NCBI GenBank assembly: GCA_035263405.1 | Contig: DATFRI010000074.1 | Coordinates: 9,824 to 73,823, forward strand | Length of the DNA: 64,000 nucleotides | Direction: 5' to 3' | From: Actinomycetes bacterium | GTDB taxonomy: Bacteria > Actinomycetota > CALGFH01 | Part shown: positions 1 to 64,000 of the stretch, piece after piece | Layout of the letters: every line of letters starts with the position of its first letter | Numbering within the stretch: the stretch's first letter is position 1 | The notes under the pieces: model-generated | Database searches by the model: none | What the model was told of the DNA's origin: nothing | The model's input: only the letters and a program-made list of their open reading frames with translations | Position numbers and translations under genes: made by a program

Positions 1-1478
1 GCGAGCTGGTCGAGGAAGGAGTCCACCTCGCGCCGGTCGTACCCGCGCATGGCGGTGTCGAACTGCTGCTGCTCGATGTCGGCGGGCGTGAGCAGCGGCG
101 TCTTCTGCAGCGTCGCGCTGCGCGGCCGCCGCTGGTCGTCGCCGAGCGGGTGACCGACCAGCCTGCGCAGGTGGTCGCGCCGGTCGATGGCGGCGGCGTA
201 GCTCGCGGTCACCTCGTCGAGGAACGCGTCGATCTGCGCCACCGCATAGCCGCCGGGCACCTTGCTGAACTCCTGCTGCTCGATGTCCAGCGGCGTGAGC
301 CGGACCGCGGCGGCGGGGTCCTGCCGCCCGGCGCCGGCGGCCACCCTGGCCGCGACGCGCTCGAACCCGAACTGCTCGATGAGCTGCTCCAGGTCCTCGG
401 CGAGCTCGTCGAGGAACGTGTCGACCTGGAGCTGCGCGTAGCTGCTGAGGCTCCTGCCGAACCGGGTGTGGCGGATCTCCTGCAGGAGCTGCAGCGCGTG
501 CGGCTGCGATTCCCACACCGCGGCGGGTCCGGCCATGACCGAGCGGTGGAGCTGGTCGAGGCGCTCGGCCACCGTGTCGAGGAAGGCGTCCACCTCGTGC
601 ACCGCGTACCCGAGCATCGCGCGGCCGAACTGCATGTGCTGGACGTCCGCGGCGGTGATGCGCGGGACCCAGTCGGGGCGAACCGGCTCCACGGGGACCT
701 GCCCGCCGGTCGTGGCGGGGTCGGCCACGGCCACCGGCGGCCAGCCGGCGGGCGCGTACGGCTCCGCGGGTGGCATCGCCGGCACCGGGGTTGCGGCCGG
801 TGCGTACGCGGGCGGCGCGGCGGCGGGCCAGCCGGCGCCGGGCGGATAGGCCGGGGAGCCAGGATGGAACGGCAGCTGCATGCCCGCTCCGGTCGCGGCC
901 GGATCGGGATGCGCCGCGGGCCACTCGAGGGCCGCGGCGCCGGGGAACGGCACCTGCTCCGCGTGGCCCCCGCCGGTCTGGGGCGCGGCGGGCACGGGCT
1001 CCAGGTCCGAGGAGGTGTCGAACCACGGCTCCGCCGACTGCTGCTGCGGGTCGGGCGGCAGACCGGCGGCGGGAGCCCCCCCGGGCCAGGGCTGCTCGGG
1101 CCAGGGCTGCTCGGGCCAGGGCTGGTAGCTCTGGTCGGGCGGTGGCGGCGCGTCCCCCCAGGGCCGGTAGGCCGCGTCGGTCAGCGGTGGTGGCGGCGAT
1201 CCGCCGGGCCAGGACGGATGCCCCGGGTCCGACAGCGGCGACGACGGGTCCGGCCACGCGGGCTGCGGCGGGTGCAGGGGGTCCGGCCGGGCCGCCGCGT
1301 CCGGGCCGAGCTCCCACAAGGAGGGGCGCTGTGGGGGCGGGAGCGTTCTGGGCTCCTCGGCCCACTCCCGCACCAGGGGGATCTCCGGCAGCGGTGCGGC
1401 GCCCTCTCCCGAGAGGCTCTGCCAGGGATCAAACGGGTCATAGCCGGAGCTGCTGGGGCTACTCCTCGTGTCGGTCAC
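1..1478 (-). CDS. DivIVA-domain repeat protein (C-terminus off window). The N-terminus is Pro/Trp-rich with QPWPE repeats. Four tandem DivIVA N-terminal domains follow, each with the motif F...GY..EVD.FLD.
   Basis: Minus-strand frame translated by hand. It starts at a GTG at 1476-1478, directly after an in-frame stop at 1488-1490. The repeats are ITAADVQHMQFGRAMLGYAVHEVDAFLD, IRHTRFGRSLSSYAQLQVDTFLD, LDIEQQEFSKVPGGYAVAQIDAFLD and ADIEQQQFDTAMRGYDRREVDSFLD. It is absent from the ORF track because it runs off the window edge. Confidence 0.75.
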   Translation of the reverse strand, partial: MTDTRSSPSSSGYDPFDPWQSLSGEGAAPLPEIPLVREWAEEPRTLPPPQRPSLWELGPDAAARPDPLHPPQPAWPDPSSPLSDPGHPSWPGGSPPPPLTDAAYRPWGDAPPPPDQSYQPWPEQPWPEQPWPGGAPAAGLPPDPQQQSAEPWFDTSSDLEPVPAAPQTGGGHAEQVPFPGAAALEWPAAHPDPAATGAGMQLPFHPGSPAYPPGAGWPAAAPPAYAPAATPVPAMPPAEPYAPAGWPPVAVADPATTGGQVPVEPVRPDWVPRITAADVQHMQFGRAMLGYAVHEVDAFLDTVAERLDQLHRSVMAGPAAVWESQPHALQLLQEIRHTRFGRSLSSYAQLQVDTFLDELAEDLEQLIEQFGFERVAARVAAGAGRQDPAAAVRLTPLDIEQQEFSKVPGGYAVAQIDAFLDEVTASYAAAIDRRDHLRRLVGHPLGDDQRRPRSATLQKTPLLTPADIEQQQFDTAMRGYDRREVDSFLDQL

Positions 1479-1846
1479 GCCTGTCGCTCACCCCTTCTCC
1501 CGAGGGTGCGGCCGGGCCGGGTCGCACCATGGGGGCACACCGCAGGCCTCCAGCGATGGCGAGCGCCTGGGCAGCCGCAGCGAACACACTCGCCTGTCGC
1601 GAGCATCGTCAACCACGCGCTGGGGGAGCCGCATGGGGCAGAACAGTCGAACCTGCGATGAACCTGGATGGCGGGGATGGGGGTCCCCACGGGACCAACT
1701 GTACTCCGCCCCGTCGGCAAGTCAATTCCGGGACAACTCTCACGAGGACGTCCCCCGCATCCGCCGTCCGCTCCCCCGCGCATCCGGACGCCGGGCCGCG
1801 CGGGGGTGTTAGCCACGCGTTACCGCCGGCGGCGACGCTCACCCGC

Positions 1847-1900
1847 GCAGGACGACGGACGCAGGACGACGGACGCAGGACGACGGACAACGGACGACCG
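1847..1900. repeat. Intergenic 14-nt tandem repeat (GCAGGACGACGGAC x3, then degenerate copies) upstream of the L,D-transpeptidase gene
   Basis: Exact copies at 1847-1860, 1861-1874 and 1875-1888. Degenerate units (CAACGGACGACCGAC, GGCAGGACCACGGAC, ...) follow to about 1930. Confidence 0.7.
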
Positions 1901-1967
1901 ACGGCAGGACCACGGACATCCGACCGCAGGACGGCGGACGGTCGACGCGAAGGGGGGCCCGGCAACC

Positions 1968-2810
1968 GTGACGGCGAGGCTGCCGGCTGCGACGCGGACG
2001 CCCAGGCCCCGACGGGAGACGGGGACGTCCGGGTGCCCGCCGGCGGCACGGTCGCTCGGCCTCGCGCTGGCGCTCGCGCTCGCAGGCAGCGGCTGCGCCG
2101 ACCGCAGGGACCCGCCGAGGACGGCCGAGGTCCCCGCGCCGGTCCCCCGGCACACGGTCCCGGTGGCCGCCGGGGACGCCAGCGTCCCCACCCCGCCGCC
2201 GGGACCGGCGGCGGCGCTGGCCAGGACGGACGTGAGCGCGTTCGCGCAGCCCGGGGGCAAGGGCAGGGAGCTGTTCTTCCCCGCACGGCAGCCGTGGGGC
2301 GAGCCGACGGTGTTCCTCGTCCGCGGGCGGCGGCGCGACCCGGCCGGCGCCACCTGGTACCGGGTCCTGCTGCCGCACCGGCCCAACGGGCTGTCGGGCT
2401 GGGTCCGCGGGGACCAGGTGCGCGTGGAGCCGCGCGCGCACCGGGTGGAGATTGATCTTGGCGAGCGGCGCCTCACCCTGCTGCGAGACGACCGGCCGCT
2501 CGCCACCTGGCCGGTCGGGATCGGGAAACCGGGCACACCGACCCCGACCGGCCACTTCTTCGTCACGACCCGCCTGCGGCCACCGCGGATCGCGCGGGTG
2601 TTCGGCGCCTGGGCGCTCGGGCTGTCCGCCTACTCGCGCGAGCTGGACCAGTTCGGCACCGGCGACGGGCAGATCGCGCTGCACGGCACCGAGCAGGCGG
2701 CGGCGCTCGGCCACGCGGTCTCCAACGGCTGCGTGCGGCTGGACAACCGGGCGATCTCGACCCTGGCGGCGTCGCTGTCGCTGGGGTCGCCGGTGACGAT
2801 CCACTCCTGA
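1968..2810 (+). CDS. L,D-transpeptidase (YkuD-domain) lipoprotein
   Basis: The C-terminus carries the catalytic motif HGT...SNGCVRL. The N-terminus has the lipobox LALALAGSGC after a basic n-region. The proposed GTG start at 1968 is in the frame of ORF 1668..2810. The upstream part of that ORF is Arg-rich junk. Confidence 0.75.
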   Translation: MTARLPAATRTPRPRRETGTSGCPPAARSLGLALALALAGSGCADRRDPPRTAEVPAPVPRHTVPVAAGDASVPTPPPGPAAALARTDVSAFAQPGGKGRELFFPARQPWGEPTVFLVRGRRRDPAGATWYRVLLPHRPNGLSGWVRGDQVRVEPRAHRVEIDLGERRLTLLRDDRPLATWPVGIGKPGTPTPTGHFFVTTRLRPPRIARVFGAWALGLSAYSRELDQFGTGDGQIALHGTEQAAALGHAVSNGCVRLDNRAISTLAASLSLGSPVTIHS

Positions 2811-3075
2811 CGCACCGGCCCGGCCGACCCCGCCGCCGTTTCGTCGCCGGTCCGCGGCGTGTGCTGGTCCTGCTGTGGCCAAGCGGGTGACCAACCCGCC
2901 GACGGGACGGACCGCGGCGCCCTCCCCGGCTGCGACCGCGCCGTCCGGCCCGCGGTCGCCGCCTCGCCTCCTTGGTGTGATCGGCACGCTGCTGCGAGGA
3001 TGGCAGGCGAGCGCACCCTGGCGCGTGACAGTCCGACGCCGTGACGACCGGCGGATACGAGGCGAGGACGGCCCG

Positions 3076-3942
3076 ATGACCACCTCGGGGTCCGGTGAGC
3101 GACGGCGGCCGGCTCCGGGCTGGTATCCGGACCCGGCCGGACACTCGGAGCTGCGATGGTGGAGCGGGTCACGCTGGACCGGCGAGGTGGTCAGGCAGGG
3201 CCGGCGGGAGCGCGACCCGCCACCGGACGCGCCGGCCGGCCGCGGCGGGCCGCCGCCGGCCGCCGGGCCCGCCGCGGCCGGCCGGCCGGCGCCCGATCCC
3301 AGGCCCGCGCGGGGCCTCGGGCTGACGACCGGCCGCTGGACGGTCCCCGGGCGGGTCGGCCTGCGGTCCTCCCCCGCCGGCGGCACCCCCACGCTCCCGC
3401 TGCGCACGCGCCTGCTGCAGGTCGGCGGCGTGTTCGCGGTCATCCTGACCGTGGTGCTCGGTGGCGTGGTCTCCAGCGCGATCGTCACCCGGGCGTCGGC
3501 CGGCCCGCCGATCCGGGTCGCGACCGACGTCCGGATCCAGCCCCTGTCGGGCTGGCGGCAGGCGCGCTCGGAGCCCGGCGGCATCCTGCTGACCAGGGGG
3601 AGCGCGAACCTCGCGGTGACCGCGAGCGAAGGCGTCTCCGACCCCGCCGAGCTGGCCGAGCAGTACCTGGCACGCCAGATCAGGGCCGGGGCGGTCGGGC
3701 CGCTCGTGGTCAGCGGGATCGAGGCGGTCCACGTCCGCTCCGGCCTGCCCGGCGAGCGGTTCAAGTACGAGGGTGACTTCGGCGAGGGCGGCCGCACCGC
3801 GCGGGTGCGCGGCGAGGTGACCGCCGTCGCCGTGCCCGACGGGACCGGCGCGGTCTTCGACGCCTGGTCGTCCCCGCCGGAGGTCTTCAGCTACCAGGAG
3901 GGCGACGTCCACCGCATGATCCAGACCGCGGAGCTGCGCTGA
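3076..3942 (+). CDS. DUF2510-domain membrane protein (GWYPDP...RWWDG..WT motif, then one TM helix)
   Basis: MTTSGSGERRRPAPGWYPDPAGHSELRWWSGSRWTGE begins at the ATG at 3076. There is a TM segment LLQVGGVFAVILTVVLGGVV. The stop TGA overlaps the ATG of the next gene (ATGA). Confidence 0.7.
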   Translation: MTTSGSGERRRPAPGWYPDPAGHSELRWWSGSRWTGEVVRQGRRERDPPPDAPAGRGGPPPAAGPAAAGRPAPDPRPARGLGLTTGRWTVPGRVGLRSSPAGGTPTLPLRTRLLQVGGVFAVILTVVLGGVVSSAIVTRASAGPPIRVATDVRIQPLSGWRQARSEPGGILLTRGSANLAVTASEGVSDPAELAEQYLARQIRAGAVGPLVVSGIEAVHVRSGLPGERFKYEGDFGEGGRTARVRGEVTAVAVPDGTGAVFDAWSSPPEVFSYQEGDVHRMIQTAELR

Positions 3943-5219
3943 TGGCGGGCGGCGCGAGCAGGCCGGGGCCGGTCACCAGGGGGCTGCGCCTGCCCGCCCG
4001 GGGCCCGAAGATGTCGCTGTTCCAGCCCACCGAGCCAGCGTTCTACGGCTACCTGCTGCTCCTGGTGGTGACCGGGATCCTCACCGCGATGCAGCAGGGG
4101 GCGCTGCTGGTCAGCTCCCCGGCGAGCTGGCTGCTGTCCTGGCTGCTGCTGCTGTTCTACCTGCTGCCGATGTTCCTGGTCATCTACTTCCTCGACTTCT
4201 ACGAGCGGGAGCCGCTGTCGCTGGTGATCGGGGCGCTGCTGTGGGGCGCGGTGGCGGCCACGCTGCTGTCGGCGGTGGCGAACACGACCTGGGGCGCGGT
4301 GATCGCCAGGCTCGGCGGGCCCGACTTCGCCGCGAACTGGTCGGCGGCACTCACCGCCCCGCTCATCGAGGAGACCATGAAGGCGACCGGCGTGGTGCTG
4401 ATCTACCTGATCGCCCGCCGCGAGCTGAACGACATCATGGACGGCTTCGTGTACGGGGCGATGATCGGGCTGGGGTTCGCGGTCGTCGAGGACGTCTACT
4501 ACTTCGTCGCCGAGTTCGCCGGCGGCGTGGGCGGGGTGCTGGTGGGGTTCTTCGTCCGGGTGATCGCGGCCGGCCTGTACGGGCACGTGCTGTACACGGG
4601 GCTGGCGGGGATCGGGATCGCCTACTTCCTCACGCGCGCGAAGGAGGCCGGCCTCGGGCGCCGCCTGCTGGTGGCCGCCGGCCTGTGCCTCACGGCGGTG
4701 CTCGCGCACTTCCTGTGGAACTCCCCGGTGCTCAGCCAGCTCTTCCCGGGGCCACAGACGCCGCCGCTGGCGGCGCTGGTGCAGTTCCCGGTCGCGATGG
4801 CGGTCAAGGGCCTGCCGTTCCTGGTGTTCCTGGCGCTGATGCTGCGCCTGGCCCACCGGCGGGAGCTGTACTGGCTCAAGAAGAGCATCGAGACCGAGCT
4901 GGGGGGTCCCGGGCTGTACCCCGGCGAGCTGGAGGTGCTGGTCGACCCCGGGCGCCGGCGGGCCTCCCGCCGGCAGATGCGCGGCAGCCACGGGCCGGTC
5001 GCCGCCACGCTGCTCAAGCGCGTCCAGCGCGAGCAGATCAAGCTCGCGATGATCCGCACGCGGGTGGGCACGCAGGACCACCCCGACCTGGCCCGCCAGC
5101 GCGGGGTCATCCAGAGGCTGCGGGACCAGCTCGCCGTGGCCGTCTCCCCCCGCCCGCCGGTCTGGCCGGGCGCGCAGCAGCCGCCGTGGTGGCCGGGGGA
5201 CCAGCCGCCGCGCCGGTGA
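3942..5219 (+). CDS. PrsW-family intramembrane protease
   Basis: Polytopic membrane protein with the motifs IEETMK, FAVVEDVYYF and HFLWNSP. These are the EExxK / FxxxE / H motifs of the PrsW family. Its start is coupled to the upstream gene. Confidence 0.8.
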   Translation: MAGGASRPGPVTRGLRLPARGPKMSLFQPTEPAFYGYLLLLVVTGILTAMQQGALLVSSPASWLLSWLLLLFYLLPMFLVIYFLDFYEREPLSLVIGALLWGAVAATLLSAVANTTWGAVIARLGGPDFAANWSAALTAPLIEETMKATGVVLIYLIARRELNDIMDGFVYGAMIGLGFAVVEDVYYFVAEFAGGVGGVLVGFFVRVIAAGLYGHVLYTGLAGIGIAYFLTRAKEAGLGRRLLVAAGLCLTAVLAHFLWNSPVLSQLFPGPQTPPLAALVQFPVAMAVKGLPFLVFLALMLRLAHRRELYWLKKSIETELGGPGLYPGELEVLVDPGRRRASRRQMRGSHGPVAATLLKRVQREQIKLAMIRTRVGTQDHPDLARQRGVIQRLRDQLAVAVSPRPPVWPGAQQPPWWPGDQPPRR

Positions 5220-5259
5220 GACCCCTGCCGCGGCACCCGGCGTCGAGGGCGTCGGGCGG

Positions 5260-5502
5260 TCAGGCCCAGGCCAGGTGCGTGAGCAGCACGGTGCCGCGCT
5301 CGACCACGACGGTGTAGCCGAGGTAGCCGTGCCCTCCAGGGAACATGGCCAGCCGGTAGGCCTCGCCGATCGCGTAGGTCTCGAAGGCGACGGTGCTGGC
5401 GTACGGGTCGACGCGCAGGACGGAGACGACACCGGCGAGATACCCGCGCAGCGGCGGGGGGGCACCGCGGAGACGTTCCCTGAGTAGACGGCTGACGAGC
5501 AC
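5260..5502 (-). CDS. Small hypothetical protein (~80 aa) in a locally lower-GC patch. Possible toxin-like partner of a 2-gene cassette.
   Basis: High GC3 codon usage supports real coding. The GTG at 5500-5502 lies 1 nt after the stop of a 51-aa upstream ORF (5505..5658, minus). I could not identify a family. Confidence 0.35.
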   Translation of the reverse strand: MLVSRLLRERLRGAPPPLRGYLAGVVSVLRVDPYASTVAFETYAIGEAYRLAMFPGGHGYLGYTVVVERGTVLLTHLAWA

Positions 5503-5504
5503 CC

Positions 5505-5658
5505 TATAGGGGATGACCGTTGCCGGCGTCCTCCCAGGGAACGAATGCAGACTCGTCACCACGGCGCACACGCTCCGCGTACTCACGCGCCTCGGCTGCC
5601 TGCTCAGGCGTCGGGAACGGCGGGGAGGTAGAGATTTGCTCGCTCACCTGCACAGGCT
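5505..5658 (-). CDS. Small ORF (~51 aa) upstream of and abutting the 5260..5502 gene. Possible antitoxin-like partner.
   Basis: Hand translation gives VQVSEQISTSPPFPTPEQAAEAREYAERVRRGDESAFVPWEDAGNGHPL. It is bounded by an upstream in-frame stop. Mixed GC3 makes coding status uncertain. Confidence 0.2.
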
Positions 5659-5704
5659 ACTCGCTGTCCAGGCACATGTCACCCCGCACGATCCGGCGGC
5701 GGGC

Positions 5705-5953
5705 TCAGCCCTGATCGGTCTCCCTGTCGATCTCCTTGGCCGCGGTGAGGAGCGCCCCGATCGCGCGCTGCAGCGCGACCGGGACCGGCTGGTGGTCCTG
5801 CTCCAGGCAGCGCCGGAGCAGCTCGGCGCGCGCCGCGAGCTGGAAGACCTCGCGGGCCGAGGTCTGCTCGCTGGCGGCGATGGCGTGGAACTCCCCTGCC
5901 GCCGCGTTGGAGCGGCGTGCGTACCGGCAGATCACGTGGGCTGGCACGGGCAC
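5705..5953 (-). CDS. Hypothetical small protein (82 aa)
   Basis: ATG-initiated ORF with high GC3 and a protein-like composition (MPVPAHVICRYARRSNAAAGEFHAIAASEQ...). No recognisable domain. Confidence 0.4.
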   Translation of the reverse strand: MPVPAHVICRYARRSNAAAGEFHAIAASEQTSAREVFQLAARAELLRRCLEQDHQPVPVALQRAIGALLTAAKEIDRETDQG

Positions 5954-6090
5954 GTGGCACCATCCTCGATCGAACCGTCGGCCACCGTCGATCAGGCTGT
6001 CGTCAAGCTAGGCGCCGGGCGGACCGGCTCGGTTACGGGACGTGGGACATCTAGTACGGACCGTGCCGCAAACCGACCGGTTCGAGCGGG

Positions 6091-8034
6091 TCAGCCGGTC
6101 GCCGCGACACGGACGGTCTCGCCCTCCCCGCCGCCCGCGATCCCCGCGGGCGGCGCGCCGGCGGGCACCATCGGGCCGCCGCCCGACGGGTCGAGGACCC
6201 CGCCCTCGGCCCACCGGTACGCGCCCGACAGCACCCGCTGCGCCGCGGCGTAGTTGCCGGCGTCGTCGTTGGACCACAGGTCGGTGAACAGCCGCTCGAC
6301 CCTGCGCCGCGACCCGCGGCAGAACAGGTCGGCCAGCTCGGCGGCGGCCGCGGCCTCGGGCGCGCCGTCGGCGGCGAGCATCCGGGCCCGCACGCAGGCG
6401 GCGCTGATCGCGAACAGCTCCGCGCCGATGTCGACGATCCGGCCGAGGAATCCCTGCTTGCGCTCCAGCCGGCCCTGCCAGCGCGCCATGCCGTAGAAGG
6501 TGGAGCGGGCGAGCCGGCGGCTGGAGCGCTCGACGAAGCGCAGGTGCCTGGCGAGCATGCCGAACTCGTCGTAGCTCGCCGGCACCTGACCCTTGCCCAC
6601 CGCGAGCCGGGGCAGCCAGCGCGCGTAGAAGCCGGCCGCGGTCGCGGCGCTGCGCGCCTTGCCCGCGAGCCTGACCCGGGGGTCGATGATCCCGCCCGCG
6701 ACGGCGAGGTGCTGGTCGACCGCCTCGCGGGCGATGAACAGCCGCATGATCTCGCTGGACCCCTCGAAGATGCGGTTGATGCGCAGGTCCCGCAGGAGCT
6801 GCTCGGCGCCGACCGGCCGCTCGCCGCGCGCCTTGAGCGACTCGGCGGTCTCGAATCCGCGCCCACCGCGCAGCTGCACCAGCTCGTCCGCGACCAGGCA
6901 GGCCATCTCCGACGCGAACAGCTTGGCGAGCGCGGCCTCGATGCGGATGTCGTTGCGCTCGTCGTCGGCGAGCCCGGCGGCCAGCTCGACCATCGCCTCC
7001 ATCCCGAAGGCCATCCCGGCGATGAAGGCGACCTTGTGCGCGATCGCCTCGTGCTTGCCGATCGGCCGGCCCCACTGGACGCGCTCGTTGCACCACTCGC
7101 GCGAGATCTTGAGCGCCCACTTGCCCGCCGCCGCGCAGATCGCCGGGATCGAGATCCGCCCGGTGTTGAGCGTCTGCAGCGCGATCTTCAGGCCGCGGCC
7201 CTCGCCGGCGAGGAGGTTCTCGGCCGGGACGCGTACGTCCCGGAAGACCGTCACGCCGTTCTCGATCCCACGCAGCCCCATGAACGCGTTGCGGTGGGTC
7301 ACGGTGATCCCGGGCGAGTCAGCCTCGACGATGAACGCGCTGATGCCGCCGCGGTGCCCCTCGCTCCTGGGCACGACGGCCATGACCACCAGCAGGTCGG
7401 CGACGACCCCGTTGGTCGTCCACAGCTTGGAGCCGTTGAGGACGTACGCCGAGCCGTCGGGCGTGGGGACCGCGGAGGTGCGCATCCGCGCCGGGTCGCT
7501 GCCGACGTCCGGCTCGGTGAGCAGGAAGGCGCTGATCTCGTCGGAGGCCACCCGCGGCAGGAAGTGCCGCTTCTGCTCCTCGCTGCCGAACAGCCGCAGC
7601 GGCTCGGGCACGCCGATCGACTGGTGGGCGCTGAGCAGCACGCCGAGGGAGGAGTGCGCGCTGGAGGCGAGCGCGAGCGCGCGGTTGTAGTACAGCTGCG
7701 ACAGCCCGAGGCCCCCGTAGCGCTCCTCGACCTTGATCCCGAGCGCGCCCAGCCGGGCCAGCCCCTGGACCACGGCGTCGGGGATCTTGGCCTCGCGCTC
7801 GATCAGCAGCGGGTCGACGGCGTCGCGCAGGAACGCCTCCAGCCTGGCCAGGAAGGCCTCGCCCTTGCGCCGGTCCTCCTCGGTCGGGCGGGGGTGCGGG
7901 TGGATGAGGTCGATCCGGAAGCGGCCGAGGAACAGCTCCTTGCCGAAGCTCGGCCGGCGCCACTCCTGCTCGCGTGCGGCCTCGGCGACCTTGCGGGACT
8001 GCTGCTCGCTGACGGCGTGTTCGGTGTCTGTCAC
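6091..8034 (-). CDS. Acyl-CoA dehydrogenase family protein (long ~640-aa form)
   Basis: 647-aa ORF carrying the acyl-CoA dehydrogenase N-terminal, middle and C-terminal domain signatures (LTEPDVGSDPA, VLNGSKLWTTNG, IFEGSSEIMRLFIAREA) plus a C-terminal extension. Confidence 0.9.
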   Translation of the reverse strand: MTDTEHAVSEQQSRKVAEAAREQEWRRPSFGKELFLGRFRIDLIHPHPRPTEEDRRKGEAFLARLEAFLRDAVDPLLIEREAKIPDAVVQGLARLGALGIKVEERYGGLGLSQLYYNRALALASSAHSSLGVLLSAHQSIGVPEPLRLFGSEEQKRHFLPRVASDEISAFLLTEPDVGSDPARMRTSAVPTPDGSAYVLNGSKLWTTNGVVADLLVVMAVVPRSEGHRGGISAFIVEADSPGITVTHRNAFMGLRGIENGVTVFRDVRVPAENLLAGEGRGLKIALQTLNTGRISIPAICAAAGKWALKISREWCNERVQWGRPIGKHEAIAHKVAFIAGMAFGMEAMVELAAGLADDERNDIRIEAALAKLFASEMACLVADELVQLRGGRGFETAESLKARGERPVGAEQLLRDLRINRIFEGSSEIMRLFIAREAVDQHLAVAGGIIDPRVRLAGKARSAATAAGFYARWLPRLAVGKGQVPASYDEFGMLARHLRFVERSSRRLARSTFYGMARWQGRLERKQGFLGRIVDIGAELFAISAACVRARMLAADGAPEAAAAAELADLFCRGSRRRVERLFTDLWSNDDAGNYAAAQRVLSGAYRWAEGGVLDPSGGGPMVPAGAPPAGIAGGGEGETVRVAATG

Positions 8035-8440
8035 GGCTGCGCCTTTGCTGTCGTCCGCCGAACGGGATCGCGGGCACTCTGCTCACGATGATAGCCACCG
8101 TCATCGTCCGCGGAAGCCCCCGACCAGCGCGCGCCGGCCGCGACCGGTGACGGGGTGATGGGGGGCGCTCGGCCGCGGCGGGTAGCGCGGACGAGGGCGC
8201 CCGCGCCGTTGCGGGCACCCAGGTCCGGCGTCTGTCCCCCCAACGTGCCGCCGGGTGGACAGCGACCCTGCTGCCCGGATCCGAGGCGATCAGCCTCACC
8301 GCGCGCCTCGTGGAGCGGTCGCGCCTGCCGATGGTTCAACCGGGCAGCGGGAACCAGGATCGGCTCTCTACGTATCAGACGTAGCAGAGGAGGTCAATAC
8401 GTACTGGTTGGGTATCCGTGCGCCGCCGCGGGGCGGGCGC

Positions 8441-8731
8441 CTACAGGCTGAGCAGGGAGTTCGACCCTCCCAGGCCGTTGGGCACCATGCCGTCCGCCGC
8501 CTCGTCGTCGTACCAGCGGCCGTCCTTCGTCAGGTAGCGGAAGGCGTACTGGCGACCCGGCTCCAGGACCACGCTGGCGCTGCGGACGCCGCCCGCCCGG
8601 CGGCGCAGCGGCAACGCGCCGGGATCCCAGCCGTTGAACTCGCCGACGACCGACACCGGTCCGGGCACCTGTGCCTCGGGCAGGACGAACTGGACGCGCA
8701 CACCGCTCTTTACCCGTGACCGCTTGATCAT
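8441..8731 (-). CDS. Isoamylase early-set / CBM48-like domain mini-protein
   Basis: MIKRSRVKSGVRVQFVLPEAQVPGPVSVVGEFNGWDPGALPLRRR...YAFRYLTKDGRWYDDEAADGMVPNGLGGSNSLL matches the stand-alone ~95-aa CBM48-like proteins common in actinobacteria. The proposed start is the internal ATG at 8731. Confidence 0.8.
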   Translation of the reverse strand: MIKRSRVKSGVRVQFVLPEAQVPGPVSVVGEFNGWDPGALPLRRRAGGVRSASVVLEPGRQYAFRYLTKDGRWYDDEAADGMVPNGLGGSNSLLSL

Positions 8732-8933
8732 GTTCCCGCTCCTTGGTTCCCGCTCCTTGCCGCTCCTCGCCCTGCTCACCGCTCGGCGGTCCGGCGCCGA
8801 GGTTCGATCGGCCGGCGGTCCGCCCCGCAGGGACCGGCCATGAGCTTAGCGGCGCCGGCCGCGGGCTTCAGCCCCTGATCCGCGCCGATCGCCCTGGCTG
8901 GCGCGGCCGGCGAGCGGCGCGCAGACTGTCCCG

Positions 8934-10181
8934 ATGAGACCCGAGCGCAACCACGAGGGGGGCGGCGAGCGGGCTGAGCTGGTCACCCTCGACGACCTCT
9001 TCGAGGCCCGCCAGCGCCTGCGCGCGGCGCGGGTGCTGCGCCCGACCCCGGTGGACCGCTCCGACAGCTTCTCCCGCCTGGCCGGCCGGACCGTCTGGCT
9101 CAAGCCCGAGCAGCAGCAGCGGACCGGCTCGTTCAAGATCCGCGGTGCCTACAACCACGTCTGCCGGCTGCCACCCGGCCAGGAGGTCGTGGCCGCGTCC
9201 GCGGGCAACCACGCCCAGGGGGTCGCGCTCGCCGCCGCCCTCACCGACCGCAAGGCGACCATCTACATGCCCGCACAGGCGCCCCTGCCCAAGGTCGAGG
9301 CGACCCGCGGCTACGGCGCGACCGTGCAGTCCCTGGGCGACAGCGTGGACGACTGCATCCAGACGGCGCGCGAGGACGCCGAGGACCGCGGCGCCGCGTT
9401 CGTCCCCCCCTTCGACGACCTGGACGTCATCGCCGGGCAGGGCACCGCCGGGCTGGAGCTGGTCGACGAGGTCCCCGACGCGCAGGTCGTGGCGGTCGCG
9501 GTGGGCGGCGGCGGCTGGATCTCCGGGATCGGCGGGGCATTCGCCCACCTGCGCCCGGAGACCAGGGTGATCGGGGTGGAGGCCGCCGGCGCGGACTCGA
9601 TGGTCGCCTCGCTGCGGGCCGGCCGGCCGGTGACGCTGCGGCGGATGCGGACCATGGCCGACGGGATCGCGGTCAAAGCGCCCTCGGAGCTGACCCTGGC
9701 GCACGTCCAGGCGTTCGTGGACGACGTGGTGACGGTCGGCGAGGAGGAGATCAGCCAGGCGCTGGTGCTGCTGCTGGAGCGCGCCAAGGCGGTCGTCGAG
9801 CCGAGCGGCGCCGCCGCGCTCGCGGCGGTCCTGGCCGGCAGGCTGCCCGGCTCCGGCCCGGTGGTCGCGGTCCTCGGCGGAGGCAACATCGACCCGCTGC
9901 TGCTCACCAAGGTGATCGACCACGGCCTGTCGGCGGCCGGCCGCTACCTCGCCGTGCGGGTGCTGCTGGACGACCAGCCGGGCAGCCTCGCACGGCTGAC
10001 CGGGCAGGTCGCCAGGCTGGGCCTCAACGTCCTGGCCGTCGAGCACCACCGCAGCGGGCTGGACCTGCCGATGGCCGCGGTCGAGGTGCTGCTCACCGTC
10101 GAGACGCGCAACGCGCTGCACTCCGACGAGATCCTCGAGGGCCTGCGCGCCGCGGGCTTCGACGTCGCGCTCGCGCGCTGA
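8934..10181 (+). CDS. ilvA: Threonine dehydratase (threonine ammonia-lyase), PLP-dependent with a C-terminal ACT-like regulatory domain
   Basis: Contains the PLP lysine motif SFKIRGA and the glycine loop GGGGWISG. The C-terminal ~90 aa form a regulatory domain. Confidence 0.9.
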   Translation: MRPERNHEGGGERAELVTLDDLFEARQRLRAARVLRPTPVDRSDSFSRLAGRTVWLKPEQQQRTGSFKIRGAYNHVCRLPPGQEVVAASAGNHAQGVALAAALTDRKATIYMPAQAPLPKVEATRGYGATVQSLGDSVDDCIQTAREDAEDRGAAFVPPFDDLDVIAGQGTAGLELVDEVPDAQVVAVAVGGGGWISGIGGAFAHLRPETRVIGVEAAGADSMVASLRAGRPVTLRRMRTMADGIAVKAPSELTLAHVQAFVDDVVTVGEEEISQALVLLLERAKAVVEPSGAAALAAVLAGRLPGSGPVVAVLGGGNIDPLLLTKVIDHGLSAAGRYLAVRVLLDDQPGSLARLTGQVARLGLNVLAVEHHRSGLDLPMAAVEVLLTVETRNALHSDEILEGLRAAGFDVALAR

Positions 10182-10210
10182 CGCCCGCGCCGCGACCCGC
10201 GTGCGCCGCC

Positions 10211-11668
10211 TCAGCGCAGCAGCAGGGCGCGCACCTCGGCGTCGAGCCGCTCGGCCTCCTCGGGCGTGGAGGCCACGCAGGTCATCCCCATCTTGCCGTG
10301 GCCGCGCAGCGCGCCGAGCAGGTGGAGCATCACCCCGGCGCTCCTGCCCCGCCGCCAGGCCAGGCCCCGGTCGGCGATCGCCCGGATCGCCTCGACGGGC
10401 TCGACGCCGACCAGCCGGGGGGACTTCAGGTTGTCGGTCGCGGTGTAGGCGATCGGCCGCCCGCCGGCGACCAGCTCCCCGGTGCCGGCGTCGTAGTCCG
10501 CGCCGGCCGCCAGCCGCGCCATCCAGTACGGGTGCGTGGTCCCGCCCACCCGCAGGTTGATCTCGCACATGGAGACGCGGCGGCCGCTCCCGGTCGGGAC
10601 CACGAAGAAGTCCACCCCGAAGGCGCCGACCACGCCGCGCTCGACGAGGACCTCCCCGATCGCCTGCGCGCGCTGCTGGATCTCCAGCCGGTAGTCCGCG
10701 CGGGCGGGGAACCGGCAGCCGAGGTAGACCTGGTCGCTCGGGCCGCCGAGCACCTGGTCGTGGGTGGACAGCAGCTGCGCGTCGCCGGCCGGCGAGATGC
10801 TCATCTGCACGCTCGGCGAGGTCATGCCCTCGCCGCGGACCAGCTCCTCGGCCACGGCGCCCTCGCGCGCGATCTTGCCCGCGAACGACGGCCAGGACTC
10901 CTCCGCCGCGCAGAAGGTGGTCCGCCACCCGGCCCGGCCCGGCGGCGACCCCGGGTCCAGCTCCACGATCGCATTGCCCTGGCCGGAGAAGCCGTTGTTG
11001 AGCTTCACCACGACCGCGCCCCCGGCGGTCCGGCGCAGGCGCTCGACCGCCCGCTCGACCTCGGCGAGCGACCAGAGGTCCTCGGCGCCCTCCAGCACGT
11101 CCACGCCGGCCTGCATGGCCACCTGCCGCGAGCCGGTCTTGGAGCCGAGCGCGACCAGGCCAGGGTGCGGGCCGAACACGGGGATGCCCAGCTCCTCGGC
11201 GAGCACCTGCTCGAAGCGGCTGACGTTGAACACGATCATGACCGCGTCGTCCAGCTCGTCGACGACGTCGCGGACCTCCTCCAGCACGTCGGGGCGGGCG
11301 AGCAGCTTGGACGACAGCGCCCGGGCGGCGACGTCGCCGAGCGAGATCAGGTGCAGGCGCCGGCGGGCGTCCTGCGGGTCGGGGAGGAAGCCGAGGTAGT
11401 ACTCGACGATCGCCTCCTCGACCGGGGCGCTGGTGAGGTACACCAGGTGCCGGTCCGGGTCGTCCAGGAGCAGCAGGACGAACAGCATGCGCTCCTCGTA
11501 GTACTGGATCCCGAGGATCTTGCGCAGCTCGACCGCGGGGAAGCTGAGCGAGGGGACCACCACGATCGTGCGTGCGGTCGGGGTGGGGAAGGGATGCCCT
11601 GGATGGCGCTCGGCGAGCGAACGCGCCAGCCCGTCGAAGGTCGCGCGATGATGCGGAGCCACGGCCAT
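10211..11668 (-). CDS. ATP-grasp family protein (pre-ATP-grasp N-domain plus PGM1-like peptide-ligase domain)
   Basis: 485 aa. The segment VVVPSLSFPAVELRKILGIQYYEERMLFVLLLLDDPDRHLVYLTS and an ATP-grasp-like core resemble 'peptide ligase PGM1-related' proteins. An SD sits upstream of the ATG at 11668. Confidence 0.6.
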   Translation of the reverse strand: MAVAPHHRATFDGLARSLAERHPGHPFPTPTARTIVVVPSLSFPAVELRKILGIQYYEERMLFVLLLLDDPDRHLVYLTSAPVEEAIVEYYLGFLPDPQDARRRLHLISLGDVAARALSSKLLARPDVLEEVRDVVDELDDAVMIVFNVSRFEQVLAEELGIPVFGPHPGLVALGSKTGSRQVAMQAGVDVLEGAEDLWSLAEVERAVERLRRTAGGAVVVKLNNGFSGQGNAIVELDPGSPPGRAGWRTTFCAAEESWPSFAGKIAREGAVAEELVRGEGMTSPSVQMSISPAGDAQLLSTHDQVLGGPSDQVYLGCRFPARADYRLEIQQRAQAIGEVLVERGVVGAFGVDFFVVPTGSGRRVSMCEINLRVGGTTHPYWMARLAAGADYDAGTGELVAGGRPIAYTATDNLKSPRLVGVEPVEAIRAIADRGLAWRRGRSAGVMLHLLGALRGHGKMGMTCVASTPEEAERLDAEVRALLLR

Positions 11669-11874
11669 GGGCCTGAGCGTAACCGTGGTCGCGGACCGCC
11701 AAAACCCCCCATTTATCTCACCGTCGGCGGGCGACTCCGCCGCCGCCGGCGTGGCAGCATCTACGGCGCGCCGCGCGGCGCGCCGCGATCGGATCGGAGG
11801 CCCGCATCCAGCCGCATCCCGAGCCGGAGCCCGGCCGGCGGCCGGCCGTCCAGCAGGACGCCGGCGGCGGGCCG

Positions 11875-13134
11875 GTGCGCCTGTACCGCTGGCGCGACCC
11901 GGCGCTCCTGGCCGTCGCGGCGCTCGCGGTCGCCGCCGGCTTCGCGCAGTTCGGGGTCGCCGCGACCCTCGCCGACGTCGCCGAGGCGTTCGGCGAGCAC
12001 ACCGGCGGCGGCTCGATCGCCGCGCAGGTGGGCCTGTCGGGCACGGTCATCGGCCTCGGCCTCGGCGTCATCCGGCTCGCCTCGCTCGGCGCCCTGCCGC
12101 TGGCCGGATGGGCGGACCGGGTGGGCCGGCGCCGGATGCTGCTGGGCTGCTCGGCGGCCGGCCTGGCGGTCACGGTCGCGGCCGGCGGCAGCCTCGGCTT
12201 CTGGATGTTCGTCGCCCTGTTCGCGTGCGCGCGGCCGCTGCTGACCGCCAGCAACGCGCTCGCGCTGCTGGTCGCCGGCGAGGAGACGCGCAGCGCGGAC
12301 CGGGCCAGGGCGGTCGCGCTGGTCGCCGCCGGCTACGGGGTCGGCTCCGGGTGCGTGGCGATCGTGCGCTCGCTGCTGGGCGACACGCTCGGCTTCCGCG
12401 GCGTCTTCCTGCTCGCGGCGGTGCCGCTGCTGCTGGTGCCGCTGATCGGCCGCGCGTTGCGCGAGTCCGACCGCTTCGAGCGGCTGCGGCGCGCCAGCGC
12501 CAGCGGCGCCGCCAGGCTCGGCGCGCCCGTCCTCGGCCCGCTGCGCCGCGGGCTGCGCGGCCGGCTGGCGGTGCTCGGGTCGCTCACCTTCGCGATCGCG
12601 TTCGTGACCGGGCCCGCCAACACGTTCGTGTTCCTGTACACCGAGAGCATCCTCGGCATGGGCAGGGCCGCGACCGCGGCGATGGTCGCCGCCGCGGCGC
12701 CCTGCGGGCTGCTCGGCCTGGTCACCGGGCGCGCGCTCGCCGACCGGGCCGGGCGCCGGGTGACCGCCGCCGGCACCCAGGTGCTCATCGCCCTGGCCTG
12801 CGCGCTCACCTACAGCGGCTCGCAGCCGCGGGCGGTCGGCGGGTGGCTGCTGGCGATGACCGCCGGCGGGGCGTACGCGCCGGCCGCCGGCTCGCTGCCC
12901 ACCGAGCTGTTCCCCACCAGCGTGCGCGGCTCGGTCAGCGGCTGGCTGAACGCCCTCGGGGTGGTCGGCGCCGTCGCCGGGCTGGTCGTGTTCGGCGCGC
13001 TCGCCGACGACCTGGGCGGCTTCGCCGGCGCCGCGGTGGTGGTGTCGGTCCCGGTGGCGCTCGCCAGCGCCGGCTTCGCGGCCCTGCGCGAGACCCGTGG
13101 CCTGGAGCTGGAGGAGTCCGCGCCGGACCCCTGA
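11875..13134 (+). CDS. MFS transporter
   Basis: 419 aa with 12 predicted TM segments and an MFS-like motif GWADRVGRRRMLL after TM2. GTG start. Confidence 0.85.
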   Translation: MRLYRWRDPALLAVAALAVAAGFAQFGVAATLADVAEAFGEHTGGGSIAAQVGLSGTVIGLGLGVIRLASLGALPLAGWADRVGRRRMLLGCSAAGLAVTVAAGGSLGFWMFVALFACARPLLTASNALALLVAGEETRSADRARAVALVAAGYGVGSGCVAIVRSLLGDTLGFRGVFLLAAVPLLLVPLIGRALRESDRFERLRRASASGAARLGAPVLGPLRRGLRGRLAVLGSLTFAIAFVTGPANTFVFLYTESILGMGRAATAAMVAAAAPCGLLGLVTGRALADRAGRRVTAAGTQVLIALACALTYSGSQPRAVGGWLLAMTAGGAYAPAAGSLPTELFPTSVRGSVSGWLNALGVVGAVAGLVVFGALADDLGGFAGAAVVVSVPVALASAGFAALRETRGLELEESAPDP

Positions 13135-13252
13135 GGGCCGGACCCCTGAGGAAAGGTGTCCGCGATGCCTTCCGACCACGGGTGGACGCCCCGGAGCAGG
13201 GCATCGCGGACCCCTTCACGGGTAGGCCCGCCGGTCCCCGGGAGCCTGCCCT

Positions 13253-13819
13253 TCAGGCGCGGCGGCCGAAGAGGGCGAGCAGCTCGGTCTGGCGGTCGGC
13301 GCCCGGGGGCGGGTCGAGCCTGGTGCCGAACGCGCCCGACGCCGCCATGTCCCCGGCGCGCGGCAGCCAGTGCCCGTAGACGGCCTCCACCAGGTCCGGG
13401 TCCAGGCGGCGGTCGGCGCCGATGGCGGTGGCGAGGTCCCAGCCGTGGACGAGCAGGTCGCTCATGACCTCGAAGGCGTAGTGCTCGCCGAGGACGTCCG
13501 CGTACGACAGGTGCACGGTCGCCTCCATCGCGCCCGGCCGCTCGAACGCGGCCACCGCCTCCAGGGCGGCCGCGTCCCAGGCGGCCCGGGGGTCGCCGCC
13601 GAGCAGGTCGCCGTCGAAGCGGTCCCCGACCTCCGCGACGGTCGCCCCGCCGACCAGCGGGGGGATCCACACCTGCTCCCCGACCAGGTGGTTCACGAGC
13701 GCGCGCACGTCCCAGTCGCTGCACGGGGTGGGCAGGTCCCACTGGTCGTCGCGGACCGCGTGGACGTGGCGGCCGAACGTGCCGGTGGCGCGCCGAAAGG
13801 CCTCGATCGTGTCCGTCAC
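13253..13819 (-). CDS. TIGR03086-family / DinB_2-like metal-binding protein (mycothiol maleylpyruvate isomerase N-terminal-domain fold)
   Basis: VTDTIEAFRRATGTFGRHVHAVRDDQWDLPTPCSDWDVRALVNHLVGEQVW... is the real C-terminal part of a long junk ORF. It starts at a GTG with the SD AGGGAGGA 6 nt upstream. Confidence 0.75.
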   Translation of the reverse strand: MTDTIEAFRRATGTFGRHVHAVRDDQWDLPTPCSDWDVRALVNHLVGEQVWIPPLVGGATVAEVGDRFDGDLLGGDPRAAWDAAALEAVAAFERPGAMEATVHLSYADVLGEHYAFEVMSDLLVHGWDLATAIGADRRLDPDLVEAVYGHWLPRAGDMAASGAFGTRLDPPPGADRQTELLALFGRRA

Positions 13820-13893
13820 AACATCCTCCCTGTCGCGGATCACGCCGCAGAGGGAACCACTACGCCAGGCCGCCCGCCAGCGGCGCGGCCCGG

Positions 13894-15936
13894 TCAGCCG
13901 TCCAGGCCCAGCTCCGAGGCCAGGAACGCGAGCGTGTCGACGTGCAGCTCGACCGACCGGCTCACCGAGCGGGCGCCGTGGCCGACCTTCAGCTCGCGGC
14001 GCAGCAGCACCGGCGCGCCCGACGCGCTCGCCCACTGCAGCGCCGCGCAGAGCTTGCGCGCGTGCATCGGGTCCACGCGCGTGTCGGACTCGAACACGGT
14101 GAACAGCACCGCCGGGTACGCGGCGCCCCGCCGCACGCGGTGGTAGGGCGAGTACGACAGCAGCCAGCGGAACTCGACGGGGTCCTCGGCGCGGCCGTAC
14201 TCGTCGTTCCAGGTCTCGCCGAGCCCGAAGCGCTCGTAGCGCAGCATGTCCAGCAGCGGCGCGCTGCACACCACCGCCCGGTACAGCTCCGGCCGCTGGG
14301 TCAGCGCCGCGCCCACCAGCAGCCCGCCGTTGGAGCCACCGGCGATGCCGAGCGCGCCGCGCCGGCAGTGGCCGGCGGCGACCAGGTGCTCCGCCGCCGC
14401 GTGGAAGTCGTCGAAGACGTTCTGCTTGTGCTCGCGCATGCCCGCGCGATGCCAGGTCTCGCCCTCCTCCGAGCCGCCGCGCAGGTTGGCGACCGCCCAC
14501 GTCCCCCCGCGCTCCACCCAGGCGATGACCTGGGGCGAGTACACCGGCGTCAGCGGGACGTCGAAGCCGCCGTAGCCGTACAGCACCGCGGGACGGCCGC
14601 CGTCCGCCGGCACGCCCTCGCCGCGCAGCACGAACATGCGCACCACGGTGCCGTCGGCGGAGCGGTAGGTCTCCTGCGTGGTCAGCACGCCCTTGACCTC
14701 CGCCTCCCCCGGGGCGCGCGCCCACAGCTCCAGCGTCCCCGCCGACGCCGTGTACCGGTACACCCGCGGCGGGGTGGTGAACCCGGTCCAGCCGATCCAG
14801 GCCTCGTCGCCGCCCTCGGGCCGGGAGGTCAGGCCGGTGACCGAGCCGGGCCCGGGCAGCGCGACCTCGCCGCGCAGCCTGCCGGTGGCGCGGTCGTGGA
14901 CGCGCACCTGCCCGACGGCGTGGCGGATGCCCGCGACCACCACCGCGTCGTCGGTGAGCGCGAAGCCCTCCAGCACCGCGTCGGACTCGCCGACCAGCTC
15001 GCGCCAGTGCTCGGGCCCGGGCCGGCGCGGGTCGGCGACGACCAGGCGGTAGCGCGGCGCGTCGCGGTTGGTGCGCAGCCACAGCAGCCCGTCGTCCTCG
15101 ACCCCGCCCCAGGTCTCCACGTCGGCGCCCTCCTGGACCGGCCGCGGCGCCCCGTCGCCGGTGAGGTCGGCGATGAACAGGTCGTTGCGCGGCGCGGTCC
15201 CGAGCCACCCGCCGATCACCAGCCAGCGCCCGTCGCGGGACACGTCCAGGGCGTGGTACTCGGTCTTGTCGCGGCCCTCCCCGAAGACCAGCTCGTCCCC
15301 GGCCGGGTCGCCGCCCAGCCGGTGCCGCCACACGCGCCGGTGGAAGCGGTCCTCGCCGGCCGGCACCTCGCCGGGGGCCAGCCGGCGCCCGTAGAGCAGC
15401 TCCTCGCCGCCCGGCAGCCACGCCAGCGGGCAGTAGCGGGTGCGGTCGATGGGCCCGTCGACGACCTTGCCGCTGTCCACGTCCAGCACCCACAGCGACG
15501 CCTCCTCGTCGCCGCGCTCGCTGGTCCAGTAGGCCACCAGCCGGCCCTCGATCGAGGGCACCCAGCCGTCCAGGGTCACGGTGTCGTCGTCGCTGAGGGT
15601 GCTCGGGTCGATCAGCGTCCGCTCGCCGCCGTCGGCCTCGCGTACCAGCAGCACCGCGTGCTCCTGCTCGGCGCTGCGCCGCGAGAGGAAGGCCCGGCCG
15701 CCGCGCGGCGACGGCGCCGACACCGACCCGGCCGCGAACAGCTGCCGCAGCCGCTCGCGCAGCGGCCCGCGCCCCGGCAGGGCGTCAAGGTGCCCGCGGG
15801 CGAGCGCGTCCTGCGCCTGGCCCCAGGCGCGCGTCCGCGGCGCGTCGGGGTCCTCCAGCCAGCGGTAGGGGTCGGCGACCTCGACGCCGTGCAGCACCTC
15901 GACGACGTCCGCGCGGGGGGCGGGTGGATAGTCCAT
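13894..15936 (-). CDS. Prolyl oligopeptidase (S9A family serine peptidase)
   Basis: N-terminal beta-propeller plus a C-terminal alpha/beta-hydrolase domain with the GGSNGGLL catalytic serine motif. The proposed start MDYPPAPRAD is the ATG at 15936. Confidence 0.9.
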   Translation of the reverse strand: MDYPPAPRADVVEVLHGVEVADPYRWLEDPDAPRTRAWGQAQDALARGHLDALPGRGPLRERLRQLFAAGSVSAPSPRGGRAFLSRRSAEQEHAVLLVREADGGERTLIDPSTLSDDDTVTLDGWVPSIEGRLVAYWTSERGDEEASLWVLDVDSGKVVDGPIDRTRYCPLAWLPGGEELLYGRRLAPGEVPAGEDRFHRRVWRHRLGGDPAGDELVFGEGRDKTEYHALDVSRDGRWLVIGGWLGTAPRNDLFIADLTGDGAPRPVQEGADVETWGGVEDDGLLWLRTNRDAPRYRLVVADPRRPGPEHWRELVGESDAVLEGFALTDDAVVVAGIRHAVGQVRVHDRATGRLRGEVALPGPGSVTGLTSRPEGGDEAWIGWTGFTTPPRVYRYTASAGTLELWARAPGEAEVKGVLTTQETYRSADGTVVRMFVLRGEGVPADGGRPAVLYGYGGFDVPLTPVYSPQVIAWVERGGTWAVANLRGGSEEGETWHRAGMREHKQNVFDDFHAAAEHLVAAGHCRRGALGIAGGSNGGLLVGAALTQRPELYRAVVCSAPLLDMLRYERFGLGETWNDEYGRAEDPVEFRWLLSYSPYHRVRRGAAYPAVLFTVFESDTRVDPMHARKLCAALQWASASGAPVLLRRELKVGHGARSVSRSVELHVDTLAFLASELGLDG

Positions 15937-16042
15937 CCGCGGACTGTACCGTGCCGACCCGACCGGCTCCGGACGGGCTGCGGGGGCGGCGCGCGAGCCG
16001 GTAGGCTGACGCAAGGGTATCGACCATCCCAGGAGGCAGCCC

Positions 16043-16798
16043 GTGGACTTCTGGACCCCGGCCTCGGCGCTCGTCGTCGCCGCCCACCCCGACGACATCG
16101 AGTTCGGCTGCTCGGGGACGGTGGCGCGGTGGGTCGCCGGCGGGTCGCGGGTGACCTACGGCCTGGTCACCAACGGCGCGGCGGGGTCCACCGCCCCGGA
16201 CATGACCCGCGAGCGGCTGGCCGAGCTGCGCGCCGCCGAGCAGCGCGCCGCCGCCAAGGTCGTTGGCGTCGAGCGCGTCGAGCTGCTCGGCTACGAGGAC
16301 GGCCTGCTGGAGCCCACCCTCGAGGTCCGGAAGGACATCGTCCGCCTGATCCGGCGCGTCCGCCCCGAGGTCGTGGTGACGACCGACCCGACCATGCGCT
16401 ACGTCGACGACGCCTACATCAACCACCCCGACCACCTCGCGGCGGGCGAGGCGACGCTGGCCGCGGTGATCCCCGGCGCCGACACGCGCCTGGCCTACCC
16501 CGAGCTGCTCGACGAGGGCCTGGAGCCGGTCAAGCTCACCGCCGTGTGGGTCATGTTCGGCCCGAGCCCCAACCTCGTGGTCGACATCAGCGACCAGATC
16601 GACGTCAAGCTCGAGAGCCTCGCCTGCCACGTCACGCAGGTCGGCGAGCCCATGAACGGCGAGACCTCCGGCTCCGTCAGGCGCTGGGCCGAGCACGTGG
16701 CCCGCGGCGAGGCGTTCCGCTACGGCGAGGCGTTCCGCGTGATCCGCCTGGACCGGTCACCGGGCGAGGAGGCCGAGGCGCTCGCCGCCGAGTCCTGA
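16043..16798 (+). CDS. PIG-L family (LmbE-like) deacetylase
   Basis: Has the AHPDDxE zinc-binding motif (VVAAHPDDIEFGCSG) near the N-terminus and a later HPDH. 251 aa. Confidence 0.85.
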   Translation: MDFWTPASALVVAAHPDDIEFGCSGTVARWVAGGSRVTYGLVTNGAAGSTAPDMTRERLAELRAAEQRAAAKVVGVERVELLGYEDGLLEPTLEVRKDIVRLIRRVRPEVVVTTDPTMRYVDDAYINHPDHLAAGEATLAAVIPGADTRLAYPELLDEGLEPVKLTAVWVMFGPSPNLVVDISDQIDVKLESLACHVTQVGEPMNGETSGSVRRWAEHVARGEAFRYGEAFRVIRLDRSPGEEAEALAAES

Positions 16799-16838
16799 CG
16801 GCGCCGCCGGGCCCTGCGGCGAAGCGCCCCGAAGCGTC

Positions 16839-17027
16839 CTAGGACATCAGCGACGCGAGCGCGGCCGCCAGCGCCACCGCGACGCCGAGCACGAGCACCG
16901 TCCAGCCCAGCAGGCTGCGCTCACCGCCGCCTCGGGGGGCCGGAAGCGCCCAGCTCCCGGTCTGCGCCGTCGGGTCGCCCGCCTCGTACGCCTGCCGCCG
17001 GACTTCTTCCTGCATCCAGTCGTTCAT
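16839..17027 (-). CDS. Small hypothetical membrane protein (62 aa, C-terminal TM)
   Basis: ATG ORF with the hydrophobic C-terminus LLGWTVLVLGVAVALAAALASL. No homology recognised. Confidence 0.3.
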   Translation of the reverse strand: MNDWMQEEVRRQAYEAGDPTAQTGSWALPAPRGGGERSLLGWTVLVLGVAVALAAALASLMS

Positions 17028-17181
17028 CAGGGCCCCCTTGGTGCTCCCGCCGTCCGCTAACGCGCCGCTACACGAATAGTCGCTCCAGTCACGCCGAAAG
17101 ATGCCGTTCGAGACCGCATGGAGTCACGATCGTTACCGTCCGGTGACGGATTCTACGGATCCGACGGATCCACGTACAGGG

Positions 17182-18357
17182 TCAAACCCGCACAGGGTCG
17201 GAGCAGACCAGCGCCCACGGGCGGCCCGCCAGACGGGTCAGCACCACCGTCGCCCGCGCGTCACCCCGCAGCCGCAGGCGCCGGCGCAGCTCCTCCACGT
17301 CCACCGCGGAGCCTCGCTTGCGCACGTCCACCGCGCCCACCCCGCGGGCGCGCAGCAGCGCCCGCAGCCGCTTGAGCTGCCAGGGAAGCGACGCCTCCAC
17401 CCGCAGCGTGCGCCCGAACGGGGTCTCCGGCCGGTCCGCGCACGACAGCAGCGCGCCGCGCTGGTCCAGCTTCCACGCCCCCAGCGCCCGCGCCAGCTCC
17501 TCCACCAGCCCGGCGCGCGTGACCGCCGGGTCGGGGTCCACCAGCCACGCGTCCGGCGGGCCGCAGCGGACCGGCGGGCCGGGCGCGGCCACCAGCGTGC
17601 GCCCCGCCGGGAGCACGGTCGCGCGGCGGCCGGCGGTCGCCAGCGGCGGCGACCACAGCACCGCCTCCTTCAGCTCCCGGCCCTCGCTGACCAGCTCCAC
17701 CTCCCAGCCCGCGGGGACCCGTCCGAGCGGCAGGCCGGGCGCGGCCTTGACCGCCACCGCCGCGACGCGACGCGCGAGCTCCAGGCACCAGTCCAACGGC
17801 GGCTCGCTCACCCCGGCCGGCAGCCGCCGCCCTCGCGCGCGCCGCGCCGGGTCGACGAACACCGCCCCCACCCCCTCCAACGGCGCCTCGCGCACGTCGC
17901 CGCCCACCGGGCGGACGCGCCCGGCGACCCCGTGGACCTCGGCGTTGGCCAGTGCCAGCCGCAGGTGCACCGGGTCGCGGTCCACGGCCACCACCGCGCG
18001 CCCGGCGGCCAGCGCCAGCAGGTCCCCGCCGATCCCGGTGCACAGGTCCGCCACCACCTCGAAGGGGCCGAAGCGCGCAGCCCGGTGCGCCGCCGCCCGC
18101 TGCGAGGACGCCTGCTCCAGCCCCTCGCGCGTGAACCACATCCGCCCGGCGAGCGCGAACTTCCCCGCCGCGTGCCGGCGCAGCTCGTGCAGGGTGAACG
18201 CCGCCGCGACCAGCTCGGCCGGGTACCCCGCCCGCAGCTCGGCCCCCAGCGCCAGCGCCCGCGCCGCCTCCAGCGGCCCGTCCGGCAGCCGCTCGAGCAG
18301 CTCCCGGCCGCTCGGCTCCAGCAGCGCGCACAGCGCCGCGCCCTCAGCCGGCGCCAC
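17182..18357 (-). CDS. Class I SAM-dependent methyltransferase
   Basis: SAM-binding motif VVADLCTGIGGDLLALA within a ~390-aa ORF. The start is uncertain (ORF track start 18426; GTG at ~18357). Confidence 0.7.
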   Translation of the reverse strand: MAPAEGAALCALLEPSGRELLERLPDGPLEAARALALGAELRAGYPAELVAAAFTLHELRRHAAGKFALAGRMWFTREGLEQASSQRAAAHRAARFGPFEVVADLCTGIGGDLLALAAGRAVVAVDRDPVHLRLALANAEVHGVAGRVRPVGGDVREAPLEGVGAVFVDPARRARGRRLPAGVSEPPLDWCLELARRVAAVAVKAAPGLPLGRVPAGWEVELVSEGRELKEAVLWSPPLATAGRRATVLPAGRTLVAAPGPPVRCGPPDAWLVDPDPAVTRAGLVEELARALGAWKLDQRGALLSCADRPETPFGRTLRVEASLPWQLKRLRALLRARGVGAVDVRKRGSAVDVEELRRRLRLRGDARATVVLTRLAGRPWALVCSDPVRV

Positions 18358-18450
18358 GCGCCACCACCGCCGCCCGGCGGCGGCGCCCCGGATCGGGCAC
18401 GATGGGCACCGGCAGGCCCCGGCCACCGCCGGGCGGGCCGCTCCAGGGAC

Positions 18451-19612
18451 GGGGAACGCCGTGGCCGATCTGCGCTTCGACGACGTGAGCTGCGTCTACC
18501 CGAACGGCGCCCGCGCGCTCACGCGCCTCACCCTGCACCTCGGCGACGGCGAGCTGGTCGCGCTCGTGGGGCCCTCCGGGTCGGGCAAGACCACCGCCCT
18601 GCGGGTCGCCGCGGGCCTGGAGCGCGTGACCGAAGGCGAGATCCGCATCGGCGGCCGGCTGGTCAACGACCTCGCTCCCGGCGAGCGCGACGTCGCGATG
18701 GTGTCCGAGCACGGCGCCCTCTCCCCCAACCTGGTCGTCGCCGACAACATCGCGCTGGGGCTGCGCCTGCGCAAGGTCCCCGCCGGCGAGATCCGCAAGC
18801 GCGTCGGCGCCGAGGCCCGCGTGCTGCGGCTCACCCGGCTGCTCGGGCGCCTGCCCGCCGCCCTGTCCTCCGGGCAGCGCCGCCGCGTCGGCCTCGGCCG
18901 CGCGCTGGTGCGCGTGCCCAGGGTGTACCTGCTCGACGAGCCCCTCACCCACGTGGACCCCCCCGAGCGGGCGCGCCTGCGCAGCGAGGTCGCCAGGCTC
19001 GTCAAGGGCCTCGGCGTGACCACCCTGTACGTGACCCACGACCAGGCCGAGGCGATGGCCGTCGGCGAGCGCGTCGGGGTGCTCCGCGGCGGCCGGCTCG
19101 AGCAGGCCGCGGCCCCGCGCGAGCTGTACGCGCGGCCGGGCAGCCTCTTCGTCGCCGGGTTCGTCGGCGACCCGCCCGCGAGCCTGCTCCCCGCCCTGGT
19201 GGACCGCGCCGGCGGCGACGCCGTCCTGGCCGTCGGCCCGCAGCGGCTGCCCCTGCCGGCCGGCCGCGGCCGCCGGCTGCTCTCCCGGCCCGGCCGCGAG
19301 GTCGTCCTCGCCGTCCGGCCCGAGCACGTCCACCCCGCCACCGGCGCTCCCGGCGAGGCGGCGCTCGCCGCCGTGGTCGCGCAGGTCGCCGCGCTCGGCG
19401 ACCACGACCGCGTCGCCTGCACGCTCGACGCGCCCCCGGTCCACGTTCCCGGCGAGCCGCCCCCCGCGCCGACCGCGACCGCCGAGCTGCTCGCACGCCT
19501 GGCGCCCGGCAGCCACCTGCGACCGGGCCGGCCCCTGCGGCTCGCCGTCGACCTGGACCGGGTGCACCTGTTCGACCCGCGCACCGGCGCCGCCCTGGAC
19601 TACGGGAGCTGA
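18451..19612 (+). CDS. ABC transporter ATP-binding protein (MalK/UgpC-like with C-terminal TOBE-like domain)
   Basis: Walker A GPSGSGKTT, ABC signature LSSGQRRRV, Walker B YLLDEP and H-loop VTHD. Starts at the GTG of VADLRFDDV. There is no adjacent permease. Confidence 0.85.
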
Positions 19613-19720
19613 GACCCGCCGCGCGCGCCCGCCGCCTACGGCGGCGGGGCATGCCGGGCGTAGGATGCTCGCGTCGTCGCCGTCGCGCCCAGGCGTCGCG
19701 GCAGGACCAGGAGGCGGCGG

Positions 19721-19930
19721 TTGGCGGAGGCCAGCGTCATCGGGAGGGTCGGGCGGGTCACCGGGACGATCGGCCCCCGACGGCTCGGGGAGGTGATGGT
19801 GCCGATCCGCGGCGGGAGCGAGGCGTTCCACGCCTACAGCACCGACCCCGAGGAGACCATCCGCCTCGGCACCCGCGTCGTCGTGGTCGAGTACTTCCCG
19901 CCGCGGACGGTCGTGGTGAGCCCGGTCTGA
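19721..19930 (+). CDS. NfeD-like OB-fold protein (short form)
   Basis: 69 aa, GRVGRVTGTIGPRRLGEVMVPIRGGSEAFHAYS...RVVVVEY. This matches the beta-barrel C-domain of NfeD/YuaF proteins. It lies immediately upstream of flotillin. Confidence 0.7.
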   Translation: MAEASVIGRVGRVTGTIGPRRLGEVMVPIRGGSEAFHAYSTDPEETIRLGTRVVVVEYFPPRTVVVSPV

Positions 19931-20002
19931 CACGGCCTTGATCCCCGACGGACGACGATCCGGTCGACGGTCATCCTCCGACCCCGAAGGCAGGGACCTC
20001 TC

Positions 20003-21553
20003 GTGGACCTCTCCGCGACCACCATCCTCATCGCCGGCCTCGCCGCCGTCGGCCTGCTCGTCCTGTTCGTGGTCTTCAAGCTCATGTGGCGCGTCGCCGA
20101 GCCGAACGAGGCGCTGATCATCTCCGGGCTGCGCGAGCACAACCCCCAGGGCGTCGGCGAGAGCCTCGGGTTCAAGATCGTCACCGGCAAGGGCACGCTG
20201 GTCCTGCCCGGCATCCAGATGGTCAGGCGGCTGTCGCTGGACCTGCGCGAGGCCGAGCTGGCCATCGACTGCGTCACCCACCAGGGGATCCCTCTCGGCG
20301 TCCGCGGCGTGGTGATCTTCAAGGTCGGCGACGACTACGTCTCCATCGCCAACGCCGCCCGTCGCTTCCTCGACCAGCAGGACCAGATGAACGCGCGGGT
20401 CCACAACGTGTTCGCCGGCCACCTGCGCGCCATCGTCGGCGGGATGACCGTCGAGGAGATGATCCGCGACCGCGAGAAGCTCACCCAGCTCACCCGCGAG
20501 TCCAGCGGGGTCGAGATGGAGAAGCTCGGGCTGATCGTCGACTCCCTGCAGATCCAGGAGATCGTCGACCCCAGCGGCTACATCACCAACCTCGGGCTGC
20601 CGCACGCCGCCGCCGTCAAGCGCGACGCGCGCATCGCCCAGGCCGGTGCCGACCGCGCCGCCACCCAGGCCGAGCAGGAGGCCGACGCCCTCAAGGCCGA
20701 GTCGCGCCGGCACAGCATGATCAAGCAGTCCGGCTTCCAGGCGGAGATCGACCACGCCGCGGCCCAGGCCAGCCAGGCCGGGCCGCTGTCGGAGGCGACC
20801 GCCCGCCAGCAGGTCGTGGTCGAGGAGACCAAGGTCGCCCAGCTCGAGGCGGAGCGGGAGGAGCAGCGCCTCCAGGCGTCGATCCGCAAGCCCGCCGACG
20901 CGCGCGCCTACGAGCAGACCACCTTCGCCCGCGCCGAGCGCGACGCCCGCATCTCCACCGCCGAGGCGCAGGCCCGCGAGGTCGAGCTGCAGGCCCAGGC
21001 GCACGCCCACCGCGTCAAGGCCGAAGCCGACGCCGAAGGCGAGCGGCTGCGCGTCGTCGCCGGCGCCGAGGCCGACCGGGTCCGCGCCGAATCCAGCGCG
21101 CACGCCGACTCGACCAGGATGCTCGGCGAAGCCGACGCGGACGCCACCCGCGCGCGCGGCGAGGCCCATGCCGCCGCCGCCCGCGCCGGCGGCATGGCCG
21201 AGGCGGCCGCGATCAAGGCCCGCGGCGAGGCCCTCGCCGACAACGAGGACGCCATCATCGGCCAGGAGCTGGCGGCACACTGGCCCGAGATCGTCGAGGC
21301 CGCGGCCAAGCCGTTCGGCTCGGTCGACCAGATGATCATGCTGAACGGCGCCAAGGGCCTCTCCGACGCGCTCGCGCAGGCGCTCAGCCAGGGCGTCGCC
21401 GGGCTCCAGCTCGCCCGCGGCCTCCTCTCGGCCGGCAACGGCGCCCGGCAGGCCGCCAACGCGGGACCCGCCGCCACCACGGGACCCGCCGCCAACGGCG
21501 CCGAACCCGCCGAGGACGCCACCGGCGTCCAGGCGCTGCCTCCGGCCCCGTAG
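20003..21553 (+). CDS. Flotillin family (SPFH domain) protein
   Basis: N-terminal TM, SPFH/band-7 domain, then a long Ala/Glu-rich flotillin coiled coil (EA repeats). Confidence 0.9.
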   Translation: MDLSATTILIAGLAAVGLLVLFVVFKLMWRVAEPNEALIISGLREHNPQGVGESLGFKIVTGKGTLVLPGIQMVRRLSLDLREAELAIDCVTHQGIPLGVRGVVIFKVGDDYVSIANAARRFLDQQDQMNARVHNVFAGHLRAIVGGMTVEEMIRDREKLTQLTRESSGVEMEKLGLIVDSLQIQEIVDPSGYITNLGLPHAAAVKRDARIAQAGADRAATQAEQEADALKAESRRHSMIKQSGFQAEIDHAAAQASQAGPLSEATARQQVVVEETKVAQLEAEREEQRLQASIRKPADARAYEQTTFARAERDARISTAEAQAREVELQAQAHAHRVKAEADAEGERLRVVAGAEADRVRAESSAHADSTRMLGEADADATRARGEAHAAAARAGGMAEAAAIKARGEALADNEDAIIGQELAAHWPEIVEAAAKPFGSVDQMIMLNGAKGLSDALAQALSQGVAGLQLARGLLSAGNGARQAANAGPAATTGPAANGAEPAEDATGVQALPPAP

Positions 21554-21596
21554 CCGGCACCCAGGCGGGGGCATGATCGCGGCCTGATCCGCATCC

Positions 21597-21632
21597 GCCG
21601 GCCGCCCGGGCGGGACGATCCGGGCGGCCGGC
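21597..21632 (+). terminator. Perfect 13-bp inverted repeat (GCCGGCCGCCCGG-N10-CCGGGCGGCCGGC) 44 nt downstream of flotillin. A likely intrinsic terminator hairpin.
   Basis: Stem1 at 21597-21609 and stem2 at 21620-21632 are exact reverse complements. There is no T-tract, as is usual in high-GC actinomycetes. Confidence 0.5.
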
Positions 21633-21860
21633 CCAGCTCCCGGCGCGCCTGGCGGCCGCTGGTTGCCGGGGCGGGTCACCGTCCGCGTCCAGAAGCGGTC
21701 GGCCGGCCCTGTCCCGATGAGGAGCGTTTCGTTGCCTGCCCGTCGCAGATCCTTGTCGCGGCGGGGTTAGCGTGGTGGCGCTTTCGGCGGTCGCGGATCC
21801 CCACGACCGCGCGTCGCCGCGCACGCGGCGGGCGCGACCCGGCTCGGCGGGCAGGCGTTC

Positions 21861-24155
21861 GTGGTCGCCGGTTCGGTGATCGGAGGAGCGGTGGAGGTCG
21901 CACCCCCGAGCCTGGGCGACCGGTTCCCGAGCAGGCTGCGGACCGCGGTCATCGGCGTCACGGCTGCGGGCCGGCTGCTCCTGACGCTGCTGCTGCTGGC
22001 CGGCGTCCTGCTGCTGGTCGCGGTCGTGCGCCAGGCCGACGCCGGCGCGCACGAGCTGACCGGCGGGCGCCCCGCCGCCGGCGGACCCGCTGCAGGCACG
22101 CCGGCGGCCGGGGCGCGCGGCCGGGTGACGGCGGGCCGGAGCAGGCCCGTGCGCACCCCGCTGGGGCGCTACGAGGCCGCCGTGGCGCAGGCCGCAGGGC
22201 TGTCCGACCGGCTGGCGCAGCAGCCGCGGGCGCTCCCGGTCCCGCACGGCACGGGGACGGCCGGGGCCGCGTCGACGCGGAGACCGGCCCCCGCGAGCGG
22301 CAGGCGGCCTCCAGGCACGACGGGCGACACCGCGCCCAGGCTGGCACACGCCGGGTGGCGCCCGGCGAGGCTCCGGGCCGAGCCGGCCCACCGGCGGGCG
22401 GCCGCGCCCGGCAGCCGGGGCGCCCCGCGCCCGCCGGGCGGTGGGACGAAGGCGCCAGCCCGGTCGCGCGGCGCCGGCCAGGGCGTGCTGGCGCCCGCGC
22501 CGGCGCGGCCGGAGGAGGGCCCCCACCAGATCGGCCTGCCGGAGCCGATCGACATGTCGAGGATCCTCGCGGGCAGACGCGTGGTCTGGATCGGTGACGA
22601 CCACGGCTCCCTCCAGATGCGCGAGCAGCTGCCGTTGCTGCTGGCGCAGCTCCGGCAGGCGGGATTCACGGACCTGCTGCTCGAGGGGCTTTCGCACGAC
22701 CGCCGTGACGTGGACCCGGCGGACAGCGCCGCGGTCCTCCGGTTCATGAAGCGGACTGTGGAAGAGCTGCAGCCCGGCCTCATCGCCGCGAACCACAGGG
22801 TCTATGAATCCGCGAGGAAGCTGGGGTTCAACGTCTCCGGGCTGGAGCTGCCGAGACGCAGGCTCGCTGGCCTCCTGCACAGGATCTCCGCCGCGCTTCC
22901 CGGCAAGCGCAAGGACCGCGACAAGATCTTTGCGCACTCGGCGCCCAGGAGAGACCAGCACTTTGCCGAGACCGTCGCCAGACTTGCTGCGGATCCGCGC
23001 AGGAAGATCGCCATCCTGGTCGGCTTCGGCCACCTCGGGTACTGGTCGGTTGAGACGGCGAACACCCTGCTGGCGAAGAAGGGCATCCCGTCGGCGGTCG
23101 TGCAGACCTACCACTCCGACCTCACCAAGTTCTGGTACTCGGCGGCGCAGGACGTGATGCTCCTGGCCACGGAGATGATGCCCGACTCGTTCATGCTCGG
23201 GATGTCGGGGTCGAGGAACTGGGACTACCTGATCCGCTACGGTCCCGGACCGCCGCGGACCGCCGCCGGCGGACAGGCCCGACCGGCCCGGGAGCCGCTG
23301 GACCAGACGATCGCCCGCGAGCGCGCTCTGAAGCTGCTGGAGCGGCTCGTGACGGGCCTCAACCAGGACTTTCAACACAGGAGGACCTTCTCCGGCGGTG
23401 GTGAGGTGGTGAGGGTCGATTACCACGGCAAGCTGGTGCAGCGGTACCTGGAAACCGTCAACAAGCTGAAGGAACCGCTGCGGCCCGTCTTCGACCCGCC
23501 CGCGCCGTCCTGGCCGCCGCCGATGCCGGTGCCCGGACCCCGGTGGGACCCGCAACGCGACGGCGCGCTCCAGCCGGATGCGGAGACGGGACCGGAGGGC
23601 GGACAGCGTCCCGACCAGCCCGCCACGACCACGGCCCGCACCACCACCGCCGCGGCGTCCCCCCGGGCCCTCGCCGGCCGCCCGCCCGCCGGCACCGCCG
23701 GTACCCGGCCCGCCGGCGGCGCACGCGGCTTCACGCTCGGCATCGAGTCGGCGCAGGGAGCGAGCTTCGTCTACGCCGACGGTGCGCTCACCCTCCTCGA
23801 ACCCACCGACATCGAGGGGGTCCACGTCGAGGCGGGCACGGTCATCGACCGCGACCGCAACGTGATCGCCCCTGGCGGCACCGTGCTGGGCCCGCTCGGC
23901 CAGCTCGCCGCCGGCCAGCCGGCCGTCGTGCGCGACACGGACCAGGCCGGGGCCACTGCGGCCCCCGGTCCGGCCGGGCAGCCCGCGCTGCCGCCGTCGA
24001 CGCCGTCGGACACCACCGCGCCGGTGCCGGAGACGGTCACCGGCGCGCTCGATGGCGGCGACCGCACCGCCGCCGCCGGCGGCTCCGACGGCGATCCCCT
24101 CGGCAACGAGTTCGGTGACGTTCCCGGCGGCTACGGGTTCGGCGGCACAGGCTAG
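21861..24155 (+). CDS. Family member 1. Signal-anchor membrane protein with a Pro/Arg/Ala-rich linker, a ChaN/TraB/Tiki-like (Cofac_haem_bdg-like) domain, a Pro/Thr-rich region and a small C-terminal beta domain.
   Basis: TM segment RLLLTLLLLAGVLLLVAVVRQADAG. The domain carries VVWIGDDHGS...LLLEGLSHD...KIAILVGFGHLGYW, which resembles the GE.HDN / LEmf / aGagH pattern of ChaN-type proteins. The lower-GC core lies at about 22560-23480. Confidence 0.6.
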   Translation: MVAGSVIGGAVEVAPPSLGDRFPSRLRTAVIGVTAAGRLLLTLLLLAGVLLLVAVVRQADAGAHELTGGRPAAGGPAAGTPAAGARGRVTAGRSRPVRTPLGRYEAAVAQAAGLSDRLAQQPRALPVPHGTGTAGAASTRRPAPASGRRPPGTTGDTAPRLAHAGWRPARLRAEPAHRRAAAPGSRGAPRPPGGGTKAPARSRGAGQGVLAPAPARPEEGPHQIGLPEPIDMSRILAGRRVVWIGDDHGSLQMREQLPLLLAQLRQAGFTDLLLEGLSHDRRDVDPADSAAVLRFMKRTVEELQPGLIAANHRVYESARKLGFNVSGLELPRRRLAGLLHRISAALPGKRKDRDKIFAHSAPRRDQHFAETVARLAADPRRKIAILVGFGHLGYWSVETANTLLAKKGIPSAVVQTYHSDLTKFWYSAAQDVMLLATEMMPDSFMLGMSGSRNWDYLIRYGPGPPRTAAGGQARPAREPLDQTIARERALKLLERLVTGLNQDFQHRRTFSGGGEVVRVDYHGKLVQRYLETVNKLKEPLRPVFDPPAPSWPPPMPVPGPRWDPQRDGALQPDAETGPEGGQRPDQPATTTARTTTAAASPRALAGRPPAGTAGTRPAGGARGFTLGIESAQGASFVYADGALTLLEPTDIEGVHVEAGTVIDRDRNVIAPGGTVLGPLGQLAAGQPAVVRDTDQAGATAAPGPAGQPALPPSTPSDTTAPVPETVTGALDGGDRTAAAGGSDGDPLGNEFGDVPGGYGFGGTG

Positions 24156-24344
24156 CTCCGAATCGTTACTGGCCCGTGGCGGGCATGCGACGGGAGCAGG
24201 TCACGATGGTTCCGGAGGGTCGCCCGCGGCGCGTTGCGGCGACCCGCCCGCGAGCCGGACGTCCCCCTGTGCGGCGCCCTGAACCCTGACGGCGGGCAGC
24301 GTGCGCTGACCCGGCGTCATCCTGCCGCCTCCCCGGCCGGCTCG

Positions 24345-26483
24345 ATGGTGCTGCCGGGTGGGAGGAGTGGCGTGGAGTCTGATCGGGTCTCCCTGGACCG
24401 TGGGGCCGCCGGCTTCGGGCGTGCCGCCGCGGTCCTGGCCGGAGCGGTCCGGCTGCTGGTGGCCGCGCTGCTGCTCGGCACGGTCCTGCTGATCCTCGCG
24501 CTGGTCGACCAGAGTGTGGCGGGCGCGGCGGTCGCCGCCCGCGGGTCTTCGGCCGGCGCCCAGGTCGAGGCGACCCGGACGCCGGCCGGCGGACCGCGGA
24601 CCCCCGGGGCGGCCGGCAGCTCAGGGGCGCCGCAAGCCGTGGTGGAGCGGTATGCGCGGGCGTGGGAGGCGGCCGCGCGCCAGCTGCCCCGCGGCGCGGA
24701 TGCTCCGCCCGGACCGGTCGAGGTGGCCGCGCTCCAAGCCGGCACGCAGCCTGATGGTCGCGGGCGGGACGCGTCGGGGGTGCCGCCACCGTTGCAGCTC
24801 GCCTGGCCCGGGGCCAGGGCTCACGAGGCGCGCCAGCGGCTCAGCAACCCGCCTCGCATCCCCGACCCCACCGCCGGCGACGTCGGGGAGGAGGGGACCG
24901 TCGCGCCCGAGACCTCGCGCTGGATCACCTTCTCCTCCAGCCCGTTCCCGCCGGAAGGGAAGGCGAAGCGGCCGGCCTCCGGGCTTCCAGGACCCTGGGA
25001 GCAGCACACCGTCCTGCTCCGCACCGGCGAGAGCGTCTCGTTCACGGCCCGCAGCAGCTCGAAGGGCGGGGTGGAGTTCGCGCCGGGCACCGGGCCTCGG
25101 GGAGAACCCTTCAGGTGGCCGGACGGCACGGAGGAGTACCAGTGGTTCCAGACCCGGGACGGCTTCGTCCCACTCCGGACGCGCGTGCTCGACAACGAGG
25201 TCGAGGTCGCCGAGGTCACGCTCCCCCCACCCACGGTGCTGTACGAGAACGGACTGGCGGACTTCGGCAACCTGCTTCAGGTGACCATAACGACCGACCC
25301 GCACCCGCAGCCGCCGCCGCCGGACTGGAAGGTGGAGTCGGTGAAGGTCAACCTCGACGCCGCCACGGTGCTGCCGATCACCACGCGGGTGAGCCGAGCG
25401 GACGGCGTGACGTTCGGCGAGGGCCCCGGCCCGGTCGGCACGCCCGAGGTGCTGCCGGACGGCACCCAGCTGTACAGGTGGTACCGCTTGTACGGCCCCG
25501 ACGGTGAACACATGGACATGCGGCTGGACACGAAGGTCACGCCGTACAACGACCGGGAGGTCTCGTTCCGCAGCGCCTACTCCGACGACACGTGGGTCGA
25601 GCGCGAGTCGGGCTACGAGATCAGGATCGCGGTGCCGACCGAACCGGAGCTGCGGGTGAAGCCGCAGCCCAGCCCGCTGTGGGGTGGACACCTGGTCGAG
25701 GGCGTGGCCGACTACGGCGGGATGACGGCCAAGTTCTTGATCCAGGTGACCAGGGACGGCCGGGCGTTCCGGGGCAGCGGGCCGGTCGGGGCCTACACCG
25801 AGGACGCCGTCGACCACTCGCGCACCTACAGCTGGTTCTCGATCGAGAAGGAGGACGGCTCCACGCTCGTCATCCCGATGCAGGTGCACACGGAGGCCGA
25901 CGGGACCATTCGCAGCTTCGGGCGGTTCGACGGGCTGGTGCCGGCACAGCGGGCGTTCAACCCGCAGGGTCCGCCGCCGCGGGAGCTCAGGGAGCAGCGC
26001 TCCGAGCTGGAGTCACCCACGGACCCTGCGGACCTCGGGACCCCCGCGGGCGCGACCACCTCTGCGAGAGCGCAGGAGCCGGGCGGCGAGGCGCCCCGGC
26101 AGGCCCTGCAGGCCGACCTCGGTCCGCCGGACCAGACCCCGCCCGCCACGCCCGCGACGCCCATGGCGGGCGCCGTGCGGCCGGCGGAGACGGCGGAGGC
26201 GGCCGCGGCCTCGCCAGCGCCGCCGGTGGTGTCCGGCCAACCGTCCGGGCCGGTGGCCGGGTGGCCCCCGACGCCGCCGTCGGACCAGCCCACACACGTC
26301 GCGGAGGCTCCGCAGACGGCGCCGGCGGCACCGGAGCTGGCAGCGCCGGGGGAGCTGGTGGAAGCGGACGGCTCGGCGCCAGAGGACGGGGCCGGTGGCG
26401 CCGTCGGGCCGGTGCAGATGGCCGACGTCGAGGGCGACGCGGGCCCCGGGTTGCCCTTCGGCGGGGCCAGCCTCCCGTCCTGA
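24345..26483 (+). CDS. Family member 2. Signal-anchor membrane protein with a large uncharacterised beta-rich ectodomain and a Pro-rich tail.
   Basis: N-module RAAAVLAGAVRLLVAALLLGTVLLILALVDQSVAGAA is ~65% identical to that of member 3. The ectodomain (~aa 230-590) is locally lower GC. The alternative start is the GTG at 24372. Confidence 0.6.
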   Translation: MVLPGGRSGVESDRVSLDRGAAGFGRAAAVLAGAVRLLVAALLLGTVLLILALVDQSVAGAAVAARGSSAGAQVEATRTPAGGPRTPGAAGSSGAPQAVVERYARAWEAAARQLPRGADAPPGPVEVAALQAGTQPDGRGRDASGVPPPLQLAWPGARAHEARQRLSNPPRIPDPTAGDVGEEGTVAPETSRWITFSSSPFPPEGKAKRPASGLPGPWEQHTVLLRTGESVSFTARSSSKGGVEFAPGTGPRGEPFRWPDGTEEYQWFQTRDGFVPLRTRVLDNEVEVAEVTLPPPTVLYENGLADFGNLLQVTITTDPHPQPPPPDWKVESVKVNLDAATVLPITTRVSRADGVTFGEGPGPVGTPEVLPDGTQLYRWYRLYGPDGEHMDMRLDTKVTPYNDREVSFRSAYSDDTWVERESGYEIRIAVPTEPELRVKPQPSPLWGGHLVEGVADYGGMTAKFLIQVTRDGRAFRGSGPVGAYTEDAVDHSRTYSWFSIEKEDGSTLVIPMQVHTEADGTIRSFGRFDGLVPAQRAFNPQGPPPRELREQRSELESPTDPADLGTPAGATTSARAQEPGGEAPRQALQADLGPPDQTPPATPATPMAGAVRPAETAEAAAASPAPPVVSGQPSGPVAGWPPTPPSDQPTHVAEAPQTAPAAPELAAPGELVEADGSAPEDGAGGAVGPVQMADVEGDAGPGLPFGGASLPS

Positions 26484-26508
26484 CCCGGCCGGCCTGGGGA
26501 CTGGCTGG

Positions 26509-27462
26509 TCAGCTCGCGAGGACGGAGATGTCGCCGCTGCCGGTGCGGGCGATGATGGTCCGTGGCGCGGCGGGGTCCTGGCGCAGCGACAGGCTCGTCT
26601 CGCCGCTGCCGCTGTGCGCGTCGACCCGGTAGACCGCGTCGGGGACCGTGACCTGCACGTCGCCCGAGCCGCTGGTGGCGGAGACCTGGTCGGGCACGGT
26701 GGCGACCATGACCAGCTCGACGTCGCCGCTGCCCGAGCGTGCCTGGACGCGGCGGGCGTCGACGTCGGCGCCGGTGACGTCGCCGGAGCCGCTGGAGGCG
26801 GTGACGTCGCCGCGGACCCGCCGGACGAGGATCTCGCCGGAGCCGGTCTGCGCGGCGACCGGGCCGGTCACGTCGCGGGCGGTCACGTCGCCGCTGCCGC
26901 TGCGCAGGTCGGCCGCTGCCGCGAGGCCGGCGATCCGGACCTCCCCGGAGCCGGTATGGAGGTCGACCGGCGTCCGCGCCGGGACCTCGAGCCGGAAGCT
27001 CACCGAGCAGCGCCCGAGCCACAGCCGGCAGTCACCCCGCAGGCGGAGGGTGCCGCCGTCCAAGGTCTGCTCGACCTTCGGGCGGCGCCAGGACTGCTCG
27101 GCGGCGACCTCGACGCGGACGTCCTCGCGCGCGCCGGCGACGAGCCTGACGTCGCCGGACTCGGTGTCGACGCGGATGTCGCGAACGCCGGAGAACGTGC
27201 GCGTGGACCGCTCGGTCCGCCCGATGGCCTGCCCCACGAGGGCGGTGGAGCCGGCGAGGACGAACACCAGGCCGAGGATGCCGACCGCGATCGCGACGCC
27301 GCGGTTGCGCGGACGCCCCGGCCCGGCGGCGGCCCGCCCGGCGCCGCCGGTGCCTGCCAGCCCACTCCCACCGGTACCCGTCTGGCCGGCGCCGGTACCC
27401 GTCTGGCCGGCGCCCTGGTCGGTGCCGCCGGTGCCCGTCTGCTCGTTGCCGCTGGTGCTCAT
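26509..27462 (-). CDS. DUF4097-family beta-helix protein (putative adhesin fold) with an N-terminal Gly/Thr-rich segment and a TM
   Basis: Repeated SGSGDV / TGSGE beta-helix rungs, the TM segment VAIAVGILGLVFVLAGSTALV, and the SD GGGGAGGA upstream of the ATG at 27462. Confidence 0.8.
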   Translation of the reverse strand: MSTSGNEQTGTGGTDQGAGQTGTGAGQTGTGGSGLAGTGGAGRAAAGPGRPRNRGVAIAVGILGLVFVLAGSTALVGQAIGRTERSTRTFSGVRDIRVDTESGDVRLVAGAREDVRVEVAAEQSWRRPKVEQTLDGGTLRLRGDCRLWLGRCSVSFRLEVPARTPVDLHTGSGEVRIAGLAAAADLRSGSGDVTARDVTGPVAAQTGSGEILVRRVRGDVTASSGSGDVTGADVDARRVQARSGSGDVELVMVATVPDQVSATSGSGDVQVTVPDAVYRVDAHSGSGETSLSLRQDPAAPRTIIARTGSGDISVLAS

Positions 27463-27587
27463 CTGCGGATCCTCCCCGCTCGGTGGGCCGGCCCACGCGT
27501 GCGCCGGCCCGCTGTCACTGAACCACCGGGACCGCCTGCGGCGCCCGCCGACCCGACTGCACGCCGGGGGCGCCGCAGGCGCCGCTG

Positions 27588-29843
27588 TCACCCGGTCGGC
27601 CCGCCTGGCCGCGCGGCCGCGCCCGCCGGCACCGGGTCCGGCTGCGCGGCCGCCGCGGCGGCGCCGGCGTCTCGGCGCGGGCGGGCGCCCGGCAGCCAGG
27701 ACAGCCAGCGCGGCAGGTACCAGTTCCGCTCCCCCAGCAGCACCATCGTGGCGGGCAGCAGGATCGCGCGGATGACGGTCGCGTCCAGCAGCACCGCCAC
27801 GGCAAGCCCGACGCCGACCTGCTTGATGTCGGCGGTCCGCAGGGTGGCGAAGATCGCGAACACGGCGACCATGACCGCGGCGGCGCTGGTCACGGTCCCG
27901 GCGGTGAGCTTGATGCTGCGGGCCACGGCCTCGCGGGTGGGCACGCCCGCGTCCACCAGCTCCCGGACGCGGCTGAGGATGAACACGTGGTAGTCCATGG
28001 ACAGCCCGAACAGGATCACGAACAGGAACAGCGGCACCCAGGAGGCGATCGTGCCGCCTGCCTCGGCGCCGACGAGGCCGGCGCCCCAGCCCTTCTGGAA
28101 GACGGCCACGAGGACGCCGTAGCTGGCGGCCACCGACAGCAGGTTGAGGACGATCGCCTTGAGCGGCACGACCAGCGAGCGGAACGTGACCAGCAGCAGC
28201 ACGAACGCCAGCCCGAGCACGAACGCGAACACCAGGGGCGCGCGGCGGCGCATCAGGTCGTCGAAGTCGGCGGCGCCGGCGGTCTCGCCGGTCACGGCGG
28301 CGGTCACGCCGGGCACCCGGCCGACGGTCGCGGGGAGGACGTCCTCGCGCAGGGCCTCCAGCGCCCGGTGCGAGCTGGCGTCGTCGCCGCCACCGGCGAT
28401 GGGGACCTCCACGACGGCGACCGTGCGGGCGGGGTTGACCCGCACCACGACCGGTTCGTACATCATGCCGGTGGCGACCGCGCGGGAGCGCAGCTCGCCG
28501 ATCGCGGCGCGCACGCCTGGAGCGGTGACGTCGGCGGCCTCGACCACGACCGCCGCGGGCGAGGAGGTGCCGGGGAAGGCGGCCTGGAAGCGCTCGTAGG
28601 TGCGCACGACCGGCAGGTCGGAGGGCAGGTCGGCGAACCCGGGCAGCCCGGTGCGCAGGCCCAGCGCCGGCAGCGCGAGCACGACCAGGAAGGCGGTGGC
28701 CGCCAGCGCGGCCGCCGCGGGGCGGCGCAGCACGGGCGTGAGGAACGCCGACCACAGCCGGCCGGTGGCCGCCCGCCGCCCGCGGCGGGAGCGCCGGGAC
28801 CAGGGGAGCCGCAGGCGCCCGAACTCGACGCGGTGGCCGAGCCTGGCCAGCAGCGCCGGCAGCACGGTGAGGGAGCCGGCGACCGCCATGACGACCACGA
28901 GGATCGTGCCCACCCCGGCCGAGGTGAAGACCGGGTTGCCGGCGAGCAGCATGCCCGCCATCGCGATCACCACGGTGGCGCCGGAGATCAGCACGGCCTG
29001 GCCGCTGGTCGCGGCGGCGCGCAGCAGCGCCGTCCGGCCGTCCCGGCCGGCTGCGGCCTCCTCGCGCTCGCGGCGCAGGTAGAACAGCGAGTAGTCGACC
29101 CCGACCGCCATGCCGATCAGCAGCACCACCGAGGCGGTGGTGTCGGTGGTCGGGAAGACGTGGCTGACCAGGGCGCTCAGCCCGAGGGTGCCGAGCACCG
29201 CCGAGAACGCCAGCACCACCGGCACGGCCGCGGCGACCAGCGCGCCGAACGCGACCAGCAGCACCAGGAGGGTCACGGGCAGCGTCAGGCGCTCGGCGCG
29301 CTGGAAGTCGGCGCCGACGGTGGCGTCCAGCTCGTGCTCGGCGCTCGCCGGGCCGAACTGCGCGATCGTCCAGCCGGGATGCGACCGCTGCAGCGCGGCG
29401 ACCTCGGCGAGGATCGGGGCGACCCTGCCTGAGGCGTCCTCGGGGTCACCGGCGATCTCGAAGCGGACCAGCGCGGAGCGCCCGTCGCGCGAGACCAGGC
29501 CTGCGCCGCCGGGGTCCAGCGGCGACCGGACGGCCTGCACGTCCGGCAGCGCCCGCAGGCGCCCGGCGACCTGCGCGAGCACCGCGTGCAGCTCGGCCCG
29601 GGTGGCGCGCGGCGGCGGCTGCACCAGGGCGCTCTCGGCGGCGTGCTCGTCGAAGCCGGCGTCCTGGAGGATCCGCTCGGCGACGGCGCTCTGGCCGGTG
29701 GTGGTGTCGGCGTCGTCCAGCTCGCGGATGCCGGCCGTCTTGCCGACCATGAACAGCACGGCGACCAGCGCGAGCCAGCCGAGCACGGCGGTCTTCCAGT
29801 GCGCCGCGCTCCAGCGTCCACAGCGTGCGGCGAGGTTGGTCAT
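27588..29843 (-). CDS. MMPL-family (RND superfamily) membrane transporter
   Basis: 751 aa. Two blocks of ~6 TM helices are separated by periplasmic domains. The segments are characteristic of MmpL. Confidence 0.9.
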   Translation of the reverse strand: MTNLAARCGRWSAAHWKTAVLGWLALVAVLFMVGKTAGIRELDDADTTTGQSAVAERILQDAGFDEHAAESALVQPPPRATRAELHAVLAQVAGRLRALPDVQAVRSPLDPGGAGLVSRDGRSALVRFEIAGDPEDASGRVAPILAEVAALQRSHPGWTIAQFGPASAEHELDATVGADFQRAERLTLPVTLLVLLVAFGALVAAAVPVVLAFSAVLGTLGLSALVSHVFPTTDTTASVVLLIGMAVGVDYSLFYLRREREEAAAGRDGRTALLRAAATSGQAVLISGATVVIAMAGMLLAGNPVFTSAGVGTILVVVMAVAGSLTVLPALLARLGHRVEFGRLRLPWSRRSRRGRRAATGRLWSAFLTPVLRRPAAAALAATAFLVVLALPALGLRTGLPGFADLPSDLPVVRTYERFQAAFPGTSSPAAVVVEAADVTAPGVRAAIGELRSRAVATGMMYEPVVVRVNPARTVAVVEVPIAGGGDDASSHRALEALREDVLPATVGRVPGVTAAVTGETAGAADFDDLMRRRAPLVFAFVLGLAFVLLLVTFRSLVVPLKAIVLNLLSVAASYGVLVAVFQKGWGAGLVGAEAGGTIASWVPLFLFVILFGLSMDYHVFILSRVRELVDAGVPTREAVARSIKLTAGTVTSAAAVMVAVFAIFATLRTADIKQVGVGLAVAVLLDATVIRAILLPATMVLLGERNWYLPRWLSWLPGARPRRDAGAAAAAAQPDPVPAGAAARPGGPTG

Positions 29844-30116
29844 CGGGTCCTCCCGTCGGTCCGGGGTTGCTCGCCGGCAACGCTGACCGCGATCGGGTGG
29901 ACCCGACAGCCCGCCAGCCCGAGTCCGGGCGTCGGGCCAGCGCGATCACAGGGGTGGGGCCACCCCCACCCCGCGGACGGGAGCAGGCGCCATGGCCTGC
30001 GGCCCGACGCCCAGCCTATGGTTGCGGCGCGGCGGACCACCGGGCAGGCCCGGTCCGCTGCCGGCCGGTGGCGGACGCCGGCCGGTGGAGCGACGCGCAG
30101 GGGGAGGTGGCCAGCG
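29844..30116. promoter_or_regulatory. Divergent intergenic region between mmpL (minus) and the sensor kinase / response regulator operon (plus). A presumed bidirectional promoter / operator region.
   Basis: 273 nt non-coding stretch between divergent starts. No specific motif identified. Confidence 0.3.
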
Positions 30117-31421
30117 GTGGACGTCGGCATCCCGGCGCGGCGCGTGCCGGCCCGGCTGCGCCCGTGGCTCGCCGCCCCGTTCGCGCTGGAGACCTGGGCC
30201 GCCACCGGCTACCTGGTGCTCACGCTGTTCGTGGGCACGTTCTGGTTCGCCGTGCTGGTGACCGGGGTCTCGGTCGGGCTGGGCCTGGTGATCATCTGGG
30301 TGGGGTTGCCGGTCCTGGCCGCGACCCTGCTGGTCGCCCGCGTCGGCGCGCGCGCCGAGCGCGCCCTGATCCGGGCGACCCTGGGCGTGGACATCGCCAG
30401 CCCCTACCGGCCGCCGCGCCGCGGCTCGGCGTGGCAGCACGCGCTCGCGCTGCTGACCGACCCGGCCACCTGGAAGGACCTGGTCTACCTGCTGCTGCTG
30501 ATGCCGCTCGGGGTGGTCTGGACGGTCCTGGTCACGGTCGCCTGGTCGATCCCGATCGGGCTGATCAGCGCGCCCGCCTGGTACCGGGTCCCGCCCGGCG
30601 CGCAGGCGTCGCTGTTCACCGTGGGCGACACCCCGCTGGTGGTGATCGACACGCTCGGCGAGGCGCTGCTCGCGCTCGCCGCCGGCCTGCTCCTGCTGGC
30701 GGTGGTGCCGCCGGTGGTCCGCGCGCTCGCCACGGGGCACGCCGCGATCGCCCGCGGCCTGCTCGGGCCCGGCGGCGGCGCGCTCGCCGAGCGCGTCCAG
30801 ACCCTGGAGGCCACCCGCGCCCGTGCGATGGAGGCGTCGGCGGTGGAGCGCCGCCGGATCGAGCGCGACCTGCACGACGGCGCCCAGCAGCGGCTGGTCG
30901 CGCTCGCGATGGACCTCGGCATGGCCAGGGAGAAGTTCGCCACCGACCCCGACGCGGCCAGGTCCCTGGTCGACGAGGCCCACCAGGAGGCCAAGCGCGC
31001 GCTCGCGGAGCTGCGCGACCTGGCCCGCGGCATCCACCCGGCGGTCCTGACCGACCGCGGGCTGGACGCGGCGCTGTCGGCGCTCGCCGCCCGCTCCCCC
31101 GTCCCCGTCGACGTGCGGGTCGACCTCGACCGGCGGCCGCCGGAGTCGGTCGAGTCGATCGCCTACTTCGTCGTCGCCGAGGCGCTCACCAACGTCGCCA
31201 AGCACGCCGCCGCGACCGAGGCGACCGTGCGGGTCGGTCGCGGCGGCGGCCGGGTCGTGGTCGAGGTCTCCGACGACGGCGTCGGCGGCGCCGACCTGCA
31301 CGGCGGCAGCGGGCTCACGGGCCTGGCCGACCGCGTCGCCGGGGTCGACGGGCGGCTCACCGTGACCAGCCCGCCGGGCGGGCCGACCGTCGTGCGGGCC
31401 GAGCTGCCCGCCGCCGACTGA
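30117..31421 (+). CDS. Sensor histidine kinase (HisKA_3 / NarL-partner type)
   Basis: Multi-TM N-terminus, the H-box ERRRIERDLHDGAQQRL and a HATPase_c region. GTG start with the SD GGGGAGGTGG. Confidence 0.85.
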   Translation: MDVGIPARRVPARLRPWLAAPFALETWAATGYLVLTLFVGTFWFAVLVTGVSVGLGLVIIWVGLPVLAATLLVARVGARAERALIRATLGVDIASPYRPPRRGSAWQHALALLTDPATWKDLVYLLLLMPLGVVWTVLVTVAWSIPIGLISAPAWYRVPPGAQASLFTVGDTPLVVIDTLGEALLALAAGLLLLAVVPPVVRALATGHAAIARGLLGPGGGALAERVQTLEATRARAMEASAVERRRIERDLHDGAQQRLVALAMDLGMAREKFATDPDAARSLVDEAHQEAKRALAELRDLARGIHPAVLTDRGLDAALSALAARSPVPVDVRVDLDRRPPESVESIAYFVVAEALTNVAKHAAATEATVRVGRGGGRVVVEVSDDGVGGADLHGGSGLTGLADRVAGVDGRLTVTSPPGGPTVVRAELPAAD

Positions 31422-31438
31422 GGGAGGCGGAGGCTGCG

Positions 31439-32089
31439 ATGCGGGTCGTGATCGCCGAGGACTCCGTGCTGCTGCGCGAGGGCCTCGCCCGCCTGCTCGC
31501 CGACGGCGGCCTGGAGGTCGTGGCGACCGTCGGCGACGGGCCCGCGCTCGTGGACGCGGTGAGCGCCTACCGGCCCGACCTCGCGATCGTGGACGTGCGC
31601 ATGCCGCCCACCCACACCGACGAGGGCCTGCGCGCCGCGCTGGAGGTCCGCCGCCGCCACCCGTCGGTGCGGATCCTGGTGCTGTCGCAGTACGTGGAGG
31701 AGCGCTACGCGGTCGAGCTGATCCAGGGCAGCGCGCAGGGCATCGGCTACCTGCTCAAGGAGCGCGTCGCCGAGGTCGGCGAGTTCCTCGACGCCGTGCG
31801 GCGCGTGGGCGACGGCGGCGCCGCGCTCGACCCGGAGGTCGTGGCCCAGCTCCTCGGCCGGCGCCGCCGCGACGACCCGCTCACCCCGCTCACACCCCGG
31901 GAGCGGGAGGTGCTGGCGCTGATGGCCGAGGGGCGCAGCAACGCCGCGATCGCCGAGCGGCTGGTGGTCACCGAGGGCGCCGTCGAGAAGCACGTCAGCA
32001 GCATCTTCGCCAAGCTCGGCCTGCCCACCACGACCGCCGACCACCGCCGCGTGCTGGCGGTGCTGGCCTACCTGCGGGTCCCGGGGTAA
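31439..32089 (+). CDS. Response regulator, NarL/LuxR family
   Basis: REC domain (MRVVIAEDSVLLREGL...DLAIVDVRMP) plus a C-terminal LuxR HTH (LTPREREVLALMAEGRSNAAIAERLVVTEGAVEKHVSSIF). It begins 18 nt after the kinase stop. Confidence 0.9.
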   Translation: MRVVIAEDSVLLREGLARLLADGGLEVVATVGDGPALVDAVSAYRPDLAIVDVRMPPTHTDEGLRAALEVRRRHPSVRILVLSQYVEERYAVELIQGSAQGIGYLLKERVAEVGEFLDAVRRVGDGGAALDPEVVAQLLGRRRRDDPLTPLTPREREVLALMAEGRSNAAIAERLVVTEGAVEKHVSSIFAKLGLPTTTADHRRVLAVLAYLRVPG

Positions 32090-32175
32090 TCCCTCCCAGC
32101 GGACGAAGGCGGCAAGAGGACCGGAGCGTGACCGCCACCCCCGCTGACGCCGTGGTGCGGCCACCCAAATGGTGG

Positions 32176-32751
32176 TCAGCCGCGGCGGGCCTGCCTGGCG
32201 GCCTGCTTGTAGGCGCGCACCTCGGCGAGGGAGGCCGCGTCGGTGACGTCGGCGGCGGAGCGGCGGGAGCCGGGCTCGCCGTAGGGGCCGGCGGCCTCGC
32301 GCCAGCCGTCGGGCTGGACGCCGAGCTGCTTGCCGAGCAGCGCCACGAAGATCCGGGCCTTCTGCTCGCCGAAGCCGGGCAGCGCCCGCACGCGCGCGAG
32401 CAGCTCCCGGCCCGTCGCCGCGGTGGCCCACAGCGCCGCCGCGTCGCCGTCGTACGTCTGCACGACGTGCTGGCAGAGCGCCTGCACCCGCCCGGCCATC
32501 GCCACAGGGTAGCGGTGCAGCGCGGGCGGTCCGGCCATGGCCGTGGCGAACCCGTCGGGGTCGTAGGCGGCGATCGTGGCGGCGTCCAGCCGCTCCCAGC
32601 CCAGCCGCTGCGCCAGCCGCCAGGGCGCCCTGAACGCCCACTCCAGCGGGAACTGCTGGTCGAGGAGCATCCCCACCAGCAGCGCGAGCGGGTCGCGCGA
32701 GAGCAGCGCGTCCGCGTCGGGGTCCTGCGCGAGCCGCAGCGCCGGCTGCAT
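32176..32751 (-). CDS. HhH-GPD superfamily protein (DNA-glycosylase-like)
   Basis: ~190-aa helix-hairpin-helix protein. SD AGGAAG upstream of the ATG of MQPALRLAQDP. Confidence 0.7.
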   Translation of the reverse strand: MQPALRLAQDPDADALLSRDPLALLVGMLLDQQFPLEWAFRAPWRLAQRLGWERLDAATIAAYDPDGFATAMAGPPALHRYPVAMAGRVQALCQHVVQTYDGDAAALWATAATGRELLARVRALPGFGEQKARIFVALLGKQLGVQPDGWREAAGPYGEPGSRRSAADVTDAASLAEVRAYKQAARQARRG

Positions 32752-32950
32752 CCTCCACCCGCTCCCTTCCTGGTCGGCGCCGCGCGGCGCGGTCGGCGCC
32801 GCGCGGCAGGTGGCGCCAGCCGCCAGGGCCACTATCGCATGCCGCCCCAGATCCCGCGGATCTGGTCAGCGACCCGACCCCTCGACGCGACCCCGTCGAT
32901 GCGTGACGATCGGGACCCGACGCCACCGGTCGAGCCGACGGAGGTCCGCG

Positions 32951-34069
32951 ATGCCCACACGCGAGGTGCTGATCGACGAGTCCCGGACGCTGGGCGAGCA
33001 GCCGGAGACCGGGCACAACCGCTGGCACCCGGACATCCCGCCGGTGGTCGGCTGCGACCCCGGCGACGAGGTGGTCCTCCAGACCCGCGACGCGTTCGAC
33101 GGGCAGATGGGCCCGGACGCGACCCTGGAGACCGTCGGCGCCCCCGACCTGAACGTGGTGCACCCCCTGACCGGGCCGGTCGCGGTGGCCGGCGCCCAGC
33201 CCGGCGACCTGCTCGAGGTCGAGATCCTCGAGGTCGCCCCGGACGGGTACGCCTACACCGTGCAGGTCCCCGGCTTCGGGTTCCTGCGTGAGGCCTTCCC
33301 CGAGCCGTACATCGCCCGCTGGGCGCTCGCGGACGGCTGGGCGACCTCCGAGGAGCTGCCGGGCGTGCGCGTCCCCGGCCACGCGTTCATGGGCACGATC
33401 GGGGTCGCCCCGAGCCACGAGCTGATGGCCGCCTGCGCTGCCCGCGAGCAGGCGGCGCTGGACCGCGGCGGCTTCGTGCTGCCGCCGCTGGCCGACGGCG
33501 CCGTCCCGGCCGCCGAGGCGATCGCCCACGAGGCGCTGCGCACGATCCCGCCGCGGGAGAACGCCGGCAACGTCGACATCAAGCAGCTCGGCAGGGGCGC
33601 CCGCCTGTTCATCCCCGTGCAGGTGCCCGGGGCGCTGTTCAGCGCGGGCGACGCGCACTTCGCCCAGGGCGACAGCGAGACCTGCGGGACCGCGATCGAG
33701 ATGCGCTCGACCCTGCACGTGCGGTTCCGGGTGCATCCGGGCGCGGCGAGCGCCAAGGGCATCCGCGACCTGCAGTTCGCCCGCGACGACTGGTTCGTCG
33801 CGCCGGAGTTCGCCGGGCCGCGCCGGTTCCACGCCACCACCGGGATCTCGGTGACCCGCGAGGGCGAGAACCGGCCGGAGGACCTCACGCTGGCCGCGCG
33901 CAACGCGCTGCTGAACATGATCGACCACCTGATGGAGCACGGCGGCTGGAGCCGCCAGCAGGCGTACGCGATCTGCTCGGTGGCGGTCGACCTGAAGGTC
34001 AGCCAGGTCGTCGACGTGCCCAACTTCGTCGTCTCGGCGTTCCTGCCACTGGACATCTTCACAAGCTGA
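32951..34069 (+). CDS. Acetamidase/formamidase (FmdA/AmdA) family protein
   Basis: 372 aa. The FmdA_AmdA fold signatures run through the sequence. Confidence 0.85.
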   Translation: MPTREVLIDESRTLGEQPETGHNRWHPDIPPVVGCDPGDEVVLQTRDAFDGQMGPDATLETVGAPDLNVVHPLTGPVAVAGAQPGDLLEVEILEVAPDGYAYTVQVPGFGFLREAFPEPYIARWALADGWATSEELPGVRVPGHAFMGTIGVAPSHELMAACAAREQAALDRGGFVLPPLADGAVPAAEAIAHEALRTIPPRENAGNVDIKQLGRGARLFIPVQVPGALFSAGDAHFAQGDSETCGTAIEMRSTLHVRFRVHPGAASAKGIRDLQFARDDWFVAPEFAGPRRFHATTGISVTREGENRPEDLTLAARNALLNMIDHLMEHGGWSRQQAYAICSVAVDLKVSQVVDVPNFVVSAFLPLDIFTS

Positions 34070-34290
34070 AGGGGTCCCGGCGCGCACCCGCCGGTGGGCG
34101 CGCCGACCTCGTGATCCTCTCGTTGCGGGGCCGTGACCCCACGCGGCCGGCCCGCTGCTACGGTGCTTCGCAGTGGCCACCTGGGGCAGGGCCTGCCGTA
34201 CCCCCGGCGACGGGCGTGCCCGCGGCACCGACCCTCGCCCCGATTCCTGCTTCGGGCAGCACCGCGCCCGGTCGTCGTAAGGAGTCCACG

Positions 34291-36150
34291 ATGCAGGGTG
34301 GTCACGCTGGTCCGGTCGTCCACGCCCCCGCCAGGGCGACACGTGTCGGGGCCGGACTGGCCAGGACCGTCCGGCTGCTGACCGCGGTGGTGCTGCTCGG
34401 CACGGCCCTGCTGATCGTCGCGCTGGTCGGCCAAGGCACCGCAGGCGCCAGGGGGCTGGTCCGGGCGCCGGACCAGGAGGCTCCGGGCAGCCTGCCGGGA
34501 CCACGACCGGTCACCGGTGACCCGGCCGGCACGGCGGCCCTGGAGCACGCCAGGGCGGACGCGGACACGCTGCTGCGCCGGATCCCACCCGACAGCGCCC
34601 GGGCCGGGGGCACCGCCGCCGCCACCAGCCCGCCGGCGCAGCCCGGCGCTCCCGGGGACCCGCGCAGCGGCAGCACGCTCGAGCCCGAGTCGTTGGGCCG
34701 GGCGCTGCCCTCCAAGCGGGTGCAGGTCGCCCGGGCGCCGGACGGCCAGGACGGGCAGGGCGAGGGCGTGGACAGCGACCTTCCACCCGAGAGCGTGCGG
34801 GTCGCGGCGGCGTCGGGTGCGGTCCCGTTCGTGGCGACCGCGCCGTACGTGACGATGGCGGCCGCGCGGAAGGGGCCTGGCCGCCAGCCGTCGCAGCCCG
34901 CGCCCACGCCCTCACCCAGCAGTCGCGCGAGGCCGGCCAAGGAGATGACCCCAGAGCAGCGCGAGGCCGAGGCCTCGCAGCTCGAAACCGACATGTACGA
35001 GGCCAAGCTTCGCCTGACGCTGATGGACCGGCTGCGCCCCCCGCCGGTCGACCCGCAGGCGACGCCGAAGGTTGCAGCCCAGCAGCGGCAGGAGCTGGAC
35101 GCCCACCATGCCGAGTGGAGACGGCTCGTCCGCGACCTGGAGGCGAAGCAGGAGCGCTACGGCGAGCTGAGGACCGAGACGCACTACCCGCCGGAGCTGG
35201 ACGCCATGACACCGGCCGAACTGCTCGAGCGAGACAGACTCCTGGATGCCGAGGTTCAGAAGAACGTCGCCGAGGGAGGAGCGGAGAGACGCCCGAGGTC
35301 CAACGACCCGGCGGAGGTCGAGCGCTGGGCCAGGCTCACCCTCGACCGGGAGGACTGGTACCCCAGGCTGCTCAGCGACGTCCGCGAGGCGATCGGGGCC
35401 AAGCTGGACGACCTGACGGCACGCGGCGTCGACACTCAGGAGGTCCGGCAGCTCCAGGCCACGTACGACAGGCTCGACCAGACCCCGGCCTACCCGCCGC
35501 GCCTGGCCCACGTCCCCTGGGTCGAGCAGGGACGACAGGCCAAGTCCCTCCAAGCTGCGATCGAAGCCAACGAGCAGCGGCTGGCCGCCCCGGAGTCCGA
35601 CGCGCAGCGTATCGAGATCCTCAAGCAGAACGCGGCGATGAAGCGGGAGCTGGGCTTCATCAAGAGGAGCCTGGACTCGGTCAAGGACGTGGGCACGCCG
35701 ACCGACAAGGGCGGGGAGCTGACGCCGCCGGACCTGGACACCGGCACCGACCCGTCGGCCACCAGGCTCGCCGGCGAGCCGGCCCCTGGTGCCCCGGTCG
35801 AGGCCGCTCAGGTGGACGCCTTGACGCCGCCGCCGGCACCTGTGCACGAGCTGGTCGAGGGCGACCCCTTGCCGCCGGGGACGCCCGTCGCGGGCCTGGT
35901 CGGCGGCCAGACCGGTACCGCCGGCCAGGGGCTGAACCCCGGCTCAGCGCCTGCTCCGGCTCCGGCGGTCCTGGCCACGGAGCCGTCGCCCGCACCGTCC
36001 CCGGCGGTCGTGGCGTCGGAGCCAGCGGTCGTCCTGTCACCGACGGAGGCTGGCGACGCCACCCTGTTCGACAACGACCCCACCGTCGACGGCGTGGGCG
36101 CCGGCACCTGGACCGACGACAGCTCCTTGGGCAGCACCCTCCTGAGCTGA
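34291..36150 (+). CDS. Family member 3. Signal-anchor membrane protein with a Pro-rich linker, a helical / coiled-coil ectodomain and a Pro/Ala-rich tail.
   Basis: SD AAGGAG before the ATG at 34291. N-module RATRVGAGLARTVRLLTAVVLLGTALLIVALVGQGTAGARG. The lower-GC core lies at about 34900-35700. Confidence 0.6.
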   Translation: MQGGHAGPVVHAPARATRVGAGLARTVRLLTAVVLLGTALLIVALVGQGTAGARGLVRAPDQEAPGSLPGPRPVTGDPAGTAALEHARADADTLLRRIPPDSARAGGTAAATSPPAQPGAPGDPRSGSTLEPESLGRALPSKRVQVARAPDGQDGQGEGVDSDLPPESVRVAAASGAVPFVATAPYVTMAAARKGPGRQPSQPAPTPSPSSRARPAKEMTPEQREAEASQLETDMYEAKLRLTLMDRLRPPPVDPQATPKVAAQQRQELDAHHAEWRRLVRDLEAKQERYGELRTETHYPPELDAMTPAELLERDRLLDAEVQKNVAEGGAERRPRSNDPAEVERWARLTLDREDWYPRLLSDVREAIGAKLDDLTARGVDTQEVRQLQATYDRLDQTPAYPPRLAHVPWVEQGRQAKSLQAAIEANEQRLAAPESDAQRIEILKQNAAMKRELGFIKRSLDSVKDVGTPTDKGGELTPPDLDTGTDPSATRLAGEPAPGAPVEAAQVDALTPPPAPVHELVEGDPLPPGTPVAGLVGGQTGTAGQGLNPGSAPAPAPAVLATEPSPAPSPAVVASEPAVVLSPTEAGDATLFDNDPTVDGVGAGTWTDDSSLGSTLLS

Positions 36151-36190
36151 AGGGCCGGGCCTGAGCTGAAGGGCCGGGCCGCGACCGGGC

Positions 36191-36466
36191 TCAGCTCGTG
36201 CCGGACGGCGCGGGCGCCGCCGCGAGCGCCGCGACCGCGGAGGGTGCGGAGGCTGCGGAGGCCGCGGCGGGCGGGGCCGGCGCGGCCGGTTCGGGCAGGC
36301 TCGGCACCGGCGTCTCGTCGAGCAGCCGGTTGAGCATCGACAGCACCGACGCCACGCCCGCGAGCGCGGCCGCCTTGAGCGCCGGACCCGCCAGCGACAG
36401 GACCGGCGAGGCGAGCAGGACCGCGACGAACGTGTGCACGAACGTCCGCGCGGCCCGGATCGTCAT
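36191..36466 (-). CDS. Small membrane protein resembling r1t-type phage holin family (Phage_r1t_holin-like)
   Basis: MTIRAARTFVHTFVAVLLASPVLSLAGPALKAAALAGVASVLSMLNRLL recalls the conserved N-terminus ...ERA.KTFAQT..AVL of r1t holin-like proteins. It is followed by an Ala/Pro-rich tail. Confidence 0.45.
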   Translation of the reverse strand: MTIRAARTFVHTFVAVLLASPVLSLAGPALKAAALAGVASVLSMLNRLLDETPVPSLPEPAAPAPPAAASAASAPSAVAALAAAPAPSGTS

Positions 36467-36599
36467 CGACTTGAGCAGGTTGCTGGTACGCATGGCCGCC
36501 GCCTCCTCCTCGGGCCGGCGGCGCCCGGCCGCCGGCCACCGATGTCAGCGAGAGCGCAGCCGGGAACGCCTGATACCGCGGGGTTCTGAACTGTTCGCG

Positions 36600-38200
36600 G
36601 GGGTGTCGGTGTCCATCGCGTTCTGTCCGCATCTGTCAGTCGGGGAGCACTGCGGCCGGGTGCGCTGTCGGGAGCATCCGCCATGCTCTGGGGATGACCA
36701 TCGCCGCACCCACCGACGTCCCTGCCGCGCCCGCGCGCGAGCCGGCGCCGCTGGGCTGCGTGCAGGCCTACCGGTTCGCGCTGGACCCCACCCCGAGGCA
36801 GCAGCGGGCGCTGGCGTCCTCGGCTGGCGGCGCCAGGTTCTGTTTCAACTGGGGCCTGGAGCACGTCAAGCAGCTGCTGGACCGGCGTGCCGCTGGCGAG
36901 CCGGTCGAGGTCCCCTGGAGCCTGTACGCGCTGCGGCGGGCGTGGAATCAGGCCAAGGACGAGGTCGCGCCGTGGTGGCCGGAGAACAGCAAGGAGGCGT
37001 ACAACAGCGGCTTGGACGGCCTTGCCCGGGCGCTCAAGAACTTCTCCGACGGCCGCTCGGGCAAGCGCAAGGGCCCGCGGGTGGGGTTCCCGCGGTTCCG
37101 CAAGCGGGGCCGCACCAAAGCGGCGGTCCGGTTCACCACCGGGACGATCCGCGTGGAGGCCGACCGCAAGCATGTGACCCTGCCGCGGTTGGGCGCGCTC
37201 AGGACCCACGAGTCCACCCGCAAGCTCGCCCGGCGGCTGGAGGCTGGCAGCGCCCGCATCCTCAGCGCCACGGTCAGCCGCACGGGTGGCCGCTGGTTCG
37301 TCTCCTTCACCTGCCAGGTGACCCGCACGGTGCCCGCCCGGGCGGCACGGCCGCCGCGGGTGGTCGCCGCGGACGCCGGGGTCACGCAGCTGCTGACCCT
37401 GTCCACCGGCGAGCGTATTCCCAACCCCGCCGCGCTCCGCCACGCGCTGGTCAGGCTACGGCGGCTGAACCGGCAGCTCGCCCGGCGCAAGGGCCCACGC
37501 ACCCCTGCGGGCGGCTACCGCGAGCCATCCGCCAACTGGTTGGACGCCAAGGCCGAGCTGGCCCGGGCGCACGCGCGGGTGGCCAACCTGCGCCGTGACG
37601 CGTTGCACCAGGCGACCAGTCGGCTCGCGCGGGAGTATGACCTGGTCGTCGTCGAGGCCTTGCGAGTGGCCAATCTGCTGCGCAGGGCTCGCGGCAAGCG
37701 GGGGCTCAACCGGGCGCTCGCCGACGCGGCGCTGGCGGAGCTGCGCCGGCTGCTTGGCTACAAGTGCCCGTGGGCGGGGTCGGTGCTGCTGGAAGCCGAC
37801 CCGTTCTTTCCCTCCAGCAAGAGCTGCTCTGGTTGCGGGGTGGTCAAAGCCACGCTGCCCTTGACCGAGCGGGTGTTTCGCTGTGATGCGTGCGGTCTGG
37901 TCGTCGACCGGGACGTGAACGCCGCGTTGAACCTCGCCGCCCTCGCGAGCAGCCGCCTCGTCACCGTCATCGGTGACGCGGGGCAGAGGGCCGGCGCCGG
38001 GAGTGGCCCGGGACCGTCAACCGCCCGTGGAGGCCAGGTAAGACCCCGCGTCCGCGCGGGGCACCGGTCGGCGAAGCGGGAAGCCGGCACCGGCCTGAGC
38101 CTTCAGGCTGGGTGAGACCGGCACCGCCGGGTCGCAAGGCCCAGGCTGCCCGGACCGCGACGATCACAGATCGTCGTTGAAGTTCCGAGTAACGGTCGCG
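36600..38200 (+). mobile_element. tnpB-only IS200/IS605-family (IS1341-like) element. Boundaries are approximate. A 7-bp inverted repeat CGACGAT-N5-ATCGTCG sits at about 38155-38180 in the presumptive right end / omegaRNA region.
   Basis: TnpB gene is flanked by short non-coding stretches and inserted between convergent host genes (holin-like gene and S8 peptidase gene). I did not see terminal inverted repeats of the DDE type, which is consistent with IS605-family elements. Confidence 0.6.
36694..38115 (+). CDS. tnpB: IS200/IS605-family TnpB (OrfB_IS605 RuvC-like nuclease with C-terminal Zn-ribbon)
   Basis: 473 aa with an N-terminal HTH/OrfB region, RuvC-like motifs and the Zn-ribbon CSGCG...CDACG. 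No tnpA is adjacent. Confidence 0.9.
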   Translation: MTIAAPTDVPAAPAREPAPLGCVQAYRFALDPTPRQQRALASSAGGARFCFNWGLEHVKQLLDRRAAGEPVEVPWSLYALRRAWNQAKDEVAPWWPENSKEAYNSGLDGLARALKNFSDGRSGKRKGPRVGFPRFRKRGRTKAAVRFTTGTIRVEADRKHVTLPRLGALRTHESTRKLARRLEAGSARILSATVSRTGGRWFVSFTCQVTRTVPARAARPPRVVAADAGVTQLLTLSTGERIPNPAALRHALVRLRRLNRQLARRKGPRTPAGGYREPSANWLDAKAELARAHARVANLRRDALHQATSRLAREYDLVVVEALRVANLLRRARGKRGLNRALADAALAELRRLLGYKCPWAGSVLLEADPFFPSSKSCSGCGVVKATLPLTERVFRCDACGLVVDRDVNAALNLAALASSRLVTVIGDAGQRAGAGSGPGPSTARGGQVRPRVRAGHRSAKREAGTGLSLQAG

Positions 38201-38202
38201 GG

Positions 38203-39465
38203 TCAGCCGTACGACGCGGGGTTGACCACCGCACCCAGGCCGCAGCCGCGCTCCTGCAGGCGCGGCGCGGCGGGCGCGCCGACCAGGCGGAAGGCGGCCT
38301 CGGGCGCGTCCATGCCCGTGCCGGCCAGGGCCGCGATCGCCCCGGCCACCCGTGGCGCCGCGAACGACGTGCCGCTCCAGGAGGCCCACAGCCGGAACTG
38401 CTGGGTCCCGGACGCGGGCTGCCCCAGGCAGTGCGGGCCCGGTCCCGGCTCGGGGTCGAAGTCGGCGTCGAAGAACGTGCTGTGCACGTCCACGCCCGGC
38501 GCCCAGGCGTCCACCCAGGTCCCGAAGTTGCTGAAGCACGCGCGCCGGCCGTCCGGGCCGAGCGCCCCCACGCCGAGCACGCGCTTGAACGCCGCCGGGT
38601 AGGTGCGCCGGTCCAGGCCGTCGTTGCCGGCCGCGGCGACCACGACCAGGTGGGGGTTGCGCCGGAAGCACTCGGTGAGCGCGGCGGCGGTCAGCGGCGG
38701 CTCCTGGTCCCCGTGGGTGTAGGCGCCGAGCGACAGGTTGGCGACCTGGACCTCGGGCGGCAGCTCGGCGAGCGCGCCGGCCAGCGCGGCGTCGTCGCAC
38801 ACGCCGTCGCCGCCGAACACCTTGCGGGCGACCACCTCGGCCCCGGGCGCGTGCTGGAGGATCACGCCGGCGACGAAGGTGCCGTGGCCGGCGTAGTGGG
38901 CCAGCTGGTTGTTGGCGCGCAGGACCGGCGCCTCGGTGTCGGCCTGGGGGTTGGGGCGCAGCGTCCGGGCGCGGGGGCCGAGCCAGGGATGGCCCTCCAT
39001 GAGGCCGCTGTCGAACACCGCCACCCGCACGCCGGCGCCGGGCTGCTCGCTCATCTGGCTGGACAGCGCCCCGAGCGGGCCGGCGCCACGGGGGGACGTG
39101 GCCGGGAACGGCAGGGGGTGGGTGCCGCCGAACAGCACGTGGTTGGGGTGGACGCCGACCGGCCGCTCGCCGAGCTCCAGGTCGAACTCGCGCCCGCGGA
39201 TGAGCTGCACGATCTCGGGCACGGTCGGCTCCTCGGCGTCCAGCAGCAGCCGCACGAAGCCGCCGGCCTCGAGCCGCTCCTCGGCCCACTGCGCCAGGCC
39301 GAGGCGGCGCAGCTCGCCGCGCACGCGCTCCAGGTCGCGCGGGCCGGTGAGGAGCTGGCGCGGCCGGTACAGGTAGCCGCCGCCGAGGTGGTGCGGCGCC
39401 TGCTCGACGTCGGCCGGCAACGACACCTCGTGCGGCTCGCCGTGGCCCTGCGGCTCGTTCTCCAT
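38203..39465 (-). CDS. S8-family subtilisin-like serine peptidase with no signal peptide
   Basis: Catalytic triad contexts VAVFDSG (Asp), HGTFVAG (His) and GTSFAAP (Ser). SD GAGGAGG before the ATG at 39465. The N-terminal 140 aa are hydrophilic and lack a secretion signal. Confidence 0.85.
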   Translation of the reverse strand: MENEPQGHGEPHEVSLPADVEQAPHHLGGGYLYRPRQLLTGPRDLERVRGELRRLGLAQWAEERLEAGGFVRLLLDAEEPTVPEIVQLIRGREFDLELGERPVGVHPNHVLFGGTHPLPFPATSPRGAGPLGALSSQMSEQPGAGVRVAVFDSGLMEGHPWLGPRARTLRPNPQADTEAPVLRANNQLAHYAGHGTFVAGVILQHAPGAEVVARKVFGGDGVCDDAALAGALAELPPEVQVANLSLGAYTHGDQEPPLTAAALTECFRRNPHLVVVAAAGNDGLDRRTYPAAFKRVLGVGALGPDGRRACFSNFGTWVDAWAPGVDVHSTFFDADFDPEPGPGPHCLGQPASGTQQFRLWASWSGTSFAAPRVAGAIAALAGTGMDAPEAAFRLVGAPAAPRLQERGCGLGAVVNPASYG

Positions 39466-39628
39466 CCCGGCCTCCTCGCTTTCACGGTGGGCTGCGCCCG
39501 AATTTGTCTCCTTCGTACAATCTCGGACCCGAGCAGTCCAGATCGCGTCGTCCGGGTGGGATGATCTCCTGAGCCGCGCCGAGCCGTCCCGACGCCTGCC
39601 AGCTCCCGTTCCCGTGGGGAGGACCGCC
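39466..39628. promoter_or_regulatory. Divergent promoter region between the S8 peptidase and CHAT genes. It contains an unusually AT-rich segment (CCCGAATTTGTCTCCTTCGTACAATCTCGG).
   Basis: Local GC drop in otherwise >70% GC DNA, at the position expected for shared divergent promoters. Confidence 0.3.
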
Positions 39629-42307
39629 GTGCCCGGATCCGCCGCCAGCATCGCCGCGCGGGCGATGGAGCTGTCCGGGGTCGACCCGGGACGGGCGCGC
39701 GTGACCGCCGCGGAGGCGCTGCGCGAGGCGCGGGCCGAGCACGACGCCGCCGCCGCCTGCATGGCCGAGCGGGCGTTGGGGCTGGCGGCCAGGCAGGCCT
39801 TCGAGATCGACAGCGCGCTCGGGCACCTGCGCCGCGCGGTCAGGATCGCCGAGCGCGGCGGCCTCGTCCTGCAGGCGGCGCAGGCCAGGGTGCAGCTGTC
39901 GGGCATCCTCGCCGTCCGGGGCGAGTTCCCCGCCGCCCTGCGGGAGGCCGACCGGGCCAGCCCCACCCTGCGCGGCGGCGACCTGGCCCTGCTCCAGGCG
40001 CAGCGCGCGTTCATCCTGCAGATGCAGGGCCGCCTGGCCGACGCGCTCGAGGGCTACCGGCTCGTCCTGCCCGCCTTCCGCCGCTCGGGGGACACGTTCC
40101 ACGAGGCCAAGGCGCTGCACAACCGGGGGCTGCTGCACTACCACCTCGGCGCCCTCGGGGCCGCCGAGGTGGACCTGGCCCGCGCCGCGGAGCTGTGGAC
40201 CGGCCTCGGCAACCAGCGGGAGACCGCCGACGCGGACCAGAACCTCGGCTGCGTCCTGGTCCGCCAGGGCCGGCTGCCCGACGCCCTGGCCCGGTTCGAC
40301 CGCGCCGACGCGTACTTCGCCGCCAAGGGCATCCTCGACCCCGTGGGCCTGCGCGACCGCTGCGAGGCGCTGCTCGCCGCGCGCCTGGTCGCCGAGGCCC
40401 GCCGGACCGCCGAGCAGGCCGTCGCCGGGCTGGCCGCGCGGGGGCTGGCGCCGTTCCTCGCCGAGGCGCAGCTGCTGCTGTCGGAGGCGGCGCTGCTGGA
40501 CGGCGACGTGGCCGCCGCACGCGACGCGGCCACGGCCGCCCGCAAGGGGTTCGCCGGCCAGCGCCGGGCGCGCTTCCTCGCGCTGGCCCGCTCAGCCCTG
40601 CTGCGGGTGGCCTGGGCGAGCGGGGAGCGCTCGCCGCGGCTGCTCGCCGACGCCCGCCGGACCGCGCGGGCGCTGGCCGTGGCGGGCTGGACGGTGCCCG
40701 CGCTGGACGCGCGGCTGGTCGCCGCCCAGCTCGCGCTGGACCTGGGGCGCGTCAGGACCGCCCGCGCCGAGCTGGCCCAGGCGACCGCGGCGCGCCAGCG
40801 CGGCCCGGTGGAGCTGCGCTCCCGCGCGTGGCACGCGGAGGCGCTGCTGCGGCTGGCGGGCGGCAACCGCGCCGGCGCCGAGTCGGCCCTGCGCGCCGGT
40901 GTCCGCATGCTCGGCCGCTACCGCGCCGCCCTGGGCGCCACCGAGCTGCGCGCCAGCTCCTCGATGCACGCGGCCGGCCTGGCGCGCCTGGGGCTGCGGC
41001 TGGCGCTCGCCGACGGCGACGCGCGCCGGGTGCTGCGCTGGGCGGAGCGCTGGCGCGCCAGCAGCCTGCAGCCGCACCCGGTGCGCCCGCCCGGGGACCG
41101 GGAGCTGGCCGGCGACCTGGCGCAGCTGCGCCGGGTCGCCGGCGAGCTGGGCGAGGCGGTCCAGGCCGGCCGCGACACCGCGCGGCTGCGCGCCCGGCAG
41201 GCGGCGTTGGAGGAGGCCGTGCGCCGCCGCGCGCGCCAGGCACCCGCCGCCGGCCTCTACCAGCCCGGCGTCGAGCCCGCCCTCGGGTCCCTGCGGGCGG
41301 CGCTCGGCGAGCGCGCGCTGGTGGAGCTGGTCGAGCTGGACGGCCAGCTCCACGCCGTGGTCGTCACGGCCGGGCGCACCCGGCTGCGCCCCCTCGGCCC
41401 CGTCGGCCAGGTCGCCGGCGAGCTGGACGGGCTGCGCTTCGCGCTGCGGCGCATCGCGCACGGCCACGGCGGCCCGTCCTCGCTCGACGCCGCGGCGCAG
41501 GCGCTCGCGGCCGCCGCCCGCGGCCTGGACGACCTGCTGCTCGACCCGCTTCGGCCGGACCTCGGCGACCGGCCGCTGGTGGTGGTCCCCACCGGCGCGC
41601 TGCACGCGCTCCCCTGGCCCGCGCTGCCGAGCTGCGCCGGCCGCCCGGTCGCCGTGGCGCCCTCCGCCGCGCTGTGGTGCGCGGCGACCTCCCGCCCCCA
41701 CCCGCCCGAGCCCGTTCCCGGGGCCCCCGCCGGGACGCGGCCCGCGGCCGCGCCGGACCGCACCGTCCTGGTCGCCGGGCCGGGCCTGCCCGAGGCCGCC
41801 GCCGAGGTCGCCGACCTGCACGACCGCTACCCCGGCGCCCGCCGCCTGACCGGCGAGGCCGCCACCGTCCACGCGGTCGCCGGCGCGCTCGACGGCGTCG
41901 CCCTCGCCCACGTCGCCGCGCACGGCCGCTTCCGCACCGACAACCCGCTGTTCTCGGCGCTGGAGCTGGCGGACGGGCCGCTCACCGTGTACGACCTGGA
42001 GGCCCTGCGCGCGGCGCCGCTGCGGCTGGTCCTGGCCGCCTGCGACGCGGGGCTGTCGGAGGTCCGCCCGGGCGACGAGCTGATGGGGCTGGCCGCCGCC
42101 CTGTTCACGCTGGGCATGCGCACGATGATCGCCTCGGTCCTGCCGGTCCCGGACACCGCCACCCGTCCGCTGATGCTCGCGCTGCACGACCGGCTGCGCG
42201 CCGGGCTGGAGCCCGCCGACGCGCTCGCGGGCGTCCAGGCCGGCGCGGCGGCCAGCGCCAGCTCGTGGGCCGCGTCGGTGAGCTTCGTCTGCTTCGGAGC
42301 CGGCTGA
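39629..42307 (+). CDS. TPR-like repeat / CHAT (caspase-like) domain protein
   Basis: The N-terminal ~550 aa are Ala/Leu/Arg-rich helical repeats. The C-terminal CHAT domain carries the His-Cys dyad contexts HVAAHGRF and LVLAACDAG. SD GGGGAGGA before the GTG at 39629 (ORF track start 39614). Confidence 0.8.
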   Translation: MPGSAASIAARAMELSGVDPGRARVTAAEALREARAEHDAAAACMAERALGLAARQAFEIDSALGHLRRAVRIAERGGLVLQAAQARVQLSGILAVRGEFPAALREADRASPTLRGGDLALLQAQRAFILQMQGRLADALEGYRLVLPAFRRSGDTFHEAKALHNRGLLHYHLGALGAAEVDLARAAELWTGLGNQRETADADQNLGCVLVRQGRLPDALARFDRADAYFAAKGILDPVGLRDRCEALLAARLVAEARRTAEQAVAGLAARGLAPFLAEAQLLLSEAALLDGDVAAARDAATAARKGFAGQRRARFLALARSALLRVAWASGERSPRLLADARRTARALAVAGWTVPALDARLVAAQLALDLGRVRTARAELAQATAARQRGPVELRSRAWHAEALLRLAGGNRAGAESALRAGVRMLGRYRAALGATELRASSSMHAAGLARLGLRLALADGDARRVLRWAERWRASSLQPHPVRPPGDRELAGDLAQLRRVAGELGEAVQAGRDTARLRARQAALEEAVRRRARQAPAAGLYQPGVEPALGSLRAALGERALVELVELDGQLHAVVVTAGRTRLRPLGPVGQVAGELDGLRFALRRIAHGHGGPSSLDAAAQALAAAARGLDDLLLDPLRPDLGDRPLVVVPTGALHALPWPALPSCAGRPVAVAPSAALWCAATSRPHPPEPVPGAPAGTRPAAAPDRTVLVAGPGLPEAAAEVADLHDRYPGARRLTGEAATVHAVAGALDGVALAHVAAHGRFRTDNPLFSALELADGPLTVYDLEALRAAPLRLVLAACDAGLSEVRPGDELMGLAAALFTLGMRTMIASVLPVPDTATRPLMLALHDRLRAGLEPADALAGVQAGAAASASSWAASVSFVCFGAG

Positions 42308-42541
42308 CGCGCGCGGCCGGGCGTCCGCAGGCCGCGGTATCAGCGGGGGCCCGCGCCTGCTCCCGCAGACGAGGTCGAGCGGCGGCGGAGGGCATCGATG
42401 CGGACGGGAGCGTGCGCGCCGGCGTGGCGGAGGCCACGCCCGCCGGCCCCGGCCACGCCTCGCATGGGGGGTGCCATCGCGCCGGGCCGCTGTGCTACGT
42501 TCTCGCAGTTCGAGCGTACTGGCACGACCGAGAGGAACCGG

Positions 42542-43108
42542 TTGGTGGATCGGGACGTCGCCGTCCTGCTCGGCGACGCCGCCAACGGCGACCACCGCGC
42601 CTGGGAGTCGCTGGTGGACCGCCTCAGTCCCCTGCTCTGGTCCGTCGCGCGGGGCTACCGGCTCAGCCAGCCCGACGCCGAGGACGTCATCCACACCGCC
42701 TGGATGCGCCTGCTGGAGCGGCTCGACCGGATCGAGGACCCCGCCCGCGTGGGCTCCTGGCTGGCGACCACCGTCCGCCACGAGTGCCTGCGCCTCCTGC
42801 GGCGGCAGGGGCGGATCGTGCTGACCGGCGAGGCGGAGCTGGACAGCGGCGCCAGCGACCAGCCGACCCCCGAGGCCGCGCTGCTGCGGGCCGAGCGCAG
42901 CACCCTGCTCGCGCACGCGTTCGCCCAGCTCCCGCAACGCTGCCAGCAGCTGCTGCGCATGCTGGCCGTGCGCGCGTCCTACGAGGAGGTCGCGGGCGCC
43001 CTCGACATGCCGGTCGGCGCGATCGGCCCGACCAGGGGCCGCTGCCTGCAGCGGCTCCGCCAGCGGCTGGCGGCCGGCGGGATCAGCGTCAGCAGGCTGG
43101 CCGACTGA
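42542..43108 (+). CDS. ECF (sigma-70 family) RNA polymerase sigma factor
   Basis: Sigma-70 region 2 (LWSVARGYRLSQPDAEDVIHTAWMRL) and region 4 (ASYEEVAGALDMPVGAIGPTRGRCLQRLR). The start is a TTG/GTG at 42542/42545 after GAGAGGAA. The upstream part of the ORF track entry is unlikely to be coding. Confidence 0.85.
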   Translation: MVDRDVAVLLGDAANGDHRAWESLVDRLSPLLWSVARGYRLSQPDAEDVIHTAWMRLLERLDRIEDPARVGSWLATTVRHECLRLLRRQGRIVLTGEAELDSGASDQPTPEAALLRAERSTLLAHAFAQLPQRCQQLLRMLAVRASYEEVAGALDMPVGAIGPTRGRCLQRLRQRLAAGGISVSRLAD

Positions 43109-43135
43109 GGCCGCCCGGGCAGGGAAGGAGGCAGG

Positions 43136-43597
43136 ATGCGCGACTCACCCGAGGACGAGCGGCTCCTCGACGAGCTGCGCCGGGTGCTCGACCGCACCGA
43201 CCCGATGCCCGAGCAGGTCACCCGCGCCGCCAGGGAGAGCTACACCTGGCGCACGGTCGACGCCGAGCTGGCCGCGCTGGCCTGGGACTCCGACGCCGAC
43301 CGGCCGCTGGCGTCGGTGCGCGGCACCGGGGACGCGCGGCTGCTCACCTTCGACGCCGAGGGCCTGCGGTTCGACCTGGAGATCAGCGGCAGCGGCCGCG
43401 ACCGGCGCCTGGTCGGCCAGCTCGTCCCGGCGCAGCCCGGCGAGGTGGAGCTGCGGCAGCGGTCGGGCCTGGCGCGCACGGTCCAGGCCGACGACGCCGG
43501 CCGGTTCGCCATCGCCGACCTCGAGCCCGGCCCGCTCAGCCTGTGCTGCCGGCGTCCCGGGGCGGCGGTGGTCGCCACGGAGTGGTTCCTGCCCTGA
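43136..43597 (+). CDS. Hypothetical 153-aa protein in the ECF sigma operon. A possible soluble anti-sigma or regulatory partner.
   Basis: The SD GGAAGGAGG precedes the ATG. It begins 27 nt after the sigma-factor stop. The C-terminal half is beta-rich. There is no TM segment and no zinc-finger anti-sigma motif. Confidence 0.55.
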   Translation: MRDSPEDERLLDELRRVLDRTDPMPEQVTRAARESYTWRTVDAELAALAWDSDADRPLASVRGTGDARLLTFDAEGLRFDLEISGSGRDRRLVGQLVPAQPGEVELRQRSGLARTVQADDAGRFAIADLEPGPLSLCCRRPGAAVVATEWFLP

Positions 43598-43611
43598 CCG
43601 AGGAGGCGGGT

Positions 43612-44286
43612 ATGCCCAGGACAGGCTTCACCCCGCAGCAGCACGGCTTCCACTTCGACAACGACTTCGTCAACAAGGTGGCCACGCTGCCGGGCTTCGG
43701 CCAGATCGAGACCCGCGGCCGCTGCGGCGGGATGGCCTACGCCGCGCTCGACTTCTACCACGCGGGCGTCCCGGTCCCCGCGGACACCACCCTGCCGCCC
43801 GACGGCAGCCCGCTCTCCGACTTCATCTCCCGGCGGCTGCTGGACAGCTTCCTGGTGCCGAGCGCCATCCAGTTCGTCTCCTGGACGCTCCACTCCGACC
43901 ACAGCACCTGGTTCTTCAAGGGCGTCACCCGCTGGACCCGGGAGGACCAGCTCCCCCGCCTGCGTGGCTTCCTCGACCGCGGCCAGCCGGTCCCGCTCGG
44001 CCTCGTCGGCGCCCGCGACCTGCGCGACGTCGGCGACGGCAACCACCAGGTCGTCGCCTACGGCTACGACCTGGACCAGGGCACCCGGACCACCCGCGTC
44101 CAGATCTACGACAACAACACCCACGACCAGGAGGTCGTGCTCACCGCCGACCCGTCCAGCCCCCACATCCACGCGTCCAACCGGCGCACGCCCTGGCGCG
44201 GGCTGTTCGTCCAGAGCTACACCCGGGTCGCCCCGCCGCCCGCGCTGCTCGGCGCCGGCGCGCCCGCGCGACCGCCCGACCGGTGA
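43612..44286 (+). CDS. Papain-like cysteine peptidase-fold protein (C39-like / Peptidase_C39_2-like Cys...His arrangement)
   Basis: SD GAGGAGG before the ATG, 14 nt after the previous stop. Candidate catalytic Cys in GRCGGMAYAALDFYHAG and His in GNHQVVAYGYD...VQIYDNN, which resembles the C39 'CG..a..m' and 'HfvVl.gyd...v.i.DP' blocks. Confidence 0.5.
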   Translation: MPRTGFTPQQHGFHFDNDFVNKVATLPGFGQIETRGRCGGMAYAALDFYHAGVPVPADTTLPPDGSPLSDFISRRLLDSFLVPSAIQFVSWTLHSDHSTWFFKGVTRWTREDQLPRLRGFLDRGQPVPLGLVGARDLRDVGDGNHQVVAYGYDLDQGTRTTRVQIYDNNTHDQEVVLTADPSSPHIHASNRRTPWRGLFVQSYTRVAPPPALLGAGAPARPPDR

Positions 44287-44313
44287 CGACGGCCGCGGGA
44301 CGGGCGGCCCCGG

Positions 44314-44508
44314 TCAGGAGGAGCCGAGCGAGCGCGGCGGGTAGAGGGACCTCGCCCAGCCGCGGATCGCGTCGGCCGGCGAGCCGAGGCTGAACAGCGC
44401 GGTCAGGGCGAGGAAGCAGCCCAGCAGCAGCATCCCCATCCTCGCGCCGGCCAGGCCCCAGGCGAACGCCACGAGCCCGCCGTACACCGTCACCGCGACC
44501 AGTCGCAT
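44314..44508 (-). CDS. Small hypothetical membrane protein (64 aa, 2 TM)
   Basis: ATG ORF with two hydrophobic segments. No homology recognised. Confidence 0.3.
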   Translation of the reverse strand: MRLVAVTVYGGLVAFAWGLAGARMGMLLLGCFLALTALFSLGSPADAIRGWARSLYPPRSLGSS

Positions 44509-44628
44509 CGCGCCACCTCCTGCCAGGGCCGGGGACCAGCCCCAGCGTAGCGCCGCGCCCGGCCGGGCTCCACGGTCGCCGGTGCGCCGGTCAGGCGTGC
44601 CGCCGCGTGGGCGCTTCCCTCGGGCGTC

Positions 44629-45609
44629 TCAGTCGTCCACGTGCACGCGGCCGAGGCTCGACTCGGCCGGCGGGAACTGCGGCTGCATGGCCTCCAGGGC
44701 GCCGGCGATGGCCCGCGCCACCACCAGGTTGCGGTAGCGGCGGCTGTTGCTCGGCACCACGTACCAGGGCGCGTGCGGGGTGGAGCAGCGCATGATCGCG
44801 TCCTGGTAGGCGACCTGGTAGTCGTCCCAGCGCTTGCGCTCGGCGAGGTCGGCCCTGCTGAACTTCCAGTTCTTGTCGGGGTTGTCCAGGCGCCGCTCGA
44901 GCCGGCGCTTCTGCTCGTCCTTGGAGATGTGCAGGAAGAACTTGAGCACGGTCACGCCGGCCTGGGTGAGCGCCAGCTCGAACTGGTTGATGGCGTCGTA
45001 GCGGGCGGCCCAGACCTCCTCGGGCACCAGCTGCCGCACCCGGACGACGAGCACGTCCTCGTAGTGGGAGCGGTTGAAGATGGTGATCATGCCCTTGGTC
45101 GGCACCTTGGCGTGGTAGCGCCACAGGAAGTCGTGCGCCAGCTCCTCCACGCTCGGCTGCTTGAAGGACCACACCTGGCAGCCCTGCGGGTTGACCCCCT
45201 GGAAGACGTGCTTGATGGTGCCGTCCTTGCCGCCGGTGTCCATCGCCTGGAGCACGATGAGCAGGCTGCGGCGCTGCTCGGCGTACAGCCGTGCCTGGAG
45301 GGCCGCGATCCGTCCGCGGTGGCGGGCCAGCTCCTCGGCGATCGCCTTCTTCTTGAGCCCGTCGGGCCTGCCGGGTTCGATGTCGACGAGCCGGAACGGC
45401 TCGTCGGGCGCCGTATGCGCGTGCGCGGTGGGAGCCACCTTGGCCTTCGGCCGCGCCCTGGAGCGGGTGCCCCTGGTGCCGGCGGCCGCCCGTGCCGCCG
45501 GCGCGCGGCTCCTGGGGGCGGTGGTGCGCCTCGTCCGCCCGGCCGGGGCGGCGCCGCGGGCGGGGTCGCCGTCGTCGGTACCTGACCGGCCGCTGGAACC
45601 GGTGGCCAT
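44629..45609 (-). CDS. ppk2: Polyphosphate kinase 2 (PPK2) family protein
   Basis: Walker A-like LLIVLQAMDTGGKDGTI and lid/C-terminal WYVVPSNSRRYRN. SD GAGGAGGAAG before the ATG at 45609. The Arg/Ala-rich N-terminal 70 aa are low complexity. Confidence 0.9.
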   Translation of the reverse strand: MATGSSGRSGTDDGDPARGAAPAGRTRRTTAPRSRAPAARAAAGTRGTRSRARPKAKVAPTAHAHTAPDEPFRLVDIEPGRPDGLKKKAIAEELARHRGRIAALQARLYAEQRRSLLIVLQAMDTGGKDGTIKHVFQGVNPQGCQVWSFKQPSVEELAHDFLWRYHAKVPTKGMITIFNRSHYEDVLVVRVRQLVPEEVWAARYDAINQFELALTQAGVTVLKFFLHISKDEQKRRLERRLDNPDKNWKFSRADLAERKRWDDYQVAYQDAIMRCSTPHAPWYVVPSNSRRYRNLVVARAIAGALEAMQPQFPPAESSLGRVHVDD

Positions 45610-45739
45610 CGGCTTCCTCCTCGCTCGGGTGCGACCTCGCATCGTGTAGCCCTGGACCGCGAGCTGTCCAGCACCGGGAGGCCGGACGGCCGGGTGGAGC
45701 GGCGCCAGCGGGCCCCCCGCGTGGCGGCGGCCGGGCGTG

Positions 45740-46906
45740 TCAGGCGCCGAACCAGCTGCCGCCGAGGCCGCCGTCGCCCGAGATCTCGGGGGCGTCCGCG
45801 ACCTCCATCCCCTCAGCGGCCCTGGCCGGCATGAGCTGGACGTCGGCCATCTCGGTGTCGTCGACGTCTCTGCCGCCGACCTCCGTGGGCAGGGGCTCGG
45901 GCTCGAAGCCGGCGACCTCGAGAGGCGTGCCGCCACCGGTGAAGGCCAGGGCCGGCGGACCCGCGGCGGCGTCCACGCCGGCGCGGCCCTCTTGCCCGTC
46001 GGACCCGGCCACGGCCGTGGAGGCGAGCTGCTCCTCGGCTGGCTGCCGCAGCGCGTCGGGGTTCGCCCCGTCGCGCTCCCAGGGGAGCTTGGTGGGCAGG
46101 CGCGGCACCTCGAACGGAGGGACCGGCCGGTCGTCACGCAGCTCCCAGGGCTTGCTCGGCAGCTTCAGGTGGGGAACAGGCGAGGGTGCGTCCGGTGTGT
46201 CCTGCTCCTCTCCGGGCGCCGGAGGATCCTCCAGGCCCAGCCGCTTCCGCTCCTCCTCCACCAGCCGGCTCAGCTCGGAGAACTCCCGGCTCAGCTTCTC
46301 CAGCTTCTCCAGCTGCTCCCCCAACAGCATGTCCTTGTCGTTGAAGACCCTGTAGAACTCCTGGTCGTTCTCGACCATCTGGTTCCACAGCTCTATGCCG
46401 CGGTCGCTCTTGGGGATCCTCGCCGGTGGCTCGCCGGGCTGCAGCGGGGGCGGCAGGAAGAGCGGGGGGTCGGCTTCGCCGGGGCTGGCGGACCGCGGCC
46501 CGTCCTTCGGCCGGACCCGCTGCTCGCCAGGGAGCGCCTGCGCGAGCCTCGGGGCGGTGGCGCCGGTCCCGGTCCCGGCCGGGAGCGGGCCGCCGGGGCC
46601 GGGCGTGCGCGGTGCCTGCGCGGCGGTCACCGCCCGCTCCCACCGCCCGGCGCCGTCGGGGTCGCCGGTCCGCAGCTGGGCCATCCGCACCGCGGCTTCG
46701 AGCGCCCAGGGCGGGTCGCCCGGGCGGGCCAGGTCGTAGGCGAGGGCGGGCTCGCCCGCGCCGGCGCCCGACTGGCCCACGAGGGCGACCACGAGGACGA
46801 GGGTGGCGAGGAGGACCGCGGCCGTCAGGGCGTACAGGACGGTCGTGAGCGCCGGGCGCGCGGGGGGCGGGGCCGCGGACGGGACCGCGCGGGGCTCCGG
46901 CGGCAT
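45740..46906 (-). CDS. Family member 4. Signal-anchor membrane protein with a Pro-rich linker and a Lys/Glu-rich coiled-coil ectodomain.
   Basis: SD GAAGGAG before the ATG at 46906. N-module ALTTVLYALTAAVLLATLVLVVALVGQSGAGAGEP. The lower-GC 3' half encodes ...IELWNQMVENDQEFYRVFNDKDMLLGEQLEKLEKLSREFSELSRLVEEERKRL. Confidence 0.6.
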   Translation of the reverse strand: MPPEPRAVPSAAPPPARPALTTVLYALTAAVLLATLVLVVALVGQSGAGAGEPALAYDLARPGDPPWALEAAVRMAQLRTGDPDGAGRWERAVTAAQAPRTPGPGGPLPAGTGTGATAPRLAQALPGEQRVRPKDGPRSASPGEADPPLFLPPPLQPGEPPARIPKSDRGIELWNQMVENDQEFYRVFNDKDMLLGEQLEKLEKLSREFSELSRLVEEERKRLGLEDPPAPGEEQDTPDAPSPVPHLKLPSKPWELRDDRPVPPFEVPRLPTKLPWERDGANPDALRQPAEEQLASTAVAGSDGQEGRAGVDAAAGPPALAFTGGGTPLEVAGFEPEPLPTEVGGRDVDDTEMADVQLMPARAAEGMEVADAPEISGDGGLGGSWFGA

Positions 46907-47116
46907 GGGGTCGCTCCTTCGCGCTGCCAGGGACGGGTCGCCGCCGGCCGCGGGGCACCCGCCGCAGCAGGCAGGGTGGACCCACCGTGGCCGGGGCGTC
47001 CACGGCCGCACCCTAGCGCGCGCAGGGAACGCGCCCGTCACGCGCCCGTCACGCGGCGGTAACGCCGGTCACGAGTCGGCAACGACCTGGGCACATCCGC
47101 GGCCCCGGCCGGCCGG

Positions 47117-48442
47117 TCAGCCGCGGCGCGGCGGGCCGGCCGGCGCGCGGCCGCCGGCCGGCCGGGCGGTGCGCAGGACCAGCAGCCCGCCGAGCCCGGC
47201 CAGCAGCGACGCGGCCAGCAGGCCGAGCTTGACCGCGGCGGCGAACTCGCCGGCGGGGAAGGCCAGGTCGGCGACGAACAGCGGCACGGTGAAGCCGATC
47301 CCCGCGACCGTGGCCATCCCGGCCAGGTGCCGCCAGGCGACCCCGGCCGGCAGCCGGCCGAGCCCGCAGCGCACCGCGAGCCAGGCGGCGAGCAGGATGC
47401 CGGCCGGCTTGCCGAGCACGCGGCCGGCGAGGATCCCGGCCAGCACGCCGGTGCTGCCGGGCCGGCCGAGCGCGCCCGCCTCCACGCCGACGCCCGCGTT
47501 GGCCAGGGCGAACAAGGGCACGACCAGGAACGCCGACAGCGGGTGCAGCGCGTGCGCCAGCCGCTCGGCGACCGACACCGTGCCGCGCGCCTCGCGGACG
47601 ACGTCCCGGACGGGCCCCGGGCCGGGGGTCCCGGCGAGCGCGTCGCTGCGCTCGCGCACCCGGCCGGGGCGGCTGACCGGGCGGGCGGGGGCGAGCAGGC
47701 CCACGGCCGCCCCGGCGAGCGCGGGGCTCACGCCCCCCTGGCGCAGGGCCAGCCACAGGCCGAGCGCGACGGCGGCGACCGCCGGCGCCCAGGCGATGCG
47801 GGCGCGGCGCAGCCCGGCCGCGGCCAGCAGGAGGCCGGCGGCGGCGGCGAGCGCCGGCAGCCGCACGTCCTGGCGGTAGAAGACCGCGACGACGACGATC
47901 GAGCCGAGGTCGTCCACGACCGCCAGCGCCAGGAGGAGCACCTTGAGCGCGGCCGGCACCCGCGTGCCGAGCAGGGCGAGCGCGCCGAGGGCGAAGGCGA
48001 CGTCGGTGGCCATCGGGACGCCCCAGCCGCGGGCGCCCGGACCGCCGGCGTTGAGGAGCGCGTAGACGGCGGCGGGGACGGCCATCCCGCCGGCGGCGGC
48101 GACCACCGGCAGGGCCGCCTGCCGCCAGCCGCCCAGCTCCCCCGCGACCAGCTCGCGCTTCAGCTCCAGGCCGACGACCAGGAAGAACACGGCCATGAGG
48201 CCCTCGTTCACCCAGCCGCGCAGGTCGTCGTCGAGGGTGGCGTCGCCCAGCCGCACGGCGAGCCGGGTGTGCCACAGCGCCTCGGCGGCCGCCCGCCACG
48301 GCGAGTTCGCCCAGGCGAGCGCCACGGTGACCGCCACGACCAGGACGGCGCCGCCGGCGGTCTCCTCGCGCAGGAACTCGCGCAGCGGGCGCGGGACGCG
48401 CAGCGGCGCGCGCCCGAGGGGCTGGTCCTCACCCGGCGGCAT
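47117..48442 (-). CDS. nhaA: Na+/H+ antiporter NhaA
   Basis: 441 aa with 11-12 TM segments and NhaA-type motifs (GGMAVPAAVY, VDDLGSIVVVAVFY). Confidence 0.9.
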   Translation of the reverse strand: MPPGEDQPLGRAPLRVPRPLREFLREETAGGAVLVVAVTVALAWANSPWRAAAEALWHTRLAVRLGDATLDDDLRGWVNEGLMAVFFLVVGLELKRELVAGELGGWRQAALPVVAAAGGMAVPAAVYALLNAGGPGARGWGVPMATDVAFALGALALLGTRVPAALKVLLLALAVVDDLGSIVVVAVFYRQDVRLPALAAAAGLLLAAAGLRRARIAWAPAVAAVALGLWLALRQGGVSPALAGAAVGLLAPARPVSRPGRVRERSDALAGTPGPGPVRDVVREARGTVSVAERLAHALHPLSAFLVVPLFALANAGVGVEAGALGRPGSTGVLAGILAGRVLGKPAGILLAAWLAVRCGLGRLPAGVAWRHLAGMATVAGIGFTVPLFVADLAFPAGEFAAAVKLGLLAASLLAGLGGLLVLRTARPAGGRAPAGPPRRG

Positions 48443-48550
48443 CGCGGTCTCCGGTCGGCAGGGGCTACGGTTGCCGACCAGGCTTCCCGGCGCGCCGCCG
48501 GCCAGGATAGCCGAAGGTGCCGTCGGCCGTGGCCGGGAGTGGGTGGCCGG

Positions 48551-49447
48551 TCAGGCCGGGGCGCGCCGCAGCGAGCCGGTGAGCCGCTCCCCCGTGGTCC
48601 TCTCCAGCGTGCAGGTCACCTCGTGGTCCCCGGCCAGCCAGCCGGCCCGGTCGGGCGTGAGGTGGCCGAAGTCGACGTCGTCGCTCAGCTCGTCCAGGGT
48701 CCTGCCGGTGTAGGCCTGCAGGCGGTGCGCGCACGCGGCGTCGCCGAGGCGCTGCAGGCGGGCGTCGCCGGGGAACGCGGTCCCGGGCAGCTCGACCAGC
48801 GCGAACACCTCGAAGTCGTGCGGTTGCCGGCAGGGCACGATGCGCACGTTGGCGACCTCGTCGGCCTGGCGGTCGGGGAGGTTGACGCAGTCGCCCACGC
48901 GGGCGTCGGTGATGTGGACGCGGTGGCCGCGGACCGTGGGCTCGGTCGGCGGCGCGGTCGTCGGTGGCGCGCTCGTCGGCGGGCTGACCAGGGTGGTCGC
49001 CGGGACCTGGCCGCCGGCCACGGCGGGCCGGGCCGTGCGCTCGTCCCGCTGCGCGATCAGCAGCCCGGCCGCGACGAGCAGACCGGGGACCAGGATCAGC
49101 CCGGCCACCGCGACCACCCGGGCGGCGGTGACCAGCCCCGCGCCGCTGAGCGCCCCGCGGGAGGCGCGGATGCGGCCGGCGGCCTGCGCGGCCAGCACGA
49201 GGGCGATGACCGCGGGCACCACCGGGACGACGAACGAGACCAGCGCCAGCGCCAGCGCGGCGCCGGCCAGGCCCTCCGGCTGGGGAGCCGGCCACAGCGG
49301 CGGGCCCGGCGCCCAGGTGCCGGCCGGCGGCCCGGGAGGTGCGGTGGCGGGATCCGGCCCTTCCGGCCCCTGGGCCGGGCCGGCCGGGGGCTGCTCGGCG
49401 CCGGGAGGCGGCCACCATCCGGCCGGCCCGGTGTCGTCTTCGGCCAT
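48551..49447 (-). CDS. DUF4190 membrane protein fused to a septum-formation-family (Septum_form-like) domain
   Basis: Pro-rich N-terminus, DUF4190-type TM pair (SFVVPVVPAVIALVLAAQAAGRIRASRG), then GDCVNLP...VPCRQPHDFEVF...ACAHR with conserved Cys residues. SD GGAGG before the ATG at 49447. Confidence 0.75.
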   Translation of the reverse strand: MAEDDTGPAGWWPPPGAEQPPAGPAQGPEGPDPATAPPGPPAGTWAPGPPLWPAPQPEGLAGAALALALVSFVVPVVPAVIALVLAAQAAGRIRASRGALSGAGLVTAARVVAVAGLILVPGLLVAAGLLIAQRDERTARPAVAGGQVPATTLVSPPTSAPPTTAPPTEPTVRGHRVHITDARVGDCVNLPDRQADEVANVRIVPCRQPHDFEVFALVELPGTAFPGDARLQRLGDAACAHRLQAYTGRTLDELSDDVDFGHLTPDRAGWLAGDHEVTCTLERTTGERLTGSLRRAPA

Positions 49448-49597
49448 CGTCGGCCTCCTGAAGGGCTGCGCCGGCGCGTGAAGCGGGCAGTTCACGTCAA
49501 GGGGCACCTTCTTGCCGGCCCATCGGCTTGTCAAGGGCCGGGCAGCCGGCAGCCGGCCGGGTTTCGCGCCGGGCTCCGGGTGCACTACGGTGACGCC

Positions 49598-50137
49598 ATG
49601 CCGCGCTGGATGGTGGTCCTGGCCGCCGTGGTCAGCCTGGCCGCCGCCTGCTCGGGCGGCGGCGGGAGGGAGGTGCAGGCAACGGTGCCCGAGTCGATCA
49701 AGGTGAGCAGCCCGGCCTTTGCCGAGGGCGCCCCGATCCCGCCGAGGTACGCCTGCACCGGCGCGGAGGTCTCGCCACCGTTGACCTGGTCGGGCACGCC
49801 GGACGACGCCGCCGAGCTGGCCCTGGTGGTGGACGACCCGGACGCGCCGCGGGGGACGTTCGTCCACTGGGTCCTGTTCCACCTGGACCCGAAGCTGACG
49901 CGGCTGGACGAAGGCCAGGTGCCCGTCGGGGCCGCCCAGGCCCGCAACAGCGCCGGCAGGACCGCGTACCGCGGGCCGTGCCCGCCGGCCGGCCCGGCCC
50001 ACCACTACCGGTTCACCGTGTACGCGCTCGGGTCGCGGCCGGACCTGCCCGACGGCGCCGGCCTGGAGCGGGCCCTGGACGCGATCGAGCGGGCCGCCAC
50101 CGCGCGCGGCCGCCTGACCGGCACGTTCGCGCGCTGA
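49598..50137 (+). CDS. YbhB/YbcL (PEBP / Raf-kinase-inhibitor-like) family lipoprotein
   Basis: Lipobox LAAACSGG. PEBP motifs DPDAPRGTFVHW and HHYRFTVYAL. Confidence 0.85.
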   Translation: MPRWMVVLAAVVSLAAACSGGGGREVQATVPESIKVSSPAFAEGAPIPPRYACTGAEVSPPLTWSGTPDDAAELALVVDDPDAPRGTFVHWVLFHLDPKLTRLDEGQVPVGAAQARNSAGRTAYRGPCPPAGPAHHYRFTVYALGSRPDLPDGAGLERALDAIERAATARGRLTGTFAR

Positions 50138-50140
50138 GGG

Positions 50141-53100
50141 TCAGCCGGAGCGGACGGCCGTGCCGGTCTGGACGAGGTTGCGCAGCTCCCGAAGGCCGAC
50201 CGAGAGCATCGCGAGGTCGACGGTGTCGCTGGCCTTGAGGTCCTCGAAGGTGGCCAGGCAGCGGCGGACCGGGATCTGGTTGGCGTCCAGCCAGGCGTCG
50301 ACCAGGGCCTCGGGGCTGTCGCGGTCGGCGTCCTGGCGGACCACCGCCGCGGCCAGCCCGCGGTGCTGGACGTACAGGTCCTCGCGCAGCGCGGCGCGGG
50401 CCAGCTCGTCCCAGTGGCCGCCGCCGGCCAGGTTGGTGATCTGGCGGCGCAGCCAGTCGATGTCCAGGCGCGCGGCGAGCTGGAAGTAGACCGCGGCCAC
50501 CTCCTCGACGAGCCTGCCCGCGCGGGTGGCGACCTCGACGATGTCCAGCGCCGACAGCATCGGCCCGAGCGCGGCCACGCGGATGGCCAGCTCCTCGGGG
50601 ACGTCCTGGGCCGCCAGGCGGCCGATGCGCCGGTCGAGCAGCTCGCGGTCGTTGCCGACCAGGAGCTTGGGGAGGTTCTGGGCGACCGCTGACACGCCGG
50701 GCGCGAACGCGCTCACCTCGGCGGCCACGTCCAGCGGCTGGCGGCGGTTGCGCAGCAGCCAGTTGGTGGCGCGCTCGGCGAGGCGGCGGCCGTCCAGCAG
50801 CATCGCGAGCTGGACGTGCGCCTGCACCTGGTCGTCGAGCGCCTCGACGTCGGTCCACAGCTCGCGCAGGTCGTACACCTCGCGGGCGACGGTGTAGGCG
50901 CGGGCCACGTCGGGCGCCTCGGCGCCGGTCTCCTCCCGCAGCCGGGTGACGAAGGTCGGGCCGACCCGGTTGATCATGCTGTTGGTGATGTTGTTCGCGA
51001 TGATCTCGCGGCGCAGCCGGTGCTGGTGCATGCGCTCGGCGAAGCGCTCCTGCAGGGGTGCGGGCAGGTAGCGCTCGACCTCGACCGACAGGTACGGGTC
51101 CTCGGGGACGTCGGAGTCGAGCAGCCGCGCCTGCAGGTCGTTCTTGGCATGGGCGAGCAGGACCGCCAGCTCGGGCCGGGTGAGGCCGCGGCGGCCGGCG
51201 CGCCGCTCGGCGAGCGCCTTGGCGTCGGGCAGCGCCTCCAGGCGCCGGTCGAGCCTGCCGTGGCGCTCCAGCCAGCGGATGAGGCGCTCGTGCCGGTCCA
51301 GCGTCTGCGTCGCGATCGACTCCGACACGCTCAGCGACTGCGCCTGCCGGTGGTTGTCGTGCAGGACGAGCCGGGCGATCTGGTCGGTCATCTCCGCCAG
51401 CAGCTCGTTGCGCTGCTTGACCGTGAGGTCGCCGGCGGCCACCACCCCGTCCAGCAGGATCTTCAGGTTGACCTCGTGGTCGGAGCAGTCCACGCCCCCG
51501 GAGTTGTCGATGAAGTCGGTGTTGATGCGCCCGCCGGCGAGCGCGTACTCGATCCGGCCGCGTTGGGTGAGGCCGAGGTTGCCGCCCTCGGCGACCACCC
51601 GGCAGCGGAGCTGGCTGCCGTCGACGCGCACCGCGTCGTTGGCGCGGTCGCCGACGTCGGCGTTGGCCTCCGAAGCGGCCTTCACGTAGGTCCCGATGCC
51701 GCCGTTGAACAGCAGGTCCACCGGGGCCAGCAGGATCCTGCGGATCAGCTCCGCCGGCGTGAGCGCCCCGGCGGGGCCGTCGATCGCCAGCGCCCGCCTG
51801 ACCTGCGGGCTGATCGGGATGGACTTCGCGGCGCGGTCGTACACCCCCCCGCCCTCGCTGATCAGCTCGCGGTCGTAGTCCGACCAGCTCGAGCGGGGCA
51901 GCTCGAACAGCCGCCTGCGCTCGGCCCAGCCGGCCTCGGCGTCGGGGTTCGGGTCGAGGAAGACGTGCTGGTGGTTGAAGGCGGCGACGAGGTGGATGTG
52001 GTGGCTCAGCAGCATCCCGTTGCCGAACACGTCGCCGGACATGTCGCCGATGCCGGCGACGGTGAACGCCTGCGTCTGGGGGTCCACGCCCATCTCGCGG
52101 AAGTGGCGGCGCACCGACTCCCACGCCCCCCGGGCGGTGATCCCCATCTGCTTGTGGTCGTAGCCGGTCGAGCCGCCGGAGGCGAACGCGTCGCCGAGCC
52201 AGTACCCGTACTCGTGGGCGATCGAGTTGGCCAGGTCGGAGAAGGTGGCCGTGCCCTTGTCGGCGGCGACGACCAGGTACGGGTCGTCGCCGTCGTGGCG
52301 CACCAGGTCCGGCGGGGGCACGACCTGGGCGGCGCGCCCGTCCGGTCGGTCCGGGCCGGGGCTGGCCACGAAGCTGTCGGTGAGGTCCAGCATCGCCCGC
52401 ATGAACGTGGCGTAGCACTCGCGGACCTCGCGCATGAGCGCGTCGCGGTCCCCGCCCTCGGGGGGATGCTTGACCACGAACCCGCCTTTGGCGCCGCCGG
52501 GGACGATCACGGCGTTCTTGACCGTCTGGGCCTTCATCAGGCCGAGCACCTCGGTGCGGAAGTCCTCCTCCCGGTCCGACCAGCGGATGCCGCCGCGGGC
52601 GACGCGCGCGGCGCGCAGGTGCACCGCCTCCACCCGCGGGGAGTACACCCAGATCTCGGCCAGGGGGCGGGGCTTGGGCAGCTGCGCGATGCCCTCCGGG
52701 TCGAGCTTGAAGCTGAGCGCCGGCTTGGGGCGGCCGGCCGCGTCCGTCCGGTACCAGTTGGTGCGCACGGTGGCGCGGATCACCGTGAGGAAGCTGCGCA
52801 GGATGCGGTCCTGGTCGAGGTTGTCCACGGCGTCCAGGGCGTCCTCGATCCCGGCGGTCAGCACCTCGGCGCGCGCGCGGTCGCCGGCCGGGTCGAAGCG
52901 GGCGGCGAACAGCTCGACCAGGAGCCTGGCGATGCGCGGGTTGCCCGCGACGGTCCGCTCCATGTAGGCGCTGCTGAAGGTGATCCCGGCCTGCCGCAGG
53001 TACTTCGCGTAGGCCCGCAGCATCGCCACCTGCCGCCACTCGAGGCCGGCGCGCAGCACCAGGCGGTTGAACCCGTCGGACTCGGCGTCGCCGTGCCACA

Positions 53101-55033
53101 CGCGCGCGAACGCCTCCTGGAAGATGTCCTTGACCTTCTCGACCTCCAGCGTGGTGTGGCCCTCGGCGACCAGGCCGAAGTCGTCGATCCAGCACTCCGG
53201 CCCGCCGAGCGGGTGGATCTCGAACGGCCGCTCGTCGACCACCTCCAGGCCCATGTCCTCCAGCAGCGGGACCAGCTCGGACAGCAGCGGCGGCCGGCTC
53301 GACCAGAACAGCTTGAAGCGGATCTGGTCGGCGGGCGCCTCCAGCGGGTGGTAGACGCACATGCCCGGCTCGTCCTCGCTCGCCAGGCGCTGCATCTGCA
53401 GGATGTCGGCGATCGCGTTGCGGGCGGGGAAGTCCTCCCGGTAGGCGGCGGGGAACGCGTCGCGGTACACCCGGAACAGCTCGTTGGCGCCCTCCTCGTC
53501 GAGCTGCTCCAGCAGGGCGGCCTTGAGGTCGTCCGCCCACGAGCGGGTGGCGCGGACCAGCCGCGCCTCGACCTCGCTGATGTCCTCGAGCGTCTGGCGG
53601 CTCAGCTCGGTCCCGCGTCGGCGCGGCCGCACGATCAGGTGGACCCGGGCCAGCACCGACTCCGACAGCCGCACGGAGAAGTCCGCGACGACGCCGTCGA
53701 ACGCCTGCGTCAGGACCGCCTCGATGCGCCGCCGGGCGTCGGTGTCGTAGCGGTCCCTCGGCACGAACACCAGGCACGACAGGTAGCGCCCGTAGGGGTC
53801 CTGGCGGACGAACAGCCGCACCCGCTGGCGCTCCTTGAGGTGCAGGATGCCCATGGCGATGTCGAACAGCTCGTCGCTGGCGGTCTGGATCAGCTCGTCG
53901 CGCGGGTAGGTCTCCAGGACGTCCAGCAGCGCCTTCTCGTTGTGCGAGCTGGGCGGGAAGCCGGCGCGGTCGAGCACCCGCCGGATGCGCTGGCGCAGCA
54001 GGGGGATGCCGCGCGGGCTGTGGTGGTAGACGACGCTGGTGTACAGGCCGAGGAAGCGGTACTCGCCGACCACGGCGCCGTCCTGGTCGAAGCGGCGGAC
54101 GCCCACGTAGTCCAGGTACGAGGGCCGGTGGACCGTGGAGCGGGAGTTGGCCTTGGTGAGCACCAGGATGTGCAGGGCGCGCGCCAGCTCCGCGGCGTCG
54201 GGGTTGAGCCGGGAGACGCTGGTGCGCTCGGGCCTGGCGCCGCGGTGGCGCAGCACGCCGAGTCCCGTCCGGCGGCGGGAGCGCACCTCGTCGCCGTGCT
54301 CGCCGCCGAGGTCGTACTCGCGGTAGCCGATGAACGTGAAGTGGTCGTCGCCCAGCCAGCGCAGGAACTCCACCGCCTCGGCCCGCTCCTCGGGGTCGAC
54401 CGGCGGCGGGTCGGCCTCCAGCTCCGCGACGATCTCGCCGAGCTTCTCCCGCATCGGCCGCCAGTCGTCCACCGCCGCGCGCACGTCGGCGAGCACCCGC
54501 TCGAGGTCGCCGACCAGCTCGGTGAGGACCTCGGGCTCGGTCTGGCGGTCCACCTGCACGTGGATGACCGACTCGGGCCAGGTGTCGTCGCCGGGGGCGT
54601 CGAAGGAGCGCGTCTCGACCAGCCGGCCGTGCTCGCGGCGCACCTGCATGACCGGGTGGAAGATCAGGTGGATCGTGAGGCCGTGGCGGTTCAGCTCCAT
54701 CGTCACCGAGTCCACCAGGAACGGCATGTCGTCGGAGACGATCTCGACCACGGTGTGGGTGGAGTGCCAGCCGTGGTCCTCCAGCCGCGGGCTGTAGACG
54801 CGGACCTTGAACTCGCCCGGCTGCCGGTCGGCCGCGAACGCCCACAGGGAGACCGCCGCGCCGTAGCGGTCGAGCGGGCTGAGGGCGAGCACGTCCTCGG
54901 GGGCGGCGCCCTCGTAGTACTCGCGCACGAACCGCTCGGCGAGGGCGGCCTCCTGACCGGGCAGCCGCTCGTGCAGGTGGCGTGCGACCTCGTCGATCGC
55001 CGCGGCCTTGGTCAGCTCCGACTGTCGAGACAT
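50141..55033 (-). CDS. NAD-specific glutamate dehydrogenase, large (~180 kDa) class
   Basis: ~1630 aa with the characteristic multi-domain architecture. The catalytic core is around GGAKGGFVVK and the N- and C-terminal regulatory regions are extensive. The proposed start MSRQSELTKAAAIDEV is the ATG at 55033. Confidence 0.95.
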   Translation of the reverse strand: MSRQSELTKAAAIDEVARHLHERLPGQEAALAERFVREYYEGAAPEDVLALSPLDRYGAAVSLWAFAADRQPGEFKVRVYSPRLEDHGWHSTHTVVEIVSDDMPFLVDSVTMELNRHGLTIHLIFHPVMQVRREHGRLVETRSFDAPGDDTWPESVIHVQVDRQTEPEVLTELVGDLERVLADVRAAVDDWRPMREKLGEIVAELEADPPPVDPEERAEAVEFLRWLGDDHFTFIGYREYDLGGEHGDEVRSRRRTGLGVLRHRGARPERTSVSRLNPDAAELARALHILVLTKANSRSTVHRPSYLDYVGVRRFDQDGAVVGEYRFLGLYTSVVYHHSPRGIPLLRQRIRRVLDRAGFPPSSHNEKALLDVLETYPRDELIQTASDELFDIAMGILHLKERQRVRLFVRQDPYGRYLSCLVFVPRDRYDTDARRRIEAVLTQAFDGVVADFSVRLSESVLARVHLIVRPRRRGTELSRQTLEDISEVEARLVRATRSWADDLKAALLEQLDEEGANELFRVYRDAFPAAYREDFPARNAIADILQMQRLASEDEPGMCVYHPLEAPADQIRFKLFWSSRPPLLSELVPLLEDMGLEVVDERPFEIHPLGGPECWIDDFGLVAEGHTTLEVEKVKDIFQEAFARVWHGDAESDGFNRLVLRAGLEWRQVAMLRAYAKYLRQAGITFSSAYMERTVAGNPRIARLLVELFAARFDPAGDRARAEVLTAGIEDALDAVDNLDQDRILRSFLTVIRATVRTNWYRTDAAGRPKPALSFKLDPEGIAQLPKPRPLAEIWVYSPRVEAVHLRAARVARGGIRWSDREEDFRTEVLGLMKAQTVKNAVIVPGGAKGGFVVKHPPEGGDRDALMREVRECYATFMRAMLDLTDSFVASPGPDRPDGRAAQVVPPPDLVRHDGDDPYLVVAADKGTATFSDLANSIAHEYGYWLGDAFASGGSTGYDHKQMGITARGAWESVRRHFREMGVDPQTQAFTVAGIGDMSGDVFGNGMLLSHHIHLVAAFNHQHVFLDPNPDAEAGWAERRRLFELPRSSWSDYDRELISEGGGVYDRAAKSIPISPQVRRALAIDGPAGALTPAELIRRILLAPVDLLFNGGIGTYVKAASEANADVGDRANDAVRVDGSQLRCRVVAEGGNLGLTQRGRIEYALAGGRINTDFIDNSGGVDCSDHEVNLKILLDGVVAAGDLTVKQRNELLAEMTDQIARLVLHDNHRQAQSLSVSESIATQTLDRHERLIRWLERHGRLDRRLEALPDAKALAERRAGRRGLTRPELAVLLAHAKNDLQARLLDSDVPEDPYLSVEVERYLPAPLQERFAERMHQHRLRREIIANNITNSMINRVGPTFVTRLREETGAEAPDVARAYTVAREVYDLRELWTDVEALDDQVQAHVQLAMLLDGRRLAERATNWLLRNRRQPLDVAAEVSAFAPGVSAVAQNLPKLLVGNDRELLDRRIGRLAAQDVPEELAIRVAALGPMLSALDIVEVATRAGRLVEEVAAVYFQLAARLDIDWLRRQITNLAGGGHWDELARAALREDLYVQHRGLAAAVVRQDADRDSPEALVDAWLDANQIPVRRCLATFEDLKASDTVDLAMLSVGLRELRNLVQTGTAVRSG

Positions 55034-55335
55034 GGCGCTCGTCCCCTCATCGGGCAGTCTCCCGCCGTCGCCGGACGTGGATCTCGTCGTGCTCGTGGGA
55101 CGCTCCCTTGCGTCGGACCGGACCCGGCGCGCTCGCCGCCGCCGGTCCCGGGCCTCATTGAAGCACCCGCGCACGCTCGCACTCCGTCGAGGATACTCGG
55201 GCGGCTCGTCGGGTTGGCGACCTTCCTCGCCGGCCGCGGGGGGCGGACCAACCCTTCGCGGCCGAAATGCGAGAATGTCGTTCCGACCCGTTCGTAGCGG
55301 AGCCGCTCGCGTGCAACCTTGGGGGTGACGGTCGG

Positions 55336-56673
55336 ATGGCCAGACCCACGATCGCCTCCTCGGCCGCGCGGCTGCTCACCGAGCACGGCCCGCTGGCCTC
55401 CGGCGAGCTCGGCCGGCTCCTGGCCGCCGCCGGGGTGGTCCGCGCGCGCGACCCGGTGCGTTCGGTCGCGCAGGCGCTCGGCCCCGACGCGCGCTTCACC
55501 CGCCTGGACGACGACCGCTGGGCGTGGCTGCCCGCCGTGCTCGAGGGGGCGGTGCTCACCCACCGGCTCAGCGCCGACGAGGCCGAGACCGAGGCGGTCC
55601 GCCTGGAGCCGGACCTGGCGCCGCTCGCGCCCCTGGCGATCGCGGGGCTGGCGCTGGTGGCCGGCGGCTCGCTGCGGCGCCTGGCGGACGACTGGCAGCG
55701 TGCGGCCGGGCCCGCGGGCTGGCTCGGTGAGGCGCCGGCCGGCACCCTGCTGGGCTTCCGGCTGCGGGACGGGCGCCTGGAGCTGGGCACGCTGCCCGAG
55801 GCCGGGGTCGGCTCCCGGCTGGCGGCCAGGCGGCTGGCCGCCGCAGCGCGGGCGCGGCTCGCGGGGCTGGAGCCGCTGTTCGAGCAGCCGGTGACGCCCG
55901 TGTGGCGGCTGGTGGTCGAGGCGCTGGCGGAGCTGCCGATGCTGCTGTTCGAGCCGGTCGACCCGCTCGGCGAGCTGCTGGACGCGGCGGGCCTGGAGGT
56001 CCGCGGCGGGCTCGTCGGCCACCACGGCACCGACTGGTCGTCGTGGGAGCCCGGCACCGGCCAGCACGCGGGCGGGCCGCCCGGCGAGGAGACCGAGCTG
56101 GACCAGGCTCGCCGCCGCCACCCGGGCGCGGGCGAGCGCGGCCGGCACCCGGCCGGCCGCCGCAGCGGCCATCCCGCCGAGGAGCTGGACGAGGTGGGCG
56201 CGGAGGCGCTCGCCATCGCCGTGGGCGCGTTCGCGCTGTTCACCCAGGAGGGCCAGGTGCCGTCCGGCGCGGACGCCGAGGGCCTGGCCCGGGTGCTGAG
56301 CTACCCGCGCGTGGCGGAGGCGCTCGCGGCCGAGGCCGGCAGGGACCCCTCGCTCGAGCAGTTCCTGGAGCCGGTCGCCGTGGCGGCCGGCGGCGGCCGG
56401 GCCGCGGCCGCGCCGTGCTTCCTGCTGGCCGTGTGCGCCGAGGCCCGCGGCGAGCGGGGACTGGCGGAGGAGCGCATCGCCCAGGCGCTGAAGGCGGACC
56501 CCTCGTTCGCCCCGGCGCTGCTGCGCGCGGCGCGCTACGCGGGCGAGCGCGGCGACACCGACGCGGTGCTCGCCCTGCTCGACCGCGCGGGCATCGAGCT
56601 GGAGCCGGCCGAGCGCCGGCAGCTCGCGCGCTTCGGCCACAACGGCCGGGGGTCCCGGCCGCCGCGGCCGTAG
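55336..56673 (+). CDS. Hypothetical protein (~445 aa). Ala/Leu-rich, possibly helical-repeat.
   Basis: Long ORF with high GC3 in the space between gdh and the DivIVA-like genes. No motif recognised. Start assumed at MARPTIASS. Confidence 0.45.
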   Translation: MARPTIASSAARLLTEHGPLASGELGRLLAAAGVVRARDPVRSVAQALGPDARFTRLDDDRWAWLPAVLEGAVLTHRLSADEAETEAVRLEPDLAPLAPLAIAGLALVAGGSLRRLADDWQRAAGPAGWLGEAPAGTLLGFRLRDGRLELGTLPEAGVGSRLAARRLAAAARARLAGLEPLFEQPVTPVWRLVVEALAELPMLLFEPVDPLGELLDAAGLEVRGGLVGHHGTDWSSWEPGTGQHAGGPPGEETELDQARRRHPGAGERGRHPAGRRSGHPAEELDEVGAEALAIAVGAFALFTQEGQVPSGADAEGLARVLSYPRVAEALAAEAGRDPSLEQFLEPVAVAAGGGRAAAAPCFLLAVCAEARGERGLAEERIAQALKADPSFAPALLRAARYAGERGDTDAVLALLDRAGIELEPAERRQLARFGHNGRGSRPPRP

Positions 56674-56900
56674 GCGCCGGCCGAGGGGCGCGGTGGGCGC
56701 CCCGGTGGTCCAGGTGGCGATCGCAGTATGCTTCTGCAGACCGTTGCGGGCCGGTAGCGGGCTTGGCGGCTTGCGCGTGGTGTGTCTGGTGAGCATTGCC
56801 GAGCACGTGCCCGGAGGTCGGCAATACCCTGGTTGCCTGCCGCAGCTCCGAGCGGATCGAGGCGGCACGCCGTGTTGCCACCGACAGGCAGGAGGACCTC

Positions 56901-57749
56901 GTGACCGAGTTCGACCCCGAGGCGACCACCGAGCTCCACCAGCCCGAGACGCCGCACTTCCCCGTGGTCATGCGCGGCTACGACCGCTGGCAGGTGGACA
57001 ACCGCTTCGCGGAGTTCACCATCCAGCTGGAGCGCGAGCGCGGCCGCGCGGAGGAGCTGGAGGACAAGCTCGGCGACGCGCGCGCGCAGCTCGACGCGCT
57101 GCGCGACCAGCCGCCGCCGTCGTTCATGCACCTCGGCGCCGAGGCGGCCAAGCTGCTGGAGCAGGCGGGCGAGTCGGCCGACCGGCTGGTCGCCGAGGCC
57201 CAGGACCGGGCCGGCCAGATCGAACAGGACGCCCGCGGCAAGGCGACGCAGCTCGTCGCCGAGGCCGAGCAGCGCTCCCGGGACCTCGAGGCGTCCAGCG
57301 CCGGCGTCCTCCAGCAGGCCCAGGACGAGGCCGAGCAGACGCGCCACGACGCGCGGCAGGAGTCCGAGACGGAGCGGGCGCGCGCGCACGAGGAGGCCCG
57401 CATCGTCCTGGCCGAGGCTCGCGACGCGACCAACACCGTCTGGCAGGAGGCGCAGCGCGAGCGGATGACGATCGAGACCGAGATCCAGCGGCTCGACGGG
57501 CTGCGCCGGCAGGTGTTCGCGCAGCTCGAGCGGGTCCGCAACCAGCTCGTCTCGGTGCTCGGCGACGTCATCCCCGAAGACCGGGGGCCCGGGGAGCTGG
57601 ACGCCGGGGCCGAGACCGAGGCGATCGGCGAGGACACCGAGCTGGACGAGCTGGACGAGGACGACGACATCGCCGCCGCCCGGCCGCTCAACGAGCGCCG
57701 GATCATGCGGGAGCGCGCTCGCGCGGCGGGGATGCAGCGGCGGGTCTGA
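56901..57749 (+). CDS. DivIVA-domain coiled-coil protein
   Basis: SD CAGGAGGA before the GTG. The N-terminal DivIVA motif FPVVMRGYDRWQVDNRFAEF is followed by a long Ala/Glu/Arg/Gln coiled coil and an acidic tail. Confidence 0.8.
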   Translation: MTEFDPEATTELHQPETPHFPVVMRGYDRWQVDNRFAEFTIQLERERGRAEELEDKLGDARAQLDALRDQPPPSFMHLGAEAAKLLEQAGESADRLVAEAQDRAGQIEQDARGKATQLVAEAEQRSRDLEASSAGVLQQAQDEAEQTRHDARQESETERARAHEEARIVLAEARDATNTVWQEAQRERMTIETEIQRLDGLRRQVFAQLERVRNQLVSVLGDVIPEDRGPGELDAGAETEAIGEDTELDELDEDDDIAAARPLNERRIMRERARAAGMQRRV

Positions 57750-57916
57750 CCGGATTTGGGTCCGGGGCGGCGGCCGGTTAGGCTTGCTCGGTCATCGGAC
57801 GCTTCGCCGGCGCTCCCCTCGCATCTGACCGAGCGGCCGCCGTCCGGCTCGCGACAACCCCGAGGCGAGACCCTGAGGCCCACTCCGAGGCCACCCTTCA
57901 GTCAAGGAGGTCCTGC

Positions 57917-58738
57917 GTGTCCTACCCGGACACGTCCCAGGCCGGCCGGCTCCCGCCGGAGCCCCTCCGGTTCCAGCGGCGCTCACCCGGCTACCGGCCA
58001 CGGGACGTCGACACGCGCCTGACGGACATGGCCATGCAGCTCGAGGCCGATCGCGCCCGCGCCGACAGCGCCGAGCTGGCGCTGCTGAAGACGTTGGCCG
58101 AGATCGCGGGGCTGCGTGACCGGCCACCCCCGGGCCTCGGCGACCTGGCCGCGCACAGCGCGCGGGTCCACCGCGACGCCGGGGTCACCGCCGACGAGCT
58201 GCTCCGGGCCGCCGCCGGGCGCGGGAGCCACGTCATCCGCGAGGCCGAGGCCGAGGCGGGGCGGATCCTGCGCAAGGCCGAGCACGAGGCGTTCGACCGG
58301 GAGCTGGCCGCGCGCGGGGTGCTCGACGACGCCGACGCCTGGCGCGTCAACCTCCTGGCCGAGACCAGGCGCGAGGCCGACCTGCTGGCCGCGCGCGCGG
58401 CGCGCGAGGCCGAGCTGGTGATCGCCGAGGCCAGGGAGGCCGCGATGATGGTCCTGGCGGAGGCGGCCCGCCGTCGCAAGGCGCTGCTGGACGAGCTGGG
58501 GGAGCTGGAGAGCATCCGGCGCGAGCTGGGCGGGTCCGTGGCCAGCTTCCACCGGCGGCTCGGGCGGGCGATCAGCCGCTTCGCCCCGGTCGAGGCCGAT
58601 CCCGCCGTGGTGAGCGGCGAGGCCAGGCAGGACCCGTTCGCCCAGCCCGCCGCCGGTCCCGTGGCGGACTCCACCGGGCACCAGCCCACCGAGGTCCCCC
58701 GCCCGCCGGCGCCGGACCTCGCCCACGCCACCAACTGA
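57917..58738 (+). CDS. DivIVA-like domain coiled-coil protein (second, more divergent)
   Basis: SD AGGAGG before the GTG at 57917. N-terminal FQRRSPGYRPRDVDTRLTDM (F..R..GY...DVD..L), then a coiled coil. Confidence 0.65.
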   Translation: MSYPDTSQAGRLPPEPLRFQRRSPGYRPRDVDTRLTDMAMQLEADRARADSAELALLKTLAEIAGLRDRPPPGLGDLAAHSARVHRDAGVTADELLRAAAGRGSHVIREAEAEAGRILRKAEHEAFDRELAARGVLDDADAWRVNLLAETRREADLLAARAAREAELVIAEAREAAMMVLAEAARRRKALLDELGELESIRRELGGSVASFHRRLGRAISRFAPVEADPAVVSGEARQDPFAQPAAGPVADSTGHQPTEVPRPPAPDLAHATN

Positions 58739-58882
58739 CGCGCCAGCCGGCTCGCGCGCCGCTCCCCGCAGGGGCGGCGCGCGCCGGTGGCCGCCCGCTC
58801 CGGGCCCGCCTCCTCGATCCCCGGCCTCGGACTCCGGCTGGCCGGGACCGTGTGGCCGTCGTAGTATTCGAACGTACGTTCG

Positions 58883-59824
58883 ATGACGGGCTGTGGTCGG
58901 CGGCTGAGCGAGGTGGTCTGGAGGATGCTGGACGTGCGGGAGCGGGCGGCTGCGCTCGCGCTGGCGGCTCGGGCCGCGCAGCCCTGGGCGGAGACGGCGG
59001 GCCTGATCGAGGAGGCGGGCGGCGCGCTGCGCGTGGTCACCGGGGACCTGGACCGGCTGGAGTGGTTCGACCGGGACGAGGCCGCCGCGCTCGGCCGCCG
59101 GGTCACCGCCGACCTGCTGGACGACTACAGCGAGCTGGTCGAGATGCTCGACGGCTGCGGGGTCCGGCTGGTCACCATCTGCGACCCCGCCTACCCTCGG
59201 AACCTGCGCAGGACCTGGGACCGGCCGCCGTTCCTGTTCGTGCGCGGCGCCCTGTCCGCCCTCGACGAGCGCGCGGTGACGCTGGCCGGCGGCCGGGGGG
59301 CCGGACGGGCGTGGCTGGATGAGGCGCGACAGCTCGCCGCCGGGCTCGCGGCGGGCGGGTTCACGGTGGTCGCCGGGCTGGCCAGGGGCGTCGGCGCGGC
59401 GGCGTGCGTCGCGGCGCTGGACGCCGGCGGCCGCGTGCTGGCCACCTTCGCGACCGGCATCAACCTGGTCGACCCGACGGACCTGACGGGGCTCGCGCAC
59501 CGGGTCCTCGGCGGCGGCGCGCACCTGTCGGCCCTGTGGCCCGACGCGCAGGCCAGCGACGCGACCGAGGCGGCGCGCGACACGCTCGCGGCGGGGCTGG
59601 CGCTCGGCACGGTGCTCGTCGACGGCGACGGCGCCGAGATCGCCAGGCAGGCCCGCATCTGCCTGGAGCTGGACCGCCCGCTGCTGCTCACCGCCGGCCT
59701 GGTCGCCCGCGAGCCGGCCGCGGCCGGCCACGCGAGGCATCCCGGCGTGGTCGTGGTGGACTCGGTGGCGCAGGTCTCGGCGGCGATCGCCGCCGAGCGC
59801 GAGCCGGCGTCCGTGGGCGGTTGA
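58883..59824 (+). CDS. DprA/Smf-like Rossmann-fold protein (divergent; the start is uncertain)
   Basis: GGFTVVAGLARGVGAAACVAALDAGGRVLATFATGINLVDP parallels the DprA block SGLARGIDAAAHRGAL..GG.TIAVLGTGLD.VYP. The conserved His is replaced by Cys. Confidence 0.5.
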   Translation: MTGCGRRLSEVVWRMLDVRERAAALALAARAAQPWAETAGLIEEAGGALRVVTGDLDRLEWFDRDEAAALGRRVTADLLDDYSELVEMLDGCGVRLVTICDPAYPRNLRRTWDRPPFLFVRGALSALDERAVTLAGGRGAGRAWLDEARQLAAGLAAGGFTVVAGLARGVGAAACVAALDAGGRVLATFATGINLVDPTDLTGLAHRVLGGGAHLSALWPDAQASDATEAARDTLAAGLALGTVLVDGDGAEIARQARICLELDRPLLLTAGLVAREPAAAGHARHPGVVVVDSVAQVSAAIAAEREPASVGG

Positions 59825-59863
59825 AGCTGACGCCGATCCGAGCGGCTGATCCCGGTGGCCCGC

Positions 59864-61177
59864 TCAGGACTGCCCGGCGAGCAGCGCCGCGATCTCGCGC
59901 CGGTCGTAGCCGAGCGCTCCCAGGATCGCCTCGGTGTGCTCGCCCAGCAGTGGCGGGGCCGGTCCCAGCCGCGCCGGCGTCGCCGACAGCCGCACCGGCG
60001 ACCGCACCTGCGGCAACGGCCCGGTCGGATGCTGGACCTCGGCGCGCAGCCCGACCGCGCGCACGTGCTCGTCGGCGAAGACGCCCTCGACGGTGAGCAC
60101 CGGCGCGGCGGGCACCCCCGCGGCCCGCAGCCGGCGGAGCCAGTGCGCGACCGGGCGCCCGGTGAGCGTCGCCTCCAGCTCGGCGGCGAGCTGCCCGGCG
60201 TTGCGCACCCGGCCGGCGTTGCTCGCCAGGCGCGGGTCGGCGGCGAGGTCGTCGCGGCCGAGCGCTTCGCAGAGCCGGCGGAAGTGGAGGTCGTTGCCGG
60301 CGCCGATCATGACCAGCCCGTCGGCGCACGCGTACGCGCCGTAGGGGGCGATGTTCGGGTGGTGGTTGCCGAGCGGCGCCGGGACCTGCCCGCCGATCAG
60401 GTAGTTGCCGGCCTGGTTGGCCAGCAGCGCGACCGTGGTCTCCAGGAGCGGGACCTCGATCCGCTGGCCCTGGCCGGTGCGGTCGCGGTGGCGCAGCGCG
60501 GCGAGCACGGCCACGGCGGCGTGCAGACCGGCCACGATGTCCCCCACCGCGACCCCGACCTTGACCGGCGGTCCCCCGGGCGGGCCGGTGATGCTCATCA
60601 GGCCGGCTCGGGCCTGCACCATCGCGTCGTAGCCGGGCAGCGCCGCGTCGGGTCCGTCGCCGCCGGCTCCGCGGATCGACGCCCACACCAGACCGGGCCT
60701 GGCCGCCAGCTCGACGTCCGGGTCGAGCGCCAGCCGCTCGAGCTGCCCGGGCAGGAAGTTCTCCACGACCACGTCGGCGCCGTCCATGAGCCGGCCGAGC
60801 ACCTCGCGGTGGTCGTGCCGGGTGAGGTCGAGCGCGAGCGAGCGGCGGCCCCGGTTGACGCTCAGGAAATAGGCCGCGTCGTCGCCCCGGAACGGCGGGC
60901 CCCAGTGGCGCGTGTCGTCACCGGTGCCCGGCCGCTCCACCTTGATGACATCGGCGCCGAGGTCGGCGAGGACCATCGTGGCGTAGGGTCCGGCGAGCAC
61001 CCGCGACAGGTCCAGAACGCGGACCCCGTGCAGCGCCCCCGCCGGTGCCGCCGCCCCGGCCGGTCCCGCCGGCGCCGGCCAGCCCGCCTGCCGCACCTCC
61101 GGCCACCCCCTCGCCTCGCGACGCCGCCTGCTCGTGCGCCGCACGGTAGCCCAAACGGGCGCTCGGCCGGTCGGCAC
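59864..61177 (-). CDS. CoA-transferase family III (CaiB/BaiF-like) protein
   Basis: GVRVLDLSRVLAGPYATMVLADLGADVIKVE and the central Asp loop. The N-terminal ~45 aa of the ORF are probably not translated (start unresolved). Confidence 0.85.
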   Translation of the reverse strand: MPTGRAPVWATVRRTSRRRREARGWPEVRQAGWPAPAGPAGAAAPAGALHGVRVLDLSRVLAGPYATMVLADLGADVIKVERPGTGDDTRHWGPPFRGDDAAYFLSVNRGRRSLALDLTRHDHREVLGRLMDGADVVVENFLPGQLERLALDPDVELAARPGLVWASIRGAGGDGPDAALPGYDAMVQARAGLMSITGPPGGPPVKVGVAVGDIVAGLHAAVAVLAALRHRDRTGQGQRIEVPLLETTVALLANQAGNYLIGGQVPAPLGNHHPNIAPYGAYACADGLVMIGAGNDLHFRRLCEALGRDDLAADPRLASNAGRVRNAGQLAAELEATLTGRPVAHWLRRLRAAGVPAAPVLTVEGVFADEHVRAVGLRAEVQHPTGPLPQVRSPVRLSATPARLGPAPPLLGEHTEAILGALGYDRREIAALLAGQS

Positions 61178-61502
61178 AGGGCGGTTGCGGCAGGTCGGGG
61201 ACCGAAGGAAAAAAACCGGCCCACGCCCGATGGCCCTCCCTCCACCAGACGCGGGCCGGCTGCTTGGCCCGCCTGCCCCCGCCGGGGGCCTCCGGCAGGG
61301 AGCGGGGCGAAGACCAGCTCCACGGGCACATCAAACGCGCGCCGGCTAACGCGCCACCAACGACGCCGATGTCCCGGGGTCCACGCCCGGCCCGGGCCGG
61401 CCGCCGGCTCGGTTCGCGGCCGCCCTCGGCCCGCCGGCGGGCCTGCGCCGGCCGAGCGGCCGCCGGTTGACCCCCTGCGCGGGCGACCGTAGCGTGCCGG
61501 CG

Positions 61503-62417
61503 ATGCGCGCGTTCGTCGTCTGGAATCCCACCGCCGGGGGCGGCCGGGCCGCGTCGCTGATCCCGGGCGTGCTGGAACGCCTCACCCGGGTGGGTGTCGA
61601 GCACTCGGCCCACGCCTCGACGTCGCTGGACGACGCGCGCGGGGTGGTGCTGGGCGCGGCCGCCGAGGTCGACGCGGTCGTCGCGGTCGGCGGCGACGGC
61701 ACGGTCGGGGCCTGCGCCGCGGCCCTCGCCGAGGCCGGGCCGGCGGCCCGGGCCGCGCTCGGCGTGGTCCCCGCCGGCTCGGGCAACGACCTCGCCGCGG
61801 CCCTCGGGCTGCCCAGGCACCGGCCGCTGGTCGCCGCGTCGATGCTGCCCACGCTGCCGCGCCGGCCGGTGGACCTCGCCCGCGTCGGCGCCCACCGCTA
61901 CCTGTGCGTGGCCGGAGCCGGGCTCGACTCGCAGGTCAACCGGCTCGCCAACCGGCTGCGCCTGCCCGGCGGGCTGCGCTACGTGGCCGCCCTGCTCGTC
62001 GAGCTGGCAAGGGCGCGGCCTGCGCGGTTCCGGCTGGAGCTGGACGGCCGGGTGCTCCAGCAGCGCGCCTGGTTCGTCGCGGTCGCCAACGGGCCGAGCT
62101 ACGGCGGCGGGATGCGGATCGCGCCGGCCGCCCGGCTGGACGACGGGCTGCTCGACGTGGTCGTGGTCGGCGCGCTCCCCAAGCTCGCGTTCGTCCGGAC
62201 GTTCCCCAGGGTCTTCTCCGGCCGGCACGTCGGGCACCCGGCCGTCGCGGTCCACCGGGCCGCCGCGGTCACGGTGCAGGCGGACCGGCCCGTCCCGGTG
62301 TACGCCGACGGCGAGCCGGCCGGCGAGCTGCCAGCCCGGATCGAGGTCGTCCCGAACGCGCTGCAGGTCCTCGCCACCCCCGCGGCGCCCGGCCTGACAG
62401 CCCCACCCGGAAGCTGA
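61503..62417 (+). CDS. Diacylglycerol-kinase-family lipid kinase (DAGK_cat)
   Basis: MRAFVVWNPTAGGGRA ... VVAVGGDGTVGA ... GVVPAGSGNDLA motifs. Confidence 0.85.
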   Translation: MRAFVVWNPTAGGGRAASLIPGVLERLTRVGVEHSAHASTSLDDARGVVLGAAAEVDAVVAVGGDGTVGACAAALAEAGPAARAALGVVPAGSGNDLAAALGLPRHRPLVAASMLPTLPRRPVDLARVGAHRYLCVAGAGLDSQVNRLANRLRLPGGLRYVAALLVELARARPARFRLELDGRVLQQRAWFVAVANGPSYGGGMRIAPAARLDDGLLDVVVVGALPKLAFVRTFPRVFSGRHVGHPAVAVHRAAAVTVQADRPVPVYADGEPAGELPARIEVVPNALQVLATPAAPGLTAPPGS

Positions 62418-62445
62418 GCACGGCGCAGGCGGCAGGAGGCGCATC

Positions 62446-63003
62446 ATGGCCAAGCTGATCTACTCGGCGATCTGCTCGCTCGACGGCTACGTCGCCGACG
62501 CGGACGGCAACTTCGACTGGGCCGCGCCGGACGAGGAGGTGCACGCCTTCGTCAACGACCTCGAGCGGCCGGTCGGCACCTACCTCTACGGGCGCCGGAT
62601 GTACGAGGTGCTGGCCGCGTGGGAGACCGTGGACACCCGTGGCGACCGGCGATCCGTGCAGGACTACGCGGAGATCTGGCGCGCGGCGGACAAGATCGTG
62701 TACTCCACGACGCTGGCGACGGCGGCGAGCGCCAGGACCCGGATCGAGCGACGCTTCGACCCCGAAGCGGTCCGGCGGCTGAAGGCGCGGGGGGGACGGG
62801 ACCTCTCGGTGGGCGGTCCGGATCTCGCCGCGCAGGCGATCAGGGCCGGCCTGGTCGACGAGTGCCACCTGCTGCTGGTGCCCGTGGTGGTGGGCGGCGG
62901 CACCCCCTCCCTCCCCGACGGCGTCCGCCTGCGGCTGGAGCTGCTGGACGAGCGCCGCTTCGGCAACGGCACGGTGCACCTCCACTACCGCATCCTGACC
63001 TGA
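62446..63003 (+). CDS. Dihydrofolate reductase-family (RibD_C-like) protein
   Basis: 185 aa. MAKLIYSAICSLDGYVADADGNFDW is typical of the RibD C-terminal / DHFR-like family. Confidence 0.85.
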   Translation: MAKLIYSAICSLDGYVADADGNFDWAAPDEEVHAFVNDLERPVGTYLYGRRMYEVLAAWETVDTRGDRRSVQDYAEIWRAADKIVYSTTLATAASARTRIERRFDPEAVRRLKARGGRDLSVGGPDLAAQAIRAGLVDECHLLLVPVVVGGGTPSLPDGVRLRLELLDERRFGNGTVHLHYRILT

Positions 63004-63089
63004 GCGGGCGGCGTCGCCGCGCCGGCCGAGCTGCCGGACCCGCCCGGCGGGCGGCACACTACCCGGAGTCGTCACGGAGAGGCGGCGGG

Positions 63090-64000
63090 ATGGTGGGGCG
63101 CAGCGCGCAGGAGACGCTCGGCATGGTCGGGCTGCCGATGCCGGCGAGGGAGCTGGCCGGGCGGGCGTGGGACGTGGTCGTCGTCGGCGGGGGGCACAAC
63201 GGGCTCACGGCGGCGGCCTACCTGGCGCGCGCGGGCAGGCGGGTGCTGGTCCTGGAGCGGCGCGCGCAGCTCGGCGGCGCCTGCACCCTGGAGCAGCCGT
63301 TCGGCGACCCTTCGTGGCTGGTGAGCCCGTGCGCGTACGTCGTCGGGCTGCTGCACCCGCTGGTCGTGGAGGAGCTGGAGCTCCGGCGGCACGGCTACGA
63401 GGTCGTCGTCGCCGACCCCCGGCTGTGGTGCCCGTTCGAGGACGGCACCAGCGTCGGCCTGTGGTCGGACGCCGGGCGCACCGCAGCCAGCATCCGCGCG
63501 CTCGCGCCCGGCGACGTGGAGGGGTACTTCGCCTACGAGGCGCTGTTCGACCGGATCCGCCTGGCGCTGCGCCCGCCGGAGCCGGAGCGGGACACCTGGC
63601 TCGGGGACGCGCCGTCGCGTGCGGAGATCGCCGAGCGGCTCGGGCACGACCCGGAGGCGGTCGCGGTCGTCTTCGAGGACTCCATCGCCGAGGTCGTCGA
63701 GCGCCACGTGCACGACGAGCGGCTGCGCACCGCCCTGCACGGCCAGGGCGTCATCGGCACGTTCGCCGGCCCGCGCGACCCGGGCACCGCCGCGATCCAC
63801 CTGCTGCACAACCTCGGCTCGATCGGCGGCGAGGGCGGCGTCTGGGGCTATGTCCGCGGCGGCATGGGCCGGGTCTCGTTCGCGATCGCCGACGCGGCGG
63901 CGGAGCTGGGCGCGGTGCTGGCCGGCGGCGTGGAGGTCGCCGCGATCCTCCCCGGGGAGGGGGTCCGGCTGGCCGGCGGCGAGCTGCTCCGCGCACCCGT
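63090..64000 (+). CDS. FAD/NAD(P)-binding oxidoreductase (phytoene-desaturase-like amine-oxidase fold), 3' end off window
   Basis: DVVVVGGGHNGLTAAAYLARAGRRVLVLERR dinucleotide-binding motif at the N-terminus. The ORF continues to the window edge with no stop, so it is absent from the ORF track. Confidence 0.8.
   Translation, partial: MVGRSAQETLGMVGLPMPARELAGRAWDVVVVGGGHNGLTAAAYLARAGRRVLVLERRAQLGGACTLEQPFGDPSWLVSPCAYVVGLLHPLVVEELELRRHGYEVVVADPRLWCPFEDGTSVGLWSDAGRTAASIRALAPGDVEGYFAYEALFDRIRLALRPPEPERDTWLGDAPSRAEIAERLGHDPEAVAVVFEDSIAEVVERHVHDERLRTALHGQGVIGTFAGPRDPGTAAIHLLHNLGSIGGEGGVWGYVRGGMGRVSFAIADAAAELGAVLAGGVEVAAILPGEGVRLAGGELLRAP

Follow-up and report, generated by a model that had tools for sequence, protein, structure and literature searches.

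Four genes in a 64 kb window, the whole stretch of DNA analysed here, belong to one real and previously undescribed protein family that is so far known from uncultured actinobacteria (sources traced for 20 of 57 clusters). M1–M4 are paralogues that combine a conserved N-terminal module with differing central domains, as the earlier note on this DNA had proposed. At least six such paralogues, these four included, are encoded in this genome and, judged from their sequences, likely form a lineage-specific, exported cell-envelope family with a dedicated N-terminal signal. The host is an uncultured 'Actinomycetes bacterium' represented by a metagenome-assembled genome (MAG, locus tags VKG45), and its other contigs carry the further members VKG45_05580 and VKG45_14760. 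The layout of the family is fixed. A member begins with a basic, presumably cytoplasmic tail of 25–35 residues, an 18-residue hydrophobic core, and then G-Q-G-x-A-x-A, followed by a Pro/Ala/Gly-rich stalk of 100–200 residues with short, weakly conserved motifs. Next comes an exchangeable centre. It may have a TIKI/ChaN-like fold (hydrolase or binding) or be an all-beta repeat; in other members it is a helical 'PYPPELD' repeat or consists of helical bundles or coiled coils. The C-terminal end is an acidic Pro/Ala-rich tail with a Φ-x-N-[D/G/E] motif and a final aromatic/Gly/Asp patch. We infer that the N-terminal block acts as a Sec-type signal and that the remainder lies outside the membrane (N-in/C-out).

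The ORFs of M1–M4 are true coding regions with GC3 values of 0.90–0.94. M1 (21861..24155, plus strand, 764 aa) is the member with a TIKI/ChaN-type centre; its NCBI call (HKE99603.1, VKG45_11800) has 754 aa and starts 10 codons downstream, at about 21891. The M1 signal/anchor block (21972..22049, plus), whose positions -26 to -1 are RLLLTLLLLAGVLLLVAVVRQADAGA, shows the greatest divergence among the four. Its central TIKI/ChaN-like alpha/beta domain spans 22524..23249 (plus, aa 222–463) according to AF2, Foldseek and a profile search of the PDB, and its C-terminal patch (24093..24152, plus, DPLGNEFGDVPGGYGFGGTG) holds the tail motif Φ-x-N-[D/E/G] along with aromatic residues at its end.

M2 (24345..26483, plus, 712 aa) forms a tandem pair with M1, and its centre is of the all-beta repeat type; its NCBI call, VKG45_11805 (P0001), has 703 aa with a start nine codons later. 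The block is located at 24450..24527 (plus, RLLVAALLLGTVLLILALVDQSVAGA), and the central beta-rich region (24990..25958, plus, aa 216–538) contains three repeats with PDGT..Y.W[FY]. M3 (34291..36150, plus, 619 aa; HKE99611.1, VKG45_11840) has a helical repeat-type centre, and its block (34372..34449, plus, RLLTAVVLLGTALLIVALVGQGTAGA) is the nearest to the family consensus among the four. The central helical region of M3 (34945..35694, plus, aa 219–468) comprises two '[HA]YPP[EQR]L[DA]' units, and the C-terminal patch (36058..36147, plus) ends in ATLFDNDPTVDGVGAGTWTDDSSLGSTLLS and includes the tail motif. M4 (45740..46906, minus strand, 388 aa) is followed by a PPK2 gene on the same strand and has a short K/E-rich helical centre (46229..46405, minus, aa 168–226), assigned from sequence. 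Its block (46757..46834, minus, YALTAAVLLATLVLVVALVGQSGAGA) is without the Arg at -26 that is otherwise 97% conserved. P0004, from a different sample, is a near-identical M4 fragment.

All four N-termini consist of a basic tail and one hydrophobic segment with a common core and an A-x-A site. The regex [AVLI][LVI]V.Q..[AG]G[AG] matches M1–M4 only in six frames of the window, and every match ends the single N-terminal hydrophobic segment of its protein. Searched for as a degenerate DNA pattern, the block is matched four times, vs 0.00 expected from 100 shuffles. The identity of about 65% claimed between the M2 and M3 blocks holds at 64% over 36 aa (BLASTP E 1e-6), with 83% nucleotide identity over 77 nt. 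For all six pairs the block scores above shuffles preserving local composition (z = 2.8–8.6). An HMM from metagenome relatives alone detects M3, M4 and M2 at E values of 5e-17 to 2.5e-8 in a set of 487 six-frame ORFs, where noise appears only at E>1; M1 is weaker. M1 reaches 39–59 bits with other family profiles. Profiles of independent sequences give members 39–58 bits vs at most 6 bits for all else (10 sequences, six-frame), including the DUF4097 protein of the window, whose membrane helix ends in ALVGQ. The composition of the block is biased, with HMMER bias terms of 10–20 bits, and composition-corrected BLASTP fails to detect the M4 pairs. Pfam and NCBIfam searches return nothing for the module, in agreement with its placement outside the named families. 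The 'short conserved helix' and linker noted behind the block fare less evenly, since neither is significantly similar alone among M1–M4, whereas a family-wide post-block profile detects M2 and M3. Conservation within the stalk is weak: this profile finds neither M1 nor M4, and a T-V-P-x-L-A motif picks up M4 and gives a weak match in M1.

The spread of the family was addressed with a 45-residue block profile against 1.84 billion (1.84e9) protein representatives. Only 57 proteins match at E<=1e-3, nearly all with the block near residues 17–60, and the block is not a generic signal peptide. The 20 clusters with sources looked up come from MAGs and metagenomes only and bear 'hypothetical' names. 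With default filters, the profile recovers every one of the 14 members known locally, including nine that were absent from its training set. A strict DNA pattern applied to JGI metagenomes gives a bimodal result, in which eight matches score 83–103 and the other 43 score at most 46; these eight occupy eight contigs of a single metagenome. Locus L156 has a ninth member, in tandem. Resampling of one population as the source of the 57 matches is opposed by their differing centres and by 43% synonymous divergence.

The anatomy of the block is that of a signal peptide. Among 61 distinct blocks, R-26, L-19, L-13, Q-6, A-3 and A-1 are 92–100% conserved (R-26 97%, Q-6 92%, A-3 98%, A-1 93%), G-7 is 82% conserved, position -2 varies, and Pro never occurs at +1. 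The hydrophobic core from -25 to -8 has a mean Kyte-Doolittle hydropathy of 2.96, and the net charge is +2.4 ahead of it and -0.3 behind. Each protein has one strongly hydrophobic segment, and 2 of 63 have a further, marginal one. Conserved A-3 and A-1 with a variable -2 agree with the signal peptidase I rule, and this strict retention of A-x-A around a freely varying residue argues for cleavage by this enzyme. We lean towards the prediction that signal peptidase I cuts the block at this site. The 18-residue core and the 25–35-residue n-region are long for a cleaved signal, and the Pro/Ala stalk right behind the block suits an uncleaved anchor better.

As a tentative but serious alternative, the block may serve as an uncleaved type II signal-anchor, whose helix would pack on a membrane partner or on itself as an oligomer, while the stalk would span the wall and hold the centre beyond it. 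The 18-residue core plus GQGxAxA can span a membrane, and the helix is conserved except for a variable stripe (-23, -21/-20, -16/-15, -12), as for a lipid-facing side. Moreover, the Pro/Ala-rich segment of 100–200 residues follows immediately, and a cleaved signal peptide is not usually conserved above its mature protein. However, the two alanines, the free -2, the Gly/Gln break at -7/-6 and the lack of Pro at +1 make a textbook signal peptidase I site, for which an anchor has no obvious need, and a linked partner gene was not found in the loci examined.

The block has a mean identity of 70% over 14 copies, and 43% of the codons for identical residues differ synonymously. Between M3 and L001, 26 of 27 block residues are identical with eight synonymous codon differences; the ectodomains are 34% identical, and for RibD_C, a housekeeping protein encoded nearby, the two source organisms show only 62% identity. 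Since synonymous sites have diverged, selection and not gene conversion maintains the block, and by these codon comparisons the selection is purifying. Recent duplication or gene conversion among paralogues (concerted evolution), in place of functional constraint, is thus a most improbable source of the likeness. It would fit the 83% nucleotide identity of M2 and M3, which is confined exactly to the block, but codon bias with GC3 above 0.9 raises nucleotide identity by itself. Block conservation is also equal across organisms and samples, and DQSVA-type blocks, found in several samples, accompany M2-type centres exclusively.

Beyond the linker the proteins had been called unrelated, which is correct for the differing centres but not for the C-terminus, where a common acidic Pro/Ala tail ends in an aromatic/Gly/Asp patch. 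Over the final 20 aa, aromatic residues are enriched 4.6-fold (p = 7e-6), and the [FLW][DSAGE]N[DGEN] motif occurs 0.35 times per 100 aa in tails vs 0.0046 in decoys. The variable part is central, with the conserved tail behind it.

The M1 centre, read earlier as ChaN/TraB-like, belongs to the TIKI superfamily by both fold and sequence profile. Its AF2 model (pLDDT 74, pTM 0.77) shows a TIKI fold with Foldseek matches to HopBA1, PMT, ChaN, RRSP and BcR135, and a profile of M1-type centres finds RRSP in the PDB by sequence (E 1.2e-5). M1 is below all Pfam thresholds; its centre aligns with P0003, which has PF04187 and PF01963, and its relative L171 passes PF04187. Features of the TIKI/ChaN/TraB-PrgY/erythromycin-esterase superfamily (Pfam PF04187, PF01963) are listed in PMC6254334. 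The M1 motifs GDDH, LLLEGL and GFGHLGY align with the catalytic His/Glu motif positions of this superfamily and place His, Glu, Arg and His there. In contrast, the first catalytic Glu is Asp in M1 (GDDH), and both His are lost in three of six full-length M1-type relatives. The superfamily likeness concerns M1-type centres only (about 7 of 63), not the family-defining block, and the fusion to the N-module and acidic tail is unmatched in Pfam/NCBIfam.

The M2 centre is beta-rich as described, with an all-beta AF2 model of low confidence (pLDDT 46 overall, about 80 in the first 75 aa) for which structure comparison finds no fold match; its relatives are P0008, P0042 and P0043. M3 and M4 look helical or coiled-coil from their residues, and a PDB sequence search with the M3 centre gives no match. 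L001, L138 and L161 share the centre type of M3. These centre types recur in other metagenomes, again joined to the N-module; at least seven members have a TIKI-type centre and at least nine a PYPPELD-type one.

This recurrence bears on the reading of the genes as a polymorphic surface or effector family, in which a conserved delivery module would carry horizontally shuffled, foreign cargo cassettes. The low-GC patches behind that reading are real (0.63–0.72 vs a window mean of 0.76), but they are not compositionally foreign. GC3 is 0.82–1.00 in every 50-codon block of M1–M4 and flat within each gene, and the dips are confined to GC1 and GC2, so they reflect amino-acid composition, with ordinary folded domains beside very GC-rich Pro/Ala/Gly/Arg linkers. 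In favour of such a family are the conserved N-terminus with unrelated downstream domains, an IS605 TnpB gene 0.5 kb from M3, and the overall GC3 of M1–M4, slightly under that of housekeeping genes (0.96–0.99) and the same as in the neighbouring TnpB gene. The likeness to polymorphic toxins and effectors ends there. Each centre type recurs as a stable subfamily with the same N-module, the variability is central and not C-terminal, Pfam finds no toxin domain, and neither a candidate immunity gene nor a toxin-like domain is seen among the annotated, housekeeping neighbours, with no small immunity-like gene after any member. Shuffled effectors are consequently very unlikely.

It is similarly hard to credit the members as clients of a flotillin/NfeD membrane microdomain system. 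M1 and M2 do lie directly downstream of a flotillin gene, whose product matches Band_7 and Flot; the NfeD half of the proposed operon is a small ORF upstream of flotillin with a weak NfeD-like match (E 0.024), under the Pfam cut-off. However, M3 and M4 are 10–22 kb away amid unrelated genes. Flotillin or NfeD occurs in none of 10 related loci with flanks of 1–10 kb (L001, L136, L138, L154, L156, L161, L162, L167, L171, L173), where the neighbours are unrelated housekeeping genes and no partner gene co-occurs with members. A shared upstream promoter motif was looked for among the members and none was found, nor is there a conserved 5' region. Conserved linkage is lacking, so gene order does not support flotillin clients, physical interaction being a separate matter. 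The weakest explanation, chance likeness of Leu/Ala/Val-rich signal peptides or helices in a 76% GC organism, can draw on the compositional bias, the missed M4 pairs and the DUF4097 helix, but it is refuted by the rarity and constant N-terminal position of the block, the separation by independent profiles and block shuffles, the alternation of free with invariant positions, and the tail features and centre types that members also have in common.

Two known systems offer comparisons for the block itself. In mycoplasma Vlp/Vsp-type variable lipoproteins, conservation across a multigene family is highest in the signal peptide, and the mature regions differ. The present family is also multigene with the signal most conserved, but it lacks the lipobox Cys at the cleavage site, tandem-repeat mature regions, phase-variation tracts and a conserved 5' region. 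The YSIRK-G/S signals of Gram-positive surface proteins are a motif in the Sec signal peptide that is conserved across otherwise unrelated proteins within a genome as well as between related species and adds targeting information past plain export. They are the best analogy for how the block might act, as it is likewise conserved within the signal across unrelated proteins. In contrast to them, a YSIRK-like string is found in 0 of 63 members, the whole h- and c-region is conserved instead of the n/h boundary, an actinobacterium is the host in place of a firmicute, and an acidic Φ-x-N-[D/G] tail replaces the C-terminal LPXTG. Whether cleaved or kept as an anchor, the block is much more constrained than export alone demands, which suggests that it is probably also a recognition element. 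All members might thus share a dedicated signal for sorting, anchoring or partner binding, and the central domains would provide their differing functions.

Four genes of the window, M1 (21861-24155, plus strand), M2 (24345-26483, plus strand), M3 (34291-36150, plus strand) and M4 (45740-46906, minus strand), encode proteins that open with a basic stretch, continue with one hydrophobic segment and then show the motif ...[AV][LV]V.Q..AGA. A regular expression for this motif matches M1-M4 only in all six frames of the window, and a degenerate DNA pattern covering ten invariant residues of this common segment, here called the block, gives four matches against 0.00 expected. The ORFs have the GC pattern by codon position of real genes, with a GC3 of 0.90-0.94 in a window of 76% GC. 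M2 and M3 are 64% identical across 36 residues and, as DNA, 83% identical across 77 nt, the likeness being limited to the block, and all six pairs of M1-M4 reach z = 2.8-8.6 in the block against shuffles that preserve local composition. With the same shuffling, no consistent pairwise signal is found in the next 170 residues, in the exchangeable central domains (centres) or in the last 60 residues. The motif match, the DNA pattern, the M2/M3 identity and the shuffle scores confirm the core of the earlier note, namely four genes with a common N-terminal block; of the module it described, the block stands, and the "short conserved helix" behind it is not demonstrable from four sequences alone.

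M2 is the NCBI 'hypothetical protein VKG45_11805 [Actinomycetes bacterium]' on a 111-kb MAG contig. Word-index protein searches are nearly blind to the family: full-length M2 retrieved only itself, the M1 centre only the protein P0003 (E 0.015), and a block profile had as its sole match a 39-aa JGI fragment (P0002), whereas an exhaustive HMMER search succeeded. A 45-column profile made from M1-M4 and the JGI fragment was searched against 1.84 billion representatives and found 57 proteins at E<=1e-3, nearly every one of which has the block around residues 17-60; the block is thus more than a generic signal peptide. A local check showed that the HMMER filters do not remove such members. The 20 clusters whose source was looked up, among these 57, come from MAGs or metagenomes only and are all named 'hypothetical protein'; the window's own MAG holds two further members on other contigs. 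At the nucleotide level, the strict DNA pattern found 51 loci in JGI metagenomes, and the scores of their translated blocks split cleanly, with 8 at 83-103 and the other 43 at 46 or below, the latter being chance matches such as MFS transporters. The eight high-scoring loci lie on eight contigs (GC 0.71-0.77) of one metagenome, Ga0126377, and a ninth member stands in tandem within one of them (L156). The MAG has at least 6 members and one soil-type metagenome at least 9. Pfam scans of M1-M4 and of 48 members assigned no family, and NCBIfam gives nothing significant for ten members (M1-M4 and six from metagenomes); so far the family is known only from uncultured soil-type actinobacteria.

The locus of the 39-residue fragment (L001) bears an M3-like gene that is identical to M3 at 26 of 27 positions in the block core and 34% identical in the ectodomain. 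This gene (10001-11364 of L001) is split over two frames between the block and the remainder, which may reflect a frameshift, a pseudogene or an assembly error, and it adjoins a sortase gene in a crgA-pbpA-rodA-pstP-fhaAB cluster. The two members of L156 (1881-3710 and 4586-6430) are arranged like M1-M2, and from these two tandems tandem duplication seems one route of family growth. Within the window, the N-terminal membrane helix of a DUF4097 'toastrack' protein (26509-27498, minus strand) closes with 'ALVGQAIG' and so recalls the ALVGQ of the block; the protein receives no score from the family HMM, so the resemblance is put down to chance.

In 61 distinct copies, numbered so that +1 follows A-x-A, the block is conserved as follows: R at -26 (97%), L at -24 (90%), A at -22 (93%), L at -19 (100%), L at -13 (98%), A at -10 (90%), L at -9 (92%), V at -8 (92%), G at -7 (82%), Q at -6 (92%), A at -3 (98%) and A at -1 (93%). 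Position -2 is variable (G, A, T, D, S, V), and +1 is R in 64% and otherwise G, A, Q, D, E or H, but never P. The free positions -23, -21/-20, -16/-15 and -12 form a stripe on one side of the helix. The hydrophobic core comprises 18 residues (-25 to -8) with a mean Kyte-Doolittle hydropathy of 2.96, and the net charge is +2.4 in the 16 residues ahead of it versus -0.3 behind it (n=63). Judged by its sequence, the block has n-, h- and c-regions arranged as in a Sec signal, and a predicted signal peptidase I site: the n-region is positively charged, the h-region is uninterrupted, a helix break lies in the c-region, residues -3 and -1 are small, -2 is free and +1 is not proline. This layout, together with the charge asymmetry, predicts an N-in/C-out topology.

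Two fates of such a block can be considered. Cleavage at A-x-A is slightly favoured by the sequence, and retention of the uncut block as a membrane anchor is, by the same small degree, the less favoured reading. An h-region of 18 residues lies at the long end of the range for a cleaved signal, and none of the 63 members has a second strongly hydrophobic segment. A sortase (LPXTG) substrate is rejected, as LP.TG is found in the last 60 residues of 0/63 members, the tails are acidic and the second strongly hydrophobic segment is missing. A bacterial lipoprotein is ruled out by the lack of a lipobox cysteine at +1, where cysteine never occurs; M1-M4 contain no cysteine at all, and the two incidental lipobox-like strings, in P0024 and P0039, lie elsewhere in the N-termini. 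A Tat signal peptide is ruled out because the twin-arginine motif (S/T-R-R-x-F-L-K) is absent: the first 60 residues of the 63 members contain no RR.[FGAVML][LITMVF], and the lone Arg at -26 follows V or L.

The block is also unusual in its degree of conservation. Among the 14 copies for which DNA is available, the mean residue identity is 70%, and 43% of the codons for identical residues differ synonymously. On these sequences, the block is under constraint and not a product of gene conversion. RibD_C, the sole housekeeping protein that a Ga0126377 contig has in common with the window, shows 62% identity between the two, and the block is 70-96% identical among paralogues with unrelated mature parts and between the organisms concerned; by this comparison it is evidently more strongly conserved than an ordinary enzyme and far more so than the mature parts. 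A signal peptide usually changes faster in evolution than the protein whose export it directs. Because the block is conserved above both the enzyme and the mature parts, which is unusual for a signal peptide, we think that it may bear information beyond export, for instance for targeting, anchoring or partner binding.

Behind the block, the layout of a Pro/Ala/Gly-rich stalk emerges when about 60 sequences are compared. Conservation within it is loose and concerns three elements, namely a short helix and the motifs T-V-P-x-[LW]-G/A-x-A and LPPGSVxVAA. A post-block profile of 8 sequences did not detect the window members; one of 52 sequences, from which the window sequences were excluded, retrieved M3 (E 5e-9) and M2 (E 5e-7), but neither M1 nor M4, from a set of 487 six-frame ORFs. 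When ranked by the TVP motif, M4 comes first and M1 second or fourth. An acidic Pro/Ala tail closes all of the ten complete members first examined, and aromatic residues are enriched 4.6-fold (p = 7e-6) in its end patch. The motif [FLW][DSAGE]N[DGEN] occurs within the last 130 residues of 20/44 long members, about 77 times the decoy rate, and is present in M1 (LGNE) and M3 (FDND). Some acidic tails, such as the C-termini of the relatives P0012 and L171, carry EF-hand- or dockerin-like D-x-D-x-D-G-x-[IL]-x-x-x-D strings, e.g. 'DADTDGAILAAD', which hint at Ca2+ binding.

The centres differ in kind. The AF2 model of the M1 centre, built from six sequences, has a pLDDT of 74 and a pTM of 0.77, and its top Foldseek matches in the PDB are HopBA1 (E 1.8e-8), PMT, ChaN, RRSP and BcR135, all of which are listed as TIKI-superfamily structures (PMC6254334). 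The M1-type profile also matches RRSP by sequence (E 1.2e-5): GDDH of M1 lies over GEVH of RRSP, with the first Glu replaced by Asp and the His retained, and LLLEGL lies over IGLEHL with the Glu retained. The Arg of PRRDQ and the second His, in GFGHLGY, align with P0003. Both His residues are retained in three of the six M1-type members of full length and lost from the other three. M1 itself matches nothing in Pfam up to an E of 1 and does not reach the gathering thresholds of PF04187 and PF01963; its relative L171 passes PF04187 with 29.3 bits versus a threshold of 27.7. According to the model, the M1 centre has a TIKI/ChaN-type alpha/beta fold built around a parallel beta-sheet. The catalytic set of this superfamily consists of two His and two Glu with a conserved basic residue, for which the aligned M1 residues are candidates. 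The prediction for the M2 centre is an all-beta structure of three repeats, but its AF2 model is poor (pLDDT 46) and gives nothing meaningful in Foldseek. The M3 centre is a helical 'PYPPELD' repeat type common to at least 9 members, with no PDB relative by sequence, and the M4 centre is a short K/E-rich helix.

Three further proposals of the earlier note are not upheld. It had likened the family to polymorphic surface or effector families with shuffled C-termini; the centres fall into stable subfamilies that recur from sample to sample, and block variants follow the centre type, DQSVA blocks occurring with M2-type centres only. Pfam scans of the members found no toxin domains, and no immunity gene was found beside them, the downstream genes being housekeeping. 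A link to flotillin, of which the family members might have been clients, is confined to M1-M2 and is seen neither at M3 and M4 nor at 10 other loci. Upstream of M1 there is indeed a flotillin gene, and the small ORF ahead of that gene (19664-19930, plus strand; at most 88 aa) is weakly NfeD-like in the C-terminal domain only (E 0.024), without the membrane part of NfeD. The 10 other loci share no common partner gene, and their neighbours include ClpB and GrpE, YidC and RibD_C, a BBE oxidase, LtrA, AlkZ, MetH, an Rce1-like protease and a crgA-sortase-pbpA-rodA cluster. The Rce1-like/CPBP intramembrane protease gene, convergent with the member P0016 (7579-8424 of L173, minus strand), is a single case that does not recur at the other loci. 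A common upstream promoter or 5'-UTR motif was not found: of 14 upstream regions, at most 3 have any one 9-mer in common. The supposed foreign composition of the centres is not supported, GC3 being 0.82-1.00 in every 50-codon stretch of all four genes; the dips in GC to 0.63-0.72 arise in GC1 and GC2, the GC of the centres equals that of ordinary window genes (0.72-0.76), and it is the linkers that are unusually rich (0.80-0.87).

Several other features of the window were recorded. An IS605-family TnpB gene (36694-38115, plus strand; OrfB_IS605, Cas12f1-like TNB and HTH) lies 0.5 kb downstream of M3, and its GC3 of 0.90 is that of the family genes. A gene cluster occupies 38203-43597. Its S8 subtilase is encoded on the minus strand, probably from a true start near 39474, and a TPR and CHAT (caspase-like) protein of 897 aa (39614-42307) diverges from it; next come the genes for an ECF sigma factor (42398-43108) and for a protein of 153 aa (43136-43597) whose match to CarboxypepD_reg is weak. 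A Septum_form-domain membrane protein is encoded at 48551-50140, and two DivIVA-domain paralogues in tandem (56793-57749 and 57782-58738) precede a DprA-like gene within 56793-59824.

The best-supported reading of these sequences is a lineage-specific, dispersed multigene family of putative exported envelope proteins, in which one dedicated signal at the N-terminus would serve all members. Behind this signal come a stalk, then the functional domain, which is exchangeable, and last the acidic tail. The closest functional analogy for the block is the YSIRK-type signal peptide. The block is a new module and not a member of that class because no defining feature of YSIRK is present, [YF]S[IL]RK being found in the signal peptide of 0/63 members. 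A bolder reading, which we consider rather improbable, is that the block and the C-terminal Φ-x-N-[D/G] tail motif form a new protein-sorting signal of an uncultured actinobacterial clade, serving a surface-display or secretion route. A dedicated membrane partner or peptidase would then recognise the block and the tail motif, in a manner that may be likened to YSIRK/LPXTG or C-terminal sorting tags. Enterococcal pheromones derive from signal peptides, and in a more speculative variant the cleaved hydrophobic peptide (..LLxVALVG..) might itself be a signal molecule on which the TIKI/PrgY-like paralogues could act.

Returning to the envelope family as such, conservation of the kind seen in the block marks sequences that carry additional information, be it for targeting, anchoring or the binding of a partner, and dedicated sorting signals have repeatedly led to new envelope machineries, e.g. 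sortases and exosortases. The family also adds new putative membrane-tethered TIKI-fold proteins. Since it is unseen by Pfam and NCBIfam and has been met only in uncultured soil-type actinobacteria, it represents a clean and testable piece of 'dark matter'.

Follow-up and report, generated by a model that had tools for sequence, protein, structure and literature searches.

In Myxococcus xanthus, the TPR-CHAT protein DdvA is the anti-sigma partner of the ECF sigma factor DdvS (PDB 8ROT; PMC11506125). DdvA is a single transmembrane protein with a zinc anti-sigma domain, a transmembrane helix and a periplasmic TPR-CHAT region, and cleavage of a flexible linker by the CHAT domain has been proposed to release the sigma factor (PMC11506125). 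In the type III-E craspase, which combines Cas7-11 with a TPR-CHAT protease (Csx29), cleavage of Csx30 releases the ECF sigma factor CASP-sigma/RpoE (PMC10028731). Among the systems in which a protease gates a sigma factor, experimental work exists on TPR-CHAT/Csx30/CASP-sigma, CalpL/CalpT/CalpS and SAVED-CHAT, which acts through PCaspase on PCc-sigma (PMC10028731). In the type III-B cascade from Haliangium, which runs from SAVED-CHAT over PCaspase to PCc-sigma/PCi, CHAT is the initiator that activates a second, broader protease (bioRxiv 10.1101/2023.06.23.546230).

The locus analysed here is part of a stretch of 64,000 nucleotides from an Actinomycetes bacterium (hereafter the window). The window has a GC content of about 75%, and the mechanical list of open reading frames is therefore crowded with antisense artefacts. 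In the 603-aa reading frame at 38203-40014, for example, the GC content at the codon positions shows that the coding part begins with the ATG at 39465 (MENEPQ...). This start defines a subtilase of family S8 (38203-39465, minus strand, 420 aa), which is followed by an IS605-type TnpB gene (36694-38115). Across a divergent intergenic region of 163 bp (39466-39628) lies the gene for a TPR-CHAT caspase-like protein (39629-42307, plus strand, 892 aa), so that the divergent pair in the earlier note is confirmed. Downstream of CHAT, on the plus strand, are genes for an ECF-type sigma factor (42398-43108, 236 aa), a small soluble protein that we call p153 (43136-43597, 153 aa) and, in the same direction of transcription, an accessory protein, p224 (43612-44286).

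The subtilase matches Peptidase_S8 (Pfam PF00082; E 3e-28; 99 bits, cutoff 21.8) over residues 143-380. Its catalytic residues are D152 (39010-39012), H194 (38884-38886), the oxyanion residue N281 (38623-38625) and S367 (38365-38367), all of which are invariant in 26 homologues. The intact Asp/His/Ser triad described previously is thus borne out, as is the lack of a signal peptide, since the N-terminus lacks any hydrophobic stretch. The protein divides into an N-terminal domain at approximately residues 30-112 (39130-39378), a linker (residues 113-146) and the catalytic domain (residues 143-380; 38326-39039). In the AF2 model (pLDDT 91), the N-terminal domain has the order beta-alpha-beta-beta-alpha-beta, with strands at residues 32-40, 60-64, 71-75 and 105-112 and helices at residues 42-54 and 82-90. 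The top Foldseek matches to the model were unautoprocessed pro-subtilisin E (3whi, E 8e-19), pro-Tk-subtilisin and PCSK9, and the alignments to unprocessed pro-subtilisins span 400-470 columns (about 420). A Pfam profile search gave no I9 sequence match. By its modelled fold, the extension is a classical I9-type subtilisin prodomain, and S8 is therefore predicted to be a signal-less zymogen. The earlier note had described a hydrophilic extension of about 140 aa; the extension is present, but its identity is amended to that of a subtilisin prodomain. Classical pro-subtilisins (3WHI, pro-Tk-subtilisin, PCSK9) share with S8 the I9-type prodomain, the D/H/S catalytic domain and the fold over the whole length. 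They are, however, secreted with signal peptides, which are absent from the window protein and most members of its family, and the gene context of S8 is regulatory. Tat-like signals occur on S8 in two Micromonosporaceae relatives; the description of S8 as intracellular therefore suits the signal-less window protein, but fails for the family as a whole. The CHAT partners of these two proteins have no signal, which fits poorly with a cascade that would have to run in the cytoplasm. Assignment of S8 as a type VII secretion mycosin was rejected, with a score of 88 bits against the TIGR03921 equivalog cutoff of 278.75 and no ESX genes nearby.

The TPR-CHAT gene starts at GTG 39629, preceded by the ribosome-binding site GGGAGG, with GTG 39614 and ATG 39665 as alternatives. 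The protein matches CHAT (Pfam PF12770; E 6e-35; 121.5 bits, cutoff 24) and TPR_12 (2e-9), with TPR-like repeats at approximately residues 40-620 and the CHAT domain at residues 629-876 (about 41513-42256). The caspase-like dyad reported in the earlier note is retained, with H765 in LAHVAAHGRF (41921-41923) and C805 in LAACDAG (42041-42043). Rather than being substituted, each residue is at least 95% conserved among 68 family members, and both are invariant in a set of 19. From its domain and conserved dyad, the protein is classified as a clan CD caspase-like CHAT protease. In 19 of 19 family members, Pfam recognises CHAT and otherwise only TPR families, and hydropathy analysis of the CHAT family gave no signal peptide or N-terminal transmembrane segment, hydrophobic stretches being internal, within or just before the CHAT domain.

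The solved CHAT structures nearest to the family profile are DdvA (8ROT, E 7e-9) and then craspase Csx29 (about 5e-5). In both DdvA and the window family, a TPR-CHAT protein with the canonical His/Cys dyad is tied to an ECF sigma factor, in DdvA also functionally. A transmembrane anti-sigma factor of the DdvA type was rejected for the window protein, given the Pfam content of TPR and CHAT only and the absence of an N-terminal transmembrane or signal segment. Unlike DdvA, the window encodes a separate soluble TPR-CHAT protein with no ZAS domain, the candidate anti-sigma factor is a separate 153-aa protein, a second protease (S8) is present and no CBASS or CRISPR regulon is nearby; the host is an actinomycetote, and that of DdvA belongs to the Myxococcota. 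The craspase resembles the module in having a soluble cytoplasmic TPR-CHAT protein encoded with an ECF-type sigma factor and, in the craspase, a sigma-binding substrate whose site-specific cleavage releases the sigma factor. It differs in its Cas7-11/crRNA sensor and Csx30/Csx31, which have no counterparts here, and in lacking a pro-subtilisin. An assignment as the craspase protein Csx29 was likewise rejected, since no Cas7-11/gRAMP or Csx30/Csx31 association was seen within 10 kb on either side of S8 and the similarity is marginal (E about 0.9 with a single sequence in place of the profile), the two CHAT proteins being only distantly related. The Haliangium system, too, encodes a sigma factor, a small partner protein and two proteases. 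However, its sensor is a cA3-binding SAVED domain rather than TPR repeats, a caspase-like enzyme of family C14 takes the place of the S8 zymogen as second protease, and the system is rare, myxobacterial and linked to CRISPR/CBASS; a corresponding cascade in the window module would be an extrapolation.

The sigma gene starts at ATG 42398 downstream of a GGAGG ribosome-binding site, and the conserved core begins near residue 55. By its family score (TIGR02937, 88.8 bits, cutoff 42.9; Sigma70_r2, E 1e-15; weak r4 matches), the product is classified as an ECF (group 4) sigma factor. The gene for p153 is always directly downstream of sigma and is predicted to be co-transcribed with it, and the two are often translationally coupled, with a 4-nt stop/start overlap in 24 of 51 pairs. 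The p153 family has 742 cluster representatives at E<=1e-30, and all 93 annotated homologues (93/93) are called hypothetical. The AF2 model of p153 (pLDDT 85) consists of a hairpin of two N-terminal helices (residues 5-54), a disordered linker (residues 55-63, pLDDT <50) that carries the invariant R62, and a beta-sandwich (residues 68-139). A weak CarboxypepD_reg match was obtained for 22 of 34 members, Foldseek returned only generic Ig/FN3 sandwiches, and no known anti-sigma domain was identified by Pfam, NCBIfam, PDB profile search or fold. The modelled helices, the linker with R62 and the sandwich make p153 a candidate soluble anti-sigma factor and protease substrate.

We surveyed 6 kb around S8 relatives from 80 distinct actinobacterial species, 62 of which had full flanks. 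CHAT was found at 74/80 loci, sigma at 67/80, p153 at 58/80 and all four genes at 55/80; at the full-flank loci, the corresponding numbers were 60/62, 55/62, 48/62 and 48/62. No other gene family was common to more than 16 of the 80 loci, and a search begun from p153 instead of S8 recovered the full module. S8, TPR-CHAT, the ECF sigma factor and p153 thus make up a cassette of four genes found repeatedly across Actinomycetota, in which S8 and CHAT are adjacent far beyond chance. No prior description of this cassette was found in the literature that could be searched. The synteny of S8 and CHAT, the sigma linkage and the conserved dyad uphold the earlier proposal of a dedicated, ECF-sigma-linked module rather than housekeeping genes, and the sigma factor is indeed part of the conserved neighbourhood. 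That note did not include p153 as the fourth conserved member. The divergent layout is true of the window, but is only one of 22 arrangements and not a rule for the family. Two copies of the module are present in L017, L039, L043, L075, L076 and L088. Five full-flank loci contain S8 and CHAT with neither sigma nor p153 nearby, which indicates that the protease pair can exist without a local switch.

A bipartite, promoter-like motif, TGTATCA-N16-CTC, is located upstream of sigma, often upstream of S8 and almost never upstream of CHAT. A regular expression gave 77 matches against 36 expected, of which 39 precede a module gene and are correctly oriented (sigma 21, S8 12, p153 6, CHAT 0). A scan with a position weight matrix gave 13-20 matches in shuffles and 82 in the loci themselves (sigma 24, S8 12, p153 5, CHAT 1), and high-scoring sites were found directly upstream of S8 in four of five held-out loci. 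The motif is present in only 36 of the 80 loci. The window copy (GGTATCA-N16-CTCCC, 42337-42363, plus strand), which lies behind the stop codon of CHAT and ahead of the sigma gene, is retained in relative L091 and is a candidate autoregulated ECF promoter, although such motifs could be operators instead. The window's own S8 has no site upstream, and the intergenic region at 39466-39628 contains only a degenerate copy (TTGTACGA...); in the 81%-identical relative L089, the same region has two GGTATCA boxes, both missing in the window.

The cassette is probably a transcription switch gated by proteolysis. Its likely counterparts are the CRISPR-linked protease/sigma switches, but the cassette would stand alone, CHAT serving as the sensor and S8 as a second protease that is induced. 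As the best explanation, put forward tentatively, we propose a conserved, self-contained actinobacterial module that acts in steps. The p153 protein would hold sigma inactive through its N-terminal helices, as a soluble anti-sigma factor, while TPR-CHAT, with its own promoter in divergent layouts, would be both sensor and initiator. A cytoplasmic cue sensed by the TPR array would activate the His/Cys site, and p153 would be cut close to the invariant Arg62 of its exposed linker. The freed sigma factor would then transcribe its own operon and, in many genomes, the S8 gene from TGTATCA-N16-CTC promoters. S8 would build up as a prodomain-inhibited zymogen and, upon removal of the prodomain, become a second-tier protease. 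The analysis shows the gene content and synteny, the catalytic residues and the prodomain fold, the translational coupling and the enrichment of the motif; the partners in binding and cleavage, the signal and the output are inferred. A bolder version, which we regard as rather unlikely, is a stand-alone initiator/executioner cascade, in which TPR-CHAT senses an intracellular danger or developmental cue with no CRISPR, CBASS or NTPase sensor and cuts p153 (as a new class of soluble anti-sigma factor), the prodomain of the cytoplasmic pro-subtilisin or both; sigma would amplify the response, and the subtilisin would bring about growth arrest or regulated cell death. In filamentous Actinomycetota, such a cascade could serve, for example, in abortive infection or in lysis during development.

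The frequent motif upstream of S8 also fits a sigma-controlled protease regulon with no cascade, in which sigma and p153 answer stress through an unrelated input. S8, and CHAT where it shares the transcript, would be outputs that serve development, nutrient scavenging or protein turnover, be it in bulk or on specific targets, and the proteases would regulate neither sigma nor each other. The Tat-like export signals at the two Micromonosporaceae loci are as expected of an output enzyme, and p153 has no detectable anti-sigma domain. Yet in divergent layouts the motif almost never precedes CHAT (0-1 sites, compared with 12 upstream of S8), and CHAT is the tightest partner of S8 even where sigma is absent. 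Characterised TPR-CHAT proteins are specific regulatory proteases, the nearest solved relative being itself an anti-sigma factor, and a cytoplasmic subtilisin locked by its prodomain requires an activating step. We consider the regulon rather unlikely.

An anti-phage or abortive-infection system, in which infection activates TPR-CHAT, both proteases are effectors of death or dormancy and sigma provides an accessory transcriptional response, would be compatible with the stepwise switch, to which it would lend a biological role. Among defence-linked protease/sigma systems, those that the module resembles are the craspase, SAVED-CHAT/PCaspase, CalpL and DdvA; the module is patchy, shuffled and often duplicated, with variable flanks, and adjoins TnpB in the window. 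A search of PADLOC-DB v2, however, placed the module proteins in no system: there was a weak, generic match to 'subtilase' (E 5e-13, 47 bits), the IetS and BovA matches were marginal, and sigma and p153 had none. No CRISPR, CBASS, SAVED or STAND NTPase sensor was found within the module, Cas/Csx families were absent within 10 kb on either side of S8 and from the recurring families of the 80 loci, and the window neighbours are ordinary metabolic and transport genes. We regard a role in defence as unlikely.

Subtilisin-like site-1 proteases are known from other sigma pathways, and S8 could act on p153 or on CHAT. Such a reversed order, in which S8 would regulate by degrading p153 or processing CHAT and TPR-CHAT would be effector or scaffold, is very unlikely: the S8-CHAT linkage is silent on direction and the p153 sandwich has a very weak fold echo of the Bacillus subtilis intracellular subtilisin inhibitor Ipi (3isy, probability 0.41), but this match is not significant, and an S8 made as an inhibited zymogen under a candidate sigma promoter fits a downstream or feedback place better than that of initial trigger.

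The limits of the module are apparent from a close relative, in which the nucleotide identity is 80-86% for the four genes and both flanks differ. The transposable element mentioned in the earlier note lies in a 4.1-kb segment that the 81%-identical relative lacks. TnpB and the downstream p224 are both outside the module. No match to p224 was obtained in the 80 loci, and a different gene takes its position in the 81%-identical relative. The window-specific p224 protein has a Cys/His papain-like motif, and some of its homologues match Peptidase_C39_2 (PF13529).

The GC content of the window is about 75%, and the mechanical list of open reading frames was therefore full of antisense frames; real genes were told apart from artefacts by their GC content at each codon position. 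A 603-aa open reading frame on the minus strand shows low GC at position 2 and about 100% GC at position 3 only from the ATG at 39465 (MENEPQ...), while its upstream part runs antisense to the CHAT gene, and the S8 subtilase gene was therefore placed at 38203-39465 (minus strand, 420 aa; Pfam Peptidase_S8, E 3e-28). The 603-aa version and the open frames of 897-977 aa that overlap it at 39377-40053 were rejected, since the overlaps display an antisense-type codon GC pattern. The TPR-CHAT gene spans 39629-42307 (892 aa; Pfam CHAT, E 6e-35, with TPR_12) and most likely starts at GTG 39629, the start also used in the public gene call, with GGGAGG located 6-7 nt upstream. According to Pfam, CHAT is directly followed by an ECF sigma factor gene (42398-43108, plus strand), and S8 by a TnpB gene of the IS605 type. 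The S8 and CHAT genes of the divergent pair described in the earlier note, which had been made from the sequence alone, were thus confirmed by Pfam and codon-position GC, and the CHAT motifs cited there correspond to H765 and C805.

We scanned the S8 alignment against one genome per species, which yielded 80 loci from ten named genera (Actinomadura, Nonomuraea, Kribbella, Micromonospora, Actinoplanes, Saccharopolyspora, Lentzea, Cellulomonas, Planobispora, Dactylosporangium) and from many metagenome-assembled genomes of Acidimicrobiia, Solirubrobacterales and other Actinomycetota. Partner genes were located by tblastn with the window proteins at a distance of at most 6 kb from the S8 relative. 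In this survey of S8/CHAT neighbourhoods, which the earlier note had proposed, TPR-CHAT was found in 74 of the 80 loci, the ECF sigma factor in 67 and the 153-aa protein p153 (43136-43597 in the window) in 58, with all four genes present in 55. For the 62 loci in which the S8 relative has flanks of 6 kb or more on each side, the numbers were 60, 55, 48 and 48, respectively. Twenty-two arrangements of the four genes were seen, differing in order and orientation, and the most common were S8>sigma>p153>CHAT (18 loci) and CHAT< >S8>sigma>p153 (15 loci), with the layout of the window, p153<sigma<CHAT< >S8, seen in 5 loci. All-against-all clustering of open reading frames across the loci identified no fifth family common to more than 16 loci. 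Searches started from p153 recovered the same four-gene cassette, including a JGI metagenome contig with the order S8>sigma>p153>CHAT. In the relative with 81% identity, the four genes are 80-86% identical at the nucleotide level, and the flanks differ on both sides. Chance adjacency is excluded, and the retention of membership with shuffled order across the whole phylum is strong evidence for functional coupling.

Six loci (L017, L039, L043, L075, L076 and L088) contain two S8/CHAT pairs in a stretch of about 10 kb, sometimes with a single sigma-p153 pair for both; in L088, from Pseudonocardia humida, the two S8/CHAT pairs flank it. These are local duplications of the cassette. S8 relatives lacking a CHAT neighbour in L004 (8001-11916), L016 and L025 adjoin genes for class III nucleotide cyclases; the one in L004 encodes a Guanylate_cyc-AAA_16 protein, and a TPR protein comes after it. 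The TPR or cyclase protein may be an alternative partner for this S8 clade. Class III cyclases were rejected as a general S8 partner, as they were otherwise found only in L001 and L002.

The alignment of the S8 protein with 26 homologues (38-60% identity) covers the full length, including the N-terminal 140 or so residues, and D152, H194, N281 and S367 are invariant in all 26. In the AlphaFold2 model computed from this alignment (pLDDT 91, pTM 0.92), a beta-alpha-beta-beta-alpha-beta unit at residues 32-112 precedes the catalytic domain. The best Foldseek match in the PDB was unautoprocessed pro-subtilisin E (3WHI; E 8e-19, 422 columns), and other whole-length matches were pro-Tk-subtilisin, ProN-Tk-SP, fervidolysin and PCSK9. 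The hydrophilic extension of about 140 aa previously reported is thus present, but the models identify it as a classical subtilisin prodomain, and S8 is therefore predicted to be a zymogen. It is not a mycosin, its score of 88 bits being far below the cutoff of 279. An intracellular location, as suggested earlier, is predicted for the window protein and nearly all of its relatives, in which no hydrophobic N-terminal segment was found, but not for four others. Two Micromonosporaceae proteins, from Micromonospora sp. (L029, about 9773-10000) and Actinoplanes sp. (L017, about 4716-4990), have clear twin-arginine signal-like N-termini (SRRRVLALSALAVAAPF... and TRRGLLRWSAAAAAAAALPAWA), while their CHAT partners have no such N-termini, and two distant S8 proteins (L082 and L083) carry Sec-type signals. 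The Tat-like sequences imply that S8 is exported in some lineages.

The CHAT domain was matched in all 19 scanned members of the TPR-CHAT family, all other matches being to TPR families; no NTPase, SAVED or anti-sigma domain was detected in these members, and no N-terminal signal or transmembrane segment was found in the family. The His/Cys dyad is invariant in the 19-sequence alignment and at least 95% conserved in 68 sequences. When the family profile was compared to all PDB sequences, with generic TPR proteins set aside, the nearest solved CHAT protein was DdvA (8ROT/8RW5; E 7e-9), followed by the craspase Csx29 entries (about 5e-5). The 8ROT entry is the DdvA-DdvS complex, in which the TPR-CHAT anti-sigma factor DdvA is bound to its ECF sigma factor (PMC11506125).

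Searches of Pfam, NCBIfam, PHROG and PADLOC assigned p153 to no family; 22 of 34 members matched CarboxypepD_reg, but below the threshold, and each of the 93 close homologues carries the annotation 'hypothetical'. A profile search against 1.84 billion cluster representatives recovered 742 matches at E<=1e-30 and 2773 at E<=1e-10, and the family comprises hundreds to thousands of distinct variants; among the best 150 matches listed, nearly all are 140-210 aa long and aligned over almost the entire profile. Of the 51 loci in which p153 follows sigma, 24 show a 4-nt overlap between the sigma stop and the p153 start. The AlphaFold2 model (pLDDT 85) contains helices at residues 5-20 and 26-54, a disordered linker at residues 55-63 (pLDDT below 50) that includes R62, which is invariant, and, at residues 68-139, a confidently modelled sandwich of seven strands. 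A fold search with p153 returned only generic Ig/FN3 matches. Genetically and structurally, p153 would fit a soluble anti-sigma factor with its exposed linker as the putative protease target.

Ahead of S8, CHAT and sigma, the canonical ECF promoter AAC-N15-18-CGTC showed no enrichment over a reverse-complement control, and a blind count of 5-mer/4-mer dyads identified nothing. A candidate motif surfaced solely through k-mer enrichment in true intergenic regions, where the heptamer TGTATCA was observed 7 times between CHAT and S8, as compared to 0.3 expected, and recurred upstream of sigma. The aligned sites define a bipartite element, (A/G)TGTATCA-N16(17)-CTC(T/C)(G/T). A regular expression for the motif gave 77 hits in the 80 loci, as compared to about 36 in block shuffles, and 39 of these shared the strand of a module gene and lay no more than 450 nt ahead of it (sigma 21, S8 12, p153 6, CHAT 0), in zones that make up a few per cent of the searched sequence; the other 38 correspond to the background rate. 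A position weight matrix gave 82 hits, as compared to 13-20 in shuffles (sigma 24, S8 12, p153 5, CHAT 1). Among five held-out loci, high-scoring sites were located 68-120 nt upstream of S8 in L002, L003 and L088, and 286 nt ahead of the gene that opens the S8>sigma>p153>CHAT operon in L087, with no site in L004. In the window, GGTATCA-N16-CTCCC occupies 42337-42363 in the gap that separates CHAT from sigma, and it is retained in the 81% relative. Only a degenerate copy lies upstream of the window's S8, a position at which two GGTATCA boxes are present in the relative. Between its S8 and CHAT genes, this relative (L089, about 1640-1700) carries a tandem duplication (AATTCGGTATCAG x2) that is lost in the window (39480-39530), so that the -35-like boxes upstream of S8 are gone. 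With its fixed spacing of 16-17 nt and its place before the sigma gene, the motif looks like an autoregulated ECF promoter; alternatively, it could be an operator.

We tentatively favour the module being a protease-gated ECF switch. TPR-CHAT, transcribed independently of the motif in divergent layouts, would serve as sensor and initiator, p153 would be both sigma antagonist and substrate, and the sigma factor would amplify its own operon and induce the S8 zymogen as a second-tier protease. A proteolytic cascade is plausible, while three observations cut against an obligatory cytoplasmic one: the Tat-type S8 variants, the five S8+CHAT loci without a nearby sigma gene, and the detection of the motif in only 36 of the 80 loci. 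The main rival, a somewhat unlikely account, is a plain sigma-to-protease regulon, in which sigma would be free of proteolytic control. A role in defence or cell death is unlikely; it would add to the mechanism and not compete with it. The module matches no system listed in PADLOC. That the two proteases act in the reverse order is very unlikely, given the candidate sigma sites ahead of S8.

To our knowledge, protease-gated sigma release by CHAT-type enzymes is so far known from CRISPR- or CBASS-linked systems in a few phyla. Examples of protease-gated release are craspase, SAVED-CHAT/PCaspase, the Lon-type CalpL and, as a proposal, DdvA. Judged from its genes and predicted models, the module resembles craspase (TPR-CHAT/Csx30/CASP-sigma), CalpL/CalpT/CalpS, SAVED-CHAT>PCaspase>PCc-sigma and DdvA-DdvS in its working, but it belongs to none of these systems. 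Unlike the CRISPR- and SAVED-type systems it has no Cas, SAVED or cOA components, and unlike DdvA its CHAT protein has no transmembrane segment or ZAS domain. It is distinguished by being autonomous, with no nucleic-acid or nucleotide sensor, by an S8 pro-enzyme as the second protease, by a new small partner family and by its Actinomycetota-wide distribution. In PADLOC and NCBIfam, no specific family was matched by CHAT, p153 or p224, the gene after p153. A full-text literature search for CHAT, S8 and ECF found no description of the cassette, although ECF context tables may list it, and the ECF reclassification paper makes no mention of CHAT in its main text. The cassette thus suggests that protease-gated sigma logic also exists as an autonomous four-gene unit, in which a caspase-like enzyme is accompanied by both a cytoplasmic subtilisin zymogen and a candidate family of anti-sigma factors not yet characterised. 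The cassette occurs widely across Actinomycetota, among them the cultivable genera Actinomadura, Nonomuraea, Kribbella, Micromonospora, Saccharopolyspora and Cellulomonas, and the hypothesis is directly testable, with four small, predicted-soluble proteins, known catalytic residues, a candidate linker and a candidate promoter at hand in cultured genera.

The reading as a signalling module in the earlier note is partly supported, and strongly so by synteny as regards the module and its link to sigma, but the transposable element included there lies outside it: TnpB, p224 and a holin-like reading frame were rejected as members, since none of them occurs in any of the 80 loci or in the 81% relative. 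The 4.1-kb segment at 34063-38200, between S8 and a formamidase gene, is replaced by 38 bp in L089 and is therefore probably a recent insertion. It contains a 679-aa open reading frame without Pfam match (34111-36150), the IS605-type TnpB gene without TnpA (36694-38115) and the holin-like membrane-protein frame (36191-36493, minus strand, 100 aa, GC3 0.94; PHROG 443 'holin', E 1.2e-7, with a weak match to Pfam Phage_r1t_holin). A perfect motif, GGTATCA-N16-CTCTCG (36550-36576, minus strand), starts 83 nt upstream of the ATG of this frame, whose absence elsewhere means that the link to sigma may be coincidental. In the 81% relative (L091, 7548-11237), a different, larger CHAT-domain protein (1210 aa), which is absent from the window, is encoded 5 kb from the module, with a copy of the module's motif, GGTATCA-N17-CTCCTCC, located 57 nt ahead of its gene. 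Downstream of p153, the segment 43601-44644 is replaced by a GSDH/PKD gene in the 81% relative. It includes p224 (43612-44286, plus strand), which lies directly after p153, separated from it by 14 nt, has GAGGAGG as its ribosome-binding site and shows a papain-like Cys...His pattern (GRCGGMAYAALDFY ... NHQVVAYGYD). This would be a third peptidase-like gene of the operon, not conserved with the module; its homologues include some that match Peptidase_C39_2 and others in which lectin or peptidoglycan-binding domains are fused to it.

Follow-up and report, generated by a model that had tools for sequence, protein, structure and literature searches.

The window, by which is meant the whole 64-kb stretch of DNA analysed, contains a cluster of five genes that encode two proteases of different families, a sigma factor, a small soluble protein and a papain-like protein. 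The features of concern are the following.

38203..39465, minus strand: S8 subtilase, 420 aa (Pfam Peptidase_S8, 3.2e-28)
39614..42307, plus strand: TPR-CHAT (caspase-like) cysteine protease, 897 aa (Pfam CHAT, TPR_12)
42542..43108, plus strand: ECF (group IV) sigma factor, 188 aa (TIGR02937, Sigma70_r2)
43136..43597, plus strand: 153-aa soluble partner, candidate anti-sigma factor (AF2 model, CarboxypepD_reg match, linkage to sigma)
43283..43324, plus strand: predicted disordered linker, codons 50-63 of the 153-aa gene (pLDDT <50)
43612..44286, plus strand: 224-aa divergent papain-like (C39_2-like) cysteine peptidase homolog (AF2 model, conserved C38/H145/D167)

A first-pass annotation of this DNA had singled out the last three genes as a tightly spaced set, each with a strong Shine-Dalgarno (SD) site, and this description is confirmed. 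As read from the sequence, 27 nt separate the sigma gene from the 153-aa gene and 14 nt separate the latter from the 224-aa gene, strong SD sites lie ahead of all three, and no intrinsic terminator was found between them on the plus strand. Given that each product has many homologs (best E values of 1e-115 for sigma, 1e-61 for the 153-aa protein and 1e-91 for the 224-aa protein) and that GC3 is 98% in each gene, within sequence of 76% GC, these are real genes and not chance open reading frames. The product of the third gene is 224 aa long and not the 225 aa first given. In the 64-kb window no CRISPR-like repeat array was found, and the PADLOC defence models returned no system, only generic subtilase matches and a marginal match to BovA.

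The identity of the first of these genes as an ECF sigma factor is well borne out, with a match to TIGR02937 (sigma70-ECF) at 1.5e-25 (89.8 bits against a cutoff of 42.9, residues 20-176), a Pfam Sigma70_r2 match at 6.5e-16, and a weak match in the sigma-4 region (0.008-0.012). Its start is ambiguous: the reading frame ends at a stop at 43108, and either the TTG at 42542 chosen in the first reading (188 aa), which is preceded by GAGAGGAA, or the ATG at 42464 chosen in the source annotation (P0214; 214 aa) may begin it. The nearest sigma homolog is 80% identical and lies in locus L161; named relatives of both the sigma factor and the 153-aa protein belong to Actinomycetota, a protein identical to the 153-aa product (P0121) is recorded from an Actinomycetes bacterium MAG, and none of the 120 best sigma homologs listed is a Geodermatophilus protein, the genus that supplies the listed ECF54 member SFT86700.1 (Geodermatophilus amargosae). 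The cognate promoter envisaged upstream of the sigma gene did not emerge. A scan with the sigma-70 consensus gave no match, and across 50 sigma upstream regions a crude search, by k-mer pair counting and a home-made EM procedure, yielded no common -35/-10 motif of the ECF type, all that these methods picked up being the stretches around SD sites and start codons and similarity within lineages.

Immediately 5' of the sigma gene, on the same strand, lies the gene for the TPR-CHAT protein, which is predicted to be cytoplasmic and in which the CHAT domain (Pfam, 6.1e-35) spans residues 634-881 and the TPR region matches TPR_12 at 2e-09. The S8 gene is divergent from it across an intergenic region of 148 nt, is preceded by the SD sequence GAGGAGG, and encodes a subtilase with neither a signal peptide nor a transmembrane segment. 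His770-Gly771 and Cys810 of the TPR-CHAT protein are conserved in at least 95% of 41 homologs, and likewise D152, H194, S367 and N281 of the S8 protein in at least 95% of 33 homologs that adjoin 153-aa genes. With the His-Cys dyad of the one and the Asp-His-Ser triad of the other so consistently kept, both proteases are predicted to be active. The match of the TPR-CHAT protein to the NCBIfam model of Csx29 (E 0.075, 11.9 bits against a cutoff of 300) is not significant.

The 153-aa gene runs from an ATG at 43136 to 43597 and is preceded by GGAAGGAGG. It occupies the position at which an anti-sigma factor is usually encoded, and the first-pass observation that its product has neither a transmembrane segment nor a zinc-binding anti-sigma (ZAS) motif agrees with both hydropathy and motif scans: the maximum Kyte-Doolittle value over 19 residues is 0.85, with no hydrophobic stretch, the HxxxCxxC motif is absent, and the only cysteines are at 137 and 138. 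The AF2 model (mean pLDDT 82) predicts two N-terminal helices, residues 5-20 and 26-53, followed by a linker (residues 50-63, pLDDT below 50) and an FN3/CarboxypepD_reg-like beta-sandwich (residues 68-139, pLDDT 90-97). Conservation in the family peaks in helix 2 and the linker, the helices holding its most conserved motif (W38 R39 xx D42 A43 E44 L45 A46 x L48 xx D51 S52); D51 and S52 are conserved in at least 90% of the sequences, and Arg62, near which the linker stops, is invariant across 93 members. The linker is thus, on the model, a candidate protease-accessible site.

Class I anti-sigma factors have a four-helix domain, often with an HxxxCxxC zinc motif, and usually a transmembrane helix following it. 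The 153-aa protein departs from this class (ASD/ZAS) in having two predicted helices rather than four, no HxxxCxxC and a hydropathy maximum of 0.85. Anti-sigma domains of the CnrY/NepR type (class II) are short segments of about two helices that bind sigma-2 and sigma-4 and are encoded beside the sigma gene; the two-helix layout (residues 5-53), the gene position and the existence of a fusion with sigma are compatible with this type, but none of its known members is matched in sequence or in fold. Searches by sequence and by profile found nothing significant in PDB for the 153-aa protein, and the profile evidence that did materialise is a Pfam CarboxypepD_reg match of 6.8e-4, shared by 42 of 93 relatives; among those 93 family members no Pfam anti-sigma family was matched. 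Foldseek matches of the model are FN3/Ig-like domains covering only the beta-sandwich, with the intracellular proteinase inhibitor of B. subtilis at rank 29 (E 0.09, weak). The family is large, with 2,840 clusters at 50% identity (E<=1e-10), and includes one in-frame fusion of sigma and 153-aa protein (P0432).

The third gene (ATG 43612 to 44286) is preceded by GAGGAGG, and all of the motifs cited for its product in the first reading are present: GRCGGMAYAALDFY at residues 36-49, GNHQVVAYGYD at 143-153 and IYDNN at 165-169. The papain-like arrangement that they suggested has held up. The 224-aa protein is confidently modelled as a divergent papain-like fold with a Cys-His-Asp arrangement (pLDDT 94.1, pTM 0.90), in which C38 opens a helix (38-50), H145 begins a strand (144-155) and D167 follows another (160-166); these three residues do not vary among 35 diverse relatives and are kept in at least 90% of 120. 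As in clan CA, a long helix begins with the nucleophile Cys, and the His and Asp lie on successive strands, whereas the structural matches to members of that clan such as IdeS/Mac-1 and the cathepsins are weak. Papain-like peptidases make up most of the top 50 Foldseek matches in PDB, and the top matches are IdeS/Mac-1 (the best, E 0.074, probability 0.84, TM 0.27), cathepsins, a T6SS effector and phytochelatin synthase, yet all have E>=0.07 with TM of 0.27-0.35 and none reaches E<=0.001. The viral structures of BFVD gave no meaningful match to the model, sequence and profile searches of PDB gave nothing significant, and no Pfam family matches the protein at E<=1. Membership of Peptidase C39 or C39_2 is rejected, there being no Pfam match and no ABC exporter beside the gene in the window; Peptidase_C39_2 (PF13529) is weakly matched by 11 of 120 relatives (best E 5e-05). 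The protein instead belongs to a broadly distributed, unannotated and effectively uncharacterised papain-like family found in Bacillaceae, Chloroflexota, Clostridia, Cellulomonas and archaea of the Nitrososphaerales. Relatives of the protein carry lectin and peptidoglycan-binding domains as fusions, a hint that they are effectors directed at the envelope.

Which of these genes belong together is answered by comparison across loci. A profile scan of metagenomes with a smaller alignment of the 153-aa family gave 80 loci, of which 61 have enough upstream DNA for the sigma gene to be scored and 34 have at least 6 kb of flank for CHAT and S8 to be counted. In 57 of the 61 the 153-aa gene is immediately preceded by the sigma gene. 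Of the 34 well-flanked loci, 28 contain a TPR-CHAT homolog, often immediately 3' of the 153-aa gene, and no such homolog was found within the available flank of the other 6; 26 of the 34 contain an S8 homolog. CHAT and S8 usually form a divergent pair, and the order and orientation of that pair relative to the sigma and 153-aa genes vary between loci. A homolog of the 224-aa protein occurs in none of the 80. On these counts the functional unit is a four-gene module of the ECF54 type, consisting of S8, TPR-CHAT, sigma factor and 153-aa protein, and not the trio of sigma, 153-aa and 224-aa genes; the protease that travels with the sigma and 153-aa pair is the TPR-CHAT protein, together with the divergent S8 subtilase. 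The S8 and CHAT genes, which had been considered earlier only as possible targets of a sigma-dependent promoter, are instead co-conserved with that pair. A second 153-aa-like gene was sought after the paralogous sigma genes of L090, L093, L097 and L101 and was not found. Culturable carriers include Pseudonocardia and Cellulomonas sp. NS3, and the latter has homologs of the 153-aa protein and of the 224-aa protein alike.

The 224-aa gene occupies a variable 3' slot as a passenger specific to its lineage and is not the regulator. The window and L161, its closest relative locus, share 81-82% nucleotide identity, yet their homology ends at 43600, exactly at the stop codon of the 153-aa gene, and resumes at 44645; the intervening slot in L161 is filled by a GSDH/PKD gene unrelated to the 224-aa gene. 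Approached from the other side, 80 genomic loci with a 224-aa homolog (1.08 Mb) contain no homolog of the window sigma factor or of the 153-aa protein, and only two have an ECF-type sigma gene within 8 kb, in both cases more than 2.8 kb away. Unbiased clustering of neighbours in these 80 loci, noisy from spurious open reading frames in high-GC sequence, revealed no conserved neighbour, only lineage-specific synteny; the ABC-transporter and leader-peptide context of a true C39 peptidase was seen neither as a conserved neighbour there nor in the window. Recent horizontal transfer of the gene is rejected on composition, its GC3 of 98% equalling that of its neighbours.

These findings weigh heavily on the mechanism originally put forward, in which the 224-aa peptidase cleaves the 153-aa partner and so releases the sigma factor. 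The 14-nt gap and the lack of a terminator indicate that the gene is probably co-transcribed with the 153-aa gene, and its product keeps an intact Cys-His-Asp arrangement on a confident papain-like model. Further, in L163 a homolog of 77% identity is found roughly 1 kb away from an ECF54-like module, and in L168 a more distant one comes immediately after a sigma gene that is unrelated. An essential regulator would, however, be expected to travel with the sigma and 153-aa pair, and this gene is found in none of the 80 loci of that pair and is missing from L161, where homology breaks at the 153-aa stop codon; its family is widespread without either neighbour, and its nearest relatives (72-78% identical) follow upp, in housekeeping contexts with no sigma gene. 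The peptidase as regulator is therefore very improbable. A probably co-transcribed gene in a variable slot would be at most an output of the system, and the situations in L163 and L168 leave room for some link as a regulated target.

Control of the sigma factor by a cysteine protease acting through the 153-aa partner nevertheless survives as a plausible general idea; what falls away is the 224-aa protein as that protease. The best explanation of the locus, to which we give a probability of roughly 0.55, is an ECF54-type module in which the 153-aa protein is an anti-sigma factor that is cleaved by the CHAT protease, freeing sigma. In this model the two conserved N-terminal helices of the 153-aa protein would bind the sigma factor as the short domains of CnrY/NepR-type anti-sigma factors do; a cytoplasmic signal, sensed through the TPR region, would activate the CHAT protease, with the S8 protease as a possible second step of the cascade; the cut in the 153-aa protein would fall within the disordered linker (residues 50-63, with the invariant R62) or close to it; and the freed sigma factor would transcribe its targets. 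The gene identities, fold predictions, catalytic residues, linkage and non-conservation of the 224-aa gene are taken from data, and the model supplies the role as anti-sigma factor, the cleavage and where it falls, and the sequence of steps.

Several lines of evidence favour the explanation: the linkage of sigma, CHAT and S8, but never the 224-aa gene, to the 153-aa gene; two proteases predicted to be active, their catalytic residues at least 95% conserved; the architecture of two helices, disordered linker and sandwich, most conserved in helix 2 and the linker; the P0432 fusion; a published description of ECF54 that fits the locus (PMC8999054; PMC7826278); and precedents in which CHAT or Lon proteases cleave soluble sigma inhibitors (PMC10028731; bioRxiv 10.1101/2023.06.23.546230). 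By analogy with these precedents the 153-aa protein may be such a soluble, two-helix anti-sigma factor, cleaved by the CHAT protease. Against it stand the lack of detectable similarity of the 153-aa protein to known anti-sigma domains, the listing of ECF54 in the ECF literature as a group without an anti-sigma factor, the six well-flanked loci in which no CHAT homolog was found, and the lack of a promoter motif common to the sigma upstream regions.

A rather different possibility is that there is no anti-sigma factor at all, that the sigma factor itself is the substrate of CHAT, S8 or both, to be stabilised, processed or degraded, and that the 153-aa protein is an adaptor, a protease inhibitor or a co-regulated product. 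Proteolysis is what the ECF54 literature proposes, the 153-aa protein resembles no known anti-sigma domain, the sandwich loosely resembles protease-associated regulatory domains (CarboxypepD_reg), and a proteinase inhibitor is among its weak fold matches. Yet a sigma gene closely followed by the 153-aa gene, as seen in 57 of 61 loci, is how sigma and anti-sigma genes are classically arranged, the 153-aa protein is most conserved in its helical N-terminus and not in its sandwich, and the two proteins are known as a fusion; sigma as the substrate is thus a minority prospect, at about one chance in five.

Another alternative is that the sigma factor regulates CHAT and S8 and is not regulated by them, a caveat that applies to the preferred explanation as well, given the warning of Casas-Pastor et al. 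that conserved neighbours may be targets (PMC7826278). CHAT, S8 and, here, the 224-aa peptidase would then be outputs of the sigma regulon, for example effectors of proteolytic stress, cell death or defence. Such a role would suit the varying order and orientation of CHAT and S8 relative to the sigma and 153-aa genes, the clustering of three peptidase genes around a sigma type that is often autoregulated, and the fusions of 224-aa relatives to lectin and peptidoglycan-binding domains. It sits less well with the lack of a shared ECF-type promoter motif in the sigma upstream regions (itself the result of a crude search), with the absence of any known defence system by PADLOC, and with the part played by TPR-CHAT proteases in the characterised sigma-linked systems, where they act upstream and are activated by a signal. 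An output role is accordingly unlikely, to the same degree as sigma as substrate.

The ECF54 group is said to go back to Huang et al. in 2015. It is actinobacterial and has no recognised anti-sigma factor, and its genomic context comprises carboxypeptidase(-regulatory), subtilase and CHAT proteins (PMC8999054; PMC7826278), with a 4Fe-4S protein also named as a neighbour by Casas-Pastor et al. 2021 (PMC7826278). The window agrees in having an actinobacterial ECF sigma factor without a canonical (ZAS or transmembrane) anti-sigma, and in that a CarboxypepD_reg-like protein, an S8 protease and a CHAT protein are all present and recur in related loci; none of the neighbouring proteins has a transmembrane segment or an HxxxCxxC motif, and the sigma module is of the ECF54 type as judged by its context signature. 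It differs in that the CarboxypepD_reg-like protein is taken here to be the missing anti-sigma, a reading that the literature does not make, and in that the 224-aa papain-like gene lies outside the described context. Cleavage as a means of control had been called unusual for ECF regulation, a judgement to be softened here, as control of ECF54 by proteolysis has already been proposed (PMC8999054), and the cutting of soluble anti-sigma-like proteins by CHAT or Lon proteases is established in CRISPR-associated systems. ECF54 belongs to the small number of ECF groups for which no regulator is yet listed, and the preferred model offers candidates for both roles, the adjacent protein of 150-170 aa as anti-sigma and TPR-CHAT, with or without S8, as activator.

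Among systems in which a protease is linked to a sigma factor, that of DdvS-DdvA in Myxococcus xanthus has its TPR-CHAT module as the periplasmic part of DdvA, an anti-sigma factor that spans the membrane and binds zinc (PMC11506125). Here too control of an ECF sigma factor would involve a TPR-CHAT module with a His-Cys dyad, but the CHAT protein is separate and apparently cytoplasmic, and the partner has neither a transmembrane segment nor a zinc motif. In CalpL-CalpT-CalpS, and in the SAVED-CHAT/PCaspase cascades of type III-B CRISPR, a protease that responds to a signal either cuts a soluble protein resembling an anti-sigma factor or sets off a cascade of two proteases, beside the gene of a sigma factor (summarised in bioRxiv 10.1101/2023.06.23.546230). 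The CHAT and S8 pair could likewise form a cascade of two proteases, whereas here there is no SAVED or cOA-sensing domain and there are no CRISPR or CBASS genes, and a TPR-CHAT protease and a subtilase stand in place of Lon or a caspase.

A parallel in logic is the craspase, in which Csx30 binds and inhibits CASP-sigma and is inactivated through cleavage by the TPR-CHAT protease Csx29 (PMC10028731). In both, a TPR-CHAT protein with an intact His-Cys dyad is encoded beside an ECF sigma factor and a soluble protein. The window nonetheless lacks Cas7-11, a CRISPR array and any significant match to Csx29; neither size nor sequence relates the 153-aa protein to Csx30, and the S8 protease is an additional conserved component. 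Membership of the type III-E craspases is rejected, the likeness being one of logic only. More broadly, and tentatively, since this extended reading seems to us clearly less probable than the module itself, ECF54-type modules might be a widespread, CRISPR-independent counterpart of craspase output, in which a cytoplasmic TPR-CHAT protease, perhaps in a cascade with S8, senses an intracellular cue and cleaves a new class of soluble anti-sigma factors composed of two helices and a beta-sandwich and numbering about 2,800 clusters at 50% identity. The cue could be phage infection or proteotoxic stress, for example, cleavage would fall at the disordered linker, and the freed sigma factor would switch on variable 3' cargo genes, such as that of the papain-like peptidase here. 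If the model is true, the 153-aa family would be a new anti-sigma class, and the logic of protease, anti-sigma and sigma found in craspase and CalpL would also serve as a common stand-alone signalling device in Actinomycetota.

The three co-directional genes described in the first-pass annotation are borne out on reading the sequence, in DNA that is actinobacterial and of 76% GC. A public entry for the identical 153-aa protein gives its source as an "Actinomycetes bacterium" MAG. With their neighbours they are laid out as follows, L161 being the locus of the closest relative:

39465-38203, S8 subtilase gene, divergent from the CHAT gene (Peptidase_S8, 3.2e-28)
39614-42307, TPR-CHAT protease gene, 897 aa, directly upstream of sigma (CHAT, 6.1e-35; TPR_12, 2e-09)
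42542-43108, + strand, ECF sigma gene, TTG start with Shine-Dalgarno sequence GAGAGGAA
43136-43597, + strand, 153-aa protein gene, 27 nt after sigma, Shine-Dalgarno region GGAAGGAGG
43612-44286, + strand, papain-like protein gene, 14 nt after the 153-aa gene, GAGGAGG upstream
44314-44508, - strand, 64-aa hydrophobic ORF with no family match, convergent with the papain-like gene, in a segment absent from L161
44629-45501, - strand, PPK2 polyphosphate kinase gene (1.4e-74), where synteny with L161 resumes

Given that GC3 is about 98% in all three genes alike, that no intrinsic terminator was found between them, and that each product has numerous homologs, the three-gene observation is confirmed, with the third product 224 aa long and not 225 aa as first described. 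The source annotation starts sigma at an alternative ATG (42464) versus the TTG at 42542; the protein is of typical ECF type (TIGR02937, 1.5e-25; Sigma70_r2, 6.5e-16), which upholds that identity.

At 80 metagenomic loci sampled around 153-aa homologs, an ECF sigma gene lies directly upstream on the same strand in 57 of the 61 whose upstream DNA is long enough to tell. Flanks reach 6 kb or more at 34 loci, and there homologs of the window's TPR-CHAT (28) and S8 (26) recur, usually as a divergent pair and often with CHAT immediately 3' of the 153-aa gene. The CHAT dyad (His770/Cys810) and the S8 triad (Asp152/His194/Ser367) are each conserved in at least 95% of neighbouring homologs. A 224-aa gene occurs in none of the 80. 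Likewise, among 80 genomic loci with 224-aa homologs (Cellulomonas, Bacillaceae, Chloroflexota, Clostridia, Nitrososphaerales and others), none carries a homolog of the window sigma, 153-aa protein or CHAT within 8 kb, scanning their 1.08 Mb with a general ECF profile yields just two sigma genes, each more than 2.8 kb away, and no neighbour is conserved across lineages.

Two further features of these neighbourhoods deserve record. An IS605-family OrfB/TnpB gene (36694-38150, + strand; OrfB_IS605, 2.4e-20; Cas12f1-like TNB domain, 1.3e-19) immediately adjoins the 3' end of the S8 gene, with an Rfam 'Transposase-2 RNA' match (58.7 bits, 38073-38150) over its own 3' end. In locus L090 (953-4708; L093, L097 and L101 are similar), a second, paralogous ECF sigma lies upstream of a sigma/153-aa/S8/CHAT module; it is closer to the window sigma (52-54% identity) than is the module's own, has no 153-aa partner in these loci, and by translation reading is preceded by a PP2C-type phosphatase-like gene and followed by a large cyclase/ATPase-like gene.

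ECF54 has been described as a group of actinobacterial ECF sigma factors without a canonical anti-sigma and with carboxypeptidase(-regulatory), subtilase and CHAT neighbours (PMC8999054). The window shares this context, with its carboxypeptidase-regulatory-like, subtilase and CHAT neighbours and no canonical anti-sigma, and by this genomic context the locus is probably a further case of ECF54, a group known from bioinformatics and experimentally unexplored.

The 153-aa protein has, as first noted, neither a hydrophobic segment nor a zinc motif. In the AlphaFold2 prediction (93-sequence alignment) the N-terminus folds into two helices, 5-20 and 26-53, and a disordered linker (50-63, pLDDT below 50) leads from them to a well-predicted beta-sandwich that resembles FN3/Ig-like domains and weakly matches Pfam CarboxypepD_reg, a family matched by 42 of the 93 relatives. 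Conservation is highest at W38, R39, D42-A46, L48, D51, S52 and the invariant R62, all of them in helix 2 or the linker. The family is large and uniform, with 2,840 clusters at 50% identity (E<=1e-10), nearly all of 150-170 aa. One protein, P0432, fuses an ECF sigma in frame (residues 6-152, 2e-21) to a member of this family (156-300, 4e-32); being a single cluster representative, it might be an assembly artefact. Another homolog, P0334, carries two tandem N-terminal helix motifs (…LLDxLR…DPVP…FTWRTIDAELAEL) ahead of the sandwich, suggesting that the helices form a module of their own.

The third protein matches nothing in Pfam, NCBIfam or PDB sequence searches. Its model (pLDDT 94) places Cys38 at the start of a long helix, His145 at the start of a strand and Asp167 after the next strand, all three invariant across 35 diverse relatives, and its best 50 PDB fold matches are mostly papain-like cysteine peptidases, none significant (IdeS/Mac-1, cathepsins, a T6SS effector, UfSP, phytochelatin synthase; best E 0.07, TM 0.27-0.35). 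A divergent papain-like fold is thus well supported as a prediction; of the C39-like or papain fold first proposed, C39 membership is unsupported, only 11 of 120 relatives weakly matching Peptidase_C39_2. The unannotated family spans Actinomycetota, Bacillaceae, Chloroflexota, Clostridia, Bacteroidia, Gammaproteobacteria and Nitrososphaerales archaea, and many members reach 320-390 aa through N-terminal B_lectin (7/120), PG_binding_1 or MIR domains, or unassigned C-terminal extensions. No signal peptide was seen in the aligned N-termini; the substrates may lie in the cell envelope.

In L161 (sigma 80%, 153-aa 71%, CHAT 79% identical) the order is CHAT, sigma, 153-aa and then a GSDH/PKD gene. 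Nucleotide homology to the window (81-82%) ends at 43600, at the 153-aa stop codon, and restarts at 44645, inside PPK2; given this break and the GSDH/PKD gene found there, the 224-aa gene occupies a variable slot. Some 5 kb downstream of the L161 module, beyond PPK2 and Septum_form genes, is a second, larger CHAT-domain protein (7605-10604; 1,210 aa). The nearest 224-aa homologs (72-78% identical) sit in housekeeping contexts, after upp. Two arrangements nonetheless keep a loose link to sigma genes alive. In locus L163 roughly 1 kb separates a 77% identical homolog from an ECF54-like module, and in L168 and L169 an unrelated sigma gene is followed by a homolog from a more distant subclade, perhaps an independent instance of a peptidase linked to a sigma. 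In this part of L163 (1-6049; also on the 161-kb JGI contig of P0003) the module runs sigma, 177-aa (153-aa family), TPR-CHAT, S8, and the 224-aa homolog has an HTH_3/Peptidase_M78 (ImmA/IrrE-like) pair on one side and a CHAP + PG_binding_1 cell-wall hydrolase on the other. In L168 (5736-8029; a lower-GC organism) the homolog is 342 aa with a C-terminal extension, and the genes directly before it encode a divergent member of the sigma-70 family (Sigma70_r2, 1.1e-5) and a membrane protein of 136 aa; a similar gene, for 202 aa, lies upstream of P0016. We read the 224-aa gene as a passenger, at most a sigma-dependent output and not a regulator.

The first-pass annotation offered, as one hypothesis, cleavage of the 153-aa partner by the papain-like peptidase. 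That interpretation is partly supported. A cysteine protease may plausibly control sigma by proteolysis, but the likely one is TPR-CHAT, which is conserved at these loci and may act alone or together with S8, rather than the papain-like protein, which the 80 sampled 153-aa loci lack. The 153-aa protein would be a soluble anti-sigma holding sigma through its two-helix N-terminus; a cytoplasmic cue would activate the TPR-CHAT protease, S8 possibly providing a second step, and a CHAT cut in or near the disordered linker would release sigma. Arguing for this model are the near-obligate placement of the 153-aa gene after sigma, the distribution of conserved residues, active sites that are intact in both proteases, and the P0432 fusion. 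Against it, the 153-aa protein has no detected similarity to known anti-sigma domains, and the search for a cognate promoter found no motif common to the sigma upstream regions; the proteases may instead be targets of sigma. The anti-sigma model has parallels among known systems.

No CRISPR array was found in the window, a Csx29 model search gave no significant match there, and PADLOC called no defence system in it, and the likeness to these systems is in logic only. In craspase, Csx30 is an inhibitor that binds the ECF-like CASP-sigma, and the TPR-CHAT protease Csx29 cuts it (PMC10028731). Similarly, CalpL cuts CalpT to free CalpS, and a cascade from SAVED-CHAT to PCaspase is described (bioRxiv 10.1101/2023.06.23.546230). 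DdvA, called the sole characterised anti-sigma carrying a TPR-CHAT domain, is a transmembrane protein with that domain in the periplasm (PMC11506125).
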